The translations under genes were made by a program, and so were the position numbers. A DNA stretch of 64,000 bases from the NCBI GenBank assembly GCA_963843795.1, contig CAWJLW010000006.1, positions 558,001-622,000 on the forward strand. Direction: 5' to 3'. The stretch comes from an uncultured bacterium. Its GTDB lineage: Bacteria; Armatimonadota; Abditibacteriia; Abditibacteriales; Abditibacteriaceae. Of this stretch, positions 1 through 64,000 are shown piece by piece. Below the pieces are notes generated by a model. That model had not been told where the DNA came from. It saw nothing but the letters and a program-made list of their open reading frames with translations, and did not search any database. Positions within the stretch are counted from its first letter, which is position 1. Each line of letters starts with the position of its first letter.

Positions 1-291
1 ATCGAAGCGCACTTATTTACTGAAGAGAAAAAAGACGATTCAGAAGAAAGTCCCGAACACTCGGAAATCGCTCTGGCGCGCTCGCTAATGGACACGATGG
101 ACGCTTGGCCCGACCGCGTGCGCTTCGCGTGGCACATTTTTTCGACGCCTTCGGTTGAAGAGCGCGCCGCGCTGGTTTTGCCCGGCCCATTGGAATATTT
201 ACGACCTGTTGTGCGCGCCACACGCTTAATTTCCTCGCACGGCGCACAAGCTATAGCCGCGCGCTTTAATAAGGACAAGGTGCGCGGCTAA
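1..291 (+). CDS. 3' end of a gene entering the window; resembles the C-terminus of uncharacterised nucleotidyltransferase (NTP_transf_5-like) proteins
   Basis: Frame 1 is open from base 1 to TAA at 289-291; ends ...FSTPSVEERAALVLPGPLEYLRPVVRATRL, similar from memory to the P-x8-LP-x2-L-x2-L-x4-R-x2-RL tail of this family. Confidence 0.45.
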   Translation: MEAHLFTEEKKDDSEESPEHSEIALARSLMDTMDAWPDRVRFAWHIFSTPSVEERAALVLPGPLEYLRPVVRATRLISSHGAQAIAARFNKDKVRG

Positions 292-318
292 AGGGTGCTG
301 CAAGTACTTGCCAGAATC

Positions 319-1632
319 TTAGCGCTTACGCTGCACGAACAATAAGAGCAATCCGAAAAGCAGTAGCCAGACGATGGCGCGTCGCCGTGCGCGGCGCGGC
401 GCGTTGTCTTGAATATGTCGATAAAGCGCTTGCACTTTGCGCGTGGTGTTCTGAATGGTGAAATGTTCGCGCACCCGCTTTTGCCCCATTTGCCCCATTT
501 CGAGCGCGCGTTCAGGATGTTGCAAAAGCCACAAAAGCGCTTCGGCCATCGCGTTCGAATCGCCCATCGGCACCAGCAAGCCGGTTTCGTTTTCCTTGAT
601 AATTTCTACCACGCCCCCACCGCGCGTCGCGACCACCGGTTTAGCTGCCGCCATGCCTTCCATCACGACCTGACCAAAGGGTTCGCCAATTGTCGAAGCG
701 TGGGCCAGAATGTCCAAGTCCGCAATTAAACCTGGCACATCGTCTCGAAAGCCCAGCCATTCCAATCTGTCGTCCAGTTTCAATTCGCTGGCCAGTGCCC
801 TCACTTCGCGTTCGTAGTTGTCTTCGCCAAACATCGCCGAACCGATAATTTGAAAGCGTACCTGCGGCCATTGTTCGCGCACCTTTGCGGCAGCGCGAAT
901 GAAAACATCCTGACCTTTCCACGGACTGATGCGTCCGACCAAACCGATCAGCGGCTCGTTTTCCAAGCGTTGGCGCGCGATTCCGCGAGGCTCGACGAAA
1001 CCGTCATGCACTACGCGCGTGCTACTGTCGCTTGGCAATTCTAGTGCATCGAGAGTCGCCTGGGAATTGACGATGAGATACTGAGGCACCAGGCGGCACG
1101 CCAATCGAAACAGGGCCGCGGCTCGCGGCGGCAGATAATCGTCGGCGATGCGGTCTCGAACGTGCCACACGATGGGAACGCTGGCCAATCGTCCGGCCAA
1201 TCCGCCCAAAACATCGGCTTTAAGTGAATTGGTGTGCAAAATTTGAGCGCCGCGCCGATGCAGAAACCAAGACAGTCGGATGACGTAACTTAGCGCGTTC
1301 AAAGCTTGTTTCAACCGTAAGCCCATGGAACCATCGAGCGTATCTTTGCGGGTTTGTGAGATCTGCTCGTCAAGAGGCAAGATGTGAGTTTCGATGTTTG
1401 CCGCGCGCAGTTGGCTTGCTAAATCGCCTTCTTCGCCCAGCACAACAACCGGCGTGTAAAGCGCTGTGTCGATGTGGCTTACCATGTTGAGCAGTGAAAT
1501 TTCGCCTCCACCCAGTTTGGCGGTGTGATCGAAATAAACGATTATCGTGGGTTTTGAGGATTGGGAAGTTCGAGAAAACATGGCGGTGAAAAAGTGCGCT
1601 CTTATCTGATGAAATTTAAGTGAGTTCCTCAT
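319..1632 (-). CDS. Glycosyltransferase family 4 (GT-B fold); real start possibly 1581
   Basis: N-terminal GGGE motif, GRISPWKGQ, EPFGQVVMEGMAAAKPVVAT (E-x7-E). Confidence 0.92.
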   Translation of the reverse strand: MRNSLKFHQIRAHFFTAMFSRTSQSSKPTIIVYFDHTAKLGGGEISLLNMVSHIDTALYTPVVVLGEEGDLASQLRAANIETHILPLDEQISQTRKDTLDGSMGLRLKQALNALSYVIRLSWFLHRRGAQILHTNSLKADVLGGLAGRLASVPIVWHVRDRIADDYLPPRAAALFRLACRLVPQYLIVNSQATLDALELPSDSSTRVVHDGFVEPRGIARQRLENEPLIGLVGRISPWKGQDVFIRAAAKVREQWPQVRFQIIGSAMFGEDNYEREVRALASELKLDDRLEWLGFRDDVPGLIADLDILAHASTIGEPFGQVVMEGMAAAKPVVATRGGGVVEIIKENETGLLVPMGDSNAMAEALLWLLQHPERALEMGQMGQKRVREHFTIQNTTRKVQALYRHIQDNAPRRARRRAIVWLLLFGLLLLFVQRKR

Positions 1633-1806
1633 TAAGTCGTGCGAAATTGTGGTTCTGCTTATAACATTTTCTATGCCTTGCTAAAGTCTAATCACACGCG
1701 ATATTCTAATATCTCTAACGGGACACGGCGATTTGCGCACTGTGTCCGGCACCAAAACAGACCGCAAGTACTTGCAGCGCCCCGACCTCAACTTCGAAAT
1801 CATTTC

Positions 1807-3429
1807 ATGAGTTCCCTCGAAACCCCACCCGCACCTCCGCTTGATACCGCTCTTGAGGAAAGTGCTATTGACACCGAAAAAAGTGCGGCCGAAAATATCG
1901 CTGAGCCAGAGGTGGCCGAATCTGCAGCAGTAGAAATTCAGCCGCCGTCGTTATCGAACAAAGTTTATTCGGGTGTTGGTTGGACAACTTTAGGTTCTTT
2001 TTTGGGCCAACTTTTGACTTTTGGGCGCACCTTGATTTTGGCGCGTTTGCTGACAACGGGAGATTTCGGTTTGATGGGCATGGCGTTCACTTTGACCAGC
2101 GCGCTGGGTTCGCTCACCAACCTGAATTTGAACACCTCGGCTGTCGTGGCAAAATTCGATGACGACGCGCACATGCATCGTCATCTCAATACGATATGGA
2201 CGGCCAACATTGTACGCGGCTTGATTGTATCGTTGATTTTGCTGGCTGCTGCCAACCCGACGGCGCGCTTTTATGGTGAAGCCAGCCTGTTTCCAATGTT
2301 GCTGGTATTGGCGTGGACGCCATTGCTCCTTGGATTGACCAACATCGGTTTGATGTTGGCCTCGCGCGCGGTCAATCTGAGTTTGATGGTGCGCCTCACG
2401 CTCACTGGAAACCTGTTGTCGCTGCTGATTGTGGTTGCATTAGCGTTTTGGACGCGCAACGTGTGGGCGCTGGTATGGGGTAATTTGCTGGGCACCGCGA
2501 TTAGTGTCGCGCTTTCGTATTCTTTTCATCCGTATCGCCCGCGCTTTTTGTTCGACCGCCGCGAGTTCGATGCGGCCTTGAACTTCGGTAAGTGGATGTT
2601 TCTCATTGGCGTGATGCAATACATCACTATCACCGCCGATAACATTCTGGTGGGTCGATTGCTGGGCGCCAGTGTTCTGGGCGCTTATATGATCGCCTAT
2701 ACGATTGCCAACTTGCCACAAAACGTGGTGACACAGGTTCTGGAAGGCGTGCTCTTGCCTTCGTTTGCCGAACTGGGACGCGGAGACAGCGCGCGTTTGG
2801 AAAAAACGTTGCTACGAGTGTTCACCATCAGTTGCGCAATGTTGACTTTGGTTATCATGCCGATTTCGCTGCTGGCCGCACCGCTGATTCACGTCGCTTT
2901 TGGAAGCGCCAAATGGGAAGGCGCAATTGCGCCGCTGCAAGTGTTGGTTCTGGTCGGTCTGTTTCGTGGCCTGATTCAAATTATTGCGCCATTGATCGTG
3001 GGCATGAATCGACCCGAACTCGAAGCGCGTTCAACAATGGCTTCGGCAGTGGTTTTTATCGTCCTGCTTTATCCTTTGACGCTGCGTCTGGGTGCATTGG
3101 GTGCGGCGTGGGCGGGCGTTTTGACTTATGTTTTCGCTTTTGTGCTGCGGATTTTTCTGGCGCGTCATCTCGCGCCGGGCGCTTTCGTGCGCTTTCCCGT
3201 CGTGATGGCTTTGTGCGCGCTGGCGGGCGCGCTGGGCGCGGGCGCGGGAACGTTGGTTTTGCGCGCTCTGCAACAGTTGGGTTGGAACAGCGCTCTGCTG
3301 CAGTTAATGGTGGGTGCGCTGGTCAGCGTAAGCGTGACTTTTATTGCGCTTTGCCTGTCGCAGCCCGCGTTAAAAACCGAATTTGTCGGTTTGTTTCATA
3401 GCTTGAAAAAACGTCTGGGCCGCGCTTGA
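1807..3429 (+). CDS. Wzx-type polysaccharide flippase (WzxC/MOP superfamily)
   Basis: LILARLLTTGDFGL, DNILVGRLLGASVLGAY, about 12-14 hydrophobic segments; ATG 1807 (MSSLET) preferred over the ORF-track start at 1639. Confidence 0.88.
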   Translation: MSSLETPPAPPLDTALEESAIDTEKSAAENIAEPEVAESAAVEIQPPSLSNKVYSGVGWTTLGSFLGQLLTFGRTLILARLLTTGDFGLMGMAFTLTSALGSLTNLNLNTSAVVAKFDDDAHMHRHLNTIWTANIVRGLIVSLILLAAANPTARFYGEASLFPMLLVLAWTPLLLGLTNIGLMLASRAVNLSLMVRLTLTGNLLSLLIVVALAFWTRNVWALVWGNLLGTAISVALSYSFHPYRPRFLFDRREFDAALNFGKWMFLIGVMQYITITADNILVGRLLGASVLGAYMIAYTIANLPQNVVTQVLEGVLLPSFAELGRGDSARLEKTLLRVFTISCAMLTLVIMPISLLAAPLIHVAFGSAKWEGAIAPLQVLVLVGLFRGLIQIIAPLIVGMNRPELEARSTMASAVVFIVLLYPLTLRLGALGAAWAGVLTYVFAFVLRIFLARHLAPGAFVRFPVVMALCALAGALGAGAGTLVLRALQQLGWNSALLQLMVGALVSVSVTFIALCLSQPALKTEFVGLFHSLKKRLGRA

Positions 3430-3463
3430 AAACGTCGTGCAAGTACTTGCATGACCAGAAATT

Positions 3464-4621
3464 ATGAATATCGCTTTATTCGCTTCTGCATTTTATCCAC
3501 ACGTGGGCGGCGTCGAGGAATTGGTGCGTCAACTGGCGCGCGCTTATAACGCGCGCGGCGACCGCGCCATCGTTCTCACCAATCGCTGGCCGCGCGATTT
3601 GCCGGAGCGCGAAGATTACGAAGGCATTCCGACTTATCGATTGGCGATGCGTGCGCCTGAAGGTTCGCTCAAGGCCAAGCTCAATTACCGGCTGACGCAC
3701 GCGGGCATCGAAAAAGAAATGCTGCAAATTTTGCAGCGTCATGAAACTCAAGTGATTCATGTGCAGTGCGTCAGTGTGAATGGACATTACGCGCGCATCG
3801 CGGCGCAGGAATTGAAATTGCCGCTTGTTGTTACCGCTCAGGGCGAACGCACGATGGACGCGACCGGCGTTTACGAACGCTCGCAATTTCTCAATGATAC
3901 GCTGCGCACTTTGCTCAAAGAAGCCGATTTCCTCACCGCGTGTTCGCAAAATACGCTGGATGATTTGAAACAATATAGCGGACAGGATTTCGCCGACCGT
4001 GCGCGTGTTATTTATAATGGAATCGCGACTGAAGATTTTTCTGACGACATCGTGCCTTATCAACACGAGCGCCCTTACCTTTTGGGCATCGGGCGCTGGG
4101 TGCCACAAAAAGGTTTCGATGTTTTGCTGCGCGCTTTCGCGCAAGCCGCGCAAAACGCGAATTTTCAGCACGATGTGTTGCTAGCAGGCGAAGGTGACGA
4201 GCGCGCGAAATTGGAAAGTTTGGTCGATGAATTGAAATTGCAGGGACGGGTGCATTTACTGGGACGCGCCGACCGTCCGCTCGCGGTGAGCTTGTTCAAA
4301 GGCGCTTCATTTTTTGTATTGCCTTCTCGCCACGAGCCGTTTGGCATTGTGAATCTGGAAGCGATGATCGCCGGTAAAGCCGTGATTGCCACGCGTGTAG
4401 GCGGAGTGCCCGAAATCGTGCGCGAAGAGAAAAACGGTCTGTTGGTAAATGGCGCGGATGTCGCTTCATTGAGCGCGGCGATTACGCGTCTCGCAGATGA
4501 TCCTAATTTGCGCGAGCGATTGGGGAAAAATGGGCGCGAATTCGCGAAAGAATTTTCGTGGTCGAATATTGCCGTGCAGTACCGGGCAATTTATGAGCGG
4601 GTTTTGAAGCCTGCACGTTGA
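3464..4621 (+). CDS. Glycosyltransferase family 4
   Basis: YPHVGGVE, GRWVPQKGFD, EPFGIVNLEAMIAGKAVIATRVGG. Confidence 0.93.
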   Translation: MNIALFASAFYPHVGGVEELVRQLARAYNARGDRAIVLTNRWPRDLPEREDYEGIPTYRLAMRAPEGSLKAKLNYRLTHAGIEKEMLQILQRHETQVIHVQCVSVNGHYARIAAQELKLPLVVTAQGERTMDATGVYERSQFLNDTLRTLLKEADFLTACSQNTLDDLKQYSGQDFADRARVIYNGIATEDFSDDIVPYQHERPYLLGIGRWVPQKGFDVLLRAFAQAAQNANFQHDVLLAGEGDERAKLESLVDELKLQGRVHLLGRADRPLAVSLFKGASFFVLPSRHEPFGIVNLEAMIAGKAVIATRVGGVPEIVREEKNGLLVNGADVASLSAAITRLADDPNLRERLGKNGREFAKEFSWSNIAVQYRAIYERVLKPAR

Positions 4622-4683
4622 AACGTGGTGCAAGTACTTGCGCAGCCGCTGGCCAGTCTTGCGCGCGACTTTGTTGATTTGTA

Positions 4684-5841
4684 ATGCGAGATTTAATTTT
4701 TGTTTCTCTGGAAGATTGGGACGAAGTGTGGCGACGCAACCAGTTTCTGTGCGCGCACTGGGCACGTCGTTTTCCCGATAGCAAAATTTTATTCGTTGGG
4801 CCGCCCCAGCTCTGGGCCACGCACCTGCGCGAAGGCACGCTGAGTCATTTAAAGCGCGATGCGCGCAAAACGGTGCCGGAATTGCCCAACATCACCACTA
4901 CGTATTTGCCCAAACCTTTGCCCAATCCCGTGCCCGGCGGACGCGCACTTAACGAAAAAACCGCGCTCAACCACCTGAAAAAACTTTCTCACCAATTGAA
5001 ATTGCGCGATCCGCTGTTGTGGATTAATCCCAACGATGCCGGATATTTGATCGGCCAGCTCAATGAACGCGGCGTAATTTACGACATCACCGACGATTGG
5101 GAATTGGCCGCCCCCAACGATTCTCAACGCCAATGGATTCACCGGCGCGACCGCGCCTTGTGTCGCCGCGCCGACTTGACTATCGTGTGTTCAGAGGCTT
5201 TGTACAACAGTCGCTTGAACGAAGCGCGCCGCTTGCTTTTGCTACCTAACGGCGTCGATGCGGCCCATTATCGTCAAGTTGATGAGCTGCCGCGTCAACA
5301 AAACTGGCCGCGTCCCGTTTTTGGTTACACCGGCACTCTGCATCCTCAGCGCATTGATTTAGATTTGGTTTTGGAACTGGCGCGCGAGTTTCCTGAAGGA
5401 CGCGTGGTTTTGGCTGGTCCGTCGAATTGGCCAGACAACGGACTGCTAAAAATTCTGGAATCGACGCCCAATTTAATCGCGCCCGGCTCCATTCCATATC
5501 AGGAACTGCCAGCTTTAATGGCGAACTTTGATGTGTGCATTGTGCCGCATCTGCAAAGCGAATTTACCGAAAGCCTCAATCCCATCAAGCTGTGGGAATA
5601 TCTCGCTTGTGGCAAACCCATCGTTTCCACCGATGTCGCCGGTTTTCGCTCGTATCCCAATTTGTGCCGCATTGCTTCCGACCATCAAACTTTTCTTGCC
5701 GCCTGTCACGCCGCTTTGGAAACCGACAACTTGAAGGACGCGCGCCGCGAGGAAGCCAAGCAGCACAGTTGGAAATCGCGCTTGGACGATCTGCTGCAAG
5801 AACTGGTCGCCAGCCAACTCATTGACGCGAGCGAAATATGA
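4684..5841 (+). CDS. GT-B glycosyltransferase (TuaH-like, GT4-related)
   Basis: W-x3-WRRNQ N-terminus, [25 protein letters not shown]. Confidence 0.85.
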
Positions 5842-6401
5842 GCGAAGCTACCCTGATCGAACGCACGCGCGCTGCCGTCGCGCGGCGCGCGCGCTTGAAA
5901 CTGATGCGCGCACGTTATCCGCGCGCCCACTTTGGTACAAAATGCGATATTCGGCACGGCTTTCATCTGTTGTTGGGCCGTGAGGCAGATTTGCGCGTCG
6001 GTGAGGGTTGCATTTTAGATCGCGAGCTAACTATTGAATGTCGCGGCATTTTACACATCGGCGCGCGCGTGATTTTCGGTCATCATTGCACTTTAGGTGT
6101 GCGCGAATCTGTGATTATCGGCGACGACACGATGCTGGCCGAAATGGTTTCCATCCGTGATCACGATCATCGGTTCGATGATTTAAAAGTTCCGATTCGC
6201 GAGCAAGGCATGGTGTCGTCGCCGATTACAATTGGCCGCAACGTATGGATTGGTGCCAAAGTGAGCGTGGTGAAGGGCGTTTCCATTGGCGATGGTGCAA
6301 TTATTGGTGCCAATGCGGTTGTGACACGCGATGTGCCCGCGAACGCGATTGCTGTGGGCGTGCCCGCGCGTGTGATTAAAATGCGCACCGATGAAAGCTG
6401 A
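5838..6401 (+). CDS. Hexapeptide-repeat (left-handed beta-helix) sugar O-acyltransferase
   Basis: [48 protein letters not shown]; overlaps the upstream stop (ATGA coupling). Confidence 0.92.
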
Positions 6402-6412
6402 TTGACTCCGAC

Positions 6413-7381
6413 ATGACAAGACAAAATTCCACTCCTCTGCTTTCGGTCATCATCGTCAGCTATAATACGCGCGACATGACCTTGCGCTGTTTAGAAACTT
6501 TGCAGGCACAATTGCGAGATGAACTTTTGAACAGCGAAGTTTGGCTGGTCGACAACGCTTCACGCGACGGTAGCGCACAAGCGATTCGCGAAGCATTTCC
6601 CACTGTAAATTTAATTGCCAACACGCGCAATTTAGGGTTCGGAGCCGCCAATAATCTGGCCTTGGAAAAAGCCCGCGGCAGGTACTTACTGCTGCTCAAT
6701 TCCGATGCCTTTCCTGTTGAAGGCGCATTGGAAACGTTGTGCAAGTACTTGCGGGAGCATCCCAATGTCGGCGCGGTCGGGCCGCGTTTGTTAAATGCCG
6801 ATGGCAGCTTGCAGGCTTCGTGCTGGAAGTTTCCGTCGCCCGCCCGCAGTTGGTTCGAAAGCGTTGGTTTGGCCGCTGCGCTGCCCAATCACCCGAAATT
6901 TGGTGATTATTATCGCTGGGCGCACGACGAAGAACGCGCGGTTGATTTCGTCATTGGCGCGTGTTTGCTACTGCGCCGCGAAGTTTATGAACAAGTTGGC
7001 GGCTTCGATGAAAATTTCTTTTTGTATGCCGAAGAAACCGATTGGCAAAAACGCATGACGCAAGCCGGTTGGTCGATAGTTTTTCTACCAGATGCGCAAG
7101 TCACGCATTTGGGCGGCGCTTCGGGCTACAACGAATCGGCGCGCGTGAACGCGTATTTCTACGATGGTTGGGATCGCTTTGCGCGCAAACATCATGGCAC
7201 GCGCGGCTGGCTTTCGATGCGCGCCGCGAGCGCCTTGGGCAGCGCGGCGCGTTGGCTGGCTTTTGGCGCGCTGAGTTTGGCGCCATCGCGCTCTAAAAGC
7301 GCACGCGTGCAAATGAAAAAGCAGGGCGCGCTCTTGAAACGGCAACTGTCACCGTGGCGACCGCAGTCGCCGCCATCGTGA
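6413..7381 (+). CDS. Glycosyltransferase family 2 (WbbL-like)
   Basis: SVIIVSYN, VDNASRDGS, NLGFGAANN, LLLNSD, GGFDENFFLYAEETDW. Confidence 0.92.
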   Translation: MTRQNSTPLLSVIIVSYNTRDMTLRCLETLQAQLRDELLNSEVWLVDNASRDGSAQAIREAFPTVNLIANTRNLGFGAANNLALEKARGRYLLLLNSDAFPVEGALETLCKYLREHPNVGAVGPRLLNADGSLQASCWKFPSPARSWFESVGLAAALPNHPKFGDYYRWAHDEERAVDFVIGACLLLRREVYEQVGGFDENFFLYAEETDWQKRMTQAGWSIVFLPDAQVTHLGGASGYNESARVNAYFYDGWDRFARKHHGTRGWLSMRAASALGSAARWLAFGALSLAPSRSKSARVQMKKQGALLKRQLSPWRPQSPPS

Positions 7382-7387
7382 ATTACT

Positions 7388-7425
7388 GAAAAAGCGCGTT
7401 GCAAGTACTTGCAACGCGCTTTTTC
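7388..7425. terminator. Bidirectional intrinsic terminator: 38-bp perfect palindrome centred on the 12-mer
   Basis: GAAAAAGCGCGTT-GCAAGTACTTGC-AACGCGCTTTTTC between convergent GT2 and clcA. Confidence 0.8.
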
Positions 7426-7438
7426 GGCTTGCTTGTTT

Positions 7439-9397
7439 TCAATGCGCGCTCGCACAGCCATCGCGCAACAAGGGAACGGCGCTGGCAGCTTCGGGCGACA
7501 CTAAAGCAGTCAGTCGGTCGCCGCCTTCGAGAATTGTATCGGCATGCGCGACTTTGTTGCTGATGCCGCGCGTCACGGTGAGAATCAGACAGCCAGCAGG
7601 TAAATTTAAATCGCCTACCGCGCAGTTGGCGAATTTCGAGTCGTGCTCGACGGTCAAGTCGATGACCATAGTTTCTTCCAACTGTGGGTTCTCCTGACTG
7701 CGCAATAGGTCGCGTTCCAAAAGTGCTTCATAAATTGGGCGGTCGCCTAGCATATCGGCCAACAGATACGCCATGAAACACGCGACCAGCAGGGGAAGCA
7801 TCAGCGCGTATTGTTCGGTCATTTCCAGCAGCAGCACGACGCCTGTCAGTGGCGCGCGCACGATAGCGCTGAAATAAGCCGCCATGCCGACTACGGCAAA
7901 CGCCATCGGTTGTGGAGCCGTGCGCGGCGAGAGAAAATTGACAAATTGCCCGAATGCCAGCCCGATTTGCGCGCCCAAGACCAATAATGGCGCGAAAATG
8001 CCGCCGGGCGCGCCAGTTCCATACGAAATCATGGTCAGGCCAAATCGCAAAACAAAGAAGACTGCCAGCGCTTGAAAAGTTACTCTATCTTTCAGCGTGC
8101 TCTCGACAATTTCATTGCCACCTCCGACCGCGCCCGGAAGATACCACGCCACCAATCCTACCAGCGCGCCGACTGCCGCGCCCAAGAAAACGCGCCGTCC
8201 CTTTTTAAAGCGCGCCACCAGATTCAACGTGCCCAGCAGCGCGCGATTAAACACCACGCCCAAACCGCCCGCGGTTAAGCCCAACAGCGCGAAGGCCGGA
8301 ATTGATTCCAGCGGTTGCACCATAGCTTCGTGAGCCAGATGAAAAACCGGCAGTTGGCCGCTGAGGGTGCGCGTCACAACATCGGCTGTCACCGAAGCTA
8401 AAAATGTCGTGGTGAAAACACCGGGCGAAAAATCACGCTGCACTTCTTCGATCACGAAAACTACACCCGCTAAAGGCGCGTTGAACGCGGCGGCCAAACC
8501 CGCACCCGCACCTGCAGCGATCAGCGATTGACGTTCGCGTGGCGTACCGCCCAATAAATTGTGCACGACCTGTCCGATAGCGCCGCCCATCTGTACGGTC
8601 GGCCCTTCGCGCCCCAGCGCCAGACCGCCGCCCAGCGCCAAAGCGCCGCCAACGAACTTAGTACCGATGATGCGCCCACTGCGCATCGGACGCAAACGAT
8701 GAAGCACGGCTTTGAGATGTGGAATGCCGCTGCCCGAGGCTTCGGGCGCGAAATTTTGCACCATCAATACGGCGACGGTAGTGCCGAACACGCCCAGCAA
8801 AACTGGAAAAATCCAGCCGAAATAACCGAAATTGCCCGCCCACACAATCAGCGCGTTGCGTAACGATTCGCCCCATTCCAGCGCATCACGAAACGCGACT
8901 GCGACCAATCCGGCAATGATGCCGACCATCACGCCGCGCGGAAATAAGCGCCGCCGCCTTTCTTGTTCGCGCAGGTAATCGTTGACTTCCTGCGACACGA
9001 TGCTTGGCGTGATACCCAGCTCTTCGTTCGAGCGAATCGGCTTGCCGCGCGAAAACATCAAACGAGGATCTCGCAGCCTGTCCAGCATACTCGGTGGCAC
9101 CGGCGGCACTGTGTCGTCTGGAAACTCGGGAATTGAATCTGAATCGTCCGCTGGTGTCGCAGCCGAGGGAGCCAGCGGTTTCGATAACGGAGGAATGGCA
9201 GCGCTGGATTCCGCGTCGGCCTCGACAACCTCGACAACCTCCGTTTCCGAAACTTCTGTTTCCGTGTCGTTGATTTCGCCGTCGTTATTCGCAACCTGCT
9301 CTGACGCACTGCTGTCGTGGCTAGCAGTGGTGTTTTGGGCAGAACTGTTTTCTGTTGGAGAATTTGGGGCGGGCGCGTTTTGGTCGGAAGAACTCAT
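7439..9397 (-). CDS. clcA: ClC H+/Cl- antiporter with acidic N-terminal extension and C-terminal TrkA-C (RCK_C)-like domain
   Basis: GSGIP, GREGPTVQMG, AAAFNAPLAG, GGIFAP, PIYEALL signature motifs. Confidence 0.92.
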   Translation of the reverse strand: MSSSDQNAPAPNSPTENSSAQNTTASHDSSASEQVANNDGEINDTETEVSETEVVEVVEADAESSAAIPPLSKPLAPSAATPADDSDSIPEFPDDTVPPVPPSMLDRLRDPRLMFSRGKPIRSNEELGITPSIVSQEVNDYLREQERRRRLFPRGVMVGIIAGLVAVAFRDALEWGESLRNALIVWAGNFGYFGWIFPVLLGVFGTTVAVLMVQNFAPEASGSGIPHLKAVLHRLRPMRSGRIIGTKFVGGALALGGGLALGREGPTVQMGGAIGQVVHNLLGGTPRERQSLIAAGAGAGLAAAFNAPLAGVVFVIEEVQRDFSPGVFTTTFLASVTADVVTRTLSGQLPVFHLAHEAMVQPLESIPAFALLGLTAGGLGVVFNRALLGTLNLVARFKKGRRVFLGAAVGALVGLVAWYLPGAVGGGNEIVESTLKDRVTFQALAVFFVLRFGLTMISYGTGAPGGIFAPLLVLGAQIGLAFGQFVNFLSPRTAPQPMAFAVVGMAAYFSAIVRAPLTGVVLLLEMTEQYALMLPLLVACFMAYLLADMLGDRPIYEALLERDLLRSQENPQLEETMVIDLTVEHDSKFANCAVGDLNLPAGCLILTVTRGISNKVAHADTILEGGDRLTALVSPEAASAVPLLRDGCASAH

Positions 9398-9463
9398 GCG
9401 AAAAGGAAAATAATCTCCTGCAGGTACTTGCAGTGGGCTGGGAGGGAAAGTGACCTTTTAAGA

Positions 9464-9904
9464 TTAACCCGCTGCGACGAACCAGCGCAGAACTAAAGCG
9501 CGTCCGGCCATCACAGCCGCAAAGCCCAACAACAAATTTCCCAATACATACAATGCCGTCGGCCACCACTTTCCATCTACGCCCGCCTTGGAAATTAAAG
9601 CTTCTGCCTCGACGCCGAAAGTCGAAAATGTGGTGAACGCACCCAGAAATCCCGTTCCCAGAATCAAACGCCATTCGGGTCGCACCAATCCGTGCAAAAC
9701 CAGGGTTGTGAGCGCGGATAAGACGAACGTGCCCAGCACATTAATCAGCAGCGTGGCGAGCGGAAAAGTCGGGCCGGTCATGGCGACTAAAAATGCCAGA
9801 GTGCCGCGCTGTTGTAGCGCGCCGATCCATTGCGTCAAGCCGTAACGCGACAATGCGCCCAGAGCGCCCGCGAGCATGAGCCACAACAGTTTGAAATTTT
9901 CCAT
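9464..9904 (-). CDS. crcB: Fluoride efflux channel Fluc/CrcB
   Basis: GALGALSRY, FPLATLLINVLG, TGFLGAFTTFSTF; start set at ATG 9904 (MENFK). Confidence 0.93.
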   Translation of the reverse strand: MENFKLLWLMLAGALGALSRYGLTQWIGALQQRGTLAFLVAMTGPTFPLATLLINVLGTFVLSALTTLVLHGLVRPEWRLILGTGFLGAFTTFSTFGVEAEALISKAGVDGKWWPTALYVLGNLLLGFAAVMAGRALVLRWFVAAG

Positions 9905-9990
9905 GCGTATTTTTATCGCAAGTACTTGCAAGGCACAATTCATGCGCGCGCCGTGCGTGTGCGATAGAATTACGCCTTATCTCTGCGCTT

Positions 9991-10611
9991 ATGTCCGAAA
10001 CCCAGTCTGCAACCAAACCTGCGCGCGGCCCGCGTTTGCGCGTCGCTCATTTGCCCGCTCCGCGTTTGCGCCGTCCCGACACAATTTTACTCATCGTCGA
10101 TGTACAAGACCGCTTGTTAAGCGCGATGCCCGACGCTGAAAATTTGGTCGCGCGCTGCGTTTTGCTGGCGCGGATGGCGCGCGAATTGGAAATTCCCATT
10201 CTCATCACCGAACAAAATCCGACGCGGTTGGGCGCGACGTGCGAAGCGTTGCGCCAAGTTTGCGATGACGAGGCCGCGGCTGCCAATACGATTGCCAAAA
10301 TGCAGTTCTCTGCTGTCATCGGGGAAACCGCACAGTCCATCGAAACTTCTCAACGCCCGACGATTTTGCTGTGTGGCATCGAAGCGCACGTGTGCGTTTT
10401 GCAAAGCGCATTGGATTTGCGCGAACGTGGTCATAACGTTTTCGCGGCCGTCGATGCCATCGGTTCGCGCCGCGAAAGCGATAAAACCATCGCGCTTGAG
10501 CGTATGAAATCAGTTGGCGTTACATTTTGCACAGCGGAAAGCGCCCTTTTTGAATTGCTGGGAAGTGCCGAACATCCAGCGTTCAAAACGCTGTTGCCGT
10601 TTGTGAAATAA
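9991..10611 (+). CDS. Isochorismatase-family hydrolase (YcaC-like)
   Basis: LLIVDVQDRL, TEQNP, KMQFS, GIEAHVCVLQSALDL. Confidence 0.9.
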   Translation: MSETQSATKPARGPRLRVAHLPAPRLRRPDTILLIVDVQDRLLSAMPDAENLVARCVLLARMARELEIPILITEQNPTRLGATCEALRQVCDDEAAAANTIAKMQFSAVIGETAQSIETSQRPTILLCGIEAHVCVLQSALDLRERGHNVFAAVDAIGSRRESDKTIALERMKSVGVTFCTAESALFELLGSAEHPAFKTLLPFVK

Positions 10612-10638
10612 CGCGGCAAGTACTTGCATACTCATTTT

Positions 10639-12291
10639 ATGTCCACATTATTCGCACTTGATGCCCGTTGGCCAATTGAAGATTACGATTTTTTGATAGT
10701 TGGTTCGGGCGTCGCCGGTTTATCGTGCGCCATCGAACTCGCGCCGCACGGTCGTGTGGCGGTTCTCACCAAAGAAGGCATCAGCGAAGGCTCGACGCAG
10801 TGGGCGCAGGGCGGAATTGCCGCCGTTCTCGCGCCCGAACCCTTGGATTCCAGCGCGCTGCATGAACAAGACACCATGAGCGCGGGCGCGGGTTTATGCG
10901 ATTTGAGCGCGGTCGAAGTTTTGGTGCAGGAAGGCCCGCAGCGCATTCGCGAACTGATTGCGCGCGGCGCACATTTCGATACCGAAACCGATGGCCAACT
11001 CAAGCTCACGCGCGAAGCCGCGCATCGCGCGCGCCGCATCGTGCATTCGTTTGGCGATTCCACAGGACGCGAAGTGCAACGCAGCCTCACGCACAGCGCG
11101 CTGACTTCGGCGGGCATTTCCGTCATTGAAAACACGCTCACTGTCGACGTTTTGTTATCCGAAAACGAGGGTGCAAGTACTTGCTGCGGCGTTTTAACTT
11201 TGGATTTAACCACTAATCAATGGAAAATTTATCGCGGCGCGGCCACAATTCTCGCGACCGGAGGTTTGGGCGCATTGTATAAAGTGACGACGAATCCGCC
11301 AGTTCTCACAGGCGACGGCCTTGCGATGGCGTTTCGTGCGGGCGCGGAATTGATGGACATGGAATTTGTGCAGTTCCACCCGACGAGCTTTGCCAAAGGC
11401 CCGGACAATCCGAAATTCTTGATTTCCGAAGCCGTGCGCGGCGAAGGCGCGCTTTTGCTGAATTCCAAGGGCGAGCGTTTCATGCCCAAATATCATGAAA
11501 GCGCCGAACTCGCGCCGCGCGACGTAGTGAGCCGCGCCATTGCGCAGGAAATTCTCAGCAGCGATTGCGATTACGTGACGCTTGATTTGACTGCCAACAG
11601 CGCGGCAGAAATCGCCGCGCGCTTTCCGAAAATCTACGCGACTTGCGTTTCTTATGGCATCGACCCCGCGACCGAACCGATTCCGGTTTCGCCCGCCGAA
11701 CATTATATGATGGGCGGCATTCGCACCGATTTGGACGGCGCAACCAACGTGCGCGGCTTGCTCGCGTGCGGCGAAGCGGCTTGCACCGGCGTTCACGGCG
11801 CGAACCGCTTGGCGTCGAATTCGATGTTGGAAGGTTTGGTTTTCGGAATTCGCACTGTGCGCGCGGCGATGGCATTGAAAAAATCTGCTGAAAGTTCATC
11901 GTCGAAAAATGTGTTGGCGATGAACGGCGCGCGAAAAAGTGCGCCGAGCTTTTCGATAGAAGAACTGGGCGCGGCGCGCAATCGTTTGCAGGAAACGATG
12001 TGGAAGCACGCCGGTTTGGTGCGTTCAGGCGAAGGTTTGACGAGTGCACTGGGGATAATCAACGAGTTGTATGAAAAATTTGGTCAGCCCACCGCGCAGC
12101 GCGAAGCGATTGAACTGGCGAACATGATCGAAACTGCGTGGCTGGTCGTGCGCGCAGCCTTAGAGCGCGAGGAAAGTCGCGGCGCGCATTTTCGCCTCGA
12201 TTTTCCCGCGCCAAACGAAGATTGGCGTTTTCACTTGGTATTGCACGGCGACCGTGAAGATTTGCACATCGAACATATTCCAACGCAATAA
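10639..12291 (+). CDS. nadB: L-aspartate oxidase
   Basis: GSGVAG FAD motif, STQWAQGGIAAV, EFVQFHPT, LISEAVRGEG, ELAPRDVVSRAI, GVHGANRLASNS, ESRGAHFR. Confidence 0.95.
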   Translation: MSTLFALDARWPIEDYDFLIVGSGVAGLSCAIELAPHGRVAVLTKEGISEGSTQWAQGGIAAVLAPEPLDSSALHEQDTMSAGAGLCDLSAVEVLVQEGPQRIRELIARGAHFDTETDGQLKLTREAAHRARRIVHSFGDSTGREVQRSLTHSALTSAGISVIENTLTVDVLLSENEGASTCCGVLTLDLTTNQWKIYRGAATILATGGLGALYKVTTNPPVLTGDGLAMAFRAGAELMDMEFVQFHPTSFAKGPDNPKFLISEAVRGEGALLLNSKGERFMPKYHESAELAPRDVVSRAIAQEILSSDCDYVTLDLTANSAAEIAARFPKIYATCVSYGIDPATEPIPVSPAEHYMMGGIRTDLDGATNVRGLLACGEAACTGVHGANRLASNSMLEGLVFGIRTVRAAMALKKSAESSSSKNVLAMNGARKSAPSFSIEELGAARNRLQETMWKHAGLVRSGEGLTSALGIINELYEKFGQPTAQREAIELANMIETAWLVVRAALEREESRGAHFRLDFPAPNEDWRFHLVLHGDREDLHIEHIPTQ

Positions 12292-12340
12292 AGTGCGCTG
12301 CAAGTACTTGCACTGCGCAAGTTACTAACTTTGCCGAGAA

Positions 12341-12442
12341 TGTAGAGTGCGGGTCTCTGACCCGCCCTATATTTGTCAATCGGCGTTTTTACATCTCCGC
12401 GCGAACGTTGCAAAAGGGCGGGTCAGAGACCCGCACCCTACA
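12341..12442. repeat. Inverted pair of GTAG-type REP elements (REPIN/BIME-like)
   Basis: TGTAGAGTGCGGGTCTCTGACCCGCCCT (12341-12368) and its reverse complement with one mismatch (12415-12442); each unit has GTAG followed by a GCGGGTC-TCT-GACCCGC hairpin. Confidence 0.8.
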
Positions 12443-12538
12443 AAAAGCTCTCACGTTGCGAAGTTCGTTCACCAAAAAGCGCGCTGCAGAGTACTTGCAG
12501 TCGTGTTAGCAAGATGGCAAAAGGGAAAACCGACTTTC

Positions 12539-14233
12539 ATGATTACCAGACGGCAAATGCTCAAAACCGCAGGTCAAACCTGTTTTACCCTCAGCTGCGC
12601 TCCGCTAGCTACAACCTTAGTTAGTCCTGGCTTCGCTGCTGAGAAAAAATCTCAGGACGGCGCGCTGCGCTGCATCAATGTGGTCAATTTCATTCGCGCC
12701 ATCGAGCCGCGCTTCGAGATGGATATGCTGCTTCCCGTGCAAGAGCAGATGAAGCTGATTTTGAAACACAAGATGCCCGCGACTTGGCTGCTGCAATTCG
12801 ATGCTCTGGTTTCCGGCCCTTTCGTGGAATTTCTCAAAAGCCACATCGCGCCCGACCACGAAATCGGTTTTTGGTTCGAGATGAACGAAATGCACTGCAA
12901 GGCGGCGGACGTCGCATGGCGCGGCAGGCCCGGCTTCGAATGGGATCATCATCCGCCGGTCGCGTTCACCATCGGCTACACCGAAGCCGAACGCATTAAG
13001 TTAGCCGATACTGCCATGCGGCGCTTTAAAGAAATCTGGGGTTATTATCCGCGTTCAATCGCCAGTTGGAACCTGGATTCTTTCACCATGCGCCATTTGA
13101 CCGAGCATTACGGTATCGACGCGTATGCCGTGTGTCGCGACCAAATCGCTACCGACGGTTTCACGATTTGGGGCGCGCCCATCGCTGGCTATTATCCGAG
13201 CAAATTGAACTGTTGGAGTCCGGCATTGGAGCGACGTAATCAAATCGATACGCCGGTTTTTCGGATGCTCGGCCAAGACCCGGTTTACTATTACGCCAAA
13301 AATTGGACGCTGCCCGATGGCAAGCAGTTAGGCGAACCGGACACGATGGAGCCGGTGTGGACTTCGGGCCGCTCGCCGCTTTTCGTGGAAACGTTTCTGG
13401 ATATGATTTCCGATGCGCCCACATTGCGCTTCGCTTATGCGCAGATGGGACAAGAAAACACTTTTCCTTGGCCCCAGCAAGCCGAGGCTTACCCGATGCA
13501 AATGCAAGCGTTGGCCGAACTGCGCGCGACTGGCAAAGTTCACGTCGAAACGATGGGCGATTCCGGTCGGCGTTTCAAAAAAGCTTTCACCCTAACGCCC
13601 GCTCAAGCGCAAGTGCAACTGCACGATCCGTTTGCTAATACGGCGCCTGCACAGCAATCGGTCTGGTATCAGAGCCGCTTTTATCGCGCCAACTTGCATC
13701 TTCAAGGCGATTTGCCAAGGCTGCGCGATGTGACGATTTACAGCGATCTTAATCCGCAACCGTTTTTGACGCAGGCCACGCGCCAGGAAAACGTTGAACA
13801 ACGAATGCCAGCGGTTTTGGACGGCTATCATTGGAGCAAAAATTCTGCACCCGAAGGCGAAACCGGCGCTTTTTTCAGCGTGGCCGGAACGCGATTGCTT
13901 TTTAATGGGCCGCCGCGCATCAGCGAAAAAGGTTCTTCTCTGCGGGCCGAATTTTCGGTAGGGCAGGGAAGAACCTTGAACGTACTTTTTGAGGAACAAA
14001 AAATTTCCTGTTCCCTCAGTCCGAAAACCAGCGAGCCATTGGTGCTTTCGTTCGAATGGGATGCCAGCAAAGCCGCTTTGAGCGCGGTCAAGCCGCAGCG
14101 CGTTTCTTATCAACAGCAGGGTTTCGATTATGGCGTAGAGATTGAAAATGGGCGCGCTTCTGCCACGCCCGATGGCTGGACGGTGACGGGAAATAAACGC
14201 GGTATCACGTTGAAAGTGGCGCAGCCCAAATAA
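12539..14233 (+). CDS. Tat-exported uncharacterised protein, possibly a carbohydrate-active (deacetylase/GH-like barrel) enzyme
   Basis: Start MITRRQMLK (twin-arginine) followed by a hydrophobic region and AxA-like site; ATWLLQFDAL, HEIGFWFE, GQEN motifs; function is a guess. Confidence 0.6.
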   Translation: MITRRQMLKTAGQTCFTLSCAPLATTLVSPGFAAEKKSQDGALRCINVVNFIRAIEPRFEMDMLLPVQEQMKLILKHKMPATWLLQFDALVSGPFVEFLKSHIAPDHEIGFWFEMNEMHCKAADVAWRGRPGFEWDHHPPVAFTIGYTEAERIKLADTAMRRFKEIWGYYPRSIASWNLDSFTMRHLTEHYGIDAYAVCRDQIATDGFTIWGAPIAGYYPSKLNCWSPALERRNQIDTPVFRMLGQDPVYYYAKNWTLPDGKQLGEPDTMEPVWTSGRSPLFVETFLDMISDAPTLRFAYAQMGQENTFPWPQQAEAYPMQMQALAELRATGKVHVETMGDSGRRFKKAFTLTPAQAQVQLHDPFANTAPAQQSVWYQSRFYRANLHLQGDLPRLRDVTIYSDLNPQPFLTQATRQENVEQRMPAVLDGYHWSKNSAPEGETGAFFSVAGTRLLFNGPPRISEKGSSLRAEFSVGQGRTLNVLFEEQKISCSLSPKTSEPLVLSFEWDASKAALSAVKPQRVSYQQQGFDYGVEIENGRASATPDGWTVTGNKRGITLKVAQPK

Positions 14234-14281
14234 GGCGTGCGTCAGAGTGATAAAGCGATTAAGAATTGTAGAAAGTGATAA

Positions 14282-15637
<1,356 letters not shown>

Positions 15638-15709
15638 ACCATTTATGGCAAAATAAAGCTGCAGGTACTTGCGGACATTTCGCAAGTACTTGCAGCAACT
15701 TTTCAGCAG

Positions 15710-16432
15710 ATGGAAAGGGTCATTATGAAGCATTCATCACACTCCGGCCCGACGCGGACACCGAAAAACGAATCGTTGCGCAGCGAATCGTTGCGCAGCG
15801 AGCGTGTGCGTTACGAATCGTCGATGCGGCATGATCCGCATTACCGCGAAGCGCACATTGAGCGCGAACATATTGATCGTGAGGATGCGGTTCGTGCCAA
15901 GAAGCCGAGCAGGGGCACGCAGCGTTTGCAATCAACGCGCGCGCGTCATGCAAAGCAGCGCGTGCGCGCCAAAGTTTTGGCTTATGTTATTCCAACGCTG
16001 TTGTTTTCGTTGTTTCTGATGGCCATGACGAGCGTTGTCGCGGGCGACTGGCGGCGTTTCAACGGTGAAGTCGGGCGCAACGAGGCGCAATTGAAAGTGC
16101 TTGAAGCCCAACTTGAAACCGGTCAACGGCGCTTGAGCGTCTTGGAATCCGACAAAGGCCGCGAACAATTGTTGATCGAAAACGGTTATCTTCGTCCCGG
16201 CGAGCGTATTTTGCTTTTCCCTCCCGATGAAATTGAAAAGCAGGAAATGCAACCCGCGCCCAACGATTTATCGCCGCGCCCGCGCGTCATCAGCAGCGGA
16301 AACAATGGTTCGCCCTGGCAGCGTGCCACGCGCACTATCAGCCAGTGGTTCAGTAATATGCGTAGTGCCGTCGCTCCCGCATCTGCGCCAGCATCTGCGA
16401 CCAAAAATTCGGCGAGTTCCAACGCTGGTTGA
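15710..16432 (+). CDS. FtsB/DivIC-like septum formation initiator
   Basis: One TM helix, then a coiled coil and ENGYLRPGE (DivIC-like G-x2-[KR]PGE); classic position downstream of eno; start uncertain. Confidence 0.65.
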   Translation: MERVIMKHSSHSGPTRTPKNESLRSESLRSERVRYESSMRHDPHYREAHIEREHIDREDAVRAKKPSRGTQRLQSTRARHAKQRVRAKVLAYVIPTLLFSLFLMAMTSVVAGDWRRFNGEVGRNEAQLKVLEAQLETGQRRLSVLESDKGREQLLIENGYLRPGERILLFPPDEIEKQEMQPAPNDLSPRPRVISSGNNGSPWQRATRTISQWFSNMRSAVAPASAPASATKNSASSNAG

Positions 16433-16473
16433 AAAATTCTAAAGAATTGCAAAAAGTCGTAAAACATGAAGTG

Positions 16474-16501
16474 GGCCGGTGCAAATGCACCGGCCTTTTT
16501 T
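16474..16501 (+). terminator. Intrinsic terminator after eno-ftsB
   Basis: GGCCGGTGCA-AA-TGCACCGGCC followed by T6. Confidence 0.85.
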
Positions 16502-16763
16502 GCGCGTCAATTTTCCTGTGCGATGCCGTGCAAGTACTTGCGGAACGCCAAATCTGCTTCTATAAAGTCATTTGGTGGTTTGTTACCGGCTTGTTATGTC
16601 GGATTTTCACTTATAAAACGAAACGCGACAAAAAATTAGGTGCTTCGCGTCTGGTGGGCCACTAGTTGACTTAGAATAGACAAGCGGATGAGGGTTCGAA
16701 GCCTTGTGAGCGCTGTTGCTGATGGCTGATAAAGCAGTTTTGCTGAAATAGTTTGGGGAAAGC

Positions 16764-19700
16764 ATGAGGAATAATTTATCGATTTTGGCGCACGCAGCGC
16801 TGTGCGCACTGCTGTTGTGCGCGTCGTTCCGGGCGGGACAGGTGCGCGCCGCGACCATTTATGCCATCACTAATCAAAACGTGCTGTTGCGCTTCGATAG
16901 CGCAACGCCGCAAACGCTGATTGGCAACACCAATGTTTCCGGTATCAGTAGCGGCGGAAACGCAGTGGGACTCGATTTTCGCCCGAGCAACGGAAAATTG
17001 TATCTGGTAACGCGCGACGGTAGCGGCGTGGGGCGCATCTACACCATTGATACCGCGACCAGCACGGCCACTTTTGTCTCGACAATTTCGGCGAATTTAC
17101 TTTCGGGCAGTTTCGGTTCTTACGGCGTCGACTTCGACCCAATCAATGATTGTTTACGCTTGGTCAACGATTCCAACCAGAATCTGCGCATTGATGTTGA
17201 TAGCGGCACAACCACAGTGGACACCGCGCTGAGTTTTGCGCCTGCTGATACCAATCAAAACACGATACCGCGCATTATTGCAGCGGCTTACGATGATAAC
17301 GGGCGCTTGTTTGATTATGCGTTCGATATCGATACGCTGGTGCGCCAGAATCCGCCGAATGATGGAATTTTGATGTCGATTGGCTCCACCGGAATTTTCG
17401 CGACCGGCCCGGTCAAGCTAGATATTGAGCGCAGCACGGCGCGGGCGCTGGCTTCTACCATCACAGCGGCCAACGGCTATTCTTTATACGATATCGATCT
17501 CGCAACGGGAGCGTTCGCCCGTATCGGCAACATTGGCGATGGCAACATGGTCATTCGCGGTCTGGCGATTACGCGAGCCCGTGTGCAATTTTCTGCCGCC
17601 AATTTCAGCGTCGATGAAAATGCGGGAAGCGCCATCATCAGCGTGATGCGTACCGATGCTAACAGCGCGCTCAGCGTAGATTACGCCACTAACGATGGCA
17701 CGGCCAAAGCCGGTAGCGAATATACCGCGACTTCGGGCACTCTAAATTTCGCCAGCGGGCAAAACAGCGCGACTTTCACGGTGCCGATTTCCGACAACGC
17801 GCTGGATGAGGACAACAAAACTTTTACTCTCACGCTCAGTAACCCGATTGGCGGCCCGAATTTGGGCACGCCCAGCATGGCAACTTTGACCATTATTGAT
17901 GACGATAGCGCCACTCTGACTTTGAGCATTGTTCCCACGACTTTTAGCGAAACTGCGGGCGTCGATGCCGCATCCGGAACCGTTTCGCGTAACACGCCGC
18001 TCGATGGACCGCTGACAGTGACCCTGCTCAGCAACAGCATCCGCGTTTCCGTTCCTGACAGCGTGATAATTCCCACCGGACAAAATTCGGTTGATTTTGC
18101 CTTGGGGGCGGTCGATAACGCCATCGTCGATGGCGCACAAAGTATCGCCATTACGGCCAGCAGTAGCGGTCTGGATTCGGCCACGACCAGCGTAACCATC
18201 ACCGATAACGATTTTAATCCGCCCCGCGCCGATAGCCAGAATGCCAGCACGAACGAAGACACGCCGCTGGGCATCACATTAAGCGGGCGCAGCGAACGTA
18301 TCGCGCCCGCGCAGCTGCATTATCGCGTGCTAACGCCGCCGCAGCAAGGCGTTTTAAATGGCAGAGCGCCCAACTTGGTTTACACGCCCAACCCGAATTT
18401 CAACGGCAACGATGTTTTCACTTTTGTGGTCAGCGATGGCGAAGATTCCGCTCCGGCTACAATTGCTCTGCAAGTACTTGCCATTAACGATGCGCCCCTC
18501 GCCGACAATCAACAGCTGAGCGCTGATAACGCTACGCCGCTACCGATTACTTTGGGTGCGAGCGATATCGATAACGATGCGCTGATTTTCGCCATCGCGA
18601 AAGCGCCCGACAACGGCACGCTTTCAGGCATCGCGCCGAACCTGATTTACACGGCCAACCCCGGTTTTCGTGGCACCGACAGCATCGCTTTCACCGTCAG
18701 CGATGGTAGCCTCACTTCTCAAAGCGCGGTGGTACAAATCGCAGTCGATGGTACTCTCGCCGTAGTCGCTAATGACGACGCGTTTAACTTGATTTTGGGC
18801 GCGTCCGGGCAAGCCCAGCAAAACGATGTCACGCTTCTCAGCAGTGGAGTTTTCCAGATTACGGCACCTGGCATTTTGCGCAATGATAGCTTTGCCACCG
18901 GCAGCGCGCTTGTCGTGAGCGCCCTGAACAATCCGGCCAATGGGCGCTTTCAAATGCGCAGTGATGGCACCTTGTTTTATCTGCCCAGCACCAATCGCAT
19001 CGGAGCCGATGAGTTTCGGTATTCGATTAGCGATGGCAAAACTACAGCAAACGCTGCGGTGCGTTTGAATATCATCGACCAGCGCTCACCTGAACTGCGT
19101 TTCGATAGCCCCTTCGATCGCGCGACGGTCGCCACGATTCGCGAACTTCGGGGACGCGTGCGCGACCGCAACGCGGGCGTGCAAAGCATGACACTGCTGT
19201 GGCGTCGCTTCGATGGCGCATATTGGAATGGTTTGACTTGGACGACAACGCCAGTCGAACTTCCTCTTCGCGTGGAGGGCATCGACTGGAAGTACATCGG
19301 TGCCGTGCCGGTTGCGGGCACCGATCGCACCAGAAATTTGCTCGATGGCCGCTACGATTTGCGCGTGTCCGCGACCGACCAAAGCGGCAATCTCAGTCGT
19401 GTTATCAATCGCATTACCGTCGATAATTTCGCGCCGCAACTGCAAATCGTGCAGCCGGTGGCGTCGAATAACGAAACCGCCGACCTTAACAATCCCACGC
19501 CTCTGTTGGGCTTCGATGAAATTTCCGGTCGCGCCCGCGACGCCAACGGCGTAGCGCGCATCGAGCTGGAACTGTGTCGGGCCAGCGATGGCGCGTATTG
19601 GAACGGGAATGCCTTCACCAGCGCGCCCGCGCGTTTTCGGGCGCAACTCGCGCCCAACGGCGATTGGAAAGCCAACACCAAAACGCCGGTCAAAATTCCC

Positions 19701-19823
19701 ACGCTCGAACAATTGAAACTCGGCACTTATCTCATCCGCGCATTTGCTTATGACCGTTTGGGCAACCAATCCCAAGCCCAAATCGCGGTTCAACTCGTGC
19801 AAACCGCACAAACCGACGTATAA
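16764..19823 (+). CDS. Large secreted/surface protein: DUF4394-like N-terminal domain, Calx-beta, tandem Ig-like (Big_9/cadherin-like) domains, two YWNG-containing Ig-like repeats
   Basis: Signal peptide; GLDFRPSNGKLY and GVDFDP..LRLV (DUF4394); FSVDENAGSA..VDYATNDGTA..GTLNFASG (Calx-beta); TNEDTP..YTPNPNFNGNDVFTF. Confidence 0.8.
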   Translation: MRNNLSILAHAALCALLLCASFRAGQVRAATIYAITNQNVLLRFDSATPQTLIGNTNVSGISSGGNAVGLDFRPSNGKLYLVTRDGSGVGRIYTIDTATSTATFVSTISANLLSGSFGSYGVDFDPINDCLRLVNDSNQNLRIDVDSGTTTVDTALSFAPADTNQNTIPRIIAAAYDDNGRLFDYAFDIDTLVRQNPPNDGILMSIGSTGIFATGPVKLDIERSTARALASTITAANGYSLYDIDLATGAFARIGNIGDGNMVIRGLAITRARVQFSAANFSVDENAGSAIISVMRTDANSALSVDYATNDGTAKAGSEYTATSGTLNFASGQNSATFTVPISDNALDEDNKTFTLTLSNPIGGPNLGTPSMATLTIIDDDSATLTLSIVPTTFSETAGVDAASGTVSRNTPLDGPLTVTLLSNSIRVSVPDSVIIPTGQNSVDFALGAVDNAIVDGAQSIAITASSSGLDSATTSVTITDNDFNPPRADSQNASTNEDTPLGITLSGRSERIAPAQLHYRVLTPPQQGVLNGRAPNLVYTPNPNFNGNDVFTFVVSDGEDSAPATIALQVLAINDAPLADNQQLSADNATPLPITLGASDIDNDALIFAIAKAPDNGTLSGIAPNLIYTANPGFRGTDSIAFTVSDGSLTSQSAVVQIAVDGTLAVVANDDAFNLILGASGQAQQNDVTLLSSGVFQITAPGILRNDSFATGSALVVSALNNPANGRFQMRSDGTLFYLPSTNRIGADEFRYSISDGKTTANAAVRLNIIDQRSPELRFDSPFDRATVATIRELRGRVRDRNAGVQSMTLLWRRFDGAYWNGLTWTTTPVELPLRVEGIDWKYIGAVPVAGTDRTRNLLDGRYDLRVSATDQSGNLSRVINRITVDNFAPQLQIVQPVASNNETADLNNPTPLLGFDEISGRARDANGVARIELELCRASDGAYWNGNAFTSAPARFRAQLAPNGDWKANTKTPVKIPTLEQLKLGTYLIRAFAYDRLGNQSQAQIAVQLVQTAQTDV

Positions 19824-19860
19824 AAAGTCTGCAAGTACTTGCAGATAATCAGCGTAGCGA

Positions 19861-21396
19861 TTGAGACTGTTAGCAATGCTTCCTGTCACGACAACCATTT
19901 CGCACCGCGCGCGTCGCTTTTGTCTTATCGCTTCGGCTTTGTTGTGGTGGAGCGCGCTGGCGTGGGGGATTTTTCCGTTTGCGTGGTTCGCGCTTGCGCC
20001 ACTTTTGTGGGCCACGCGCGATTTGACGCCGCGCAGTGCGGCGACGTATGGCTGGAAATGCGGCGTTTTGGCCTTCTGGCTCATCAACTGGTGGATTGTG
20101 GCGACGATTACGCGGGGCGCACCGCTCATCGGACAATCGCCGGTTGTCGGCGTTTTACTGGCGATTGTCGCGGTTTCAATCATTGCGATGATTCATGCGC
20201 TGCAAGTACTTGCAGCGCTCTGGACGTGGCGGCGCATCGAGCTGAAATGGCTGTCAGCTCTGGCGTTTGCTGTTGTGTGGACGATTGGCGAATGGGTGCG
20301 CACGCAAACTTCGATGGCGCATTCGTGGGGCGCGTTGGCGTTTTCGCAGTGGCGTGATTTGGCGCTTTTGCAAATCGTTTCGCCGTTTGGTCAACACGCG
20401 TTAAGCGCGCTGTGCGCGTGGTGCAGCGCGATGTGGGCATTGGCTTTCTGGCAAGAAAAAGCTCGTCGCAAGTACTTGCAGCTGGCGTGGCCCATTTGTG
20501 TTTTGCTGCTGTGCCACTTATGGGGCGCGTGGCGTTTATCAACTGCGGCAAGTACGCGTACGCTGCCGGTTTTGGTAGTGCAAACCGATGTTTCGGGATT
20601 GGACAAAGCGACCGGGCAGGAGTCGAGCGCGGCTCAGGCGATGCGCCTGACAACTATGGCGTTGGATGAATTGAAAGCTGCGCCGAATTTGCCCATGCCG
20701 CAATTAATGATGTGGCCCGAAGGCACAATTAATGTGCGCAAAAGTGGCGCGGGCCTGAGCGGAACCGATGCGCTGCGTCTCGGAAGTTTGGTGCGCCAAA
20801 GCGGTGTGCCCTTATTAACGGGCGCGGGCGTGCGTCAAAACGTCGATGGTCGAGATTTATTTCGCAACGATGCGCTTTTAATGGATAGCGACGAACGTTT
20901 CGCGCGGCGCGGCAAAACTCGACCTGTGCCGTTTGGCGAGCGCGCGCTGTTCGGCGATTATCTACCGTTTTTAAATGCGCTGGCGCCTGACCCTCAGGTC
21001 GAAATCGCGCCCTATGAAGGGCCGCTGCGTTTGCGGACGCCCGTTGGCGCGTTGCAAATCGGCAGCGCTATCTGTTTTGAAAGCGCGTTTCCTGAGCCCT
21101 CGCTGAGCAACACGCGAAGCCATTCGCAACGCGGGGATTTGCTGGCGATTTTAACCAATGATAAATGGTTTCAAAGTACCGAAGCACCGCGCGAGCACGC
21201 GGCGATGGCGATTGTGCGCGCGGTCGAAAACGGTGTGGCAGTCGTGCAAGCGGCCAACGGCGGCCAGTCTTTGGCGGTGGATCGTTACGGGCGACCCGCG
21301 CCAGTACTGTGGAAAAGTGGCGTGGCTTTCGATGGCAACGATTGGATGAAATTTAGTCAAAAAGGTGTGGCTCTGTTCGCTGTTCCGTTGCCGTGA
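19861..21396 (+). CDS. lnt: Apolipoprotein N-acyltransferase
   Basis: N-terminal TM bundle, EWVR, nitrilase triad WPE / GKTRPVPFGE / ICFES, TNDKWF, RAVENG, ANGGQS. Confidence 0.9.
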   Translation: MRLLAMLPVTTTISHRARRFCLIASALLWWSALAWGIFPFAWFALAPLLWATRDLTPRSAATYGWKCGVLAFWLINWWIVATITRGAPLIGQSPVVGVLLAIVAVSIIAMIHALQVLAALWTWRRIELKWLSALAFAVVWTIGEWVRTQTSMAHSWGALAFSQWRDLALLQIVSPFGQHALSALCAWCSAMWALAFWQEKARRKYLQLAWPICVLLLCHLWGAWRLSTAASTRTLPVLVVQTDVSGLDKATGQESSAAQAMRLTTMALDELKAAPNLPMPQLMMWPEGTINVRKSGAGLSGTDALRLGSLVRQSGVPLLTGAGVRQNVDGRDLFRNDALLMDSDERFARRGKTRPVPFGERALFGDYLPFLNALAPDPQVEIAPYEGPLRLRTPVGALQIGSAICFESAFPEPSLSNTRSHSQRGDLLAILTNDKWFQSTEAPREHAAMAIVRAVENGVAVVQAANGGQSLAVDRYGRPAPVLWKSGVAFDGNDWMKFSQKGVALFAVPLP

Positions 21397-21697
21397 ACGC
21401 GTTATCTTTGAGCTTGATGAGGGCGCGGGAAAAATTGCGCTGCACTTTGTGTGGGCGCGTGATTATACTACGGCAACGTTTCGCGGCGACAGAGTGTGCA
21501 ATCGGGTATAATTCGGCTATGAAATCAGTCCTGAAAACGGCTGCGAAAAGGGCACCGCGTGCGAGCTGATACGTTGTTTGATTCTACAATATTGCCGGTG
21601 CCATTCTACGCAGAAACACAAGGAATTTCACACGGCACGGCAAGTCGCAGCGTGTAAAGCGCGGTGCAAGTACTTGCGGGCGCGAGGAGCATAACAA

Positions 21698-23377
21698 ATG
21701 CAAAAATCACATTGGATGGGGCCGATTCTGACTACAGCGGCAGCGCTGGTTGCGGTCGTGCCCGCGTGGGCGCAAGACCCGCGCATCACTTATCCCAGCG
21801 AAGGCGAAGATGTGCGTGGCGAAATTACCATTCGCTACGAAGGCGTGCCCGCCGGTGGCTACGCGATGGTTTACGTCGACCCCGATACTGCCGAAGGTCG
21901 TCAACCCTTGACCGCAACTGCAGAAAATTCGTTTGTTCTCGATACTTTTCTCGATGCCATCAATCGTGTGCGTCTGGGCGATGGCCCGCATAAGCTGCGC
22001 GTAGTTACGGTCAATAACACCGGACGCCGCGCAGGTCAGGCTGAAGTCAATTTCAATATCGCGAATAATAAAGTCAATGTTACTGCCGATGGCGTGAAGT
22101 TGATTCACTGGACAGAGCAGGATCGCATTGAAAACGAAGTCAAGCGTTATCGTATCTTCGCCGAAAGCAACGCGGTGATTGAAGAACCCAGCGGCGGTGG
22201 TGGCGGTATGTCTGGCGGCAGTGGCATGAGCGCTGGTGGCGGCGAAGGCGGTGGCGGTGGCGGCGCAGAAGGTGAAAGCGCCCCGCTGGATTATCAAATT
22301 TCGGCCCTCGTGCGCCAGGTCGTGCGCGATGTCGATATGGTTGATGGCTCGGCCAACATTCGGACTGTGGTTGATCGCGCGTTCGAGCGCCAGCGGGAAG
22401 GCGAGGACGCGGGCGGCGGTGGAGAAGGCGGCGCAGCGATGGGCTCTTCCGGTGGGCGCAGTGGTGGTGGCGGTGGCGGCGCAAGTAAAGGGCCGGGCAA
22501 AGCGCCGTGGAATCCCGAATGGAATCAGGCGCAGGAAGCTGGCAAATATTATGTCAAAATGATTCAGCCCAGTGGCGTGGAAATTAACGCTACGCGTAAG
22601 CAGCCCACGATTGCACTGGGCGATTTGCTGCCGACATTTCCTCTAGGCGAGGTGCGTCCGGGTTCGACGTGGGAAACTTCAATGACGATGATTGGTGAAC
22701 TTGCCGAACGCACGCCAATTAACATTCGTAATGCACCCATCACATTCACGTCGCGCGAAGATTTAGTCACTCCTGCGGGCGTGACGATCAATTGCGCCAA
22801 GCTGGAATCGCGCTTCAGTCTGCCCGCCGGTCAGGCGACGGAAACCGCCAAAACTTTGGCCGAGCGTGCTGGCACCGGTGGCGGCGCAGGAGGCAGCGGC
22901 GGTGAATCGGGGACTCCAAGCAGTGGCGGAAGTAGTGGAGGTCGAGGCAGCGGCGGCGGTGAAGGCGGCGGAACGGAAGTTGAAGTGAAAAACGCCCGTG
23001 CCCGTGTTTCGCGCGTATTGTGGTTCGATGTCGCCAATCGTCAGGTCTTGCGTTCGGAAGATACTGTCGATGTTTATTACGAGCAGGAAGGCACCGGTGG
23101 CGCAGCAGGTGGTGGCAGCGGTAGCGGTGGAACACCCAGCGGCGGTTCTTCGGGCGGACGCGGCATGATGGGTGGACGTGGTGGCATGGCGATGGGCGGC
23201 GAGGCTGGCGGAGGTGCACCTGCGGAGCCAACTAAAGTCAATTATAATCAGCGCATCACGACGTGGCTCGATGATACTGTTCCGCCACCGACCGACCAGT
23301 TCAATGGCGGTGCCGGAACCGCGCACTCGCGCGATAGCATTGTTGATCCCACGATTGAACGCGTTTTAAATCGTTGA
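21698..23377 (+). CDS. Secreted hypothetical protein with an Ig-like N-terminus and several Gly/Ser-rich loops
   Basis: RBS GAGGAG, signal peptide ending PAWA|Q, ordered beta-rich segments interrupted by four poly-Gly/Ser tracts. Confidence 0.75.
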   Translation: MQKSHWMGPILTTAAALVAVVPAWAQDPRITYPSEGEDVRGEITIRYEGVPAGGYAMVYVDPDTAEGRQPLTATAENSFVLDTFLDAINRVRLGDGPHKLRVVTVNNTGRRAGQAEVNFNIANNKVNVTADGVKLIHWTEQDRIENEVKRYRIFAESNAVIEEPSGGGGGMSGGSGMSAGGGEGGGGGGAEGESAPLDYQISALVRQVVRDVDMVDGSANIRTVVDRAFERQREGEDAGGGGEGGAAMGSSGGRSGGGGGGASKGPGKAPWNPEWNQAQEAGKYYVKMIQPSGVEINATRKQPTIALGDLLPTFPLGEVRPGSTWETSMTMIGELAERTPINIRNAPITFTSREDLVTPAGVTINCAKLESRFSLPAGQATETAKTLAERAGTGGGAGGSGGESGTPSSGGSSGGRGSGGGEGGGTEVEVKNARARVSRVLWFDVANRQVLRSEDTVDVYYEQEGTGGAAGGGSGSGGTPSGGSSGGRGMMGGRGGMAMGGEAGGGAPAEPTKVNYNQRITTWLDDTVPPPTDQFNGGAGTAHSRDSIVDPTIERVLNR

Positions 23378-23386
23378 AAACGACTC

Positions 23387-23467
23387 AAAAACAAACGCCG
23401 CCATCAAGTGATGGCGGCGTTTGTTTTTATAGTAAAAGCGCGCTGCAAGTACTTGCAGCGCGCTTTT
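23387..23467. terminator. Two tandem bidirectional hairpins between convergent genes
   Basis: AAAAACAAACGCCGCCATCA-AG-TGATGGCGGCGTTTGTTTTT (23387-23428), then a 34-bp perfect palindrome on the 12-mer (23434-23467). Confidence 0.85.
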
Positions 23468-23483
23468 GTCAGTTTAGATTCGA

Positions 23484-24365
23484 TTATTTTACGATTGTTG
23501 GCTCGGCATTTGTCACTGCGACATTTAAGTTGCCGCGTCGATAGCCTTCCAAATTCAGCAGCACTTGCGCATAGCCAATTTCTTTCAAATGTTCAGTCGC
23601 TTCGGCATAAAATTCCAGAAAACGCGCCATTTCGTGCGGCGCAATTTCTAATCGCGCTTGCGGACGTTCGTGTTCGACGTAATGACGCACGCGCACTTCG
23701 CGCAAACCGCGCTCGCGCAACCATGCTTCACCACGCCCGATCATTTGTAGCGCTTCGCGCGTGACCGGTGTGCCATAAGGGATGCGAGAACTGAGGCACG
23801 GCATCGCTGGTTTGTCCCATGTGGGCAAACCGGCGCGGCGCGACAAAATGCGAATTTCGGCCTTGTTTAAATTTGCTTCATAAAGTGGAGAACGAATCGC
23901 ACGTTCGCGTCCGGCTTGCGCGCCAGGCCGCCATTCTTTCAAATCGTCGGCGTTGGTGCCGTCGCAAACCGCGTCGAATGAAGTGTCGCGCGCAAGTACT
24001 TGCAGTGTGTCGAACAATTCGCTTTTGCAGAAATAACAGCGATTGGTCGGGTTGGAAGCGTAATTTTCGTCTTCCATTTCGTGCGTTTCGACTTCGCGTA
24101 GCGGCACGTTCATTTGCTGAGCGAGTTGACGCGCTTCTTCCAGTTCCTCGGGCATCAAAGACGGAGAAATGCCGATAGTCGCTTGCGCGTTTTCGCCCAG
24201 CTCCTCGCGCGCGACGTGAAGCAAATACGCCGAATCAACGCCACCGGAATACGCGATAATCGCACGCGAAAAGCCGCGCAGAATTTCGCGCAAACGCGCT
24301 TCTTTTTCCTGTAAAACCGCTTCGTCGGGTGCGGTGTTGAAGTTCAATTGGATTAAATCAGACAT
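23484..24365 (-). CDS. larE: LarE-like ATP-dependent sulfur transferase (PP-loop, TIGR00268 type)
   Basis: AYSGGVDS PP-loop, NRCYFCK, DGTNADD..RPG, WDKPAMPCLSSRIPYG, VRVRH. Confidence 0.88.
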   Translation of the reverse strand: MSDLIQLNFNTAPDEAVLQEKEARLREILRGFSRAIIAYSGGVDSAYLLHVAREELGENAQATIGISPSLMPEELEEARQLAQQMNVPLREVETHEMEDENYASNPTNRCYFCKSELFDTLQVLARDTSFDAVCDGTNADDLKEWRPGAQAGRERAIRSPLYEANLNKAEIRILSRRAGLPTWDKPAMPCLSSRIPYGTPVTREALQMIGRGEAWLRERGLREVRVRHYVEHERPQARLEIAPHEMARFLEFYAEATEHLKEIGYAQVLLNLEGYRRGNLNVAVTNAEPTIVK

Positions 24366-24426
24366 GCTTTAAGTGTCGCATAATTGAGTGCGCGTGGCTG
24401 TGGGACGCCGATTTTGCGCGCGTCAC

Positions 24427-24435
24427 TGTTATAAT
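24427..24435 (+). promoter_or_regulatory. Extended -10 promoter, probably giving a leaderless mRNA
   Basis: TG-T-TATAAT, 7 nt before ATG 24443; no Shine-Dalgarno. Confidence 0.65.
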
Positions 24436-24442
24436 TTGTCAT

Positions 24443-25303
24443 ATGAAAAAAGCATGGTTGTGTCTGCTGACGGTTCTTTGTTTTTGCATTTCTCCCAGTT
24501 GGAGCGCACAGGTACAAACGCTGGATGTTCCCAGCGCGGCAATGAAAAAAGATTATCGCGCCAATGTGGTTTTGCCCGATTCTTACGCGAAAAGTGAAGC
24601 GAAATTTCCGGTTTTATATTTGTTGCATGGCGCGTGGGGACATTTCGATGATTGGCTGAATAAAACGCCTGACAAAATGCTGGTACAGAATCTGGCGGAT
24701 GCGCACAATTTGATTATCGTAATGCCCGAAGGTGAAACTTTCGGTTTTTATCTCGATAGCCCGATCAAAGCCGATAATCAGTTTGAAACTTACATCACGC
24801 GGGAAGTTATCGCAAAAATTGACGCGTCTTTTCGCACAGTGCCGGAGAAAAAAGGTCGCGTAATTACCGGTCTTTCGATGGGCGGGCATGGCGCGCTTTA
24901 CCTCGCGACGCGCCATCCCGATTTGTTCTGCGCGGCGGGCAGTATGAGCGGCGCTGTCGATACCACGAAGCTGGGTTTCAACGAACAGTTCGCAACGATT
25001 TTAGGGCCGCGTGGTGCGACGCCCGATTTATATGCCGCTCATTCGGTGGTTTTAATGGTCGATAAAATGAAAGGCAACGCTTTGCCGATGACCATTGATT
25101 GCGGCGTCGATGATTTTCTCATTGAACTCAATCGGGATTTGCATCGCCGTTTGGTCGAAGCCAAAGTGCCGCACGATTACACCGAACGGCCTGGTGCGCA
25201 CACCTGGGAATACTGGCAAAATTCGTTGCCTTATCACATCTTGTTCTTCGAGAACATTTTGCAAGCCAATGGCTCATTGCCCGTGAAGGCTGACCAAAAA
25301 TAA
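24443..25303 (+). CDS. Secreted alpha/beta-hydrolase esterase (Esterase/XynC-like)
   Basis: Signal peptide, FPVLYLLHG, GLSMGG nucleophile elbow, DCGVDDF, GAHTWEYW. Confidence 0.9.
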   Translation: MKKAWLCLLTVLCFCISPSWSAQVQTLDVPSAAMKKDYRANVVLPDSYAKSEAKFPVLYLLHGAWGHFDDWLNKTPDKMLVQNLADAHNLIIVMPEGETFGFYLDSPIKADNQFETYITREVIAKIDASFRTVPEKKGRVITGLSMGGHGALYLATRHPDLFCAAGSMSGAVDTTKLGFNEQFATILGPRGATPDLYAAHSVVLMVDKMKGNALPMTIDCGVDDFLIELNRDLHRRLVEAKVPHDYTERPGAHTWEYWQNSLPYHILFFENILQANGSLPVKADQK

Positions 25304-25305
25304 GC

Positions 25306-25343
25306 CAAAAGCGTCGCTGCAAGTACTTGCAGCGACGCTTTTG
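25306..25343. terminator. Bidirectional terminator: 38-bp perfect palindrome on the 12-mer
   Basis: CAAAAGCGTCGCT-GCAAGTACTTGC-AGCGACGCTTTTG between convergent genes. Confidence 0.8.
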
Positions 25344-25353
25344 ATTTGCATTA

Positions 25354-26319
25354 CTAGCCTTCGACTGGCGCTAAAACTTTGAGCGCGCCGGGTAAAACGC
25401 GCACTTCGACTGGCGTGCGGCCCCATTCGTCGCCATCGAGTTGAATCGGCACGCTGGGCGTGCTTTCCAATGTCAGTTGTCGCGTTTTCCAATATAGGGC
25501 AGTACCGCGTTCTACGTGCTGGCCAATTAACATCATCATCGCTTGCTGAACCGAAAATAGTTTGTTTTCATAAGGCAGCAAACACACATCGACCAAGCCA
25601 TCGTCTAACTTCGCGCGACCCGTCACACGAATATCCCACGCATACGACGCGGCGTTGCCGATGATAACCAGCCACGCTTGATCGTCGAAAATGCGCCCGT
25701 CGCCAAATTGCAGTGTCATGCGACTGCCCTTGTGCAACACGGCGTTTTGCAAACTTTTCAACGCATAAGCGAAATCGCGCAAGACGAATTTGAGGCGCAA
25801 ACTGGTTTCTTCGATGACTTTGGCATCGAAACCAACGCCGGCCATGAGAACGAAATGACGGATTTTTTCAGGGTTTTCAAAAGTGGCCGCACTTTTGGCG
25901 ACACCGACATCAATGATGCGTACATTGCCCGCGCGCAGCACGCGACAGGCTTCGCGCGCATTGCGCCCGATGTGCAAATTGAACGCGAACACGTTGCCGG
26001 TTCCAATCGGCAAAACGCCCAAAGTGGTGTGGCGCACCACAACTTTTTTTTGGCCCTGGGTCACGCGCATCAACCCATTGACGACGGCATTGACCGTCCC
26101 ATCGCCGCCCGCTGCGATGACATAAGGCACACGTTGCTGCGCCGCTTGAGCCGCGCGTTCTTCCACACGCAGCGGATCGGTTTCCATTACAACCTCGACG
26201 CTGTGGCCGTGACGTTCCAAATCGTTGCGCGCCAGTTCGATCCAGCGCGTGCGCGAAGGCTTAACGGCTGCCGCGCCCGCCGTCGGGTTGGCCAAAATCA
26301 GATAATGATCTTTCGGCAT
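25354..26319 (-). CDS. Diacylglycerol/lipid kinase family (YegS/DgkB/BmrU-like)
   Basis: NPTAG, AAGGDGTVNAVVNGL, LPIGTGNVFA, AGVGFDA, QLDGD; start at ATG 26319. Confidence 0.92.
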   Translation of the reverse strand: MPKDHYLILANPTAGAAAVKPSRTRWIELARNDLERHGHSVEVVMETDPLRVEERAAQAAQQRVPYVIAAGGDGTVNAVVNGLMRVTQGQKKVVVRHTTLGVLPIGTGNVFAFNLHIGRNAREACRVLRAGNVRIIDVGVAKSAATFENPEKIRHFVLMAGVGFDAKVIEETSLRLKFVLRDFAYALKSLQNAVLHKGSRMTLQFGDGRIFDDQAWLVIIGNAASYAWDIRVTGRAKLDDGLVDVCLLPYENKLFSVQQAMMMLIGQHVERGTALYWKTRQLTLESTPSVPIQLDGDEWGRTPVEVRVLPGALKVLAPVEG

Positions 26320-26336
26320 AGATTCACGAAGGCAAA

Positions 26337-26368
26337 AAAGCATTCTGCAAGTACTTGCAGAATGCTTT
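26337..26368 (-). terminator. 32-bp perfect palindrome on the 12-mer after spoVS
   Basis: AAAGCATTCT-GCAAGTACTTGC-AGAATGCTTT with a T6 tail on the minus strand. Confidence 0.7.
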
Positions 26369-26378
26369 ACCCATTCAA

Positions 26379-26648
26379 TTAACGAGGTTGGCGTGGCTGA
26401 ACCAAAAGCCGAATCGCGGTGCGTTCGTTGCCATCAATTTCGATGTCGGAAAAGCTGGGCGTGCACACTAAGTCAATACCGCCGGGCGCTAAAAATCCGC
26501 GCGCGATGGCGATAGCTTTAATGGCCTGATTAAGTGCGCCCGCGCCGACAGTTTGCACTTCGACAATGCCGTTCTCGCGAATCACGCCCGCAATCGCTCC
26601 GGCCACAGTATTGGGCTTGCTCTTGGCCCCAACGCGTAAAGTTTCCAT
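26379..26648 (-). CDS. spoVS: Stage V sporulation protein S family
   Basis: LRVGAKSKPNTVAGAIAG, VGAGALNQAIKAIAIARGF, P-x-F..IDGNERTAI. Confidence 0.95.
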   Translation of the reverse strand: METLRVGAKSKPNTVAGAIAGVIRENGIVEVQTVGAGALNQAIKAIAIARGFLAPGGIDLVCTPSFSDIEIDGNERTAIRLLVQPRQPR

Positions 26649-26751
26649 GATGTTGTTCGATGAAGGCTGTAATGACTGCAATGGTTGCTTAATGCTGCAA
26701 ATACTTTAGCGCAGTTTAACGTGCGCAATTGATTTGGCGGGTCTAACGGGC

Positions 26752-28348
26752 TTAGCGTGCGTAATCAACCGAACGCATTTCGCGAATCACGGTGATTTTA
26801 ATTTCTCCTGGATAAGTCATTTCGTCCTGAATGCGTTGTGCCACTTCTCGCGCCATTCGAAGCGATGAAACATCATCGACTTTGTCCGGCTTCACCACGA
26901 TGCGCACTTCGCGTCCGGCCTGAATCGCGTATGATTTTTCAACGCCATGAAAGCTATCGGCGATTTTTTCCAACGCTTGCAAGCGCTTGATATAAATCTC
27001 GACGTTTTCGCGCCGCGCGCCGGGGCGGCTACTCGAAATTGCATCAGCGATTTGCACAATAACCGATTCCAGCGAACTCATTGCTGTCGGGTCCATGTGA
27101 TGTTCGCCCGCCGCAATAACAACCGCTTCGCTTTCTTTGTGCTTTCGCATCAATTCCACTCCCAGATCAACGTGCGTGCCTTCCTGATCGTGATCGAGAG
27201 CTTTGCCGATGTCGTGCAACAAACCGGCGCGCTTGCAAACCAGAACGTTGGCGCCGATTTCGGCCGCGATATTGGCGGCAATGGTCGAAACTTCAACCGA
27301 ATGTTTGAGAATATTTTGGCCGTAAGATGTGCGGTACAAGCAAGCGCCCGAACACTTCCAGCAGCGGCTTGGTCAAGCGCACATTGGCGTCGCTGGTCGC
27401 GCGGTCGGCGGCCTCGCGCATCTTCTGCTGCACTTCGGTTTTGGCCTTATTCAGCATATCTTCGATGCGCGCCGGATGAATGCGGCCATCGTTGACCAAG
27501 TTCGCGAGGGCAATTTTGGCGATTTCGCGGCGCACCGGCTCAAAGCTGGAAACTACAACGGCTTCGGGCGTGTCGTCGATAATTAAATCGCAGCCGGATA
27601 ATTGCTCGAACGTGCGAATGTTACGGCCTTCGCGCCCGATAATGCGGCCTTTGATGTCGTCGCTGGGCAGCGCGACGACCGAAACCGAGCTTTCAGCTGT
27701 TTGGTCAACAGCGCAACGCTGAATTGCCATCGTAATGACTTTACGTGCACGCGTTTCGCTTTCCTCGCGCATTTCGTCTTCGATGCGGCGCGCGACATGG
27801 TTCATTTCTTCGCGCGTTTGTTCGGCCACGCGCGACAATAAAAGTTCGCGTGCTTCGGGCTGCGGCAGTTGAGCAACACGCTCGAGTTCGCGCGTTTGTT
27901 CTTCGACTAATTTGTCGATGTCGAGAGTGCGCTCTTCGATTTTAATCTCACGGTCGGCCAGAGTTTTTTCTTTAGCATCAAGACCTTTGGCACGACGGTC
28001 GAGCTGGCTGTCGCGGTCGCGCAGACGGCGCTCGGAATCTTTGAGTTCCTGACGACGTTCGACGTTTTCGCGCTCGATGGTTTCGCGCAGTTTAGCGGCT
28101 TCGATTTGTGCATTTTCGCGCGCTTCGATCTGCAATTCGCGCATACGCGCTTCGATCAAATTCCGTGATTCTTCACCCAAACGCTTGGCTTCGAGTGCTG
28201 CGGCTTCGGCGTTACGACGGGCAGTTTCGGCTTCTTGTAAGGCTTTTTGTGTTTCGAGTGTTTTGCTTTTGTTGAGAGCGATCATCGCGGCAATTCCGAG
28301 CAAAACGCCCAAGATTCCCGCAATGGCCACCCAGATTCCGTTGTCCAT
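26752..28348 (-). pseudogene. rny: Ribonuclease Y, split by an apparent +1 frameshift near 27340 (real lesion or sequencing error)
   Basis: TM anchor, coiled coil and KH domain (KGRIIGREGRNIR) in ORF 27293-28597 (start ATG 28348); HD domain (YRTSYGQN, LLHDIGK, ADAISSSRPGAR, YAIQAGRE) in ORF 26752-27339. Confidence 0.92.
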
Positions 28349-28989
28349 GGCTATTCCCCGCTTCGTGGCTGTAATGATGTGGTGTGAGCGGAACGCCTTT
28401 TTTCTCGAATACTTGAAAATAGGAAGCAAGTACTTGCGAGCGGTTTGCGAGTGAAAACGAGAGTACGCCAGATGAGAAATCGCACCTTGTAAAGCGCGCC
28501 GCATGCAACCAGGCGCGCACAAATTGGGGCAATGCGAAATAGAATCCGTGCCGCTGGGCGTCTCGATAATGACGAAATTTCGGGTTCGCCCCGTCACCGT
28601 TTGGGCGCGCGATCAACCACTGCAAAAAGAGCAGAGGGGCCAGAGCGCGATTTACGGAAAAACGGAAAGCAAAGGCAATTGTCATTGTCGAAAAATCGGT
28701 CAAGATGGAAACGGCTAATAAACACTGCAAGCAACATTTGGCTACAAATAGCGCAGCAAGACGAAGGGCAGTGTGGCTTGGGAATATCTTCGCATCATTG
28801 CGCAACTTCCCAGTGGAATTTTCCAATCGAAAGTTGCAAGCGATGGTGGAAGAAAATTTTCTCATGAAAGACACGGCATTGTCACCGTGTCGGGGCGTAC
28901 CTAAAACACAAAATCAGGAGCACTAGCGCGCGTCAAAGCGCCCGAATGCGACCCGAAATTAAAGACGTTCCGGCACAACAGATATTTTT

Positions 28990-28998
28990 ATTATAACA
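28990..28998 (-). promoter_or_regulatory. Extended -10 promoter facing rny
   Basis: Minus strand reads TG-T-TATAAT, just downstream of the 29036-29076 hairpin. Confidence 0.55.
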
Positions 28999-29035
28999 GC
29001 CTTCGGTTGCCTTTCGTCAGCGCCGGTCACGAAAA

Positions 29036-29076
29036 AGCGCCCTGCAAGTACTCGAGGCAAGTACTTGCAGGGCGCT
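29036..29076 (-). terminator. Terminator hairpin built from two copies/half-copies of the 12-mer
   Basis: AGCGCCCTGCAAGTACT-CGAGGCA-AGTACTTGCAGGGCGCT with a T-run on the minus strand. Confidence 0.75.
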
Positions 29077-29111
29077 CATGTACGAAATAGGTGATTAAAT
29101 TTCCTGAAAAA

Positions 29112-29690
29112 TCAATCGATATCCAAATCATCCAACAGCCGCCGAAAGCGTTCGACTTCATCAGGCGTTTTGGCTTCGGACCGATGATCGGGAAAACCGG
29201 GTGGTGGCGGTGGCGTACCGAACTGCGAATCGTTTTGGTTCCACGCTTCATCGGCTGCTTTTTGCAGGTCTTCGTTGGGACGCGTCAGCATGGCTTCTTC
29301 GATGTCGATGAGCGCACTCAGGGCATCGCCATCAACGAAAACTGGGCAGCGCGCTCTCACCGCAATCGCGATGGCATCCGAGGGGCGCGCGTCGATGTGA
29401 CGCAAGCCACGCGGCGTGTCGATGTCTAGCGTGGCGTAAAACGTGGCGTCTTGCAAATCGTTGATGACAACGCGCGTGATGTGGCCGCGCGCACTGCGAA
29501 TCGAGGTGAGAAGCAAGTCGTGCGTACCCGGGCGCGGCGGCGCAATGCCTTCCATCTCCCAGGCGATAGCTTTGGCCTCATTGGGGCCGATCCAAATCGG
29601 CAGCAACTTGAGGCCATCCCAGTCTTTGAGCACGACCACCGTTTGGCGCAGGTGGTCGAAACCAATGCCTTCCACGATCATTCGCAACAT
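29112..29690 (-). CDS. Bifunctional nuclease family protein (DUF151)
   Basis: LPIWIGPNEAKAI, PRPGTHDLL, IDARPSDAIAIAVR. Confidence 0.92.
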   Translation of the reverse strand: MLRMIVEGIGFDHLRQTVVVLKDWDGLKLLPIWIGPNEAKAIAWEMEGIAPPRPGTHDLLLTSIRSARGHITRVVINDLQDATFYATLDIDTPRGLRHIDARPSDAIAIAVRARCPVFVDGDALSALIDIEEAMLTRPNEDLQKAADEAWNQNDSQFGTPPPPPGFPDHRSEAKTPDEVERFRRLLDDLDID

Positions 29691-29748
29691 TTTTTTCCTC
29701 TATGGTACTGTCTTCCGTTTCGCGCCTGCCCAAAAGGCATCCGCGAAA

Positions 29749-30993
29749 TTATGCTTTCAGCGCTTCAGTTTTTGCGATAGATTGCGCTGTGTATTCCCGC
29801 CATTCCTCGACACGCTGTTTCACGTCAATCATGGTATCGCCGCCGAATTTTTCCAGCAACGCATCGGCGAGAACAATGGCGACCATCGCTTCGCCGACTA
29901 CGCCCGCTGCGGGCACTGCGCAGTAATCCGAACGCTCGACGTGCGCGCCGGTCGCTTCGCCGTTGGTCGTGTTAACCGAAGGCAAGGCTTTCATCAGCGT
30001 GGAAATTGGTTTCATCGCCACCCGACACACCAAGGGTTCGCCATTAGTGACGCCGCCTTCCAAGCCGCCGGCATTATTGCTGCCTCGCGAAAGCGGCGCA
30101 TTGTGGCCGTTGGAATCGCCGTTTTCATGCGGCAGGAACGAATCGTGAGTTTGCGAACCGAAGCGACGCGCGGTTTCAAATCCCAGTCCGATTTCAACGC
30201 CTTTCATAGCGTGAATGCTCATCAAAGCGCCCGCCAGACGGCCATCCAATTTGCGATCCCAATGCACGAACGAACCCAGCCCAATCGGCAGATTATCGAC
30301 CCGCACTTCAAACACGCCGCCTACTGTATCGCCCTTTTCGCGCGCAGTGTCGATAGTCGCGATCATTTCATTTTCTTTGCTCGCATCCAGACAGCGCACC
30401 GGCGAAACATCGACGCGCTCGTTGAGGTCGCGCGCCGACAATTGTTGTGGCGTCAACGCGTTCGTATCGAGCTTCACTCCGCCCAGTTCAACGATGTGCG
30501 AACCAATGAAGATGCCGCATTCTTCCAGCAGCCGTCGCGCGACCGCTCCGACTGCAACCCGCATAGTGGTCTCGCGTGCGCTGGCGCGCTCCAAGATGTT
30601 GCGCATATCGTCTAAAGTCCGCAGTTTCAAACCGCCAGCGAAATCGACGTGGCCGGGACGCGGAATCTGAATTGGGCGCGTTTTCACGCTATCGTGTGGG
30701 TAGGGCGGAACGGGCGCGGCGTTCATTACCGGCCCCCACGATTCGTAATCGCGATTGGGAACGGTCAGGGCAATCGGCCCTCCCATGGTTTGACCGTGAC
30801 GAATACCAGCGGAAATTGCGGCGCGGTCGGTTTCGATTTTCATGCGTCCACCACGTCCGTAACCCTGCTGGCGACGCGCCAGCTGCGTATCAATCTGTTC
30901 GGCCAAAAGTGGAACGCCAGCGGGCATACCTTCGATAATAGCTGTCAGCGCGGGGCCATGCGATTCGCCCGCAGTAAGAAAACGAAAAATCAT
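29749..30993 (-). CDS. aroC: Chorismate synthase
   Basis: TAGESHG, RRQQGYGRG, RPGHVD, ERASARET, NNAGGLEGG, KPISTL, ERSD. Confidence 0.97.
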   Translation of the reverse strand: MIFRFLTAGESHGPALTAIIEGMPAGVPLLAEQIDTQLARRQQGYGRGGRMKIETDRAAISAGIRHGQTMGGPIALTVPNRDYESWGPVMNAAPVPPYPHDSVKTRPIQIPRPGHVDFAGGLKLRTLDDMRNILERASARETTMRVAVGAVARRLLEECGIFIGSHIVELGGVKLDTNALTPQQLSARDLNERVDVSPVRCLDASKENEMIATIDTAREKGDTVGGVFEVRVDNLPIGLGSFVHWDRKLDGRLAGALMSIHAMKGVEIGLGFETARRFGSQTHDSFLPHENGDSNGHNAPLSRGSNNAGGLEGGVTNGEPLVCRVAMKPISTLMKALPSVNTTNGEATGAHVERSDYCAVPAAGVVGEAMVAIVLADALLEKFGGDTMIDVKQRVEEWREYTAQSIAKTEALKA

Positions 30994-31074
30994 ATTGATG
31001 AGTATAGCCGCGCGCCACTTCAATTTTGATCTGATCTGACAAAAATTTCTGCCATAAACGCCACATCTAAATCA

Positions 31075-31118
31075 AAAGCGCCCTGCAAGTACTTCGCCGA
31101 GTACTTGCAGGGCGCTTT
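31075..31118 (-). terminator. Terminator after the secretin gene, built from two inverted partial 12-mers
   Basis: AAAGCGCCCTGCAAGTACT-TCGCCG-AGTACTTGCAGGGCGCTTT. Confidence 0.8.
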
Positions 31119-31137
31119 AAAGCAGTTCGAAGTTGAA

Positions 31138-33336
31138 TTAGGTGCCGGGAACTGCGTCTTCTTCGTAGCGCGGCAAAACGCGCGCGGTGAGGAAGATAAT
31201 CAAGTCGGTGTCGCGCGCCACATCGTTGCGGCTCTGGAAAAGTTTACCGATGAGCGGAATGTCTGCTAAAATCGGCACTCTGGAAGTTAAACGTGAGATC
31301 GACTTTTCGCGCAAACCACCCAGCACAATCGTGTCTCCATCTTTGAGGTTGGCGACAGTTTGGACGCTTTGGCTGGTAATCGTCGGTGCAATACCACCCG
31401 CGTTGTTCGATTGCTGCTGTACCTGCGGCTGCATGACCACAGTGATCGTGCCATCATTGTTGATGGTCGGGGTCACGGTTAAACCAATTTGCGTCGTGAC
31501 ATAGTTGACGTTCTGGCCTTGAGTGACAGTGTTGGTGACGCCGCCTTGAACCGCTGCGTTGGTGGTAACTACCGGTGTCGATTGAGAAGACGACAGTGTG
31601 GCTGTTAAGTTATTAATCGCTGTAACGCGTGGGGCTGTAACGATTTTAGCGCGGTTCTTAACCATAAGAGAGCGCAAAACAGCTTGGAAGTTATTGCGCA
31701 CAAAGCCCAATGTAAAGCTGCCACCCACCGAAGGTAACCCTGGCTGAAAGCCAGTTTCATTGACCGTGAAGGGGCCATTGGAACTGGTGAAATCGATACC
31801 AAAAGCATCGGTGTCGCTGGTGTTGACCGAGATGAACTGCGCTTCAATTTCGACCTGACGCAACGGTCGGTCGAGCAGGTTAATAATGTTCTGCAACTGC
31901 TGATAGCCTTGTTCGGTCGCGTAAACCAACAGGGCGTTCTGCGGGTCTACCGAAATGATTTGATCGACGCCTTCAGGCAGTTCGAACAAACCGCCACCAC
32001 CGCCGCCGCCAAACCCGCCCTGACCGCCGTTGCGTCCGCCGTTGCGTCCGCCGTTGTTGCCGCCATTTCGTCCGCCGCCGCCATTGCGTCCACCGCCGCC
32101 ATTACGTCCGCCGCCACCGTTGTTACCGCCGAACCCACCAAACTGCGCACTACCTTGCGTGTAAGGCGAGGAGTATTGTCCGCCACCGCCGTAGACGTCG
32201 TAGTTATTGTTGTTGCTATTACCAGTATTGGGGGCGTAGGGGTTGTAATATTCTTCGGGTGGCGCATAACCACCGTTTTGTGCCGCCGTATCCTGAGGCG
32301 ACAAAAACGATTTACCCAAATACTGCTCGTTATATTTTTTTGCGTTGTTGGCTGATGTCCTGAACACCAAAGGTTCTGGCTGGTGCTGTGGATCAATCAT
32401 GTAAGCCATGACACGAATCGGGACATTTTTGACTGCCACACGATAATAGTTGAGCGGCTGATTAACCTGTGTGGGTGCCGACAGATTGCTCGGTGCCAAT
32501 TGTGGAATGCTCGACAAATCGGGCATCTGCATATAAGTCACTCGTCCACCGCCATCGTAGGGCGTGATGGCTTCTTCGCGTGGTAGGGTTTTGGGATCGA
32601 CTTGAAGATCGGGAGGAAGAGTGCGCGCCACAACATAAACGCCCTCGCTGGTTTTGCGCCAGTCGATGCCCGCTGCCAACGCAACTGTGCGAATGGCCGT
32701 TTCGGGAGTGACCTCATGTAAATCAACGTTAGGAATCGTGCCCGTCACGTCACCATTAACAATAATCGACAGGCCACTCTGATTGGCAATCATGCTCAGG
32801 ATTTCCGCTACCGGAGCGTTCTGGAAATTCAGATTAATCACGGACTCTTCAGTAGGAACCGGACGGGCAATCGGTCGTACAGGTGCTGCGTTGGACGAAT
32901 TGCTTGTTGAAGGTACCGGTAAAGGGGCTTGAAAAGGTGTGGGCGGAGATGCAGGTGCAGGAGCCTGAAAAGGTAAGGAATTTTGATAGGGAATGGGCGC
33001 TCCTACGGGAACTTCTTCAACCCACGTTGTGCCCGGAGCATGAGCAGTCGGGACGGGCGCATTTTCTTTTGTCTCGTCCTGCGCCATACCGGCGCCACTA
33101 AGCAAAAGCGCGCCGCCCACCATCAAAAATCGCGAGCCGCTTGCGCGCCAAATCTTCTGATTTGAAACCAAATTGTGGATGCTGCCCACCCTGCTACCTG
33201 CAACCTGAAAATCCATAGTCTCTCCCGACGGCAACAGCACCGTCATCTCACTTTTATCCTGTAACTTTTCGCCTTCTGCACTTTTACTTCGTCTGCGGGC
33301 AGGAAACGTTCGCTCACAACCGAGGACACACGTCAT
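31138..33336 (-). CDS. Outer-membrane secretin (PilQ/GspD family); start uncertain
   Basis: N0-like INLNFQNAPVAEIL, LDRPLRQVEIEAQF, GLTVTPTIN, LKDGDTIVLGGL, VPILADIPLIGKLF, LIIFLTARV. Confidence 0.92.
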   Translation of the reverse strand: MTCVLGCERTFPARRRSKSAEGEKLQDKSEMTVLLPSGETMDFQVAGSRVGSIHNLVSNQKIWRASGSRFLMVGGALLLSGAGMAQDETKENAPVPTAHAPGTTWVEEVPVGAPIPYQNSLPFQAPAPASPPTPFQAPLPVPSTSNSSNAAPVRPIARPVPTEESVINLNFQNAPVAEILSMIANQSGLSIIVNGDVTGTIPNVDLHEVTPETAIRTVALAAGIDWRKTSEGVYVVARTLPPDLQVDPKTLPREEAITPYDGGGRVTYMQMPDLSSIPQLAPSNLSAPTQVNQPLNYYRVAVKNVPIRVMAYMIDPQHQPEPLVFRTSANNAKKYNEQYLGKSFLSPQDTAAQNGGYAPPEEYYNPYAPNTGNSNNNNYDVYGGGGQYSSPYTQGSAQFGGFGGNNGGGGRNGGGGRNGGGGRNGGNNGGRNGGRNGGQGGFGGGGGGGLFELPEGVDQIISVDPQNALLVYATEQGYQQLQNIINLLDRPLRQVEIEAQFISVNTSDTDAFGIDFTSSNGPFTVNETGFQPGLPSVGGSFTLGFVRNNFQAVLRSLMVKNRAKIVTAPRVTAINNLTATLSSSQSTPVVTTNAAVQGGVTNTVTQGQNVNYVTTQIGLTVTPTINNDGTITVVMQPQVQQQSNNAGGIAPTITSQSVQTVANLKDGDTIVLGGLREKSISRLTSRVPILADIPLIGKLFQSRNDVARDTDLIIFLTARVLPRYEEDAVPGT

Positions 33337-33419
33337 CAGAAATCGTGTCTTTAATAGTGTCTTTCAGAGCCAACTTTGAGGGTGACGATCTTTACAAAGA
33401 TTGTCACCCTCAATAAATT

Positions 33420-34478
33420 TTAGAAGCCAAATCCACCACCGCCGAAGCCGCCGCCCTGATTACCGCCAAAGCCACCGCCGCCAAAGCCACCGCCGCCAAA
33501 GCCACCGCCGCCGAAGCCGCCGCCGCCAAAGCCGCCGCCTTGGTTACCGCCGAATCCACCGCCGCCGAAGCCGCCGCCGCCAAAGCCACCTCCGCCGCCG
33601 AATCCTCCGCCGCCGAATCCTCCGCCGCCACCAAAGCCGCCGCCGTTGTTGCCGCCCATCGCCGATTCAGGAATTAAAAATTGTTCGCTGGTAATTAGAC
33701 CAGCATCACCAAATAAAGCTGCGATGCCACCGACGTAGACATGGCGCACTTGCAAAACACGATACTCTTTGCCTTCCGCATTAGCCGTACCGGTGGCCCC
33801 GGCCAGCGAAGGCGCTGTCTGCTGGTTGCCGAGTTGCATGGGTTGGCGCCGATTGTTGCCGCTAAACGGGCTGGCAGGCAAACCACCGCGCGCACTCCCC
33901 ATTCCGCTGCTTCCCATCCCACTACTACCGCGCTGATTACTGTTCGGATAGCCACCAGAAGAGCCACCATAGCCACCGCCATAGCCCCCGCCTGCTGAGC
34001 TTCCGTATCCGCCACCTGCCGAGCTGCCATAGCCTCCGCCATAGCCACCTTCTCCGCCCATAGGATTGAGGTCATAGCGCGGTTCGATTTGTTTGCTACC
34101 GTCTTTTTGTGGCACAATCTTGAAATTGTTATCGGTAGCCAGACGACGGATGATCGTATCCCAGCTTGCGTTGTTGAATGTTACGGCATCAACAGAAACA
34201 TACTTGGCGCTTTCATCCACTTTGTAGTCGGTACTGCCCGCAGACTGTTGGACCATCGCGATCGCGTCGTACAAAGTTGCGCCTTTAATTTCCACATAGA
34301 AACGGTCTTTAGCGTCACTGGTGACTGTACTGGCTCCAGTGGTGGCTGGTGCTGCTACAGGTGGTGCAACCGTGGGTGGTGCAGGAGCCTGCGCGCGAGC
34401 CGAAACCAGAGCTGAACTCGTCAACAAACCGCTCGTAGCTGCAATGATCCACAGGCGATGAGAATTTTGTGCTTTCAT
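33420..34478 (-). CDS. Secreted protein with a secretin-N-like (STN/N0) domain and a GGF-repeat C-terminal tail
   Basis: Signal peptide ending ARA|Q; FYVEIKGATLYDAI..VTFNNASWDTIIRRL; GGYG repeats; about 75-aa (GGGF)n tail. Confidence 0.7.
   Translation of the reverse strand: MKAQNSHRLWIIAATSGLLTSSALVSARAQAPAPPTVAPPVAAPATTGASTVTSDAKDRFYVEIKGATLYDAIAMVQQSAGSTDYKVDESAKYVSVDAVTFNNASWDTIIRRLATDNNFKIVPQKDGSKQIEPRYDLNPMGGEGGYGGGYGSSAGGGYGSSAGGGYGGGYGGSSGGYPNSNQRGSSGMGSSGMGSARGGLPASPFSGNNRRQPMQLGNQQTAPSLAGATGTANAEGKEYRVLQVRHVYVGGIAALFGDAGLITSEQFLIPESAMGGNNGGGFGGGGGFGGGGFGGGGGFGGGGFGGGGFGGNQGGGFGGGGFGGGGFGGGGFGGGGFGGNQGGGFGGGGFGF
33423..33645 (-). repeat. Low-complexity GGF/GGGF coding repeat
   Basis: Imperfect tandem CCGCCGCC(A/G)AAG units encoding GGGF, with two GGNQGGGF units. 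Confidence 0.9.
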
Positions 34479-34772
34479 AGAGAGTTTTTCCTTCTCGATT
34501 TTTCGAGTATTCACTGGCGCAATCGCATCGATTCACGCACTCAGTTCAAATGCCATTTCGTACAGCGACAAAAGTTGATCTTTGCCAACGGTCACTATGC
34601 GGGCTCTGATATCACATCGGCTTTAAAACCAAGCCGCTTTCAATTTTTATCATTAACGACAAAGCCATCTTTTAGACTGCAACTGAACGCTTATTGTAGC
34701 ACTTCGGTTGCGCTATCACAAGTGGTTTTCATAAGTGCTAAGCAAACAGTCAGGAGCGGGAACCAGGCAAGA

Positions 34773-35789
34773 TTACTCGCGCCCAATTCCTCCTCCACCC
34801 CTACCTGCGCCACCACGTCCACCTTGAAAGCCACCGGGATAACCGCCGCTACCGCCGGGATAGCCACCACTACTGCCGGGGTAACCACCGGATGCACCGG
34901 GATAACCGCTCGCGCCACCAGCCTGCGTGTTGCCTTCGCGTAGATCAATGTAGCGTAGCACACCGTTTTCGGTAACTACCATACGCACTCGCGTGCGTCC
35001 ACCTTCGGTCGTGCGTTCAATGCGAAGAACTTTGATGCCTTCTTCGGGTATTTCTTGACCCGGCTGCACAATATAAGTTTTGGGAGGCGCTTGGCCCATT
35101 CCATCGCCCATTTCGCCACCCGATCCACCCGATGCCGAAGCATCTTCAACTTCTAGTAACGCGCGCACCGAATCGCCGATAACGACACCGGCCAATCGCT
35201 TGTTTGGCGAGCGCTCGAGCGCTGGTTGTGATCCTCCACCCACACTGGGCGGCGCAATTTGCACGCGTGGTGCTGTCGGCACATTGGTGAGACGCGGAAT
35301 ACGGGCGCTGGGCAAACCAACCAGAGCCGTCGTGCGACGCGCGTTTCCACTCGTACTGGGTAGTGGATAAGCAGAAACTCCCCCACTTTCTTGGCTGCGC
35401 GGCGCAGGAATGTCAATTGGAGGCGGAATAAACACCGGACGTGGCGTGGGGCGTGGTGTTGGCAGCGGCGGTGGTGGCGGCGGTGGCTTAAGTGTGTCGG
35501 TGAAAAACGGCACAAACGGGTCGTTGCGGTAAGGCGCCGCAGCGACCACTACCGGGCCGGTTGCCACCGCGCCGCCAGCGGCACTTGGCGATTCTTCGCC
35601 CTCGCCTCCGCTACTGGGTGCGCTTGGCGCGCCAGGCCGCACCGCAGCAGGGGCCGTTGGAGGGGGAGCCGTTGTCGTCGTATCTTTGCCTTTGGGCAAA
35701 AGCAGGAAAACTGCTCCGATGCCTAAAACACCAGCGATACCTGCCAGTAAAAAAGCCTTTTTCTTATTGTCGTCAAGGGCTAAAGCCAT
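34773..35789 (-). CDS. PilP-like type IV pilus assembly protein
   Basis: N-terminal TM, YRNDPF motif, Pro-rich linker, beta domain RLAGVVIG..ALLEV..YIVQPGQ..KVLRIE; position after pilO. Confidence 0.6.
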   Translation of the reverse strand: MALALDDNKKKAFLLAGIAGVLGIGAVFLLLPKGKDTTTTAPPPTAPAAVRPGAPSAPSSGGEGEESPSAAGGAVATGPVVVAAAPYRNDPFVPFFTDTLKPPPPPPPLPTPRPTPRPVFIPPPIDIPAPRSQESGGVSAYPLPSTSGNARRTTALVGLPSARIPRLTNVPTAPRVQIAPPSVGGGSQPALERSPNKRLAGVVIGDSVRALLEVEDASASGGSGGEMGDGMGQAPPKTYIVQPGQEIPEEGIKVLRIERTTEGGRTRVRMVVTENGVLRYIDLREGNTQAGGASGYPGASGGYPGSSGGYPGGSGGYPGGFQGGRGGAGRGGGGIGRE

Positions 35790-35956
35790 AATTTTCGTCT
35801 CTTATGTGTTTAATCGTCAACTACTTGACTCGAACTATCTCTTAGGACTTGCGCCAGAATTAAAAATCATAACTCTATCGGCAGTTCGAACACTGAGCGA
35901 GTGAGACGTTTCCAAACGACTCAAGTCGCCGATTTCTTTGGATGTTGCTGTTCAGC

Positions 35957-36754
35957 CTACTGCGGTGCGCTACTGGCCATTGGAGCTGCGCTCGAACTGG
36001 GCGGCCCGCCGGGACCACCTTCGCCCGCGACGGCTGCGCCACCCGCGCCTCCTGCAGTGACCGAAGTGCCTATTTGAGCGCCGATACCAGCGGCCAACAA
36101 ATAGGGAGTAATCGAAACGGTCGCGGTGATGCTGGGCGATTCGCCTTCCAATTTTAAATCGGTGCCCACCAAAAACAAAACCGACGAATCGTTGATGCGA
36201 TCAAAAAAACGAATGATGGAGGGTAGAGGCCCGGCCACCGAAACTTTCAGTGGCCCGCCTGTGGGTCGGAACAAACCGTTGGCTGGAATGACGACTTGTT
36301 CGGGAGCCGCAGGAGGAGCCCCCACACTGATATCGCTATTCAGCACAACGCCAGTCTGACGCGCCGCCGTAATTAACTCGGTTTGTACTGCCAAACCATA
36401 ATCGCTGAAATACTCGTTGAGCCAGCGGCGCCAGGCGATCTGACGATTGGCGATTTGCACGGCTTCAGTGCCATTGATATCACCGAAATTTAAGGTGCGA
36501 TAGCGCTGGCGAAAATAAGTCAGTTGCGTGCGCAGATAATCAGTTCTGTCCTCGGCTTTGGTCTGGGCTTCCTGAGCAGATTTCAATTTATTGGCTTCAG
36601 CGAGAAGAGTTTCATAATTGGCTTTATCGCTGGCGATTTTGAGACGCGCAGGCTTCAAAATCATCTGTATATACAGCACAATGGTCAGGATTAACAAAAA
36701 TACGAATACGCCCACCGCGATCCAGGTATTACGCTTCGCCAACTGTTCTCTCAT
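35957..36754 (-). CDS. PilO-like type IV pilus assembly protein
   Basis: TM helix, coiled coil and ferredoxin-like C-terminus (LKVSVAGPLPSIIRFFDRI); operon position. Confidence 0.65.
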   Translation of the reverse strand: MREQLAKRNTWIAVGVFVFLLILTIVLYIQMILKPARLKIASDKANYETLLAEANKLKSAQEAQTKAEDRTDYLRTQLTYFRQRYRTLNFGDINGTEAVQIANRQIAWRRWLNEYFSDYGLAVQTELITAARQTGVVLNSDISVGAPPAAPEQVVIPANGLFRPTGGPLKVSVAGPLPSIIRFFDRINDSSVLFLVGTDLKLEGESPSITATVSITPYLLAAGIGAQIGTSVTAGGAGGAAVAGEGGPGGPPSSSAAPMASSAPQ

Positions 36755-36886
36755 ATTTGCGCTCTCTTCTTCTCTGCAAGTACTTGCAGCTTGCTTTTAT
36801 TTGATTTCGCAAGCCGAATTTTGGTTCCACTCAGCAAAATCATCAATGTCATCAATCTGCTTGCGTTATCTGCTTATCGTCAATTT

Positions 36887-37660
36887 TTAGCGCACTGCCG
36901 CGCCAGAACTGCTGGCTTGTGGGCCTGCACTTGAGCCACCAGCCCCACCGGCGCCGTTGGCATTGGTCGTGACACCGACCGAAGTGCCCGAAGGTTCGGC
37001 AGGGACAACTAACAAACCTTGCTGAGATATTTTATCGGTGCGCAACGGGCCACGAGCGGTAATGGCCAACGGATAAACGATACGCTGCGGTGTATAAGAC
37101 AATGGCTGCGGGGGAGCTTCGAGTGATTCGCCGGTCGGATAGCCCGGGATGCCGCTGGCAATCGGCAGTTGAGAGAAGAGCGGCCCTTGTTCCGATTCGG
37201 TGCCTTTGCGTAATGCGAGGAAAAAGTTCGCATATTCGTCCGGTGTTCGCACCGTGGCTTGAACTGTAATCGTTTGGCCATCGGAGAAGTCGATCAAGTT
37301 AATGACGGCATCGTCGTAAATGTAGCGCCGAGTCAAATCGATGAGGGCAGCCCGCTCTGCGCCGGTTTTACTGGCGTCGGAGAGAAAATTGACCACGGTC
37401 TGTACCGGAAGGTTGGCCGAGTCTGCCGCATCTGCGGCGGTAGTAGCCGCAGTGGTTTTCGCCGCGATTGGCTCAATGGCTGCGATGTCGGCAGTGAGTT
37501 TTTCCTGCTGGCGAACATTGGTCAGGTGATGCAGACCCAGGCCGACCAACACTGCCAGTAGCAGCAGAACACCAGCCAATAAAACGCGCTTGAAGCGACG
37601 CTCTAAAGCCACATACTCCGGCAACAAATCAATTTTCAACAGATGGGTTTTGCTCGCCAT
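36887..37660 (-). CDS. PilN-like type IV pilus assembly protein
   Basis: N-terminal IDLLP (PilN INLLP PilM-binding motif), TM, coiled coil; follows pilM. Confidence 0.75.
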   Translation of the reverse strand: MASKTHLLKIDLLPEYVALERRFKRVLLAGVLLLLAVLVGLGLHHLTNVRQQEKLTADIAAIEPIAAKTTAATTAADAADSANLPVQTVVNFLSDASKTGAERAALIDLTRRYIYDDAVINLIDFSDGQTITVQATVRTPDEYANFFLALRKGTESEQGPLFSQLPIASGIPGYPTGESLEAPPQPLSYTPQRIVYPLAITARGPLRTDKISQQGLLVVPAEPSGTSVGVTTNANGAGGAGGSSAGPQASSSGAAVR

Positions 37661-37891
37661 AAAAATACTCGAAAAACACGTCCGCCAATCTCAAGGTCAA
37701 TTAATACAGTACGCGAAATCGAAGTTCGTGGTTTTGAACCGCTTCGCGCGTCCGCATTGATTATTCCCCGTTTGCAAATCTTTTTAAAGGCCCCGCAAGT
37801 ACTTGCCACGCAAGCGCAGGACATTTTGACCAGTAATTTCGCCGTGACTCATGCTTTCCACAGCGCTTGTAAGCGCTGTGAAAAACATGTT

Positions 37892-40396
37892 TTAATCTAA
37901 AAGTTCACGCAAGGCCAAGCCGATAGACACTGCGTAAATCGGCGCATCGGCGGCGACTTCGTTGCCAATTTTCGCCGGTATCGACAGAACGCGTAACGGA
38001 TTTCCTACCACACTAGGGATGCCCAGCGACTGAGTGAGATAAACGTCAATATTTTTAAATTTAGCGCCGCCGCCTACAATTTCGATATTCTGAACCACTG
38101 CGCTGGGATAGCGCGAAGCGTGAAATTCCAAGCTGCGCCGCACTTCGCTCGCCAGTCCGTCCAACAATGGGTGCAAAATGGAATACACCGTTTCGGCATC
38201 CACGCCGGGTGCGGCGTCGCCGGGTCCACTGAGGCCGCTTCCGTAGCCGCCAAAATCGCCACTTAGCGCAGCGAAATCATCTGCCGGAACTCCGGGGATG
38301 TCGGAGCTTGTGACCTGTTCTTGAGCGTCCTGCGCCCCGAAAAGCTCATCCAAATCCATGTCGCCGCCATCCGTCGTCGCAGCAGTGGCTGCCACCGGAG
38401 AAATTGGTGAAAGATCGAGCGTCGGGGTTGGATCGCCTGGCACGGTTGCAACTGCTCCAGTAGAAGTTGCGGTTTCGTCTTCGGTCAGGCCCAGATCGCC
38501 AAGGTTCCACGCTGAAGGTTCCACGCTTGCCGATTCGGCATCCAGCGTTGTTTCTTGGGCGGTCGCGCTGGCTTCGCTGGGCGCGCTCGCGTCCGCTTCG
38601 ACTGGAACCACGTTGTCGGTGCTGGTGGATGTAGCGGTGGGTGTTGGAGCAGGTGTGTCGAAATCAAAAGAGAAATCTTTACCTGATGCGCTCGGAGGTG
38701 TGTCGTCTAAATCGAAATTGAAGCTGCTCGTTACCGCATCGCTACTCGCAGCGGTATTGTTGGCCACAGGCTCAGTGGGCGTAATTTCGTTTGTTACGGT
38801 GGGGGTTGTCGCAGCCTCGGTCGTCGCAGCTTGGTCGGCGTTTGCGGCAGGGTCGGGCGCAGCACCTACGTCAGGAAACGCGAAATCATCGCTGGCTGCG
38901 CTCTCGGACGCGGTGTCACTGGCAGTCGAATCGTTTTCTACCACTGGCATCTCATCGAAGTCGAACGAAGGCACTGTGCTTTCGCCCGTCGCATTCGCAT
39001 CTGTTGCAGCCGCGTCTGTGGAACTGGCGTCGGATGCGGTTGCTTCTGTTGCGGCTGCTTCTGTTGCGTTGGGAGGCAAATCGAAATCGAAGTCGAACGG
39101 GTCGGCGTCGTTGTTTTCGGCGTTTTGGTCTTTTTCTTTTTGGGCGTGCTGCTGGCGCGGTTCATCGCTGAAGCCTTGCTGCGCCTGAGTTTGATCGCCT
39201 TCGTTGAAATAATCCGGGTCGAACGGATCGTCTCCGGCGGGCGGTGCTGCCACGTCGAGGGTGGGATTTTGCGGTGCGGCGAAGTCGGTGCTGTTCGTGT
39301 TGTCGTCGCTGTCGAAGTCGCTCCAATCGTCGAAATCACCGGCAGGAGCCACGCTGGCGGCAGTATCGTTCGTGTGTGGAGACGCCAGTGCGTCGCCAAA
39401 TTCGATTTTAACGCGTTCGGCGGCATCAAAAGGCAGTCCGAGATAATCGACCAGCGCTTGGGTAAGCGAATTGCCGCCGTTGGGAATGGTGCGGGTAAAA
39501 ACCAAAATATCACCGCGAAAAATTGAAATTTCCGTGCCCGTCGCACCAATGTTGATGGCGGCGCTGACATGTCCATAATCAATTGTAGCTGCGGGCTGTC
39601 CGTCGGCTCCGACGTGACCGTGCGTCAGGGCGCGACCAACGCATAGTGGTTCCACGTCGATGGCGCGCGGCTGCAATTTAGCGCCTTGAAGTACTTTGAG
39701 GTTCAGGTCGATGACTTCGCGCTGCGCGGCGGCCAGCAGAACTTCCATATTGGACGGATCGGCGCCCGCTGGCAATTCGCGAAGGGCGTGATAATCCATC
39801 ACAACTTCCGAGGGCGGAAAAGGAATGTAACGATCCACATCGGTCGCCATATTTTCATCCAGCTCGCTATCGCTCATGCGCGGAACTTCGATGACGCGCA
39901 CGACCAGAGCGCCGGTGCCAGAAACCGAAGTCGTGACGTTGCGGCCTTTGATGCCCGAATTTTTGAACAGCGTGGCAATCGCAGTCGCGAGCGCGGCTTC
40001 GTTCATCACGACGCCGTTGTCGATGCTTTCAGGTGGAGTTTCGATCATGCCAATGCCAGTCACGCTGACGACATCGCCATTGCCGGAAAGTTCGACGGCT
40101 TTAATGGTCGCATTTCCGATATTCAAGCCGACCGCGCTGCCTTTCAGAACGCGATGACGCGGCACGGTTTGCGGCATGACCGGCTCGGCGGCCAAAAGTT
40201 CAGAGCCGCCGAAATCGGAAAAGTCGTCGAAGCCGGTTCCGGCATCGCCACTATCAGTGGGCACTTGCAGACCGCTGGTGTCGGGAGCTTCTTCAGTCGC
40301 AGTTTTTTTGCGACCGAAAAGTCCACCCTTTTTCTTGTCGTTGGGTGCTGCAGTCTGTGTGTTTGTGTCACCGGTTTTCTTGCCAAACAAAGCCAT
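37892..40396 (-). CDS. pilM: Type IV pilus assembly protein PilM with a very large acidic insertion
   Basis: VGLNIGNATIKAVEL, RYIPFP, VLLAAA, INIGATGTEI, GGNSLT, EVRRSLEF, VGGGA, NP, IGLALR. Confidence 0.9.
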   Translation of the reverse strand: MALFGKKTGDTNTQTAAPNDKKKGGLFGRKKTATEEAPDTSGLQVPTDSGDAGTGFDDFSDFGGSELLAAEPVMPQTVPRHRVLKGSAVGLNIGNATIKAVELSGNGDVVSVTGIGMIETPPESIDNGVVMNEAALATAIATLFKNSGIKGRNVTTSVSGTGALVVRVIEVPRMSDSELDENMATDVDRYIPFPPSEVVMDYHALRELPAGADPSNMEVLLAAAQREVIDLNLKVLQGAKLQPRAIDVEPLCVGRALTHGHVGADGQPAATIDYGHVSAAINIGATGTEISIFRGDILVFTRTIPNGGNSLTQALVDYLGLPFDAAERVKIEFGDALASPHTNDTAASVAPAGDFDDWSDFDSDDNTNSTDFAAPQNPTLDVAAPPAGDDPFDPDYFNEGDQTQAQQGFSDEPRQQHAQKEKDQNAENNDADPFDFDFDLPPNATEAAATEATASDASSTDAAATDANATGESTVPSFDFDEMPVVENDSTASDTASESAASDDFAFPDVGAAPDPAANADQAATTEAATTPTVTNEITPTEPVANNTAASSDAVTSSFNFDLDDTPPSASGKDFSFDFDTPAPTPTATSTSTDNVVPVEADASAPSEASATAQETTLDAESASVEPSAWNLGDLGLTEDETATSTGAVATVPGDPTPTLDLSPISPVAATAATTDGGDMDLDELFGAQDAQEQVTSSDIPGVPADDFAALSGDFGGYGSGLSGPGDAAPGVDAETVYSILHPLLDGLASEVRRSLEFHASRYPSAVVQNIEIVGGGAKFKNIDVYLTQSLGIPSVVGNPLRVLSIPAKIGNEVAADAPIYAVSIGLALRELLD

Positions 40397-41086
40397 AGCA
40401 AATTCTCAAATTCACGTCGTCCGGCGCATCGTAAAAATTGGCCGATGGAAGGCGACGGTTTGTCTCAAATTTTTAGATCAGGTCGAATCGTTTCACCACA
40501 AATTCTTTGCGAAATGGTGTGCGAGTTGAATGCAACAAGTGCAATGCAACAGTGCGAAATACAACCAGTGCGACATGGGATGCAACTCCGAATGGACGGT
40601 GCGAAGATGATGGACAATGATTGTGACGTTGTCGAAAAATGTGCTTCTATTATTATCGTCGCGCCGCCTTGTGTCAACGCATCGCGCCGCTAAAATCTTC
40701 CGTTAGGCACGCATAACCGATTTTTAAACCGCTTTGTCGGTTCGCGCGTAACAACCAAATGCTTTGCTTTCACAAATTTCTTCCGCAAGTACTTGCGCGA
40801 AATAACCAGCACTTGCGTTCTTATTTTAGCAGCCGCGACGATTGTTAGGCGAATTTTACTTCAACTCGCCGTTTGATGCGCGGGTCAATGCACGGATCAA
40901 CGATCAGAGTGTGTTGTGTAGGTTGATTCGTTATGCCTGCGCTCTTTAGCGCGATGCACCAACCTTGCTAAACTGCGCGCCCGATGCATTCACCGCTGCA
41001 AGCTATTTGCAAGTACTTGCAGCGGTGTTTTTGTGCATCAAATTTATTCTAATCCACTGAGTACGAGAAAAAACGAGATAATCAAC

Positions 41087-41998
41087 ATGAGTTCTGTTCC
41101 CACTTTAAACGGCAATGCGCCGCCGTCCGTACTGCGCCTAGGTTTGCCCAAAGGTTCGCTGCAAGATGCAACGATTCGCATGATGAAGCGCGCCGGTTGG
41201 TCGGTCAGCGTTTCCGAGCGTTCTTATTTTCCCGCCGTCGATGACGAAGAATTGGAAATCGTTCTGCTGCGCGCGCAAGAAATTCCGCGTTACGTGCACG
41301 ATGGCGTGCTCGATGGTGGCATCACGGGCTACGATAACGTCCTCGAAACCGATGCCGATGTGCACGAAGTCGCCGAACTGATTTATTCCAAAGCCACTTC
41401 GCGCCCCTATCAATGGGTACTCGCTGTTCCGCAAAACTCCGAAATTACCTGTGCGCAAGATTTGCAGGGCAAACGCATTGCGACCGAGCTGGTCAACGTG
41501 ACACAGCGTTATCTGGATAAGCACAACGTCCAAGCAGAAATCGAATTTTCGTGGGGCGCGACCGAAGTCAAAGTTCCCGCTCTGGTCGATGCGATTGTCG
41601 AAGGCACCGAAACCGGTTCCACCCTCCGAGCGCATGGCTTGAAAATTATCGATGAACTGTTGAGTTCGACTACGCGGCTAATCGCCAATAAAGATTCGTG
41701 GGGCGACGAATGGAAGCGCGCCAAACTGGAAAATCTGGCGGTTTTGCTGCATGCCGCGATGGAAGCGCAGAGCAATGTTGGCTTGAAAATGAATGCGCCG
41801 CGCGAAAACCTGCCGCAGATTTTGGCTTCGTTGCCCGCGATGAAGCGGCCCACGATTTCGCAGTTATCCGACACCGCCGATTGGGTCGCCATCGAAATTA
41901 TCGCCGACGAAAAGCAGGTGCGCGATCTGATTCCGCGCCTCTTGCAGCAGGGCGCGACCGGCATCATCGAGTATCCGCTGAACAAAGTGATTCATTGA
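41087..41998 (+). CDS. hisG: ATP phosphoribosyltransferase, long form
   Basis: LGLPKGSL, RAQEIP, GITGYD, GATEVK..DAIVE.TETGSTL, C-terminal regulatory domain (PTISQL, GATGIIEYP). Confidence 0.95.
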   Translation: MSSVPTLNGNAPPSVLRLGLPKGSLQDATIRMMKRAGWSVSVSERSYFPAVDDEELEIVLLRAQEIPRYVHDGVLDGGITGYDNVLETDADVHEVAELIYSKATSRPYQWVLAVPQNSEITCAQDLQGKRIATELVNVTQRYLDKHNVQAEIEFSWGATEVKVPALVDAIVEGTETGSTLRAHGLKIIDELLSSTTRLIANKDSWGDEWKRAKLENLAVLLHAAMEAQSNVGLKMNAPRENLPQILASLPAMKRPTISQLSDTADWVAIEIIADEKQVRDLIPRLLQQGATGIIEYPLNKVIH

Positions 41999-42013
41999 AG
42001 AACGTCGATTTTT

Positions 42014-42661
42014 ATGAAAATTCTGGGTTTGACAGGAGACATCGCGTGCGGCAAAAGCACGGTGGCAGAAATTTTGGTTGCGCGTGGCGCTGCACATATC
42101 GATGCCGATAATCTGGTGCACGAACTGTATGATGACCCCGATTTCGGTCAGCGCGTGGTCGCTTTGTTTGTCGATAAGTTCGACGGCAATCTGGTGGTTG
42201 CCGTGCAATCTTTGCTGGACGAAAAAGGCGCTGTCAAACGCCCTGTTTTGGGACAGTTGGTGTTTGGCGATGCGCAGGCGTTGCGCCGTTTAGAAGCGCT
42301 GGTTCATCCCGCAGTGGCCGCGCTCCGTGTGCTGAAACTGGAATGGTTGCGTCGTCAGGACGATCCGCCACCGGTTGTCGTCATGGAAGCAGTTAAGCTG
42401 ATAGAAAGCGGTCAGGCACGCGATTGTGATGCGGTTTGGTGTGTGGCGTGCAGCGAAGAAACGCAGATGCGCCGCTTGACCCAAAATCGTGGATTGAGCG
42501 AAGACGCGGCGCGCGTTCGTCTGCGCGCACAGCCTACGGCAGACGAAAAACGCGCTGCTTGGGGCGCGTTGCCCTTGGTTTTGTTGCATAATGATGGCAC
42601 GCGCGAACAATTGGAAGCACAGGTCGCGGCGGCATGGGCGCGGTTGATAAAACAAAATTAG
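42014..42661 (+). CDS. coaE: Dephospho-CoA kinase
   Basis: GLTGDIACGKST, IDAD, LEALVHP, KLIESG, NDGT. Confidence 0.93.
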   Translation: MKILGLTGDIACGKSTVAEILVARGAAHIDADNLVHELYDDPDFGQRVVALFVDKFDGNLVVAVQSLLDEKGAVKRPVLGQLVFGDAQALRRLEALVHPAVAALRVLKLEWLRRQDDPPPVVVMEAVKLIESGQARDCDAVWCVACSEETQMRRLTQNRGLSEDAARVRLRAQPTADEKRAAWGALPLVLLHNDGTREQLEAQVAAAWARLIKQN

Positions 42662-42720
42662 CCCTGCAAGTACTTGCAGGCGGTTCATAGAGAAAAATCG
42701 GGCGGGGATTTTGGGAAAAT

Positions 42721-43668
42721 ATGCAATCGAATGAATTTGTGGAGATCGTAACGCAACTGACTCGTAATATCCAGAGCGTAATTATTGGTAAAAACGATGT
42801 CGTCGAAAGTTGTGTGATCGGTCTGTTGGCCGAAGGGCATATTTTGCTAGAAGACGTGCCCGGCATGGGCAAAACCACGCTGGCCAAAAGTTTGGCGCGC
42901 ACGCTTGGCGTTTCGGCGCAACGCATTCAGTTTACGCCCGATTTACTGCCGTCCGATTTAACTGGAACTGTGGTGTGGGATCAGCACGAAAACCAGTTCC
43001 ATTTCCGCGAAGGGCCGGTTTTCGCCCATGTGGTTCTAGCCGATGAAATCAATCGCGCCAGCCCAAAAACCCAGTCGGCGCTTCTGGAATGTATGGAAGA
43101 GCATCAGGTCACAATCGACCTGAAAACGCATACTCTGCCGGAACCGTTTTTCGTGATCGCAACGCAAAATCCAGCCGAATACGAGGGCGTTTATCCCCTT
43201 CCCGAATCGCAGCTCGACCGCTTTGCGATGCGGCTGAGCATCGGTTATCCATCGCCCGAAGCCGAGAAAACTTTGATTCGCAGCCAACGCATTGAGCATC
43301 CTTTGGAAGCCTTGAAGCCGGTCACCGATGTGGCGCAAATTCGCGCCATGCAAAGCTATGTGCGCTCGATTGCCATTAGCGACAATATCTACGATTACAT
43401 CTTGCGCTTGGCCCAAGCCACGCGCGAGCATTCGCAAATTATGCTTGGTCTCAGCCCGCGTGGCGCCTTGACTCTGGCGCGCACCGCGCAAGCTCTGGCG
43501 GCTACACAGGGACGCGATTATGTGCTGCCTGACGATGTTAAAGCCGTCGCGCCGCCAGTGATGAGCCATCGCTTGTTGCCGCATCCCGAAGTGCGCATGA
43601 GCGGCTTTTCCGCCGACCGCTTGATCGCCGATTTACTGCATTCGGTGCCCATCGAACTCAAAAGTTAA
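42721..43668 (+). CDS. MoxR-family AAA+ ATPase
   Basis: GHILLEDVPGMGKT, RIQFTPDLLPSD, LADEINRASPKTQSALLE, ATQNP..YPLPESQLDRF. Confidence 0.95.
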   Translation: MQSNEFVEIVTQLTRNIQSVIIGKNDVVESCVIGLLAEGHILLEDVPGMGKTTLAKSLARTLGVSAQRIQFTPDLLPSDLTGTVVWDQHENQFHFREGPVFAHVVLADEINRASPKTQSALLECMEEHQVTIDLKTHTLPEPFFVIATQNPAEYEGVYPLPESQLDRFAMRLSIGYPSPEAEKTLIRSQRIEHPLEALKPVTDVAQIRAMQSYVRSIAISDNIYDYILRLAQATREHSQIMLGLSPRGALTLARTAQALAATQGRDYVLPDDVKAVAPPVMSHRLLPHPEVRMSGFSADRLIADLLHSVPIELKS

Positions 43669-43707
43669 GCTACAAACCTGTGACAAGTACTTGCAGGAAG
43701 AAAATAA

Positions 43708-43743
43708 AAACGCCGCACCGATTATTCTATCGGTGCGGCGTTT
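43708..43743. terminator. Bidirectional terminator between moxR and tadG-like gene
   Basis: AAACGCCGCACCGAT-N6-ATCGGTGCGGCGTTT. Confidence 0.8.
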
Positions 43744-43764
43744 CATTTGAGAAAATACTGATTT

Positions 43765-45327
43765 TTAATCGACTAGGCGCACACTGGGATCGGTATTGGT
43801 TGACGTGCGGGTGCTGTATTTGATTTTCCACGTTGAAGTGTCGTAGGCCGCGGCGTTGTAGGTCGCGTACCACGTTGCGCCACCTTGCGAAGCATAGGAC
43901 GCTGGCAGATCGATGCGATCAGGCGGGTTGTTCCATTGGCCATTATTTGACAGGGTGCCTGGAAACGGGCCGTAGCTGGCGCCATCAGCCGTTTTGTAAC
44001 TGTAATTCACGCTAGTCGCGCCGATGTCTGTATCGAACTTATCAATGAACAGCGATTCCGCGCTGGATGGTACGTAGCCTAAGCTGACCGTAATTTGGCC
44101 ACTGCGCGTGAAATTGAAAACGCTTTTGCCCAGCGCACTGAAACTGGTGCCATTGCCCGCGCCGCCAGCGTTATATTGCTGCTTCCAGGTCGGGAAATCG
44201 GCTTCTGTGCGCAGACCTGAGTGCGGCGGGCCGGCACGCAGTTGGAAACCGTTTTCGCTGGAGCCGCTTAATGCCTTCACAATCAAACTGTAACTTCCCG
44301 GCCCATTGTTCGGGTCGTTGATGTCGAATGTGAAGCCGTTGGGCGTCGTCCATTTCAAGTTTCCGTCTTGACTGGCCTCGTCGGCGCCATAAGTGGCTTC
44401 GGCAATCAAGCGCGACGATTGCGGCTCGCCCGGATATCTTTCGGGACGTAACAAGGTATATTTGGTGACAGTAGGCGATAATGTCCCTTGATTGGCGACG
44501 TGAATTTCGTCCCAGTCCGCAAGAGAGTTGCTGCTATCGACGACGTAACAATCAGGATCGAAAATTTCCAATTGCACTTGACTCGATCCGTTGCGTGCGA
44601 CGTAATCGGGTGCGATGTCCAAACGATATTCGTAGCCGGGAAAGTTCGTACCCGCGGGGTCGTTCTCAAAACCTGTGTTGGGATCGACATTGTCGAATTG
44701 TTTGAAGAGAGGTGAGTAAGCGTCACCATATTCATACAAGCTATTGGGGCCAAAAACCGAAGGGTTAGCAAAGCCGCTCGCCGAACCGTATTCGGCGCCA
44801 CCCAGAACGTCGAGTTTGATCGGATTGGTCGCAAAAACCGCTTCTGCCGTCGCGCGCGCGCCGACCACGCTCGTGGTTTTATTTTCACCAAACAACGCCG
44901 CCATTGCGGGCAGGAAATATAATGGCTCGCGTCGCTGCACCACGACTTCAATACGATTCTTCACCAGGCTATCACTCGAAGCATAGGTGCGCGGTGTCAC
45001 CGTTGCGCCTTTGGCGGTATCGTAACCGTTTAATTTGGCATATTGAATGGCAGTGGCTTCTGCTGTGGAAGGATTCTGTAAATCATATGCTCCAGCCAGC
45101 GCGGCGGCATCGGCAGCACGCTGCGCCTGAGCGCGACGCGTATACAAACTACCCATATCGACGACCAGAGCCGTAATGCCCATAAAGCCCGCCAGTCCCA
45201 GCGCCGTGTAAATCAAAGCCACGCCGCGTCGGCGCGCCAACGGTGGCGCCCAACGTGAACGCGCTGGGTAACGATTTTGGATTGTCAGGCGAAAATTCGG
45301 GCGACTTTTTGAAAAATTGGAAAACAT
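43765..45327 (-). CDS. TadG-like pseudopilin with a large C-terminal extracellular domain
   Basis: RRRG|VALIY.. TM, VDMG..AQRAADAAALAGA, GARATAEA. Confidence 0.85.
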   Translation of the reverse strand: MFSNFSKSRPNFRLTIQNRYPARSRWAPPLARRRGVALIYTALGLAGFMGITALVVDMGSLYTRRAQAQRAADAAALAGAYDLQNPSTAEATAIQYAKLNGYDTAKGATVTPRTYASSDSLVKNRIEVVVQRREPLYFLPAMAALFGENKTTSVVGARATAEAVFATNPIKLDVLGGAEYGSASGFANPSVFGPNSLYEYGDAYSPLFKQFDNVDPNTGFENDPAGTNFPGYEYRLDIAPDYVARNGSSQVQLEIFDPDCYVVDSSNSLADWDEIHVANQGTLSPTVTKYTLLRPERYPGEPQSSRLIAEATYGADEASQDGNLKWTTPNGFTFDINDPNNGPGSYSLIVKALSGSSENGFQLRAGPPHSGLRTEADFPTWKQQYNAGGAGNGTSFSALGKSVFNFTRSGQITVSLGYVPSSAESLFIDKFDTDIGATSVNYSYKTADGASYGPFPGTLSNNGQWNNPPDRIDLPASYASQGGATWYATYNAAAYDTSTWKIKYSTRTSTNTDPSVRLVD

Positions 45328-45383
45328 AGAAGACCTCCTGCAAGAGGAGAAATACGAAGAATGAAAAGTTCGGCGTGCACTTG

Positions 45384-45884
45384 CTAATTGACAATGCGCA
45401 TAATCGAAGTTGAGCGATAAAGCGGATCGTTGCTGGCATTCTTGGGATAATTAGCCAGCAGCGTTCCGGTGATGGGTAGAAAAATGCGGCTGCGCAAATT
45501 GTAAGTTACGGTCACCGTTAGCTGCGCACCTCTGTTGCGGCTACCCTCGGCGGGTGCGATGGTGATGGAAAGATCGTTGTTGACCGTGTTATCGGTGCCG
45601 CGCCGCAATGGTGTCTGACTCGCCTGTCCGATAATAAATTTCCGAATATCGGCATCGGTTTTTTCGGGGCCAAAAGCAGCGTAGCGCGCGCCATCGCGAG
45701 TAAGGTTGGTGACGATTTCGGTCGCCTGAGTCAGTAGGCCAAATTGCACTACTCCCAAAGCCAGCGCCACAAAAATCGGCGCGATCAATGCAAATTCCAG
45801 CAACGCTTGCCCGCGTCGCCGACCCGCAACACAACGTCGCTTGGCATCCGGTCGGGCGAGCTGGTTTTTAGAGTGAAGAAACAT
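45384..45884 (-). CDS. TadE-like pseudopilin
   Basis: RRRG|QALLEFAL, G-x2-QFG, RDGARYA. Confidence 0.9.
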   Translation of the reverse strand: MFLHSKNQLARPDAKRRCVAGRRRGQALLEFALIAPIFVALALGVVQFGLLTQATEIVTNLTRDGARYAAFGPEKTDADIRKFIIGQASQTPLRRGTDNTVNNDLSITIAPAEGSRNRGAQLTVTVTYNLRSRIFLPITGTLLANYPKNASNDPLYRSTSIMRIVN

Positions 45885-45942
45885 AATTCGTCGTCTTTGT
45901 GTGCGGCAAGTGCTTGCCGCAACGCCTTGTGAAGCAACGCGC

Positions 45943-46443
45943 TTAATTTTCGATTAAATTGCTCGCGGTCGCTTGATAGCTGGTGTAGCGCGCGGGTAAG
46001 GGAAACAGGTTGGGAGCAAAACTTTTGGTTGTCAGATTGTAATTGACGCGAACCCGAATTTCGCGTCCGGCTTCGTTCACGGGTCGCTCGACGATAACCG
46101 AAGCGCTATTGATGGCATTCTGATTAATCGTCGTGTTATTGGCGCGCGTTCTTAGATAAGCCACAACCTGAGTTTTCAAGTTGCTGTCGTCGGGAACTGT
46201 CAAGCTGTGCACCGAAGCGTAACGCGCGCCTTCGCGTGTCAGGTTGTTTAGCGTCAGTGCGCCGTTATAAATCATTCCATACTGAACCAAACCCAGAGAA
46301 ACCACAAGCAAAATTACGATGACAAAGCCGGTTTCGACTATTGCCTGACCGCGCTGCCGCACCTTGAAACGTAGCGCCCCATAGCGCGAAAAGGGGCGCG
46401 GTTTTTTCGTGGTTGTCAGACCCATCAAATTTCGTGTACTCAT
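45943..46443 (-). CDS. TadE-like pseudopilin
   Basis: QRG|QAIVE, GLVQYG, REGARYA. Confidence 0.9.
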   Translation of the reverse strand: MSTRNLMGLTTTKKPRPFSRYGALRFKVRQRGQAIVETGFVIVILLVVSLGLVQYGMIYNGALTLNNLTREGARYASVHSLTVPDDSNLKTQVVAYLRTRANNTTINQNAINSASVIVERPVNEAGREIRVRVNYNLTTKSFAPNLFPLPARYTSYQATASNLIEN

Positions 46444-46774
46444 ACGATTTCCTTGTCAGCGAACTTCGGCTTAACTTCCAGTTTTCCCCAAGATAATAGA
46501 ATTGCAACATCCTTGCCTTATTCTAATCTTGCTATTTGCATTGAAACGCGCAGCTTCCTCGCTGGTTCATTTCGGAGACGTTGAAATTGTACTGGTTCCG
46601 TGTCACGACCATTGTTTTGGGTTGCTTATTTACGTTTGTCGCGACTGCTAAACTGCTATTCCATATTTACGCACCACATTTTTCCGAAATTTTCCGATTT
46701 TTAAGCTTGTTACGATCCTGCAAGTACCTGCAGGGCCAAATGCGGGTTACGATTATTTCAAATACCTGAATTCT

Positions 46775-48157
46775 ATGTCCATTTCTGAATCGCCGTTTTT
46801 ACAAGATAACGATCAAAGTGCCGAGCCGATTACTGATGCTTCAATTGGAGATATCGAATCGCAGCACGACAACAGCGAACAATTGTTCGCTTTGGCCAAC
46901 GAAGTGATACCCGGCGGCGTCAATTCGCCCGTGCGCGCCTTTGGCGCAGTCGGTGGCACGCCGCGCTTTATTGCGCGCGGTCAGGGCGCGTATATGTGGG
47001 ACGAAGACGGAGAGAAATATCTCGATTTCGTTTCTTCTTGGGGGCCATTAATTCACGGCCATGCTGCGCCGTTTGTCCATGACGCGGTGAAAAAACAGTT
47101 GGATGCGGGCGCATCGTTCGGCGCGCCGACGAGATTGGAAATTGAAATGGCGCAGTTGGTGTGTGAATGCGTGCCGTCGATTGCAAGCGTGCGCATGGTC
47201 AATTCCGGCACTGAAGCTGTGATGGGTGCGATTCGTGCGGCACGCGGTTTCACAAAACGCGATAAAATCGTCAAATTCGCCGGTTGTTACCACGGCCACA
47301 TGGACGCGCTTCTGGTGCAAGCCGGCAGCGGTGCGATGACAATGGGCGCGCCCGATTCGGCTGGCGTCACTTCACATCAAACTCAAGACACTGTTGTGTG
47401 TCGCTTCAACGACATCGACGGCACGCGCCAAACCCTGCGCGACTTGGGCGATCAACTGGCGTGCGTCGCCATCGAACCGCTGCCCGCGAATATGGGACTT
47501 GTGCCCGCTCGTGAGGGATTTTTGCAAATGTTGCGCGAAGAAACTCAAAAGTCGGGCGCGGTTTTGCTGTTCGATGAAGTAATGACAGGCTTTCGTTTGC
47601 GTCGCGGCGGTTATCAGGAATTGATTGATATTACGCCCGACGCGACCACGCTGGGCAAAATTATCGGCGGCGGTTTTCCAGTCGGCGCGTATGGCGGCTC
47701 GCGCGAAATGATGCACTGCGTCGCCCCCGTCGGCCCGGTTTATCAGGCCGGAACCCTTTCGGGAAACCCCATCGCCATGACAGCCGGTTTGGCAACTTTG
47801 CGCGCTTTGGACGATGCAGCGTATGCGCGCTTGGAAGAGTTAGGTGCGCGTTGGGAAAATGGCCTGCGCGCGATTTTAGATAATGTCGGCGTCAAAGCGC
47901 AATTGCATCGCGTCGGTTCGATGTGGACTTTGTTTTTCAGTGACGAACCTGTCACCGATTACGAAAGTGCCAAAAAAAGCGACACGCAATTATTCGCGCG
48001 TTGGTTTCACGCCATGCTGCAACGCGGTGTTTATCTGCCGCCTTCGCAATTTGAAGCCGCCTTTATTTCGCTCGCCCAAACCGAAGCCGATATTGATTTT
48101 GCGCTCGATGCAGCGCGCGAAGCTTTGCCCACAGCATTGCACGAACATACCAACTGA
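46775..48157 (+). CDS. hemL: Glutamate-1-semialdehyde 2,1-aminomutase
   Basis: PGGVNSPVRAF, NSGTEA, GCYHGH, FDEVMTGFR, GKIIGGG, YQAGTLSGNP, PPSQFE. Confidence 0.97.
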   Translation: MSISESPFLQDNDQSAEPITDASIGDIESQHDNSEQLFALANEVIPGGVNSPVRAFGAVGGTPRFIARGQGAYMWDEDGEKYLDFVSSWGPLIHGHAAPFVHDAVKKQLDAGASFGAPTRLEIEMAQLVCECVPSIASVRMVNSGTEAVMGAIRAARGFTKRDKIVKFAGCYHGHMDALLVQAGSGAMTMGAPDSAGVTSHQTQDTVVCRFNDIDGTRQTLRDLGDQLACVAIEPLPANMGLVPAREGFLQMLREETQKSGAVLLFDEVMTGFRLRRGGYQELIDITPDATTLGKIIGGGFPVGAYGGSREMMHCVAPVGPVYQAGTLSGNPIAMTAGLATLRALDDAAYARLEELGARWENGLRAILDNVGVKAQLHRVGSMWTLFFSDEPVTDYESAKKSDTQLFARWFHAMLQRGVYLPPSQFEAAFISLAQTEADIDFALDAAREALPTALHEHTN

Positions 48158-48163
48158 AAACAC

Positions 48164-48199
48164 AAAAAGCTCGCTGCAAGTACTTGCAGCGAGCTTTTT
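48164..48199. terminator. Bidirectional terminator: 36-bp perfect palindrome on the 12-mer
   Basis: AAAAAGCTCGCT-GCAAGTACTTGC-AGCGAGCTTTTT between convergent genes. Confidence 0.82.
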
Positions 48200-48212
48200 C
48201 GAATCTTCTTTT

Positions 48213-48578
48213 TCAGCCGCCGGGATGAAAAATGAAATTTACCGTTTTGGTCATACAAAATGCTGCGAATCGTTGAACTTCTTCATCCGAAGGCTCGCCG
48301 CCAATGCGCACATCGCTGCTCCAATATTCGATGGTTGAATTTGGGGGCAAATCTGCCACGTTCTTGCGCAGATAATCCGAATCGAGCGATTGATAGGCAG
48401 AGTTAGGCCACGCATCGACTTGCCAGACAAACTGGTGTGGCTTAGCTCCGACAATCCAAATCAGGTTGAGCGTATATTTATGCGCTTGTGCCGGTTCTGT
48501 TTCTTCGGCCTGCGCGCCAAAACTTAGTAGCGCCACGCACAATGCGCACCCAATCAACAGCCGTTTCGTTCGCTTCAT
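48213..48578 (-). CDS. Small secreted hypothetical protein
   Basis: Signal peptide MKRTKRLL..GAQA|E; purine-rich upstream region. Confidence 0.65.
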   Translation of the reverse strand: MKRTKRLLIGCALCVALLSFGAQAEETEPAQAHKYTLNLIWIVGAKPHQFVWQVDAWPNSAYQSLDSDYLRKNVADLPPNSTIEYWSSDVRIGGEPSDEEVQRFAAFCMTKTVNFIFHPGG

Positions 48579-48633
48579 CGTTTGTTTTTCCTGTCAAAAA
48601 TTACAACTCCCTACTGCAAGTACTTGCAGCGCG

Positions 48634-51003
48634 TTATTTCACTTCGATAACGCGGTTGGGCAACACGATAATCGCGCGGTCGCCGACGCTGAGCCATTTC
48701 GCAACGGTTTTGTCGCCCAGCAATTTCAAGTATTCAGCCGAGCCGAAGCTGATGATTTCCGGCTTGGCTTTCTCTTTATCGAACGCGCCATCGACCCAAA
48801 CGCCATCGCGCAAATAGAACGCTTTGCCTTCGATGTAACGCACATTTGCATCGCTTTCCACTTTCGAGGCCTCGCGCATCTGGCGGCGGTCTTTGGATGC
48901 GATAACCGCAGCAGCCCCGCTATCGGCGGCGGGCATCGCTGCCGAAGCTCCGGCTGAATTAGCGCTAGTTTTCAGAGGACTGCCTCTGCCGCCAAAACCA
49001 CCGCCTCCGAATCCACCACTGTTCATCATTACGCCACCACGCGGGCCTTGTGGGCCATTGAGAACGGGAATCGAAGGCGAATCTTCAGTGATTAACGCGG
49101 CAGTGACTGGAGTGACGATGCCGTATTTCTTGCTCAGCTTAATGATTTCCGCGCGCACTTCTTCGCTCATCGGACGCTTGTTGTCGCGCGCGTCTTCGAC
49201 CAGATAACCAATTTTGCGCATTGCCCACAAGCGCGGTAGCAAATCGTTGTTATCGTTTCCGGCAAAATTGCCATCGCCGCCGATTCGTTCTTCGTGCCCG
49301 TTTGAGGTACCGATTAACTGCACCTGCGCGCGCGGCGAAGTCGTGCCTTCGTAGCGTCCGAAAACCACAGCTTGCGTGCCACGAAACAAGTCGGGCAAGC
49401 GGCGCGGATACACATCGTGAACCTGCAAACCGCCCCAATCCAAACGCGGATTACTCAAAACCGGATAAGCGATTTTCGCATACAACGAACCGACTTTGGC
49501 TTCGATGTCTTCTTTAGGCAACACGTAATCCGACGAGCCGCGATTATCTTCAGCCAAGGTGTCCAACAAACGCGTGTTGACGTCGTAACCGACACCGAAT
49601 ACGAACAAACGGGTTAGCTCGTCTTTGGTGTCGTTATCGTTTTTCTGGCGCACATTTTTCAAAATCTGCGCGACATCGGTTTCGCCGACTGTGGGTTGTC
49701 CGTCGGTGAGAAACACGATTTGGCGCGCGCGATTGCCTTCGGGTTTGCCCAACATTTTCAGGGCGTCGAGCAGAGCGTCGTTGATGTTGGTGCCGCCGAC
49801 GGCTTTGATGCCTTCGATCCACTTTTTGGCAGCTTGCAAATTATCGGGTGCAGCAGTTTTCATTTCCTCTCGGAAAGTGCGCGTATCAGACGCGAAAGTG
49901 AGGATGCCGAAGCGGTCGCGCGCGTTGAGGTTACCCAGAAGCGTAGAAAGCGCGCGGCGCGCCTGACCGATTTTGTCACCTTCCATCGAGCCGCTGGTGT
50001 CGCAGACGAAAATCACATCTTTGGCGGCAATTTCGCGGTCGCTGAGATTAGGATCGGGCGCGACCATCATCATAAAGTAACCGTCGTCGCCCGCTTCTTT
50101 GTAGGAAACCGCGCTTACGCCAACGCGACTCTTGGCAGTCGAGAAATACAAAACGAAATCGCGATTGGCCGCGCTTTTTTCTGCGTTGTCGTCACCCTTT
50201 TGTCCGGCTTTCCATTCGCCCGAAACGTGCGCGTTATCGCCATCGCGCGAGGTGTCGATTTCGTGCGTGGGCGAATACACGGCGCGCAAACCGTTCGGCT
50301 CGCGCAATTTGATGTCAACGCTGCTGCTTTGCGCGGTGCCGCCAACCGGCAAACGCAGCGGCAAAACGTAGCGAAAACTGCCGCCCGCGCCATCTCCGCT
50401 TTGAGGCGTTAAGGCTTCAGAATATTCGAGTTCGATTTTCGGCGTGTCGTTGGGTGCGATGGGGAAAATGCGCGCTTTGACCAGATTGCGGTCGATAAAT
50501 TCTAGAATCGCCGGGTCGCGCATTTTTTGCACGATGCCAGTGTAAATTTCGCGCGCTTTGTCAGCTTCCAAAATCTCCGCCGCAATGCGTTTCCCGTTCA
50601 CCGTCATGGCGAAGTTGGAGATCGCCGCGCCGCTGGGAAGCGGAAAAAGGTAGGTGCCTTCGATGGTGCGATTGGTCGGGTTTTGAAAAGTTTGTTCGAG
50701 TTTGGTGTGCGCGACGGCGCCTTCAATAGTGACTTGCGCTTTCTGGTCGAGCAAGCGCAATTCCTGTCCCAATTGTGGTGGCAGCGGGCGCGGCGGCACG
50801 ATGATCGGCGGCTGCGGAAACGGCGGGCGAATTGGTGGATGATGAATCGGGCGTTCGGGTGCGTTTTGCGCCCGAGTTGGCACGATTTGCGTGGCGCCAT
50901 AAATCGTGACGCCGATGGCAATGGCTATCATGCTCCATAGCCAGAGCGGTTTTGAAGTTTCGGACGGCGTGCGTTCGGATGGTGTGTGCTCAGATGGTTT
51001 CAT
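48634..51003 (-). CDS. VIT + von Willebrand A domain protein
   Basis: QTFQNP..EGTYLFPLP (VIT), DTSGSM MIDAS, GGTNI, FLTDG, FGVG; AGGAGG RBS before ATG 51003. Confidence 0.92.
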   Translation of the reverse strand: MKPSEHTPSERTPSETSKPLWLWSMIAIAIGVTIYGATQIVPTRAQNAPERPIHHPPIRPPFPQPPIIVPPRPLPPQLGQELRLLDQKAQVTIEGAVAHTKLEQTFQNPTNRTIEGTYLFPLPSGAAISNFAMTVNGKRIAAEILEADKAREIYTGIVQKMRDPAILEFIDRNLVKARIFPIAPNDTPKIELEYSEALTPQSGDGAGGSFRYVLPLRLPVGGTAQSSSVDIKLREPNGLRAVYSPTHEIDTSRDGDNAHVSGEWKAGQKGDDNAEKSAANRDFVLYFSTAKSRVGVSAVSYKEAGDDGYFMMMVAPDPNLSDREIAAKDVIFVCDTSGSMEGDKIGQARRALSTLLGNLNARDRFGILTFASDTRTFREEMKTAAPDNLQAAKKWIEGIKAVGGTNINDALLDALKMLGKPEGNRARQIVFLTDGQPTVGETDVAQILKNVRQKNDNDTKDELTRLFVFGVGYDVNTRLLDTLAEDNRGSSDYVLPKEDIEAKVGSLYAKIAYPVLSNPRLDWGGLQVHDVYPRRLPDLFRGTQAVVFGRYEGTTSPRAQVQLIGTSNGHEERIGGDGNFAGNDNNDLLPRLWAMRKIGYLVEDARDNKRPMSEEVRAEIIKLSKKYGIVTPVTAALITEDSPSIPVLNGPQGPRGGVMMNSGGFGGGGFGGRGSPLKTSANSAGASAAMPAADSGAAAVIASKDRRQMREASKVESDANVRYIEGKAFYLRDGVWVDGAFDKEKAKPEIISFGSAEYLKLLGDKTVAKWLSVGDRAIIVLPNRVIEVK

Positions 51004-51124
51004 TTTATCCTCCTGCGAATAACCCTCCGACACAGGCAACTTGTGATATGTTCCCCCTGTCACAATTGAGGAGCGCGCTGCAAGTACTTGCAGCGCGCTT
51101 TGGATAATCGGCACTCGAGCGGAT

Positions 51125-52042
51125 TTATTTTACGTATCGTGCGGGATGAGCCTCGAAAACTTTCTGGCAGTGTTGGGCACAGAAACCATAGCGGCGACCC
51201 CGATATTCGCTGGTGAATTTGGCTGAGTCGGTGACCTTCATGCCGCATATCGGGTCGGTACGCGAGGACAATTTGCTACCGGTTTTTGCCGCCTTTTTGG
51301 GCGCTCTGCCCGCATTAAATTTTCTGGCGGTTTGGGTCGGATACACAGGCGCGTGAGGCCGATATTGTATTATCCGTGCCACATCCTCAGCGACTGCTGA
51401 GCTTTGGATTTTCTCGACGACATGCAGAGCGCCATCGATGCCAGAACTGACGCCCGACGTAGTGATAAATTTGCCATCTTCGACAAAACGCACGCCCTGC
51501 ATCACGGTCGTTCTGGGGAACTCTTGCTGAAATTCCTCAAGCGCGAACCAGTGCGTGGTTGCCTTACGTCCGGCCAGCAATCCGGCTTTGCCCAGCACGA
51601 AAGCGCCGGTGCAGATCGACATCGTCATTCGAGACTCGCCGGATGCTTTCTTTATCCATTGCATAAACCGACCATTCGCGCTCAGCGCTTGCACAACTGG
51701 CATCGGTGCGCCCGGCATCACGAGAATATCGGGCCGCGGACAGTTGGCGATGCTATAGCGTGGTTGAATGTTCAAGACCCCGCTCTCACTATGAATTGGT
51801 TTGCCATTGATGCCGACGGTATAGATGCTGTAGGAACTGGGCGCTGTTCGCTCGGCCTTGACGAAAACGTCCATCGGGCCGGACAAATCGAGCACTTCCA
51901 TATTGTCGTAAAGTACAAATGCTACCTTGAGCGGCGTTGCGCTTACCGCTTTGGCCTCGCTTTTCTGCGCGAAAATGAGGCTGGAAAATGCGCCTGTGGC
52001 GCAAAATGTTAGAGTTGCCAGAACAACGTGACTAAATTTCAT
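51125..52042 (-). CDS. Secreted DJ-1/PfpI-family protein with a C-terminal YHS domain
   Basis: EVLDLSGP, SICTGA..GLLAGRKATTHW, TSGVSSGIDGAL; TDPICGMKV..YGFCAQHC..F..HPARY (YHS). Confidence 0.9.
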   Translation of the reverse strand: MKFSHVVLATLTFCATGAFSSLIFAQKSEAKAVSATPLKVAFVLYDNMEVLDLSGPMDVFVKAERTAPSSYSIYTVGINGKPIHSESGVLNIQPRYSIANCPRPDILVMPGAPMPVVQALSANGRFMQWIKKASGESRMTMSICTGAFVLGKAGLLAGRKATTHWFALEEFQQEFPRTTVMQGVRFVEDGKFITTSGVSSGIDGALHVVEKIQSSAVAEDVARIIQYRPHAPVYPTQTARKFNAGRAPKKAAKTGSKLSSRTDPICGMKVTDSAKFTSEYRGRRYGFCAQHCQKVFEAHPARYVK

Positions 52043-52070
52043 TTCGTTTCCTTAATCTGCTCGGATTAGC

Positions 52071-52826
52071 TCAGCGTGGTCGAAATGCGCCCTGACGTTC
52101 TTCCGGTGTGGCGCCCGCCGCGTTAAATAGCTGCTCGAAGCGTCCCGCTTTGGCGTGGCCATCGGCATACATTGAATTGCAAGTATCGAGATGGCGCTTA
52201 GACGACAATTCTTTGGTTGTATTGTTGGCGCCGTCCCAGACCAAAGCGCTCATCATCATTGATGCTTCTTCCGGCGGATTTCCCCAGTAAAATGGATGAA
52301 AATGATCGCCCGATGGCACGCCGGTAGTGGCGTCGGTGCGCTCGGACAAGACGATGACGCGCGCAGCTTCTTGGACTTTGGCCAGGTTGGAATAGCCATT
52401 GAACTTACCCGCCGAAAACCACGCGTTCAAAACGTAAGACGTGGTGTAGGGAGGCGCGGCAGGTGGCACGACCGCCGCGTTCCAGCGCGGCGAAGCATCG
52501 GATGGGCAGCGGAAAATCTGCACGCTTTTCAAATATGGTTGCGTCGAAGTTGTCCACGAAGATTGCGGCGTCATCGCCGTGCCGGTCATCGTGGTGAGTG
52601 GATACAATTCGTCGTTGTCCTGCGCATATTGCAAAAACCCCAGACCAATTTGCTTTAAGTTCGACAGGCACGAAGTGCGACGCGCATTCTCACGAGCGCG
52701 GGCGAAAACCGGAAACAAAATCGCGGCGAGGATCGCAATTATCGCTATCACGACCAAAAGTTCGATAAGTGTAAAGGCGCGACGACGCGCACCTTGTGGC
52801 GCAGCTTGCGCCGGGGTGAATTTCAT
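52071..52826 (-). CDS. Prepilin-type N-methylation / DUF1559 protein with an H-X9-DG motif
   Basis: [67 protein letters not shown] before ATG 52826. Confidence 0.92.
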
Positions 52827-52869
52827 AAAGTCTCCAAATAATTTTGTGGTGCGAATGATGGGATTCAAG

Positions 52870-53332
52870 TCAGACGCAAAAACACGGAGGCCCGCGCGAA
52901 GGCGGCTGTGGCAACGGTGCTACAGTGGGGAAAACGGGAAGCGAAGGCGCAAAAAGAATGCGCCGCGAGAAGGAGACTGCGAAGTGAAATGGGGCCGCTG
53001 CGCTGCTTGGCATGCCCAGCAAAAGACGCGCGAGACAAGTGCCGTGAAAAGTATCGTCAATGGAAGCGGAAAGCCATTGTCCGGTTGGCGAATAAAGCGC
53101 GCCTGCGGGCTTGACACACCGGCACAGGGGGCCACCGCCACATTTCGGCTTCCAAATCTGAGCGTGTTCGCTGTGGGTATCGGGGCAAGTCTGCCCCCAT
53201 CTCGCAAACGTGCCATGAGGGAGCGATCAATTGCAGCAGTGCGAAAAACACGACAAAGACACGCGCTGCAGGACGCAGCGCTATACACGCCAACGAACCA
53301 AAAATTTTGTCTTGACGCGCGTGCTGATTCAT
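52870..53332 (-). CDS. DUF2946/CruR-like leader protein ending PSRGPP, interrupted by a +1 frameshift near the C5 run at 53194-53198
   Basis: First frame: hydrophobic [21 protein letters not shown]. The +1 frame is open to TGA at 52872-52870: [48 protein letters not shown]. Confidence 0.6.
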
Positions 53333-53342
53333 GTCCCAACCT

Positions 53343-53351
53343 ATTGTAACA
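53343..53351 (-). promoter_or_regulatory. Extended -10 promoter for the leader ORF
   Basis: Minus strand TG-T-TACAAT, 10 nt before ATG 53332; flanked by the direct repeat CATGTCC at 53330 and 53350. Confidence 0.5.
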
Positions 53352-53435
53352 TGTCCGCGGAATTTATTGGACGAGATGGCAACGAGTAAGATGAGGCCTA
53401 TTGGTTTTGGCGATGCGCTTACCTTTTGTCAGAAC

Positions 53436-55692
53436 TTAGGAGATGCTTTTTGTCGGCGGCGCTGGCCCCAACACGTTGATTACGAAAGAAGCGGTGATGA
53501 TTTTTCCGGCTCGTTGGAACTGCGCCCAAACTTTGTAGGGGCCGGGCTTGAGAAAAATGGTGTGAAACATCACGTCTGGCCCACCGCGAAATGAAGGGGG
53601 CAGCGGCTTTTCAGTTTTCATGAGCGCCGCCATTTTGGACATCATCTGAGTGGCATCCATTTCCATCATTTCCATCATGTGCTTGCCCCGCATCGGGTGA
53701 ACGTGCAGATAAGTTTTGATATTCTTGTCCAGAATCACGCAATGGCCTAAAGCGCCCATATAAGGTTGCAAATCGTCGAGTGGCTGACCCTTTTTATTGC
53801 GCACCTGAAAGTGCAGCATGATCGGCTGGCCAACGCGAATCACACTGGGCATCGGCATCAACGCGACTTCGTAAGTTGGTCCACCACTGGCATCTGGCAA
53901 ACCTTCGGGCGCTGCGACCGAGCGATTGGTGATCCAAGCGTTATGTAAGACATCAGGCGTTAAAACGGGCGTGGCAGGTAGTGGGTTGTCGCCATTGACT
54001 TCGAATTCGTACACCTCGACCTCGTGGTCTCGCAGACCATCAGGGGTATAATCAGCGTAAAACCGATAGCGCCCGGCGCGCGGCAGTTGGGTGTGGATTT
54101 TGAAAATGCCCTTGCCCTGAAACATGGGATGAATGTGGGTATACCAGGAGAGATCGCTCGAAGCCACAATCATGTGCAGCTTTTTGGCGTGAACAACGGT
54201 GAAGTCGGAGACCGGTTCATCGTCTTCGCGATAATTGACTTTGATTGTCCAATTCACTCGTTGTCCAGCGCGAGGAACTGAGGGCGAAGGAGAAAACTGA
54301 AGGCGCGTAAAAACGGTGTTGGCTGTTGTATAATCCAGCAGCGAAAAATTTTGCACATTGCCCAGCGGCATGGGAGCAACGGAAGCTGAATGAGTAGTCA
54401 GAGTTTTTGCCGCCGCGCCCTGCATCGAAAAGCTCTGCCAGTTGGCGAGGCCAGCAAACACTGCCAATCCTGTCATCCCTAATAATCCGACAGCGGCCAC
54501 GCTGGTAGTGCGTGGCCAGGCAGCCTTTTGTGCGGGGAAATTCTGGGCCGCTTTGCGCTGCAAAAAGCCAAAGATTGGAATCGCAACGCCGCACAGCAAA
54601 GCCAAGCTCAGCACTGTGCCAAACCAAAACCCAATCAAACTCAGTCCCCAGTTTTCCAACGGCAAAAACGCGCGTGCCAACTGCATCCCGGAAAAGGCCA
54701 AATATCAGCCCTCCCAGCAGCGCATACAGCCGGAGGCGAGCGAGCCGCTTTTCGTTTTGGGGCGACGCGGCGGTGTCGCGGGCCGCGCAATAACTTTCGA
54801 TGGACGCCAGCCCCAGACAAAAAGCGCTGGCGAAAGCGAGCAAATTGCTTGATAACGAGAAATTTCCTGTCGCTCCCCACCCCAGCGCGACCGCATAGGC
54901 CGCAACGAAAATTGCTAAAACTGATAATCTCGCGCGCGTCATAAGGCGAGCGCCCGACAGCAGCAGTGCCAGCACAAAAGCGACGTGCCACGGCCCGTCC
55001 CAAAAGTTCAGCAGGCCCATCAAGAAGAACTGGCGACCGTTTTGAAGTGGTGTGACTATGGTTAAAGCGGGTTCAAAGGTAGCCAGAGACTGTGCGGTTT
55101 GGCCACTGGTTATCATGCGGGTTTGGTCTGCCAGAATGACTTTCAAGACTGGCAATGGAAAGATCGAGAACAGAGTGGATTGAATTTGTAATGGAGCCGC
55201 TGCCAAGTTCGGAGCGCGCGGGAAGCGCAGTTCGACCTCAAAGCGCGTTTGCTCGGGGTCTTGACGATTATCACGCCATATCTTGAAACCGGTGATCTGT
55301 CCGTGCAAACGCACTTTGTTCTGCGTGAGAATCAAGTGTTTGGCAAAATAGCGTTCCGCTCGCTGGTGAACAGCCGTTGGCAGTTGTAAATGGGTTTCCT
55401 GGCCCGTTGGAAGAGGAGCTTCCTTATTAGCGTGCAGAACATCGCGCAATTCATTACCGCTGCCCGTGATGCGGGCGTCCAGAAAAGTGTGGCTGGGAAA
55501 AATCTGCATCTGCGACAGAGAAAATCGCCACCCCGGATGGCTGGCCCAGACGGGAACACACAGCGTGCCCAGTAACAAAATCTGCAACAGCAATGCCCGG
55601 CGCGCCAACACGATACACCGCACTTGAGCGTTCAATCGGCAAGCATTCATCAATTGATTTAATGCAACATTTCTTGAAATGAGATGATTCAT
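53436..55692 (-). pseudogene. HupE/UreJ-like membrane protein fused to a His/Met-rich periplasmic metal-binding domain; apparent +1 frameshift near 54692-54695
   Basis: ORF 54217-55692: signal ..VWA|SH, FFLMGL..GPWHVAFVLALL, GGLIFGL. It continues in ORF 53436-54701: ..LIGFWFG, VHAKKLHMI..YTHIHP, YMGALGHCV..YLHVHP, MMEMMEM. Confidence 0.6.
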
Positions 55693-55870
55693 AGAAACTT
55701 TGTTTAGAACGAGTTTGCAGCCAGCATTCTTTCAATCGTAACTCAATTTCATACAAAAAATCAAATTTTTAATACACGAATGAGTGAAAATATTTAGCGA
55801 TATTACTTTGATTCACTGCATTATTTACATAAATTTCGGGCCTTTGATATCGAGATGTTGATGCAGAAAC

Positions 55871-55908
55871 GAAAAACGGGCCTGCAAGTACTTGCAGGCC
55901 CGTTTTTC
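55871..55908 (-). terminator. 38-bp perfect palindrome on the 12-mer after the anti-sigma gene
   Basis: GAAAAACGGGCCT-GCAAGTACTTGC-AGGCCCGTTTTTC. Confidence 0.8.
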
Positions 55909-55927
55909 TTTATTGCAGTGTCAAAAG

Positions 55928-57751
55928 CTATGGGGATTTGTCTGTTTTCTCGTTGCTCTCAACAGCCAATTCTAAGCGTCGGCTGGCGACTAATTTTCGT
56001 GTTGGGCCGCTCATATCCCACAATTCCACCACTAAAGGCGTGCGACCAGCGCGCAAAGTGGCGCCATTGGTATCATTGCTTAAAGCGAAATGCGGCTGAA
56101 TGGCTAAGCTGACGCGCACTGGCTGCCCTGAAGTTGCCTTGCCTTGCCACACTTCGCGTTCTAATGTGGCGTCTGTGACATCTTGTGAAGTTGCATTGGT
56201 CGCGGCGTTGGAAAACTGCCAGTCGGGAGCCAGCGTAACCAGCAAACGCGCTTTGGATAAATCGCGTGGCGGAAGTACTTCAATCGTCACTTCGCGTGCC
56301 TGTTTGCTGCTTGATGCCACTTCCACACCATTTTCGGGCGCGCTGGTGCGCGCCGTGCGAATATTTCGTTTGGAGCTAGACGCAGCTGTATCGCTGGCAG
56401 AATCTGCGTTGCTGTTGGCGGCTGCACTGTTGGCAGATGCTGCGCTCCGGCTTCCCTGACTGCTCGATAAAAAACCTCCTACTGAGGGGGGAGATGCTCC
56501 GCCCCGCCCCGCAGGCCCGCTCGGCCCTGTGGCCTCAGCTACGCGCATTTGCGCACTGAGGTTCGTCGATTTCAAAGGCGTGACGCGCAAAGAAATCGTG
56601 TCGCGCTGGACTTCGAGACGCGCGGTAATTTTGGGCGTCACGACGTTTTTGGGTACGCTTGTTTTCGGTACGGGCGTGGCGGCGTCAGGCATTACCGCGT
56701 CGGACGTTGCCGCAGATGTGGGTCGAGGGCGCGCTGTTGCTGGGAGTGCAGAGCTTGTCCGCTGTTTATCGGCTTCTGCGGTTTTGGATGCCGCGTTGGC
56801 ACTGTCTTGCTTGCGCGGCGCAGGTTTTTCCGCACTCGCGCCGGGCAAGCGAGGATTGATGCGACGCACTGGCGGCAAATCGGGTAGCGGCGGAGCCACG
56901 AAAGCCGAGGGCGCTTCATCTGGGCGCGTTTTTGGGAAATTCGGCGCTGGCGCTGCACGGGGTGGCGTTACATTTTCGGAATGGGACGCTTTGCCCGTTG
57001 AATCCGCAGATTTGGAGGCTGACGATTTGGCAACCGCTGAAGTTTTTGGCGCAGCCGCGTTCGCATTAGTCGCTGTTGTATTGGGTGTCGCATTGGGCGT
57101 GCTTCCGGGCACACTCGTTATCTGGTTGTTAGATGGCGAATTGGCGGCGTTTGAATCTTGAACGATGATCAATGCATTTTCGCTGGTGGCGGGCGCCGAC
57201 CATTCGGGGAAGCGCGCTATCAGGAAAATACCGAACGCGCCCAGCGCCAAACTTCCGCCCATCCACGCGGTGCGCGCGGGTCGATTCCACACATTACCCC
57301 AGCCGCGTCGGGTCCGCTGCCACAAATTTTCGGTGCGCGCGCTGCTCCGCACCGGCGCAATCGCAAGGGCAGAACTGTTTGTGGATACCGATTGCGTCAC
57401 ACTTTCAAGCCGAGCGCGCACGCGTTGGCGTAAGTTGGCTGGTGCGCTGTGCGCAGGCAGAGCGCGGAAAGTGCGGTAAATCGCGCGCATCTGGCCCAGT
57501 TCGCGAGCGCACTGCGCACAGTTTTCGATGTGGCTGCTGATCGCTTCCAACTCAGCTGTGCTCAATTCGGGGATGCTCAAAGTTGTTGAGGATTCTCTGG
57601 AGCCATTGCTGGCATTCGCGAAGGGCGCGGTGGGAAGGGTTGATGGCGCGGAATTGAGGGGTGAAGCGGCCTGCCGAATTTCGGCTTCCAGCACTTCTCC
57701 CAAATGTTCCCGGCACAACTCGCATGAAACGGACATATCCAATTGCGACAT
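55928..57751 (-). CDS. Zinc-binding (ZAS/zf-HC2) transmembrane anti-sigma factor with a long low-complexity periplasmic part
   Basis: N-terminal Cys, HIENCAQC (H-x3-C-x2-C), one TM helix; directly downstream of the ECF sigma. Confidence 0.8.
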   Translation of the reverse strand: MSQLDMSVSCELCREHLGEVLEAEIRQAASPLNSAPSTLPTAPFANASNGSRESSTTLSIPELSTAELEAISSHIENCAQCARELGQMRAIYRTFRALPAHSAPANLRQRVRARLESVTQSVSTNSSALAIAPVRSSARTENLWQRTRRGWGNVWNRPARTAWMGGSLALGAFGIFLIARFPEWSAPATSENALIIVQDSNAANSPSNNQITSVPGSTPNATPNTTATNANAAAPKTSAVAKSSASKSADSTGKASHSENVTPPRAAPAPNFPKTRPDEAPSAFVAPPLPDLPPVRRINPRLPGASAEKPAPRKQDSANAASKTAEADKQRTSSALPATARPRPTSAATSDAVMPDAATPVPKTSVPKNVVTPKITARLEVQRDTISLRVTPLKSTNLSAQMRVAEATGPSGPAGRGGASPPSVGGFLSSSQGSRSAASANSAAANSNADSASDTAASSSKRNIRTARTSAPENGVEVASSSKQAREVTIEVLPPRDLSKARLLVTLAPDWQFSNAATNATSQDVTDATLEREVWQGKATSGQPVRVSLAIQPHFALSNDTNGATLRAGRTPLVVELWDMSGPTRKLVASRRLELAVESNEKTDKSP

Positions 57752-57753
57752 CC

Positions 57754-58428
57754 TTAATCTTCGAAAAGTTCCCGATGAATCTCCAACGCTGCGCGCAAAG
57801 CCGCACGCGCGCGGTTGAGACGGCTTTTCAGAGTGCCCATCGGCAAATCCAAGACCTGAGCCGCATCTTCATACGAATAACCTTGAATATCGAACAACGC
57901 GATGACGGTGCGATGATGTTCCGACAAACCAGCGAGCGCGGTCAGAACTGCGCTGCGCCGTTCGCGCCGTGTCAGAGCCTGGGCGGGCGTATCGGCGGTA
58001 TCGGCAGGGTCGAAAGCGCGCGTCTGGCCTTCGTCGTCGGGCGTTTCCAGAGTCGAATAAGAAATCGGAGCACGCGAACGTTTGGCGCGCGCGTCCAAGC
58101 AAACGTTGACTGCGATGCGATGAAGCCAGGTTCCCAAAGCGGCATCGGCGCGGAAGTTTTTGATCGCACCAAAGGCGCGCACGAAAGCGTCTTGCGCCGC
58201 GTCGGCGGCTTCATCGCGGTCGCCCAACATATAACAGCACAAGTTGAAAATGCGATCCTGATGACGCTTAACAACTTCATCAAAGGCTTCTACCTCACCG
58301 GCGCGACAACGCTCGACCAGCGCTAATTCGGCCTCGCGCGCCGCTTCCTGAGCCTCGGATAACGCGGGCGAAGCTACCGAAGACGCGGATGTCGGGGGTG
58401 TCGATTCTGAAATGCTCAGAAAAATCAT
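57754..58428 (-). CDS. ECF RNA polymerase sigma factor (sigma-70 group 4)
   Basis: DAAQDAFVRAF, TWLHRIAVNVC, YSYEDAAQVLDLPMGTLKSRLNRAR. Confidence 0.95.
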   Translation of the reverse strand: MIFLSISESTPPTSASSVASPALSEAQEAAREAELALVERCRAGEVEAFDEVVKRHQDRIFNLCCYMLGDRDEAADAAQDAFVRAFGAIKNFRADAALGTWLHRIAVNVCLDARAKRSRAPISYSTLETPDDEGQTRAFDPADTADTPAQALTRRERRSAVLTALAGLSEHHRTVIALFDIQGYSYEDAAQVLDLPMGTLKSRLNRARAALRAALEIHRELFED

Positions 58429-58645
58429 TGCTATCCAATTTCAAAAACCCAATTCGTGCATCTGTGGCTGCCAGCAAGTATTTGCCCGTGAGACTTGTCG
58501 GCGTCGGTGTAGCAACTCACTTACGAAGTAACGGCAATTGATGCCACTAAAAACAGTACTGCCCCGCAAGTGTAAGCAAGTACTTGCAGGGCAGTTTAGA
58601 AGAAATGAGGACCGCGTTGGTAACTGATTAGTAATTTCTTGGCGA

Positions 58646-60430
58646 TTAGCGATAAGTGACGCCGACGCGCCATGACGAGCGATTTTCGCCCGCGCGTGCG
58701 CCCTGCACCGAATATTCAACTGCCATACCCAAACCCTCACCGCCCACATCGTAGCGAAAACCGTATTCGCGCGCGCCTTCGTTTTTGAGCGAACTACCAT
58801 CGCCCGTCAGCGATTGCGCGTCGTTGTCTTTGAAACGCAAAGCTATGCGACCAATCGGCGATTTGATGCGCGCTTCGGCTTCGCGCTGCGCGGTATCATC
58901 AAAGCGCGAAGCGAGAAAATTATTATCGCCGTTTAAACGCCACGAACCTTTCAATGTCAGCCAATCAAAAACATTGCGTTCGGCGCTTAAATTCAACGCA
59001 TCAGCGCGGCGAGCTTCGGCATTGCTAATTTTTTGCTCCGTCCATTGGCGCGACCATTTCAGTCCCCAGGTGCCGGCTTTAGTGCGATGTTGAACTTCCA
59101 CAGCCGCGCGATCTTCATCGCGCAACCATTGAGGCACGCGGTTGTTGGGATCGAAAATGTCTGCTCCGTCGCTCGTTGGATCAACAGGAGCGCCGGACGC
59201 GGCTTCCTGATCGACGCGCGTCATGGCGCCATTGGCTGCAAGCGACAAATTGTCAGAAAGTTTCCATTTCAGACCGATTTCGCTCGCGTGGCGGTTGCTC
59301 AATAAATCGGCAAGCTGCTCATTTTCACCGTTAAGCGACTGGCTTTGCAAGTTCTCGCTGCTGCTGCGGTGCGAAGTCGAAAGCGAAATATCTTTACCCA
59401 GCTTCCACTGGCCTTCGATACCGATCTGATTGGTCGCGCGCCGTCTGGTTTGTTCTTCGGCCAGCTTTTGTTCCATCGCGGTGTCGTCGCCCGCATTCAG
59501 AGCTTTTTCGCTGCTTTCCAGTGCGTTTGTGTGGGAGGTCAGCACAGAAACGTTCGGTGTCAGTTTCCATTTCCATTCGATGCCGACTTCGTTGTTGTTA
59601 TTGCGCTTGAGCTGTTCGGAAAGCGAGCGGGTTTCTCCATCGGATGTCTGCACATCTTCGTTTTCCAAACGGCTTTGATGGGCTGTTGTCAGCGCCAAGT
59701 TGGAATTGAGTTGCCAGCGAAATTTCGCGTTGCTTTCCATTGTGCCCTGATTTTTTTGGTTGGTCTCCCACTGCGTGACAGCGTTCGAAGGCGCGCCCGG
59801 CGTTTTTTGGTCGGCTTCGCTGAGGCCAATGTCCGCGCTGCCGGTGAGGTCACCGATTTTTACGTCTTGAATCAACTTCAGTACGCCTGCGCTGCCATCG
59901 TCTTGCGCCGAAGTTTTGGCATCGGTTGATAAACCGGCGTGGTTTTCGCGGTAGTTGGCAACCACGCGCGCCGTGCCAAAAGGATGCTCGACCGGGGCTT
60001 CCACGCCCAAACTCCATTTCTGCGCCGCTCGGCTTTTGCCTGCCATCGCGAAATCTTCGGTTTTGCTGCGGTCGCTGCTCCATTTCCACGAGGCCGGGAA
60101 TGCCGATTGCGGTGCCGAGCTTTCGTTTTTGAAAGACGCCTGCAAATTGCCAATTTCCAAGCGCAAGTCTTGCGGCGCGGCTTCGGTGGGCCGCGTGTCC
60201 ATCCAACGCAGCGATTCGCGTCCGGTCAGCGAACGCGATTGATTAGGCCGCTTGAAATTCCACACTCGCGCCCCATCCAGGCGCGCCTGTCGTTCGCGCT
60301 GCAAACGCATTTCCAGTTGGCGATTGGAGGTTTCAGGCGCTGATTTTTCAGCGGCTTTGGACACGCTGCAAGTACTTGCAGCGGTAGTTGCTGTGATGAA
60401 AGTGGCGAAGAAAAGCAATTTTTTAGCCAT
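58646..60430 (-). CDS. Secreted hypothetical protein with repeated amphipathic beta-hairpins (possible outer-membrane beta-barrel)
   Basis: Signal peptide from MAKKLLFF; four repeats (KFRWQLNSNLAL, GIEWKWKLTPNVSV, GIEGQWKLGKDISL, GLKWKLSDNLSL); ends WRVGVTYR. Confidence 0.6.
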   Translation of the reverse strand: MAKKLLFFATFITATTAASTCSVSKAAEKSAPETSNRQLEMRLQRERQARLDGARVWNFKRPNQSRSLTGRESLRWMDTRPTEAAPQDLRLEIGNLQASFKNESSAPQSAFPASWKWSSDRSKTEDFAMAGKSRAAQKWSLGVEAPVEHPFGTARVVANYRENHAGLSTDAKTSAQDDGSAGVLKLIQDVKIGDLTGSADIGLSEADQKTPGAPSNAVTQWETNQKNQGTMESNAKFRWQLNSNLALTTAHQSRLENEDVQTSDGETRSLSEQLKRNNNNEVGIEWKWKLTPNVSVLTSHTNALESSEKALNAGDDTAMEQKLAEEQTRRRATNQIGIEGQWKLGKDISLSTSHRSSSENLQSQSLNGENEQLADLLSNRHASEIGLKWKLSDNLSLAANGAMTRVDQEAASGAPVDPTSDGADIFDPNNRVPQWLRDEDRAAVEVQHRTKAGTWGLKWSRQWTEQKISNAEARRADALNLSAERNVFDWLTLKGSWRLNGDNNFLASRFDDTAQREAEARIKSPIGRIALRFKDNDAQSLTGDGSSLKNEGAREYGFRYDVGGEGLGMAVEYSVQGARAGENRSSWRVGVTYR

Positions 60431-60649
60431 AATGTCGAAAAGCGTGTGAAATCGGCACTCAAACTGGTGCAAAATCGCGACGTGGACGTGACAAAGAGCG
60501 CACAGTTCAAAATTCGTTCGGCAAATACTTGCAAAAACGCCTTGAAGCAAGTACTTGCTTCAAGATTTTTCGGGTCAATGCACCCTTACGACAAAGCGGC
60601 GCGCATCATGATGCGCGCCGCTTGCTTATCACAAAAACAATTCGTGAAA

Positions 60650-61414
60650 TTACTTAGTCGCGGCACCCGCGGGCTTGATAACGGCGTTGGCGGGCGCTGT
60701 CACGATTTTTGGTGCGAATTCGCTCCACAGCGTCGCCACATCCTTGCCAGTTAGGGTTCGCCAAATTTCGGGCGAGTAAGTGCCTTCGCGCAACGCTTTG
60801 TCCAGCGTGGGAACTAAACGCTTGTCGTATTTGCCTGTCACCCACGCTAAAAATGCCGCCGTGATGCGGTAACTGTTGTCGTAGTTATTCTTTTCGGGGT
60901 CGATTTTTGGGCGCGGACCTTCGGGTTCAAAGCGCCACCAGCGCGTGAAATCGGCGATGCCTTCGACCAGCCAACCCGGCTTGTTCGGGCTGTTGGGATA
61001 CGACTGCACCAGATGCGTTAATTCGTGAACCATCATGCCGAAATCATCGGGATGAGCCGTAATCCACGGGCCACTGACGTAAATATTGCCGCCGGTCGCA
61101 TAAGCTGGCGCGTCTTGCTTGCGCTGAAAAACCAGCTTGACTTCTGCGGGTTCTTTCATGCCTTGCGTTGAAAGCATTTGCCAGATGATCGGATACCATT
61201 CTTCGGTTACTTTCTGCGCTTTTTCTGCCCACGCCCGACCCTCGGGATAATCTGTTGTGTCGATGACGATTTTCGGCGGCGCTTTCATCGCTGGTGCGAG
61301 CGGATAAATGTAAGCATCCAGAGGTTTGGGTACTTGCGCCTGCGCGCTGGTGCCAAAAGTTGCAAAGCCACACAAAGCGGTAGCGATCATCGGAGTGAAA
61401 AATCGTGATTTCAT
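60650..61414 (-). CDS. Basic secretory protein (BSP) family zinc peptidase
   Basis: Signal peptide, PAYATG, HELTHLVQ (HExxH), PGWLVEGIADF, Y..TAAFL.W. Confidence 0.88.
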   Translation of the reverse strand: MKSRFFTPMIATALCGFATFGTSAQAQVPKPLDAYIYPLAPAMKAPPKIVIDTTDYPEGRAWAEKAQKVTEEWYPIIWQMLSTQGMKEPAEVKLVFQRKQDAPAYATGGNIYVSGPWITAHPDDFGMMVHELTHLVQSYPNSPNKPGWLVEGIADFTRWWRFEPEGPRPKIDPEKNNYDNSYRITAAFLAWVTGKYDKRLVPTLDKALREGTYSPEIWRTLTGKDVATLWSEFAPKIVTAPANAVIKPAGAATK

Positions 61415-61440
61415 AGATAAAGTGTTTTCTGTCTGTTAAG

Positions 61441-62991
61441 TCAGCTTGCGCCCTTTGTCGTAACCATCGCTTTCAGCGTTTTGAACAACAATTTCACATC
61501 GAGCCACAGGCTCCAGTTGTCGATATATTCCAAGTCCATGCGCATCCATTCGTCTACGTCGGTCACATCGTTGCGGCCCGAAGCCTGCCATATACAGGTG
61601 AGTCCGCCTTTGACCGAGAGTTTACGTTTGTGCCACGCTTGCAAATCGGCGACTTCTTTAGGCAGTGGCGGACGAGGGCCAACCAAGCTCATATCGCCGC
61701 GCAGCACGTTCCAGAATTGTGGCAGTTCGTCGATAGACGTTTTGCGAATAAAGCGTCCGACGCGCGTGATGCGCGGATCGTCGCCGTCGCGCGCTTTGAA
61801 AAATGGTTCTTCCATGATGTTGATGGCGCGATATTTTTCCGGCTCTTCGCGCTTCATGGTTTCCAAAATTTCCTGCGCCCGAACGTGCATGGAGCGGAAT
61901 TTATAGAACGGGAACAAACGACCATTTAAGCCAACGCGTTGCTGAGTGAAAAAGACTGGCCCGCCATCGCCCATTTTGATCAAGAGGGCGACAATCGGAA
62001 AGACTGGAATGATAAAAGTCAAGACCAAAATCGCAATCAATGCGATAGTACGATCCATTACGTCTTTGACCGCTAAAGCAACGGTGTTTTGCGGCGTGTT
62101 GTGCAAAACCATCGTCGGCATATTGCCCATCATATGGGCTTCGACTTTGGCGTTCATCGGCGGCGCCATGTCATCGACCAAGCTGACCGTGTTGCCGCGT
62201 TCCAAGCACATTTCCAAAATATCGCCCCACGCGATAGTTTTTTCGCGCAGTTCGCTAATCGAGCGCACCAGAATAACTTCATCGACCACGTCGCGGTCTA
62301 AAATCGCACTCAGTTCGCGCAAAGTGCCGATGTGAGGAATTTTTTCATCATCGGTTGGCACCGTGTCATCGTAAACGTAGCCCAGTAATCGCGAGCGCGA
62401 GTAAGCGGGCGTTTCAAGCACTTTGGCGAAATTGGCTGCAGCGCTGTGCGGGCCAATCACGATCATATTGCGCATCGCGCGCGCCCCACGACGTTGGGCC
62501 AATGGTAACAAAAGAGTGCGTTGCAGCCATAAGAAAGTGACGCCAAGGATAATGAAACCCATCAGCAATAAGCGGCTGATATCGAGTTTGAACAAAACGA
62601 TGAACACCGTAATTGCGACAGTTCCCAGCAAACCCGCATAAGCACACATCGCAAATTCTTGTCGCGCAGTGCGTTGAATTTGCGGATCGTAGCCGCGCTG
62701 AGTGTTGAGGAAAAACAGCCATGCTGGAATCGCCAGATACATCAGCCAGAGGTGTTTTTGGATGTTGACCAATGGATTGCTCGAAAGCAGAATCTGATAA
62801 GTGTTCGGTGAAATTTCGCCGACACGACGCACCATCGGCTTTAAATTCGAGCCGAACAATGCTGCTGTGTGCACCAAAAATTCGCCCAGCCCACCACGCA
62901 AAAACCACACGCAGAAAAACGCCACCATTAAAGTGGCCACATCCAGAGCCAATGACAGCATGACATGAGCCGTCCGTTGCGCTTTCAACAT
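61441..62991 (-). CDS. Priming polyprenyl-phosphate sugar-phosphotransferase (WcaJ/WbaP-like)
   Basis: N-terminal TMs, CoA-binding-like domain, YKFRSM, DPRITRVGRFIRKTSIDELPQFWNVLRGDMSLVGPRP, DLEYIDNWS. Confidence 0.95.
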   Translation of the reverse strand: MLKAQRTAHVMLSLALDVATLMVAFFCVWFLRGGLGEFLVHTAALFGSNLKPMVRRVGEISPNTYQILLSSNPLVNIQKHLWLMYLAIPAWLFFLNTQRGYDPQIQRTARQEFAMCAYAGLLGTVAITVFIVLFKLDISRLLLMGFIILGVTFLWLQRTLLLPLAQRRGARAMRNMIVIGPHSAAANFAKVLETPAYSRSRLLGYVYDDTVPTDDEKIPHIGTLRELSAILDRDVVDEVILVRSISELREKTIAWGDILEMCLERGNTVSLVDDMAPPMNAKVEAHMMGNMPTMVLHNTPQNTVALAVKDVMDRTIALIAILVLTFIIPVFPIVALLIKMGDGGPVFFTQQRVGLNGRLFPFYKFRSMHVRAQEILETMKREEPEKYRAINIMEEPFFKARDGDDPRITRVGRFIRKTSIDELPQFWNVLRGDMSLVGPRPPLPKEVADLQAWHKRKLSVKGGLTCIWQASGRNDVTDVDEWMRMDLEYIDNWSLWLDVKLLFKTLKAMVTTKGAS

Positions 62992-63176
62992 CCTGTTAAA
63001 TTCACCTCGTAATTAGATTTCCAATCAGTGCGCCGTCTTACATTGTAAAACATAATCGCACCCGACGCGCATTTGGCGCAATTTGCACAGCACAATTTCG
63101 CATCACTTGCATAAGTCGTAGCAAACAATTCGCCTTTTGTGCCGTGCAAGTACTTGCAACACGATTTTCATACCAA

Positions 63177-63208
63177 AAACGGCGGCCTTCAATTGAAGGC
63201 CGCCGTTT
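63177..63208 (-). terminator. Terminator after glnA
   Basis: Perfect palindrome AAACGGCGGCCTTCAATTGAAGGCCGCCGTTT. Confidence 0.8.
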
Positions 63209-63240
63209 CTATTTTGCAGGAACTTGCACCCGAATTTAAA

Positions 63241-64000
63241 TTACACGTCAAAGTACAACGAGAATTCGTAGGGATGCGGGCGCAGACGCAGCGCGTCCAC
63301 GTCGCCACGCTTGAGGTCGATATACATTTCGATCAAGTCGTCGGTGAAAACGCCACCGGCTTTCAAGAATTCGTTGTCTTCTTCCAATGCATCCAACACG
63401 GCTTCCAAGCTTCCGGGCACGGTCGGGATGCCTTCTTTTTCTTCCGGCTCCAATTCATACAAATCCTTGTCGAACGGATCGCCTGGCTCGATTTTGTTTT
63501 TGATGCCATCCAAACCGGCCATTAACTGAGCGGCCAAAGACAAATAAATGTTGCCGGTTACGTCAGGCGTGCGGAATTCGATGCGCTTGGCTTTGGCCTT
63601 GTCGCCGGTGAGGGGAATACGCACCGCTGCCGAGCGGTTGCCCTGAGAATACAGCAGGTAAATCGGCGCTTCGTAGCCCGGAACCAGACGATGATACGAG
63701 TTGGTGCTGGCGTTGGTGAAAGCCAGAACGGCGGGAGCGTGCTTCAAAATGCCGCCGATATACCAACGCGCCAAATCGGACAGGCCTGCGTAGCCGTTGG
63801 CATCATACATTAGCGTATCGCCATTCTTCCACAAAGATTGATGACAGTGCATACCGGTGCCGTTATCACCGAAAATCGGTTTGGGCATAAAGGTCGCGGT
63901 CAGCCCATGACGCGCGGCGGTATTTTTGACGATGTACTTGTGAATCATCATCTTGTCGGCCATTTTTTCGATGGTGTCGAGAGAAATGCCGATTTCACAC
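63241..64000 (-). CDS. glnA: Glutamine synthetase type I, 3' part (5' end lies outside the window)
   Basis: [53 protein letters not shown] adenylylation loop. Confidence 0.97.

Follow-up and report, generated by a model that had tools for sequence, protein, structure and literature searches.

A highly iterated palindrome in the Abditibacteriaceae as a candidate DNA-uptake or recombination self-signal

Introduction

Why does a 12-letter palindrome, GCAAGTACTTGC, recur throughout a 64-kb stretch of DNA (the window) from a member of the Abditibacteriaceae, whose genome (G000) comprises 4.3 Mb on 11 contigs? The initial annotation offered three options: (a) an uptake signal, (b) a methylation-driven highly iterated palindrome (HIP) and (c) a site for an abundant chromosome-organising protein. 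Of these, the first appears to fit best. Sequence-specific uptake of self-DNA has been described for Neisseriaceae and Pasteurellaceae, and methylated signals for Campylobacter and cyanobacteria; the purpose of the cyanobacterial HIP1 is open. We found no prior description of GCAAGTACTTGC in the literature searched; genome-wide k-mer surveys published only as supplements may list such words.

Results

The window holds exactly 37 exact copies of GCAAGTACTTGC, spanning positions 300 to 63157, in agreement with an earlier count of at least 37, and seven one-mismatch copies; no exact copy occurred in any of 100 dinucleotide shuffles. The gene caller places 31/37 copies outside genes and 6/37 inside. 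The copies are thus mostly intergenic, as had been claimed, but the exact split, previously put at 30, varies with start choice because a few of the 31 sit in longest-ORF 5' extensions. Gene junctions holding a copy number 26/46, barely the majority implied by the earlier phrase "most gene junctions". The reported extension of the flanks to CTGCAAGTACTTGCAG was confirmed. An Rfam scan of the window gave 0 matches.

Features of the window (coordinates, strand where assigned, description; "exact" and "one-mismatch" refer to copies of GCAAGTACTTGC):
300..311, exact, convergent-gene spacer
1764..1775, exact, divergent spacer by gene call, within 5' extension of ORF 1639-3429
3439..3450, exact, tandem spacer
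4630..4641, exact, tandem spacer
6741..6752, + strand, exact, in glycosyltransferase gene, K-Y-L frame
7388..7425, perfect hairpin with GCAAGTACTTGC (7401-7412) at apex, 13-bp extension, A/T tails, bidirectional terminator-like, convergent genes
9420..9431, one-mismatch
9918..9929, exact, divergent spacer by gene call
10616..10627, exact, tandem spacer preceding nadB
11173..11184, + strand, exact, in nadB, A-S-T-C frame
12300..12311, exact, tandem spacer
14321..14332, exact, tandem spacer
15661..15693, one-mismatch (15661) and exact (15682), 21 bp or two helical turns apart
16530..16541, exact, tandem spacer
18470..18481, + strand, exact, in gene 16764-19823, Q-V-L-A frame
19831..19842, exact, tandem spacer
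20202..20213, + strand, exact, in lnt, Q-V-L-A frame
20468..20479, + strand, exact, in lnt, K-Y-L frame
21666..21677, exact, tandem spacer
23434..23467, terminator-like hairpin with GCAAGTACTTGC (23445-23456) at apex, 11-bp extension, convergent genes
23992..24003, - strand, exact, in larE, Q-V-L-A frame
25306..25343, terminator-like hairpin with GCAAGTACTTGC (25319-25330) at apex, 13-bp extension, convergent genes
26337..26368, hairpin with GCAAGTACTTGC (26347-26358) at apex, 10-bp extension
28426..28437, exact, spacer preceding rny by gene call
29040..29076, exact (29057-29068) with partial second copy ahead, within hairpin
31138..33336, - strand, PilQ-like secretin gene, candidate uptake machinery, putatively tied to the word
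36776..36787, exact, spacer inside pilM-pilQ operon
37795..37806, exact, spacer following pilM
37892..40396, - strand, pilM, candidate uptake machinery, putatively tied to the word
40785..40796, exact, pilM/hisG divergent spacer
41009..41020, exact, pilM/hisG divergent spacer
42666..42677, exact, tandem spacer
43683..43694, one-mismatch
45906..45917, one-mismatch
46720..46731, one-mismatch
48164..48199, terminator-like hairpin with GCAAGTACTTGC (48176-48187) at apex, following hemL, 12-bp extension, convergent genes
48616..48627, exact, tandem spacer
51072..51099, hairpin with GCAAGTACTTGC (51080-51091) at apex, 8-bp extension
55871..55908, terminator-like hairpin with GCAAGTACTTGC (55884-55895) at apex, 13-bp extension
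58474..58485, one-mismatch
58576..58587, exact, spacer by gene call
60368..60379, exact, spacer by gene call, within 5' part of ORF 58646-60550
60521..60558, one-mismatch (60521) and exact (60547)
63146..63157, exact, spacer following glnA

The excess is genome-wide rather than confined to the window, as expected of the uptake- or HIP-type signature first suspected. G000 contains 2567 exact copies against 0.2 expected, on all 11 contigs and at 597 per Mb, alongside 506 one-mismatch copies; half-sites are only slightly enriched. Copies are 71% intergenic and 29% genic, with a mean spacing of 1575 nt (about one per 1.6 kb), and the spacing is even (CV 0.89 versus 1.19 +/- 0.02 in the null). Spacers tend to have about one copy, and the number per spacer stays at 0.54-0.68 for spacers of 30-800 nt. 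Inside genes, density falls from 0.349 to 0.207 and 0.106 per kb with zero, one and two word-bearing flanking spacers (p=8e-19), a gap-filling pattern, although in genes with one flanking copy the half nearer to it is not depleted of sites (111 vs 129, p=0.27). The 750 in-gene copies are evenly distributed along gene length, and distances to the next gene start are broad. The two largest gaps, of 26 kb each, lie over IS-rich islands with transposase-like and type I R-M-like genes (names from sequence reading only). Mapping against the replication axis, suggested earlier together with that of islands, gave no ori/ter pattern: density was 605 copies per Mb around the skew maximum and 557 around the minimum, with 629 overall. 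The local clusters that we examined pointed to no DNA-binding gene.

Outward 20-nt half-flanks of the genome copies are distinct in 5073/5126 cases, so the copies share no longer repeat; the flanks are otherwise unrelated, as stated before, and the word does not lie inside a longer mobile repeat. Two features had been overlooked. The first is extension into perfect hairpins of at least 8 bp, found around 499/2567 copies versus ~5 expected. The core AAGTACTT is present in 479/682 terminator-like hairpins of G000 (70%), mainly between convergent and tandem genes, while ~80% of the copies have no hairpin. The second is a set of helically phased A/T tracts in the flanks; phased T/A tracts also accompany in-gene copies. 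The 180 close pairs of copies are separated by multiples of ~10.5 bp (Rayleigh Z 18.4, 0/1000 jittered nulls). This phasing was not significant for in-gene pairs (57 pairs), nor in the relatives G009 and G001, where pairs are few (6 and 12).

Comparison with orthologues revealed how sites arise in genes. The alignment is ungapped at 40/48 in-gene sites, and in another comparison at 37/42 pairs; a gap at or adjoining the site was seen in 8/48, a raw count. GCAAGTACTTGC sites therefore arise mostly without insertion. Among the public runs listed, none of RNA carries the organism, and one soil run gave contigs too short to bear on the conservation of sites. Their accumulation has marked the proteome, in which the peptide QVLA occurs 562 times versus 21-127 for its permutations. 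Symmetrised over positions 1-6, one-mismatch copies number 110, 40, 62, 154, 60 and 80.

Among 27 genomes of the family, a word of this kind was detected in 11 and none was found in 16. In relatives GCAAGTACTTGC is replaced: the family words comprise four AGTACT palindromes and three asymmetric words (GTACGGTCGA, CAGCCACG and CCACAAAAAATGA). Five are of GTAC type, whereas CAGCCACG and CCACAAAAAATGA lack GTAC, so that no single core is common to all. The asymmetric words show no strand bias and form inverted pairs in terminators of G006, G016 and G020; about half of the sampled copies in G006 and G020 are so paired. Sister genomes differ, G012 and G020 being word-bearing and their respective sisters G017 and G042 word-free. 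A gapped-word scan of the 16 word-free genomes, in samples of 17-98 kb each, yielded only local repeats and A-runs and no dispersed word; with samples of this size, weak or degenerate words could escape detection. A bipartite type I site was considered for the G020 word and rejected, since 33/36 spacers are the same A-run, which makes the word contiguous. Shared sites, taken as proof that the dialects are homologous, looked strong in a naive count, but the signal was mostly lost with an amino-acid-aware control: it persisted in the congener G001 (4/9 vs 3/118, p=0.0004) and not in G009 (2/12 vs 18/173, p=0.62) or G012 (0/2 vs 11/49).

G000 encodes ComEC, ComEA, DprA, a ComM-family protein, PilB, PilT, PilC, PilD, PilM, a secretin and pilins; the assembly splits pilC and two genes of the pilin operon. 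The competence and pilus genes do not track the words, since ComEC (27/27), ComEA (25/27) and PilD (26/27) are found across the family, word-free genomes included. Among the four relatives read, of 26 genomes bearing PilD, the minor-pilin operon gave no marker: it was present in 4/4, word-free G017 included, where it is the same. ComEA was set aside as the receptor, its HhH domains being ordinary and alike by eye in word-bearing and word-free genomes. The ComP_DUS profile PF16732 matched 0/27 family genomes and equally 0/14 controls.

Discussion

We consider GCAAGTACTTGC, with a probability of roughly 55%, to be a self-signal for DNA uptake or recombination that biased transformation has spread and that acts like a DNA uptake sequence. 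Somewhere in the course of transformation (at the pilus tip, in the periplasm or at the recombination step), a sequence-specific protein would bind bendable, double-stranded DNA across ~55 bp at the word, and word-bearing fragments would be taken up or recombined more often; word-creating point mutations would therefore spread and losses would be repaired. The advantage would saturate at about one copy per incoming 1-2 kb fragment, which would account for even spacing and gap-filling, and recently acquired DNA would not yet have accumulated the word. Most intrinsic terminators would have been rebuilt round GCAAGTACTTGC because the palindrome is a ready-made hairpin top, and specificity would switch or vanish between lineages. 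Counting against this reading are the palindromic form of the word, the unrelated words of the family, the equal frequency of competence genes in word-free genomes, the split pilC and pilin-operon genes and the lack of near-half avoidance in genes with one flanking copy.

Even spacing and helical phasing are also expected from a nucleoid protein, and GCAAGTACTTGC may be the site of an abundant, chromosome-organising one: a dimeric DNA-bending or wrapping protein, needed about once per 1-2 kb, its sites maintained by selection without uptake. The perfect palindrome with little-enriched half-sites, the phased A/T tracts and the close pairs all suit such a protein, and a structural role has been suggested for HIP1 in PMC5861425. 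We nonetheless regard it as rather unlikely. The absence of a detected word from 16/27 family genomes, sisters G017 and G042 among them, would be surprising if the need were architectural; copy density follows no ori/ter pattern; the pair phasing, not significant in genes, may derive from shared flanking tracts; and no candidate protein was found. The sites of SlmA, Noc, MatP and ParB are 12-16 bp palindromes present in tens of copies, whereas GCAAGTACTTGC is present in thousands. The SlmA site presumably contains AGTACT, as the initial annotation had it, but the likeness fails because GCAAGTACTTGC is not excluded from the terminus.

An explanation that we judge unlikely follows HIP1: an orphan methylase would mark GTAC (or AGTACT), and the palindromes would be made and maintained either by methyl-reading uptake or by a ratchet of methyl-directed repair. 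GTAC is the core of the five words noted above. The methylase search urged earlier found no Dam or C5 methylase. G000 has one orphan N4/N6 methylase (PF01555) with a DPPY motif, at 2517365-2518135 on contig C6, and MutS is encoded as well. Orthologues of the methylase occur in 22/27 family genomes, and many of the relatives that possess it are nearly devoid of GTAC. HIP1 is reported to raise transformation, the effect depending on methylation (10.1101/2024.09.10.611283), and methylated RAATTY to do likewise in C. jejuni (PMC10046745). On the other side, the methylase is intact in 10/16 word-free genomes and went undetected in word-bearing G016, which weakens option (b), as do the negative Dam and C5 result and the two words without GTAC. 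GTAC avoidance is relaxed mainly in the clade of G010, G021 and G023, where CTAG avoidance is relaxed too, and outside GCAAGTACTTGC GTAC is unremarkable in G000 (O/E 0.61). Counted per position, mismatches strike the GTAC core (140) about as often as they do the flanking bases of the word (366), while one-base deviations of HIP1 are placed at its end bases by PMC4390886. No conserved partner adjoins the methylase across 22 loci, and its PDB and PADLOC matches gave no resolvable target.

Two further explanations are very improbable. The first takes the word for a very small mobile element or a hairpin of REP/NTS type, spread by an Ssn-type nuclease or a RAYT transposase. It would suit the doubled copies 10-13 nt apart on contig C6 (22 cases, mostly within hairpins), the single Y1 transposase-family gene of G000 and the gapped minority of in-gene sites, but most in-gene sites are ungapped and the flanks unique. 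The Y1 gene is interrupted by an in-frame stop and has a REP-like repeat of its own that differs from the word (15 copies), no Y1 match was obtained for word-bearing G006, and in the 92%-complete G000 no Ssn-type small nuclease was found, PF01541 (GIY-YIG) matching only frames of 672 and 450 aa. A transcription signal, either terminator loop or global-regulator operator, would explain the word's share of terminator-like hairpins but not the hairpin-free majority, the evenly spread genic copies, the broad distances to the following start or the gap-filling.

Known DUS and USS are asymmetric, with one core across a family. GCAAGTACTTGC resembles the Neisseriaceae DUS in length, density, genic share, ~1.5-kb spacing and scarcity of mismatched copies, as well as in its absence from acquired DNA, its terminator use and its dialects, which differ by species; in G006 and G020 the asymmetric words likewise stand in inverted pairs. 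For Neisseria, 1892 DUS copies are reported, 34.5% genic, alongside 815 DUS-1, at a spacing of ~1500 nt (PMC2397512), and ~55% of terminators contain a DUS (PMC1852404). GCAAGTACTTGC differs in being palindromic and sitting at the hairpin apex, and the Abditibacteriaceae, of another phylum, have no one core and mostly no detectable word; ComP was not found, although its profile was blank in controls too. With the Pasteurellaceae USS it shares a short core, A/T tracts at distances of one and two turns of the helix, proteome distortion and presence in terminators; phased T/A tracts are described for the Haemophilus USS in PMC12616744. Its flanks are, however, symmetric round the palindrome, its sequence is unrelated, and 29% of copies are genic versus 65% given for H. 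influenzae (PMC2817400).

Like HIP1 and alternative HIPs of cyanobacteria, GCAAGTACTTGC is a palindrome iterated hundreds of times per Mb, of indel-free origin and with a four-base restriction-type core; an orphan methylase is conserved in the family, and relatives have patchily lost or replaced the word. It differs in its 12 bp, its strongly intergenic and terminator-linked placement and mismatches that are not end-biased; moreover, Abditibacteriaceae relatives use asymmetric words, and their orphan methylase is at most a candidate match. The methylated RAATTY site of Campylobacter jejuni (CtsM), a palindromic transformation self-signal with an orphan adenine methylase, might serve as a model, but it is a degenerate six-base site, whereas the 12 bases of GCAAGTACTTGC are invariant and at most putatively methylated. 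REP/RAYT and NTS/Ssn sequences are also plentiful, palindromic and intergenic; REPs are conserved hairpin units of 20-40 nt flanking the RAYT gene, and NTS flank a small, single-domain GIY-YIG gene. GCAAGTACTTGC lacks a body conserved past 12-16 bp, has many indel-free in-frame genic copies and is linked to no transposase or small nuclease.

If the uptake reading of GCAAGTACTTGC extends to its relatives, the Abditibacteriaceae might possess a third, independently evolved uptake-signal system, outside the Proteobacteria. A swappable specificity module, gained or lost between sister species, would have rewritten entire genomes in unrelated words of at least three types, some palindromic and HIP-like, others asymmetric and DUS-like. 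We put this forward tentatively. It would unite HIP1-type palindromes with DUS-type signals under one mechanism and indicate a class of receptor, not yet described, that recognises DNA by its sequence. A family with palindromic, asymmetric and no words, in which sister pairs differ, is a natural experiment: comparison of sister genomes should reveal the word-setting gene and makes molecular drive versus chromosome structure testable. The words can serve as species-level barcodes for binning and, if they drive uptake, would be a key to transforming a barely cultured group. As a separate observation, viral contigs contain similar 16-mers.

Abundance and placement of the word

The initial annotation counted at least 37 copies of the palindrome GCAAGTACTTGC (centre AGTACT; here "the word") in the window; the exact count is 37, and none appeared in any of 100 shuffles. 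The genome signature that it proposed is borne out by the source genome, G000 (4.30 Mb, 92% complete), which holds 2567 copies (597 per Mb), against a prediction of 0.19 by an order-4 Markov model fitted to the masked genome. Copies with one mismatch number 506 versus 6.5 expected, and those with two mismatches 371 versus 117. The excess is real and extreme.

By our own 3362 gene calls, made without curated annotation, 1811 copies fall between genes, 750 inside genes and 6 at a gene edge. The genic copies are spread evenly along genes and use all three frames (Q-V-L-A 491, K-Y-L 144, A-S-T-C 115); the peptide QVLA occurs 562 times, versus 21–127 for each of the remaining 23 permutations of these residues. 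Perfect hairpins extend at least 8 bp around 499 of the 2567 sites, versus about 5 expected from mixed half-flanks. Extensions of at least 7 bp accompany 182 of 287 copies in convergent spacers and 304 of 1252 in tandem spacers, and are rare in divergent ones (22 of 265). The core AAGTACTT lies inside 479 of the 682 perfect hairpins with a T-run found 3' of genes in G000. Outside hairpins the flanks are unrelated, as had been claimed, with 5073 of 5126 outward 20-mers distinct. At window positions 29040-29076 and at 22 sites on C6, the contig carrying the window, the word is partly or wholly doubled at 10–13 nt spacing, mostly in terminator hairpins, which suggests that the hairpin top undergoes slippage or cut-and-fill.

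Spacing and helical phasing

On C6 the mean spacing is 1575 nt with a CV of 0.89, versus 1.19 ± 0.02 for equal numbers of copies set randomly within genes and within spacers. Copies per spacer remain at 0.54–0.68 for spacer lengths from 30 to 800 nt, with a variance below the mean. Among 2101 genes of 0.5–2.5 kb outside islands, in-gene density is 0.349, 0.207 and 0.106 per kb with 0, 1 and 2 word-bearing flanking spacers, respectively (p=8e-19); genes with one flanking copy show no near/far bias of in-gene sites (111 versus 129). Two 26-kb gaps contain genes that, from reading the sequences, we call transposase-like and type I R-M-like.

Around 434 in-gene sites, compared with 924 amino-acid-matched control sites, TT is enriched 14–17 nt from the word centre (41% versus 18% upstream, 21% versus 16% downstream) and again at 24–28 nt (36% versus 27% and 32% versus 19%), with troughs in between and the differences mostly gone further out. 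For words 15–150 nt from a neighboring copy, the 180 pair distances favor multiples of 10.5 nt, a periodicity reached by 0 of 1000 jittered nulls; this pair phasing is significant in spacers and not in genes, and may be a by-product of common flanking tracts.

Origin of sites and dialects

In orthologues from G001, G009 and G012, relatives with about 60% protein identity to G000, the alignment is ungapped within and next to the word for 40 of 48 in-gene sites, as a raw count, and for 37 of 42 pairs in an earlier set. At these positions the relatives usually have unrelated codons. Site sharing with the congener G001 exceeds amino-acid constraint (p=0.0004); none beyond it was detectable with G009 or G012.

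Counts in 40 relatives, which the initial annotation had called for, found the exact word nearly absent (0–3 copies each); the family itself, though, is sharply divided. AGTACT occurs 2813–4733 times in six of its 27 genomes and 1–285 times in the remaining 21, and in 227 genomes from the rest of the phylum it stays at or below about 240 per Mb. In sampled DNA the dialect is CAAAGTACTTTG in G001, TCGAGTACTCGA in G009, G015 and G019, and (C)GAGTACTC(G) in G012. Three further words are asymmetric and show no strand bias: GTACGGTCGA (2981 copies in G006 versus 0–7 in four other genomes), CAGCCACG (2676–3503 in G007, G016 and G018 versus 131–529 in the other 24) and CCACAAAAAATGA (2035 in G020 versus 2–17 in four near relatives). 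Inverted pairs within 45 nt account for 42 of 77 sampled copies in G006, 20 of 37 in G020, 10 of 33 in G016, 2 of 39 in G007 and 0 of 26 in G018; many of those in G006 are flanked by A- and T-runs, resembling terminator stems. Samples of 17–98 kb from each of the other 16 family genomes, here called word-free, yielded no word. On a hemL+ComEC tree, whose deep nodes are weakly supported, the words are distributed patchily, with differences between sister genomes.

At least 138 metagenome loci carry GCAAGTACTTGC, with at least two copies in 50 among the loci listed; 46 of these 50 (some overlapping; GC 59–71%) encode proteins 48–91% identical to those of G000. Since the same 12-mer stands in loci of other species, an assembly artefact was rejected. 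Seven IMG/VR contigs of low GC (37–46%; L430, L449, L450, L463, L509, L519, L533) hold several copies, most of them within longer GTGCAAGTACTTGCAC-like 16-mers, and lack similarity to the G000 proteome; these are possibly phage operators of independent origin. Copies of the G020 word in the word-free G042 (C13, C64, C212) and G024 (C226, C257, C393) are few and cluster on a small number of contigs; they may be remnants, reflect mis-binning or stem from DNA acquired from a relative with the word. GTAC and CTAG are near absent in family groups g5 and most of g2 (O/E mostly 0–0.2 in samples), where AGTACT can be as scarce as 1 copy in 6 Mb, while word-bearing genomes stand at the other extreme; this avoidance is relaxed in G010, G021 and G023, genomes without the orphan methylase described below.

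A candidate uptake signal

We favor, with a probability of about 0.55, the reading that the word is a self-signal spread by biased uptake and recombination. The data together point to recognition of the word as double-stranded, helically phased DNA, to an advantage that saturates at about one copy per 1–2 kb, to accumulation by substitution in resident DNA, and to replacement by another word or loss; biased uptake with recombination would account for all four. Every step from the word pattern to a protein is one that we infer.

The excerpted text of PMC2397512 gives, for the Neisseria uptake signal DUS, 1892 copies, 34.5% genic, 815 one-mismatch copies and about 1500 nt spacing, a close numerical match to the G000 word. 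The word behaves like DUS and its Haemophilus counterpart USS, but it is a palindrome, and, unlike theirs, the family's words have no one common core. Strict DUS/USS membership fails on these two points, and no ComP is shown: a search of the 27 family genomes gave no match, with controls that were equally blank. The comparison literature, in excerpt, comprises PMC13756078, PMC12616744, PMC11893778, PMC1939737, PMC4390886, PMC2397512, PMC3630211, PMC1852404, PMC5861425, PMC10046745, PMC12378983, PMC2817400 and 10.1101/2024.09.10.611283. Open-access searches found no paper with GCAAGTACTTGC, none on Abditibacteri with "highly iterated palindrome" and, among the papers listed, nothing on Abditibacteriaceae words; for five related words, the matches listed concern unrelated subjects only. 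As far as these searches reach, the word is unpublished.

G000 encodes ComEC, ComEA, DprA, a ComM-family protein, PilB, PilT, PilC (split), PilD, PilM, a secretin and several pilins. These genes permit the uptake reading and do not favor it, because they are near-universal in the family (ComEC 27/27, ComEA 25/27, PilD 26/27). The operon pilB-pilT-pilC-pilD (G000:C6:385799-402501, L597; also L600-L603) continues into four unusually long pilin-like genes (280–700 aa) and a 1300-aa pilin-associated gene; it is kept in four relatives at 30–50% identity, and three of its genes are split in G000, possibly by assembly frameshifts. A regular-expression scan of G000 gave 56 prepilin-like genes; 47 resemble DUF1559 and two have a FecR domain. 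Three TadE/TadG-like genes at window 43765-46443 form a second pilus-type cluster. In the word-free G014 (C8: ComEC, PilD) and G010 (ComEC, ComEA), competence genes appear broken or shortened, perhaps through decay or assembly error.

Alternative readings

A nucleoid-protein site would account for symmetry and phasing, but it fits badly with word loss in sister species, and we regard it as unlikely. No ori/ter pattern appeared in the density map that the initial annotation had proposed: the word is excluded at neither GC-skew extreme of G000.

A methylation process like that of the cyanobacterial palindrome HIP1 could apply to GTAC words, and could even form part of the uptake step, but it cannot cover words without GTAC; as the source of the words it is doubtful. 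G000 has a single N4/N6 methylase, an orphan whose DPPY motif presumably indicates N6-adenine methylation. Its homologues are in Abditibacterium utsteinense (77% identity) and in an Abditibacteriaceae and an Armatimonadota bacterium (both 69%), and on these matches we treat the source organism as belonging to Abditibacteriaceae. Searches of G000 for Dam-type and C5 methylases found none, and the orphan does not track words: orthologues occur in 22 of 27 family genomes (2 broken), are intact in 10 word-free genomes and were not found in word-bearing G016. HIP membership is not passed, as no matching methylase is shown and the one-mismatch pattern differs from that of HIP. The orphan of G020 (L203) clusters with the G000 and G001 enzymes, not with its own genus, and has a neighbor gene in common with G017, which suggests acquisition by transfer; G020 is also alone in having a word of its own that is unrelated to the others.

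A role in transcription and spread as a mobile element are both very unlikely; the single Y1 transposase-family gene of G000 is interrupted and has its own, different repeat, and no small GIY-YIG nuclease was found in that genome. This RAYT-like gene (G000:C6:751652-753123, outside the window) has an in-frame stop near its start and is flanked by a REP-like hairpin repeat beginning GTAGGGCG, present in 15 copies genome-wide, often paired about 86 nt apart.

Follow-up and report, generated by a model that had tools for sequence, protein, structure and literature searches.

The window, a 64,000-nt stretch of DNA from a soil bacterium of the Abditibacteriota, carries on its minus strand a small gene that is split between two reading frames. 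One frame of 91 codons starts at ATG 53332 and ends at 53057, and a second is open from 53226 to a stop codon at 52872-52870, with the TTG at 53022 as its earliest usable start. A +1 step at the G5 run (53194-53198) joins both frames into a Cys/His-rich protein of 153 residues with RGPP near its C terminus and all the motifs named in the first-pass annotation; in its repaired form the gene, hereafter the leader, occupies 53332-52870 and encodes about 154 residues. The N-terminal part in frame A (53192-53332) has a positively charged N terminus, a hydrophobic helix (residues 25-39) and the motif WHVC (53204-53215). The C-terminal part in frame B (52873-53189) has a Cys/His loop, a CLA motif (53029-53037), a mildly hydrophobic second segment and a Pro-rich stretch. 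The RGPP codons CGC GGG CCT CCG (52885-52896), the predicted ribosome-arrest site, lie 47 residues past the Cys of CLA and are followed by a four-codon tail (CFCV) with its TGA stop (52870-52884). Between this stop and ATG 52826 of the next gene is a spacer of exactly 43 nt (52827-52869), the distance that the first-pass annotation had given as approximate, which includes the Shine-Dalgarno sequence of that gene (GGAGA, 52831-52835). A Pfam search with all three reading frames and the read-through gave no family for the leader. Frame C, which has a 139-aa ORF at 52920-53339, was considered as the gene and rejected; the homologue matches fall in frames A and B.

Ten nucleotides 5' of the leader ATG, at 53351-53343, the minus strand reads TGTTACAAT, a sequence match to an extended -10-like box (TGnTACAAT) and a candidate promoter. 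The sequence behind the earlier claim that the gene has its own promoter of this type is present, but a two-hexamer promoter scan lists no promoter at the site. The box is not followed by a Shine-Dalgarno sequence, which suggests that the untranslated 5' end of the leader mRNA is very short or absent. When the 25 nt before the start codons of 18 homologues (see below) were inspected along with 53333-53351 of the window, most of the homologues were seen to lack a Shine-Dalgarno sequence and many to have a TATAAT-like box 9-15 nt 5' of the start codon, a pattern suggestive of leaderless or very short-leader mRNAs.

The predicted target of the leader is a 251-aa gene on the same strand (52071-52826) that encodes a prepilin-type N_methyl segment (PF07963, 34.3 bits) and the start of a DUF1559 domain (PF07596, 45.3 bits). 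Further downstream come a gene for a DJ-1/PfpI plus YHS-domain protein by Pfam (51125-52042, minus strand), a gene that 6 of 18 relatives likewise have behind DUF1559, and a VIT plus VWA gene. Upstream lie weakly matching HupE/UreJ-like and YtkA-like genes, the second of which (421 aa, 53436-54701, minus strand) encodes His-x-His-Pro-Met motifs and stops at a distance of 103 nt from the leader. The HupE/UreJ-like ORF (491 aa, 54217-55692) and the YtkA-like ORF overlap by ∼485 nt in different frames of the minus strand. Within the overlap (54217-54701) the end of the first ORF does not resemble coding sequence, and membrane helices are found in the beginning of the second; the two may be one gene split by another assembly indel.

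A six-frame search of 60 related genomes found matches in 21 of the 26 genomes of the same family (best E 2.6e-29), many of them spanning residues 14-151 in one open frame with no stop codon. We aligned 18 single-frame homologues (133-179 aa, 17 genomes) with the window read-through, and on this evidence the hidden gene that had been proposed from ATG 53332 and the joined frame is real. Invariant across the 19 sequences, in window numbering, are A37, H41, C43, C99-L100-A101, L104, R146, P148 and P149. The first three belong to AP-x-W-H-V/I-C, which closes the hydrophobic segment; the CLA motif stands in the context C-L-A-x-L-L-x-x-M-P, and the C-terminal motif is R-G/A-P-P. Every N terminus has 2-7 Lys/Arg against 0-2 Asp/Glu, then a 15-residue hydrophobic window with a hydropathy of at least 1.8, and WHxC stands at the helix end in all 19. 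The loop from WHxC to CLA varies in length (48-81 residues) and composition (2-5 Cys, 1-9 His and 0-8 Met), whereas the Arg of R[G/A]PP always stands 47 or 48 residues after the Cys of CLA. R[G/A]PP itself, followed by a tail of 1-16 residues, is likewise present in every aligned member. The first-pass annotation had made its case depend in advance on homologues that conserve both the hydrophobic N-terminal segment and the proline tail, and the homologues found keep both.

The same features recur in a wider collection. A profile of the 18 homologues gave 60 matches at E<=0.001 (51 at <=1e-10) among 1.84 billion representative proteins, of which we examined 59 and left out one protein of 3093 aa. 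CLA is present in 58 of these 59 representatives, and R[G/A/S]PP in all of them (35 RGPP, 23 RAPP and 1 RSPP) with tails of 1-9 aa; of the 58, 47 place the Arg 47 residues after the Cys, 10 place it 48 residues after and one places it 46 after. Because all four proline codons are used at both the first and the second Pro, selection acts on the peptide rather than on the RNA. Thirteen of 16 loci lie in genomes named Abditibacteriota, Abditibacteriia, Abditibacteriaceae or Abditibacterium, and as far as these sequences go the family appears to be Abditibacteriota-specific, small and unnamed. An earlier reading of CLAR in the window copy as a decayed CxxC is ruled out: C-L-A is invariant in 19 of 19 and found in nearly all representatives, with a second Cys at that place in no aligned member, and since CLA is kept family-wide and CxxC is absent, CLAR is the signature of the family and not a sign of decay. 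An AlphaFold2 model of a homologue, computed from the 18-row alignment, is poor and largely disordered (pLDDT 59, pTM 0.29); it has a helix at residues 5-38, and no metal site is visible in it.

The break between the two frames lies at 53190/53191, where the window is two bases short of a contig from another dataset. A public soil-metagenome run (X1) contains contigs nearly identical to the window, 7 of the 11 matching pieces being at least 99% alike; runs X2 and X3 gave no contig matching the stretch. Across the break runs record 8 of X1, a 104-nt contig with a word depth of 5 (53137-53219). It differs from the window only by two additional letters at 53190/53191, and with these the frames join to read ...CEMGASTCPDTH..., for a total of 154 aa. 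This record is the only contig across the break, run X1 may or may not be independent of the source of the assembly, and a gap in X1 coverage (53246-53800) takes in the N-terminal part of the leader. In the alignment to an intact relative of 154 aa (64% identity), there is a single gap of one residue exactly at the break. The break is probably an assembly error, a two-base shortfall, as indicated by one short contig of depth 5; the alternative is a real strain difference. The first-pass annotation had placed the fault in the length of the G5 run at 53194-53198. The frame is indeed restored in X1 record 8, but the G5 run is unaltered there, which rules out a slip in the run as the cause.

The two open frames do meet beside the G5 run, as they would if a programmed +1 ribosomal frameshift joined them there, yet all 18 homologues run in one frame, X1 record 8 is in frame and no slippery site is conserved, which makes such a frameshift extremely improbable. 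The frameshift in the assembly could also mark the window copy as a decaying pseudogene, with the DUF1559 operon now expressed without its leader, and the weak pairing between leader tail and downstream start in this copy (rank 15 of 19; see below) points the same way. We regard this as very unlikely: the only contig from another dataset to span this site is two bases longer there and keeps the frame open, every residue that is invariant in the family is retained, and the alignment to the intact relative is interrupted only at the break. Decay of the window copy, which had been suspected from the sequence, is not borne out.

A relation to DUF2946 (PF11162), the family of CruR and CutF, had also been proposed. 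The repaired window protein matches none of the Pfam HMMs at E<=10, that of DUF2946 included, and no member of the leader family exceeds the curated DUF2946 cut-off of 23.7 bits. Weak PF11162 matches occur in 4 of the 19 aligned members (best 19.5 bits) and in 11 of the 59 database representatives (best 22.0 bits), all of them below the cut-off, and these run collinearly across the whole profile (from positions 1-3 to 117 of 117). A PF11162 search of the genome of the window gave no match, and among 41 genomes the only match over the cut-off is at a different locus, a CFLC...NRGPP gene in genome G009. That gene (L025 1375-1803; contig C1, about 61.6-62.0 kb) represents a separate, small Abditibacterial family with 47 residues from its first Cys to the Arg; one of its members passes the DUF2946 cut-off at 24.7 bits, and 6 relatives were found in a large protein collection. 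Between the leader family and this 6-member CxxC...RGPP family, hhalign gave no significant relation, with a probability of 3.9% for a match confined to the last 25 columns.

CruR (Bp2923) of Bordetella pertussis is the prototype of DUF2946, whose marks are an export signal, a CXXC motif, a RAPP with three residues after it and a spacing between CXXC and RAPP that is conserved (PMC9426467). Measured against these, the leader family has the C-terminal motif (R[G/A]PP in 19/19, R[G/A/S]PP in 59/59) and the spacing (47-48 residues in 19/19 and 46-48 in 58/58, against 49 and 46 residues from C90 and C93 to R139 in CruR; PMC9426467). Hydropathy and charge bias in 19/19, and the helix at residues 5-38 in the poor structural model, would fit an export signal or an N-in transmembrane segment. 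CXXC is absent, the fourth residue of C-L-A-x never being Cys in the 19 aligned members. We therefore file the leader family, by its sequence, as built like DUF2946 and not as a member of it; either common descent or convergence may account for the likeness.

The genes beside the leader vary within a narrow range. At 10 of the 19 loci the first downstream gene encodes a secreted AhpC-TSA/Redoxin protein (six checked by Pfam, four assigned by sequence likeness) and at 6 a DUF1559 protein; in the other three it is an HMA gene (two loci) or a DUF7282 gene (one). DUF4198 and more HMA genes occur beyond the first gene. An orthologue of the DUF1559 gene is among the next two genes in 12 of the 18 relatives, in agreement with the first report of a leader before a prepilin-type gene, and the metal context that had been assumed for it is matched by the YHS, HMA, DUF4198, AhpC-TSA/Redoxin and HupE-like neighbors. 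In 11 of 18 relatives, as judged from a rough ORF map, the closest ORF upstream of the leader runs on the other strand, and hence the leader would usually head its own unit. In the genome of the window (4.3 Mb), DUF1559 (PF07596) gives 55 matches, a large paralogue family; of these genes only the one in the window follows a leader of the R[G/A]PP family.

The strongest new evidence on the mechanism comes from predicted RNA pairing, for which we compared 30 nt from the first Pro codon with the start region of the next gene (-18 to +12) at the 19 loci. Cognate duplexes have a mean energy of -13.3 kcal/mol against -7.8 kcal/mol for non-cognate ones, and 0 of 10000 permutations reach the cognate mean, in a test that overstates independence since the loci are kin within one family. 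The cognate partner ranks best at 9 loci and among the top two at 15 of the 19. When 18-nt windows over leader and spacer were compared, the best binder of the start region begins -7 to +2 nt from the end of Pro-Pro at 12 of 19 loci. In minimum-energy folds the tail pairs with the Shine-Dalgarno/start region at 18 of 19 loci, including those with spacers of 158 and 229 nt (the spacer is 15-75 nt at the other 17), and the 5' arm of the hairpin begins -11 to +4 nt from the end of Pro-Pro. These folds have a mean z of -2.2, with 11 of the 19 loci, again kin, below -2. The paired sequences differ between loci and therefore covary.

The window copy is the exception to this and among the weakest of the 19. 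Its cognate duplex (-7.1 kcal/mol) ranks 15th of 19; tail/start pairing is absent from an 82-nt fold (z +0.55), and a 161-nt fold gives a 5-bp stem between CUCCG (52885-52889) and UGGAG (52832-52836) with a z of -0.55. Pairing is also weak at one other locus (L024). Record 4 of X1 (52736-52925) shows no differences from the tail and spacer of the window, so the weak pairing is not an assembly artefact, and because the masking hairpin is weak here the mechanism proposed below rests on the family and not on this locus alone. The strongest binder of the start region in the window copy (-13.1 kcal/mol) is AGUCUCC at about 52986-52992 (minus strand), ∼104 nt 5' of the end of Pro-Pro and a perfect 7-nt complement of the downstream GGAGACU, a match that may be due to chance. 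A terminator-like hairpin (CGCGG/CCGUG, 52882-52897, minus strand) with a U-rich run (UUUU) to about 52872 falls within the RGPP and tail codons and would not form under a stalled ribosome.

The control of downstream genes by the C-terminal arrest of a nascent leader is well established. SecM, MifM, ApdA and ApdP arrest at RAGP-, RAPP- or RAPG-type C-terminal motifs, are released by pulling force and control translation of the next gene; the leader family shares an arrest-type motif at its C terminus before the next gene. These proteins monitor Sec or YidC and precede sec or yidC genes, whereas the leader family has metal-handling partners and conserved His and Cys residues. In CutF of Rhodobacter capsulatus (cutFOG, DUF2946), the stalled ribosome opens a stem-loop that otherwise covers the ribosome-binding site of the next gene. 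CutF is small and exported, has a metal site of Cys and His and carries a proline arrest motif at its C terminus, features that the leader family is predicted to share, and the same masking design is predicted at 18 of the 19 loci here. The two differ in their motifs (WHxC...CLA in the leader family), in the route to the membrane (a predicted membrane anchor in place of the Sec signal peptide of CutF) and in their targets, a multicopper oxidase for CutF against pilin-like, Redoxin and HMA genes.

In CruR a 162-bp spacer separates the leader from its target, and stalling relieves Rho-dependent termination (PMC9426467). CruR and the leader family are alike in an export signal (putative in the leader family), a Cys motif at a set distance from RAPP, a short tail (three residues in CruR), the first position in metal operons and AhpC_TSA partners. 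CruR has CXXC, the longer spacer and Rho, as opposed to a single Cys, mostly short spacers and a predicted hairpin that masks the ribosome-binding site (RBS). Both RAPP and RGPP bring about robust arrest, and toeprinting of CruR places the Pro-Pro pair in the P and A sites (PMC12992588). What the first-pass annotation says about CruR, DUF2946 and these arrest motifs agrees with the papers.

The pairing of such a leader with a DUF1559 gene had been put forward as undescribed, which it is not. Fujiwara et al. (2025) catalogued small ORFs ending in RAPP or RGPP before genes for TonB receptors, YcnI, PCu(A)C, PepSY, DsbA and thioredoxin-type proteins, and the source data of their Fig. 4B list 112 RAPP against 68 AAPP upstream ORFs before a "DUF1559 domain-containing protein", a 6.46-fold enrichment (PMC12992588). 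DUF1559 goes unmentioned in the main text of that paper (PMC12992588). The catalogue and the leader family have in common small secretory or membrane RAPP/RGPP ORFs before metal, thioredoxin-type and DUF1559 genes, but among the entries listed most of those linked to DUF1559 carry CxxC-type motifs, and four motif strings of the leader family were not found in the searched part of the supplement (PMC12992588). A literature search for DUF1559 together with copper found no paper.

We propose, with moderate confidence and from sequence comparison, that the leader is a membrane-anchored, Cys/His-rich R[G/A]PP protein that would stall its own ribosome and in this way let a metal govern how the following gene is translated. 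Its N terminus would insert with the N-in orientation, so that WHxC and the Cys/His loop come to lie on the non-cytoplasmic side. The ribosome would arrest with the two Pro codons in its P and A sites, as in CruR. A ribosome covers roughly 9-10 nt beyond Pro codons in these sites, and in the leader mRNAs the first ∼9-10 nt past Pro-Pro, which the arrested ribosome would cover, are the 5' arm of the predicted hairpin. The hairpin would then melt and expose the downstream start, as in CutF, SecM and MifM. From the spacing of 47-48 residues, the CLAxLLxxMP segment would at arrest lie ∼40 residues from the peptidyl-transferase center, just past the exit tunnel. The duration of arrest might be set by metal on H41, C43, C99 and the loop, or by insertion of this segment into the membrane; such insertion, or a metal-dependent link to H41/C43, could supply the pull by which the arrest is ended. 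Our best guess for the metal that is sensed is copper, given the YHS and HMA partners.

Two other readings of the family have to be weighed against translational unmasking. The stalled ribosome might instead block Rho or a terminator, so that control would come from transcriptional read-through and not from unmasking of the RBS. CruR, the best-studied look-alike, works along such lines, the terminator-like hairpin with its UUUU overlaps the RGPP codons of the window (52897-52882), and the masking hairpin of the window is weak. However, the spacers of 15-75 nt at 17 of 19 loci are far from the 162 bp of CruR, tail and start covary in their pairing at 18 of 19, and the terminator-like match is one of 4 against 3.0 in shuffled sequences, with no U run at that place in the sequence of genome G001; the short spacers would fit unmasking of the CutF type better than the Rho-dependent scheme, and we consider termination control quite unlikely. 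That the gene simply makes a finished small membrane protein with no regulatory role for its R[G/A]PP end, for instance a metal chaperone or a partner in thiol chemistry for the Redoxin, HMA or DUF1559 proteins, would suit the conservation along the whole protein, the invariant His and Cys residues, the membrane helix and the constant adjacency to the same secreted partners. It leaves unexplained the 47-48-residue spacing to a motif that proteomes otherwise avoid, and equally why pairing with the start of the following gene covaries, and it sits poorly with the largely disordered AlphaFold2 model, so we hold it to be unlikely as a full account. The roles of finished protein and of arrest leader do not exclude each other.

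A more specific version of the proposed arrest leader, which we advance as speculative and rather doubtful, is a hybrid sensor of force and metal of an undescribed type. Metal would bridge His41 and Cys43, at the outer end of the helix, to the single Cys99, and thereby decide whether the hydrophobic segment headed by Cys99, held 47-48 residues from the arrest point, enters the membrane and pulls the chain off the stalled ribosome. Were this hybrid sensor to exist, the DUF1559 protein would come under metal control as one member of a set that handles copper, beside Redoxin, HMA and DJ-1/YHS proteins, and the huge DUF1559 family of unknown role would gain a function.

The class of arrest leaders to which we assign this gene is already known. 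The novelty lies in the family, in a sensor motif with a single Cys, in the rigid spacing and in a well-supported predicted masking hairpin. Metal-sensing stalling leaders have so far been studied in two proteobacterial cases that work in opposite directions, and the family carries this kind of leader into a lineage that has barely been cultured, and its sensor motif is another one: WHxC together with a CLA that has one Cys, in place of CxxC. The fixed spacing of 47-48 residues and the covarying hairpin near the Pro-Pro codons make an unusually clean natural data set, and unmasking of the RBS is directly testable. One of about 54 pilin-like DUF1559 paralogues of the genome is tied to metal-handling partners, a functional lead that is tempered by the presence of the pairing in published source data (PMC12992588).

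Three further leader-like ORFs were seen in the genome of the window (G000), all on the minus strand. One of 143 aa at C2:818-1273 (L046 815-1246) has a hydrophobic N terminus and many Cys residues, ends in ...RHGPPLRSGRAPPVV and directly precedes a 78-aa secreted peptide with CCK-rich repeats. Another on the same contig (C2:17578-18111; L047 3076-3540) is Cys/His-rich, 154 aa long and ends in ARAPPVLA; the ORFs after it (616 aa and at least 431 aa) resemble, by the look of their sequences, TolC-type outer-membrane efflux and membrane-fusion proteins. The third, of 149 aa (C6:2150683-2151135; L048 3181-3630), has ARGAPP and a terminal GRAPPFSG. The next ORF on its strand (at least 90 aa) lies ∼330 nt further on and by the same kind of inspection resembles the large subunit of carbamoyl-phosphate synthase, and this leader-like ORF may be an orphan.
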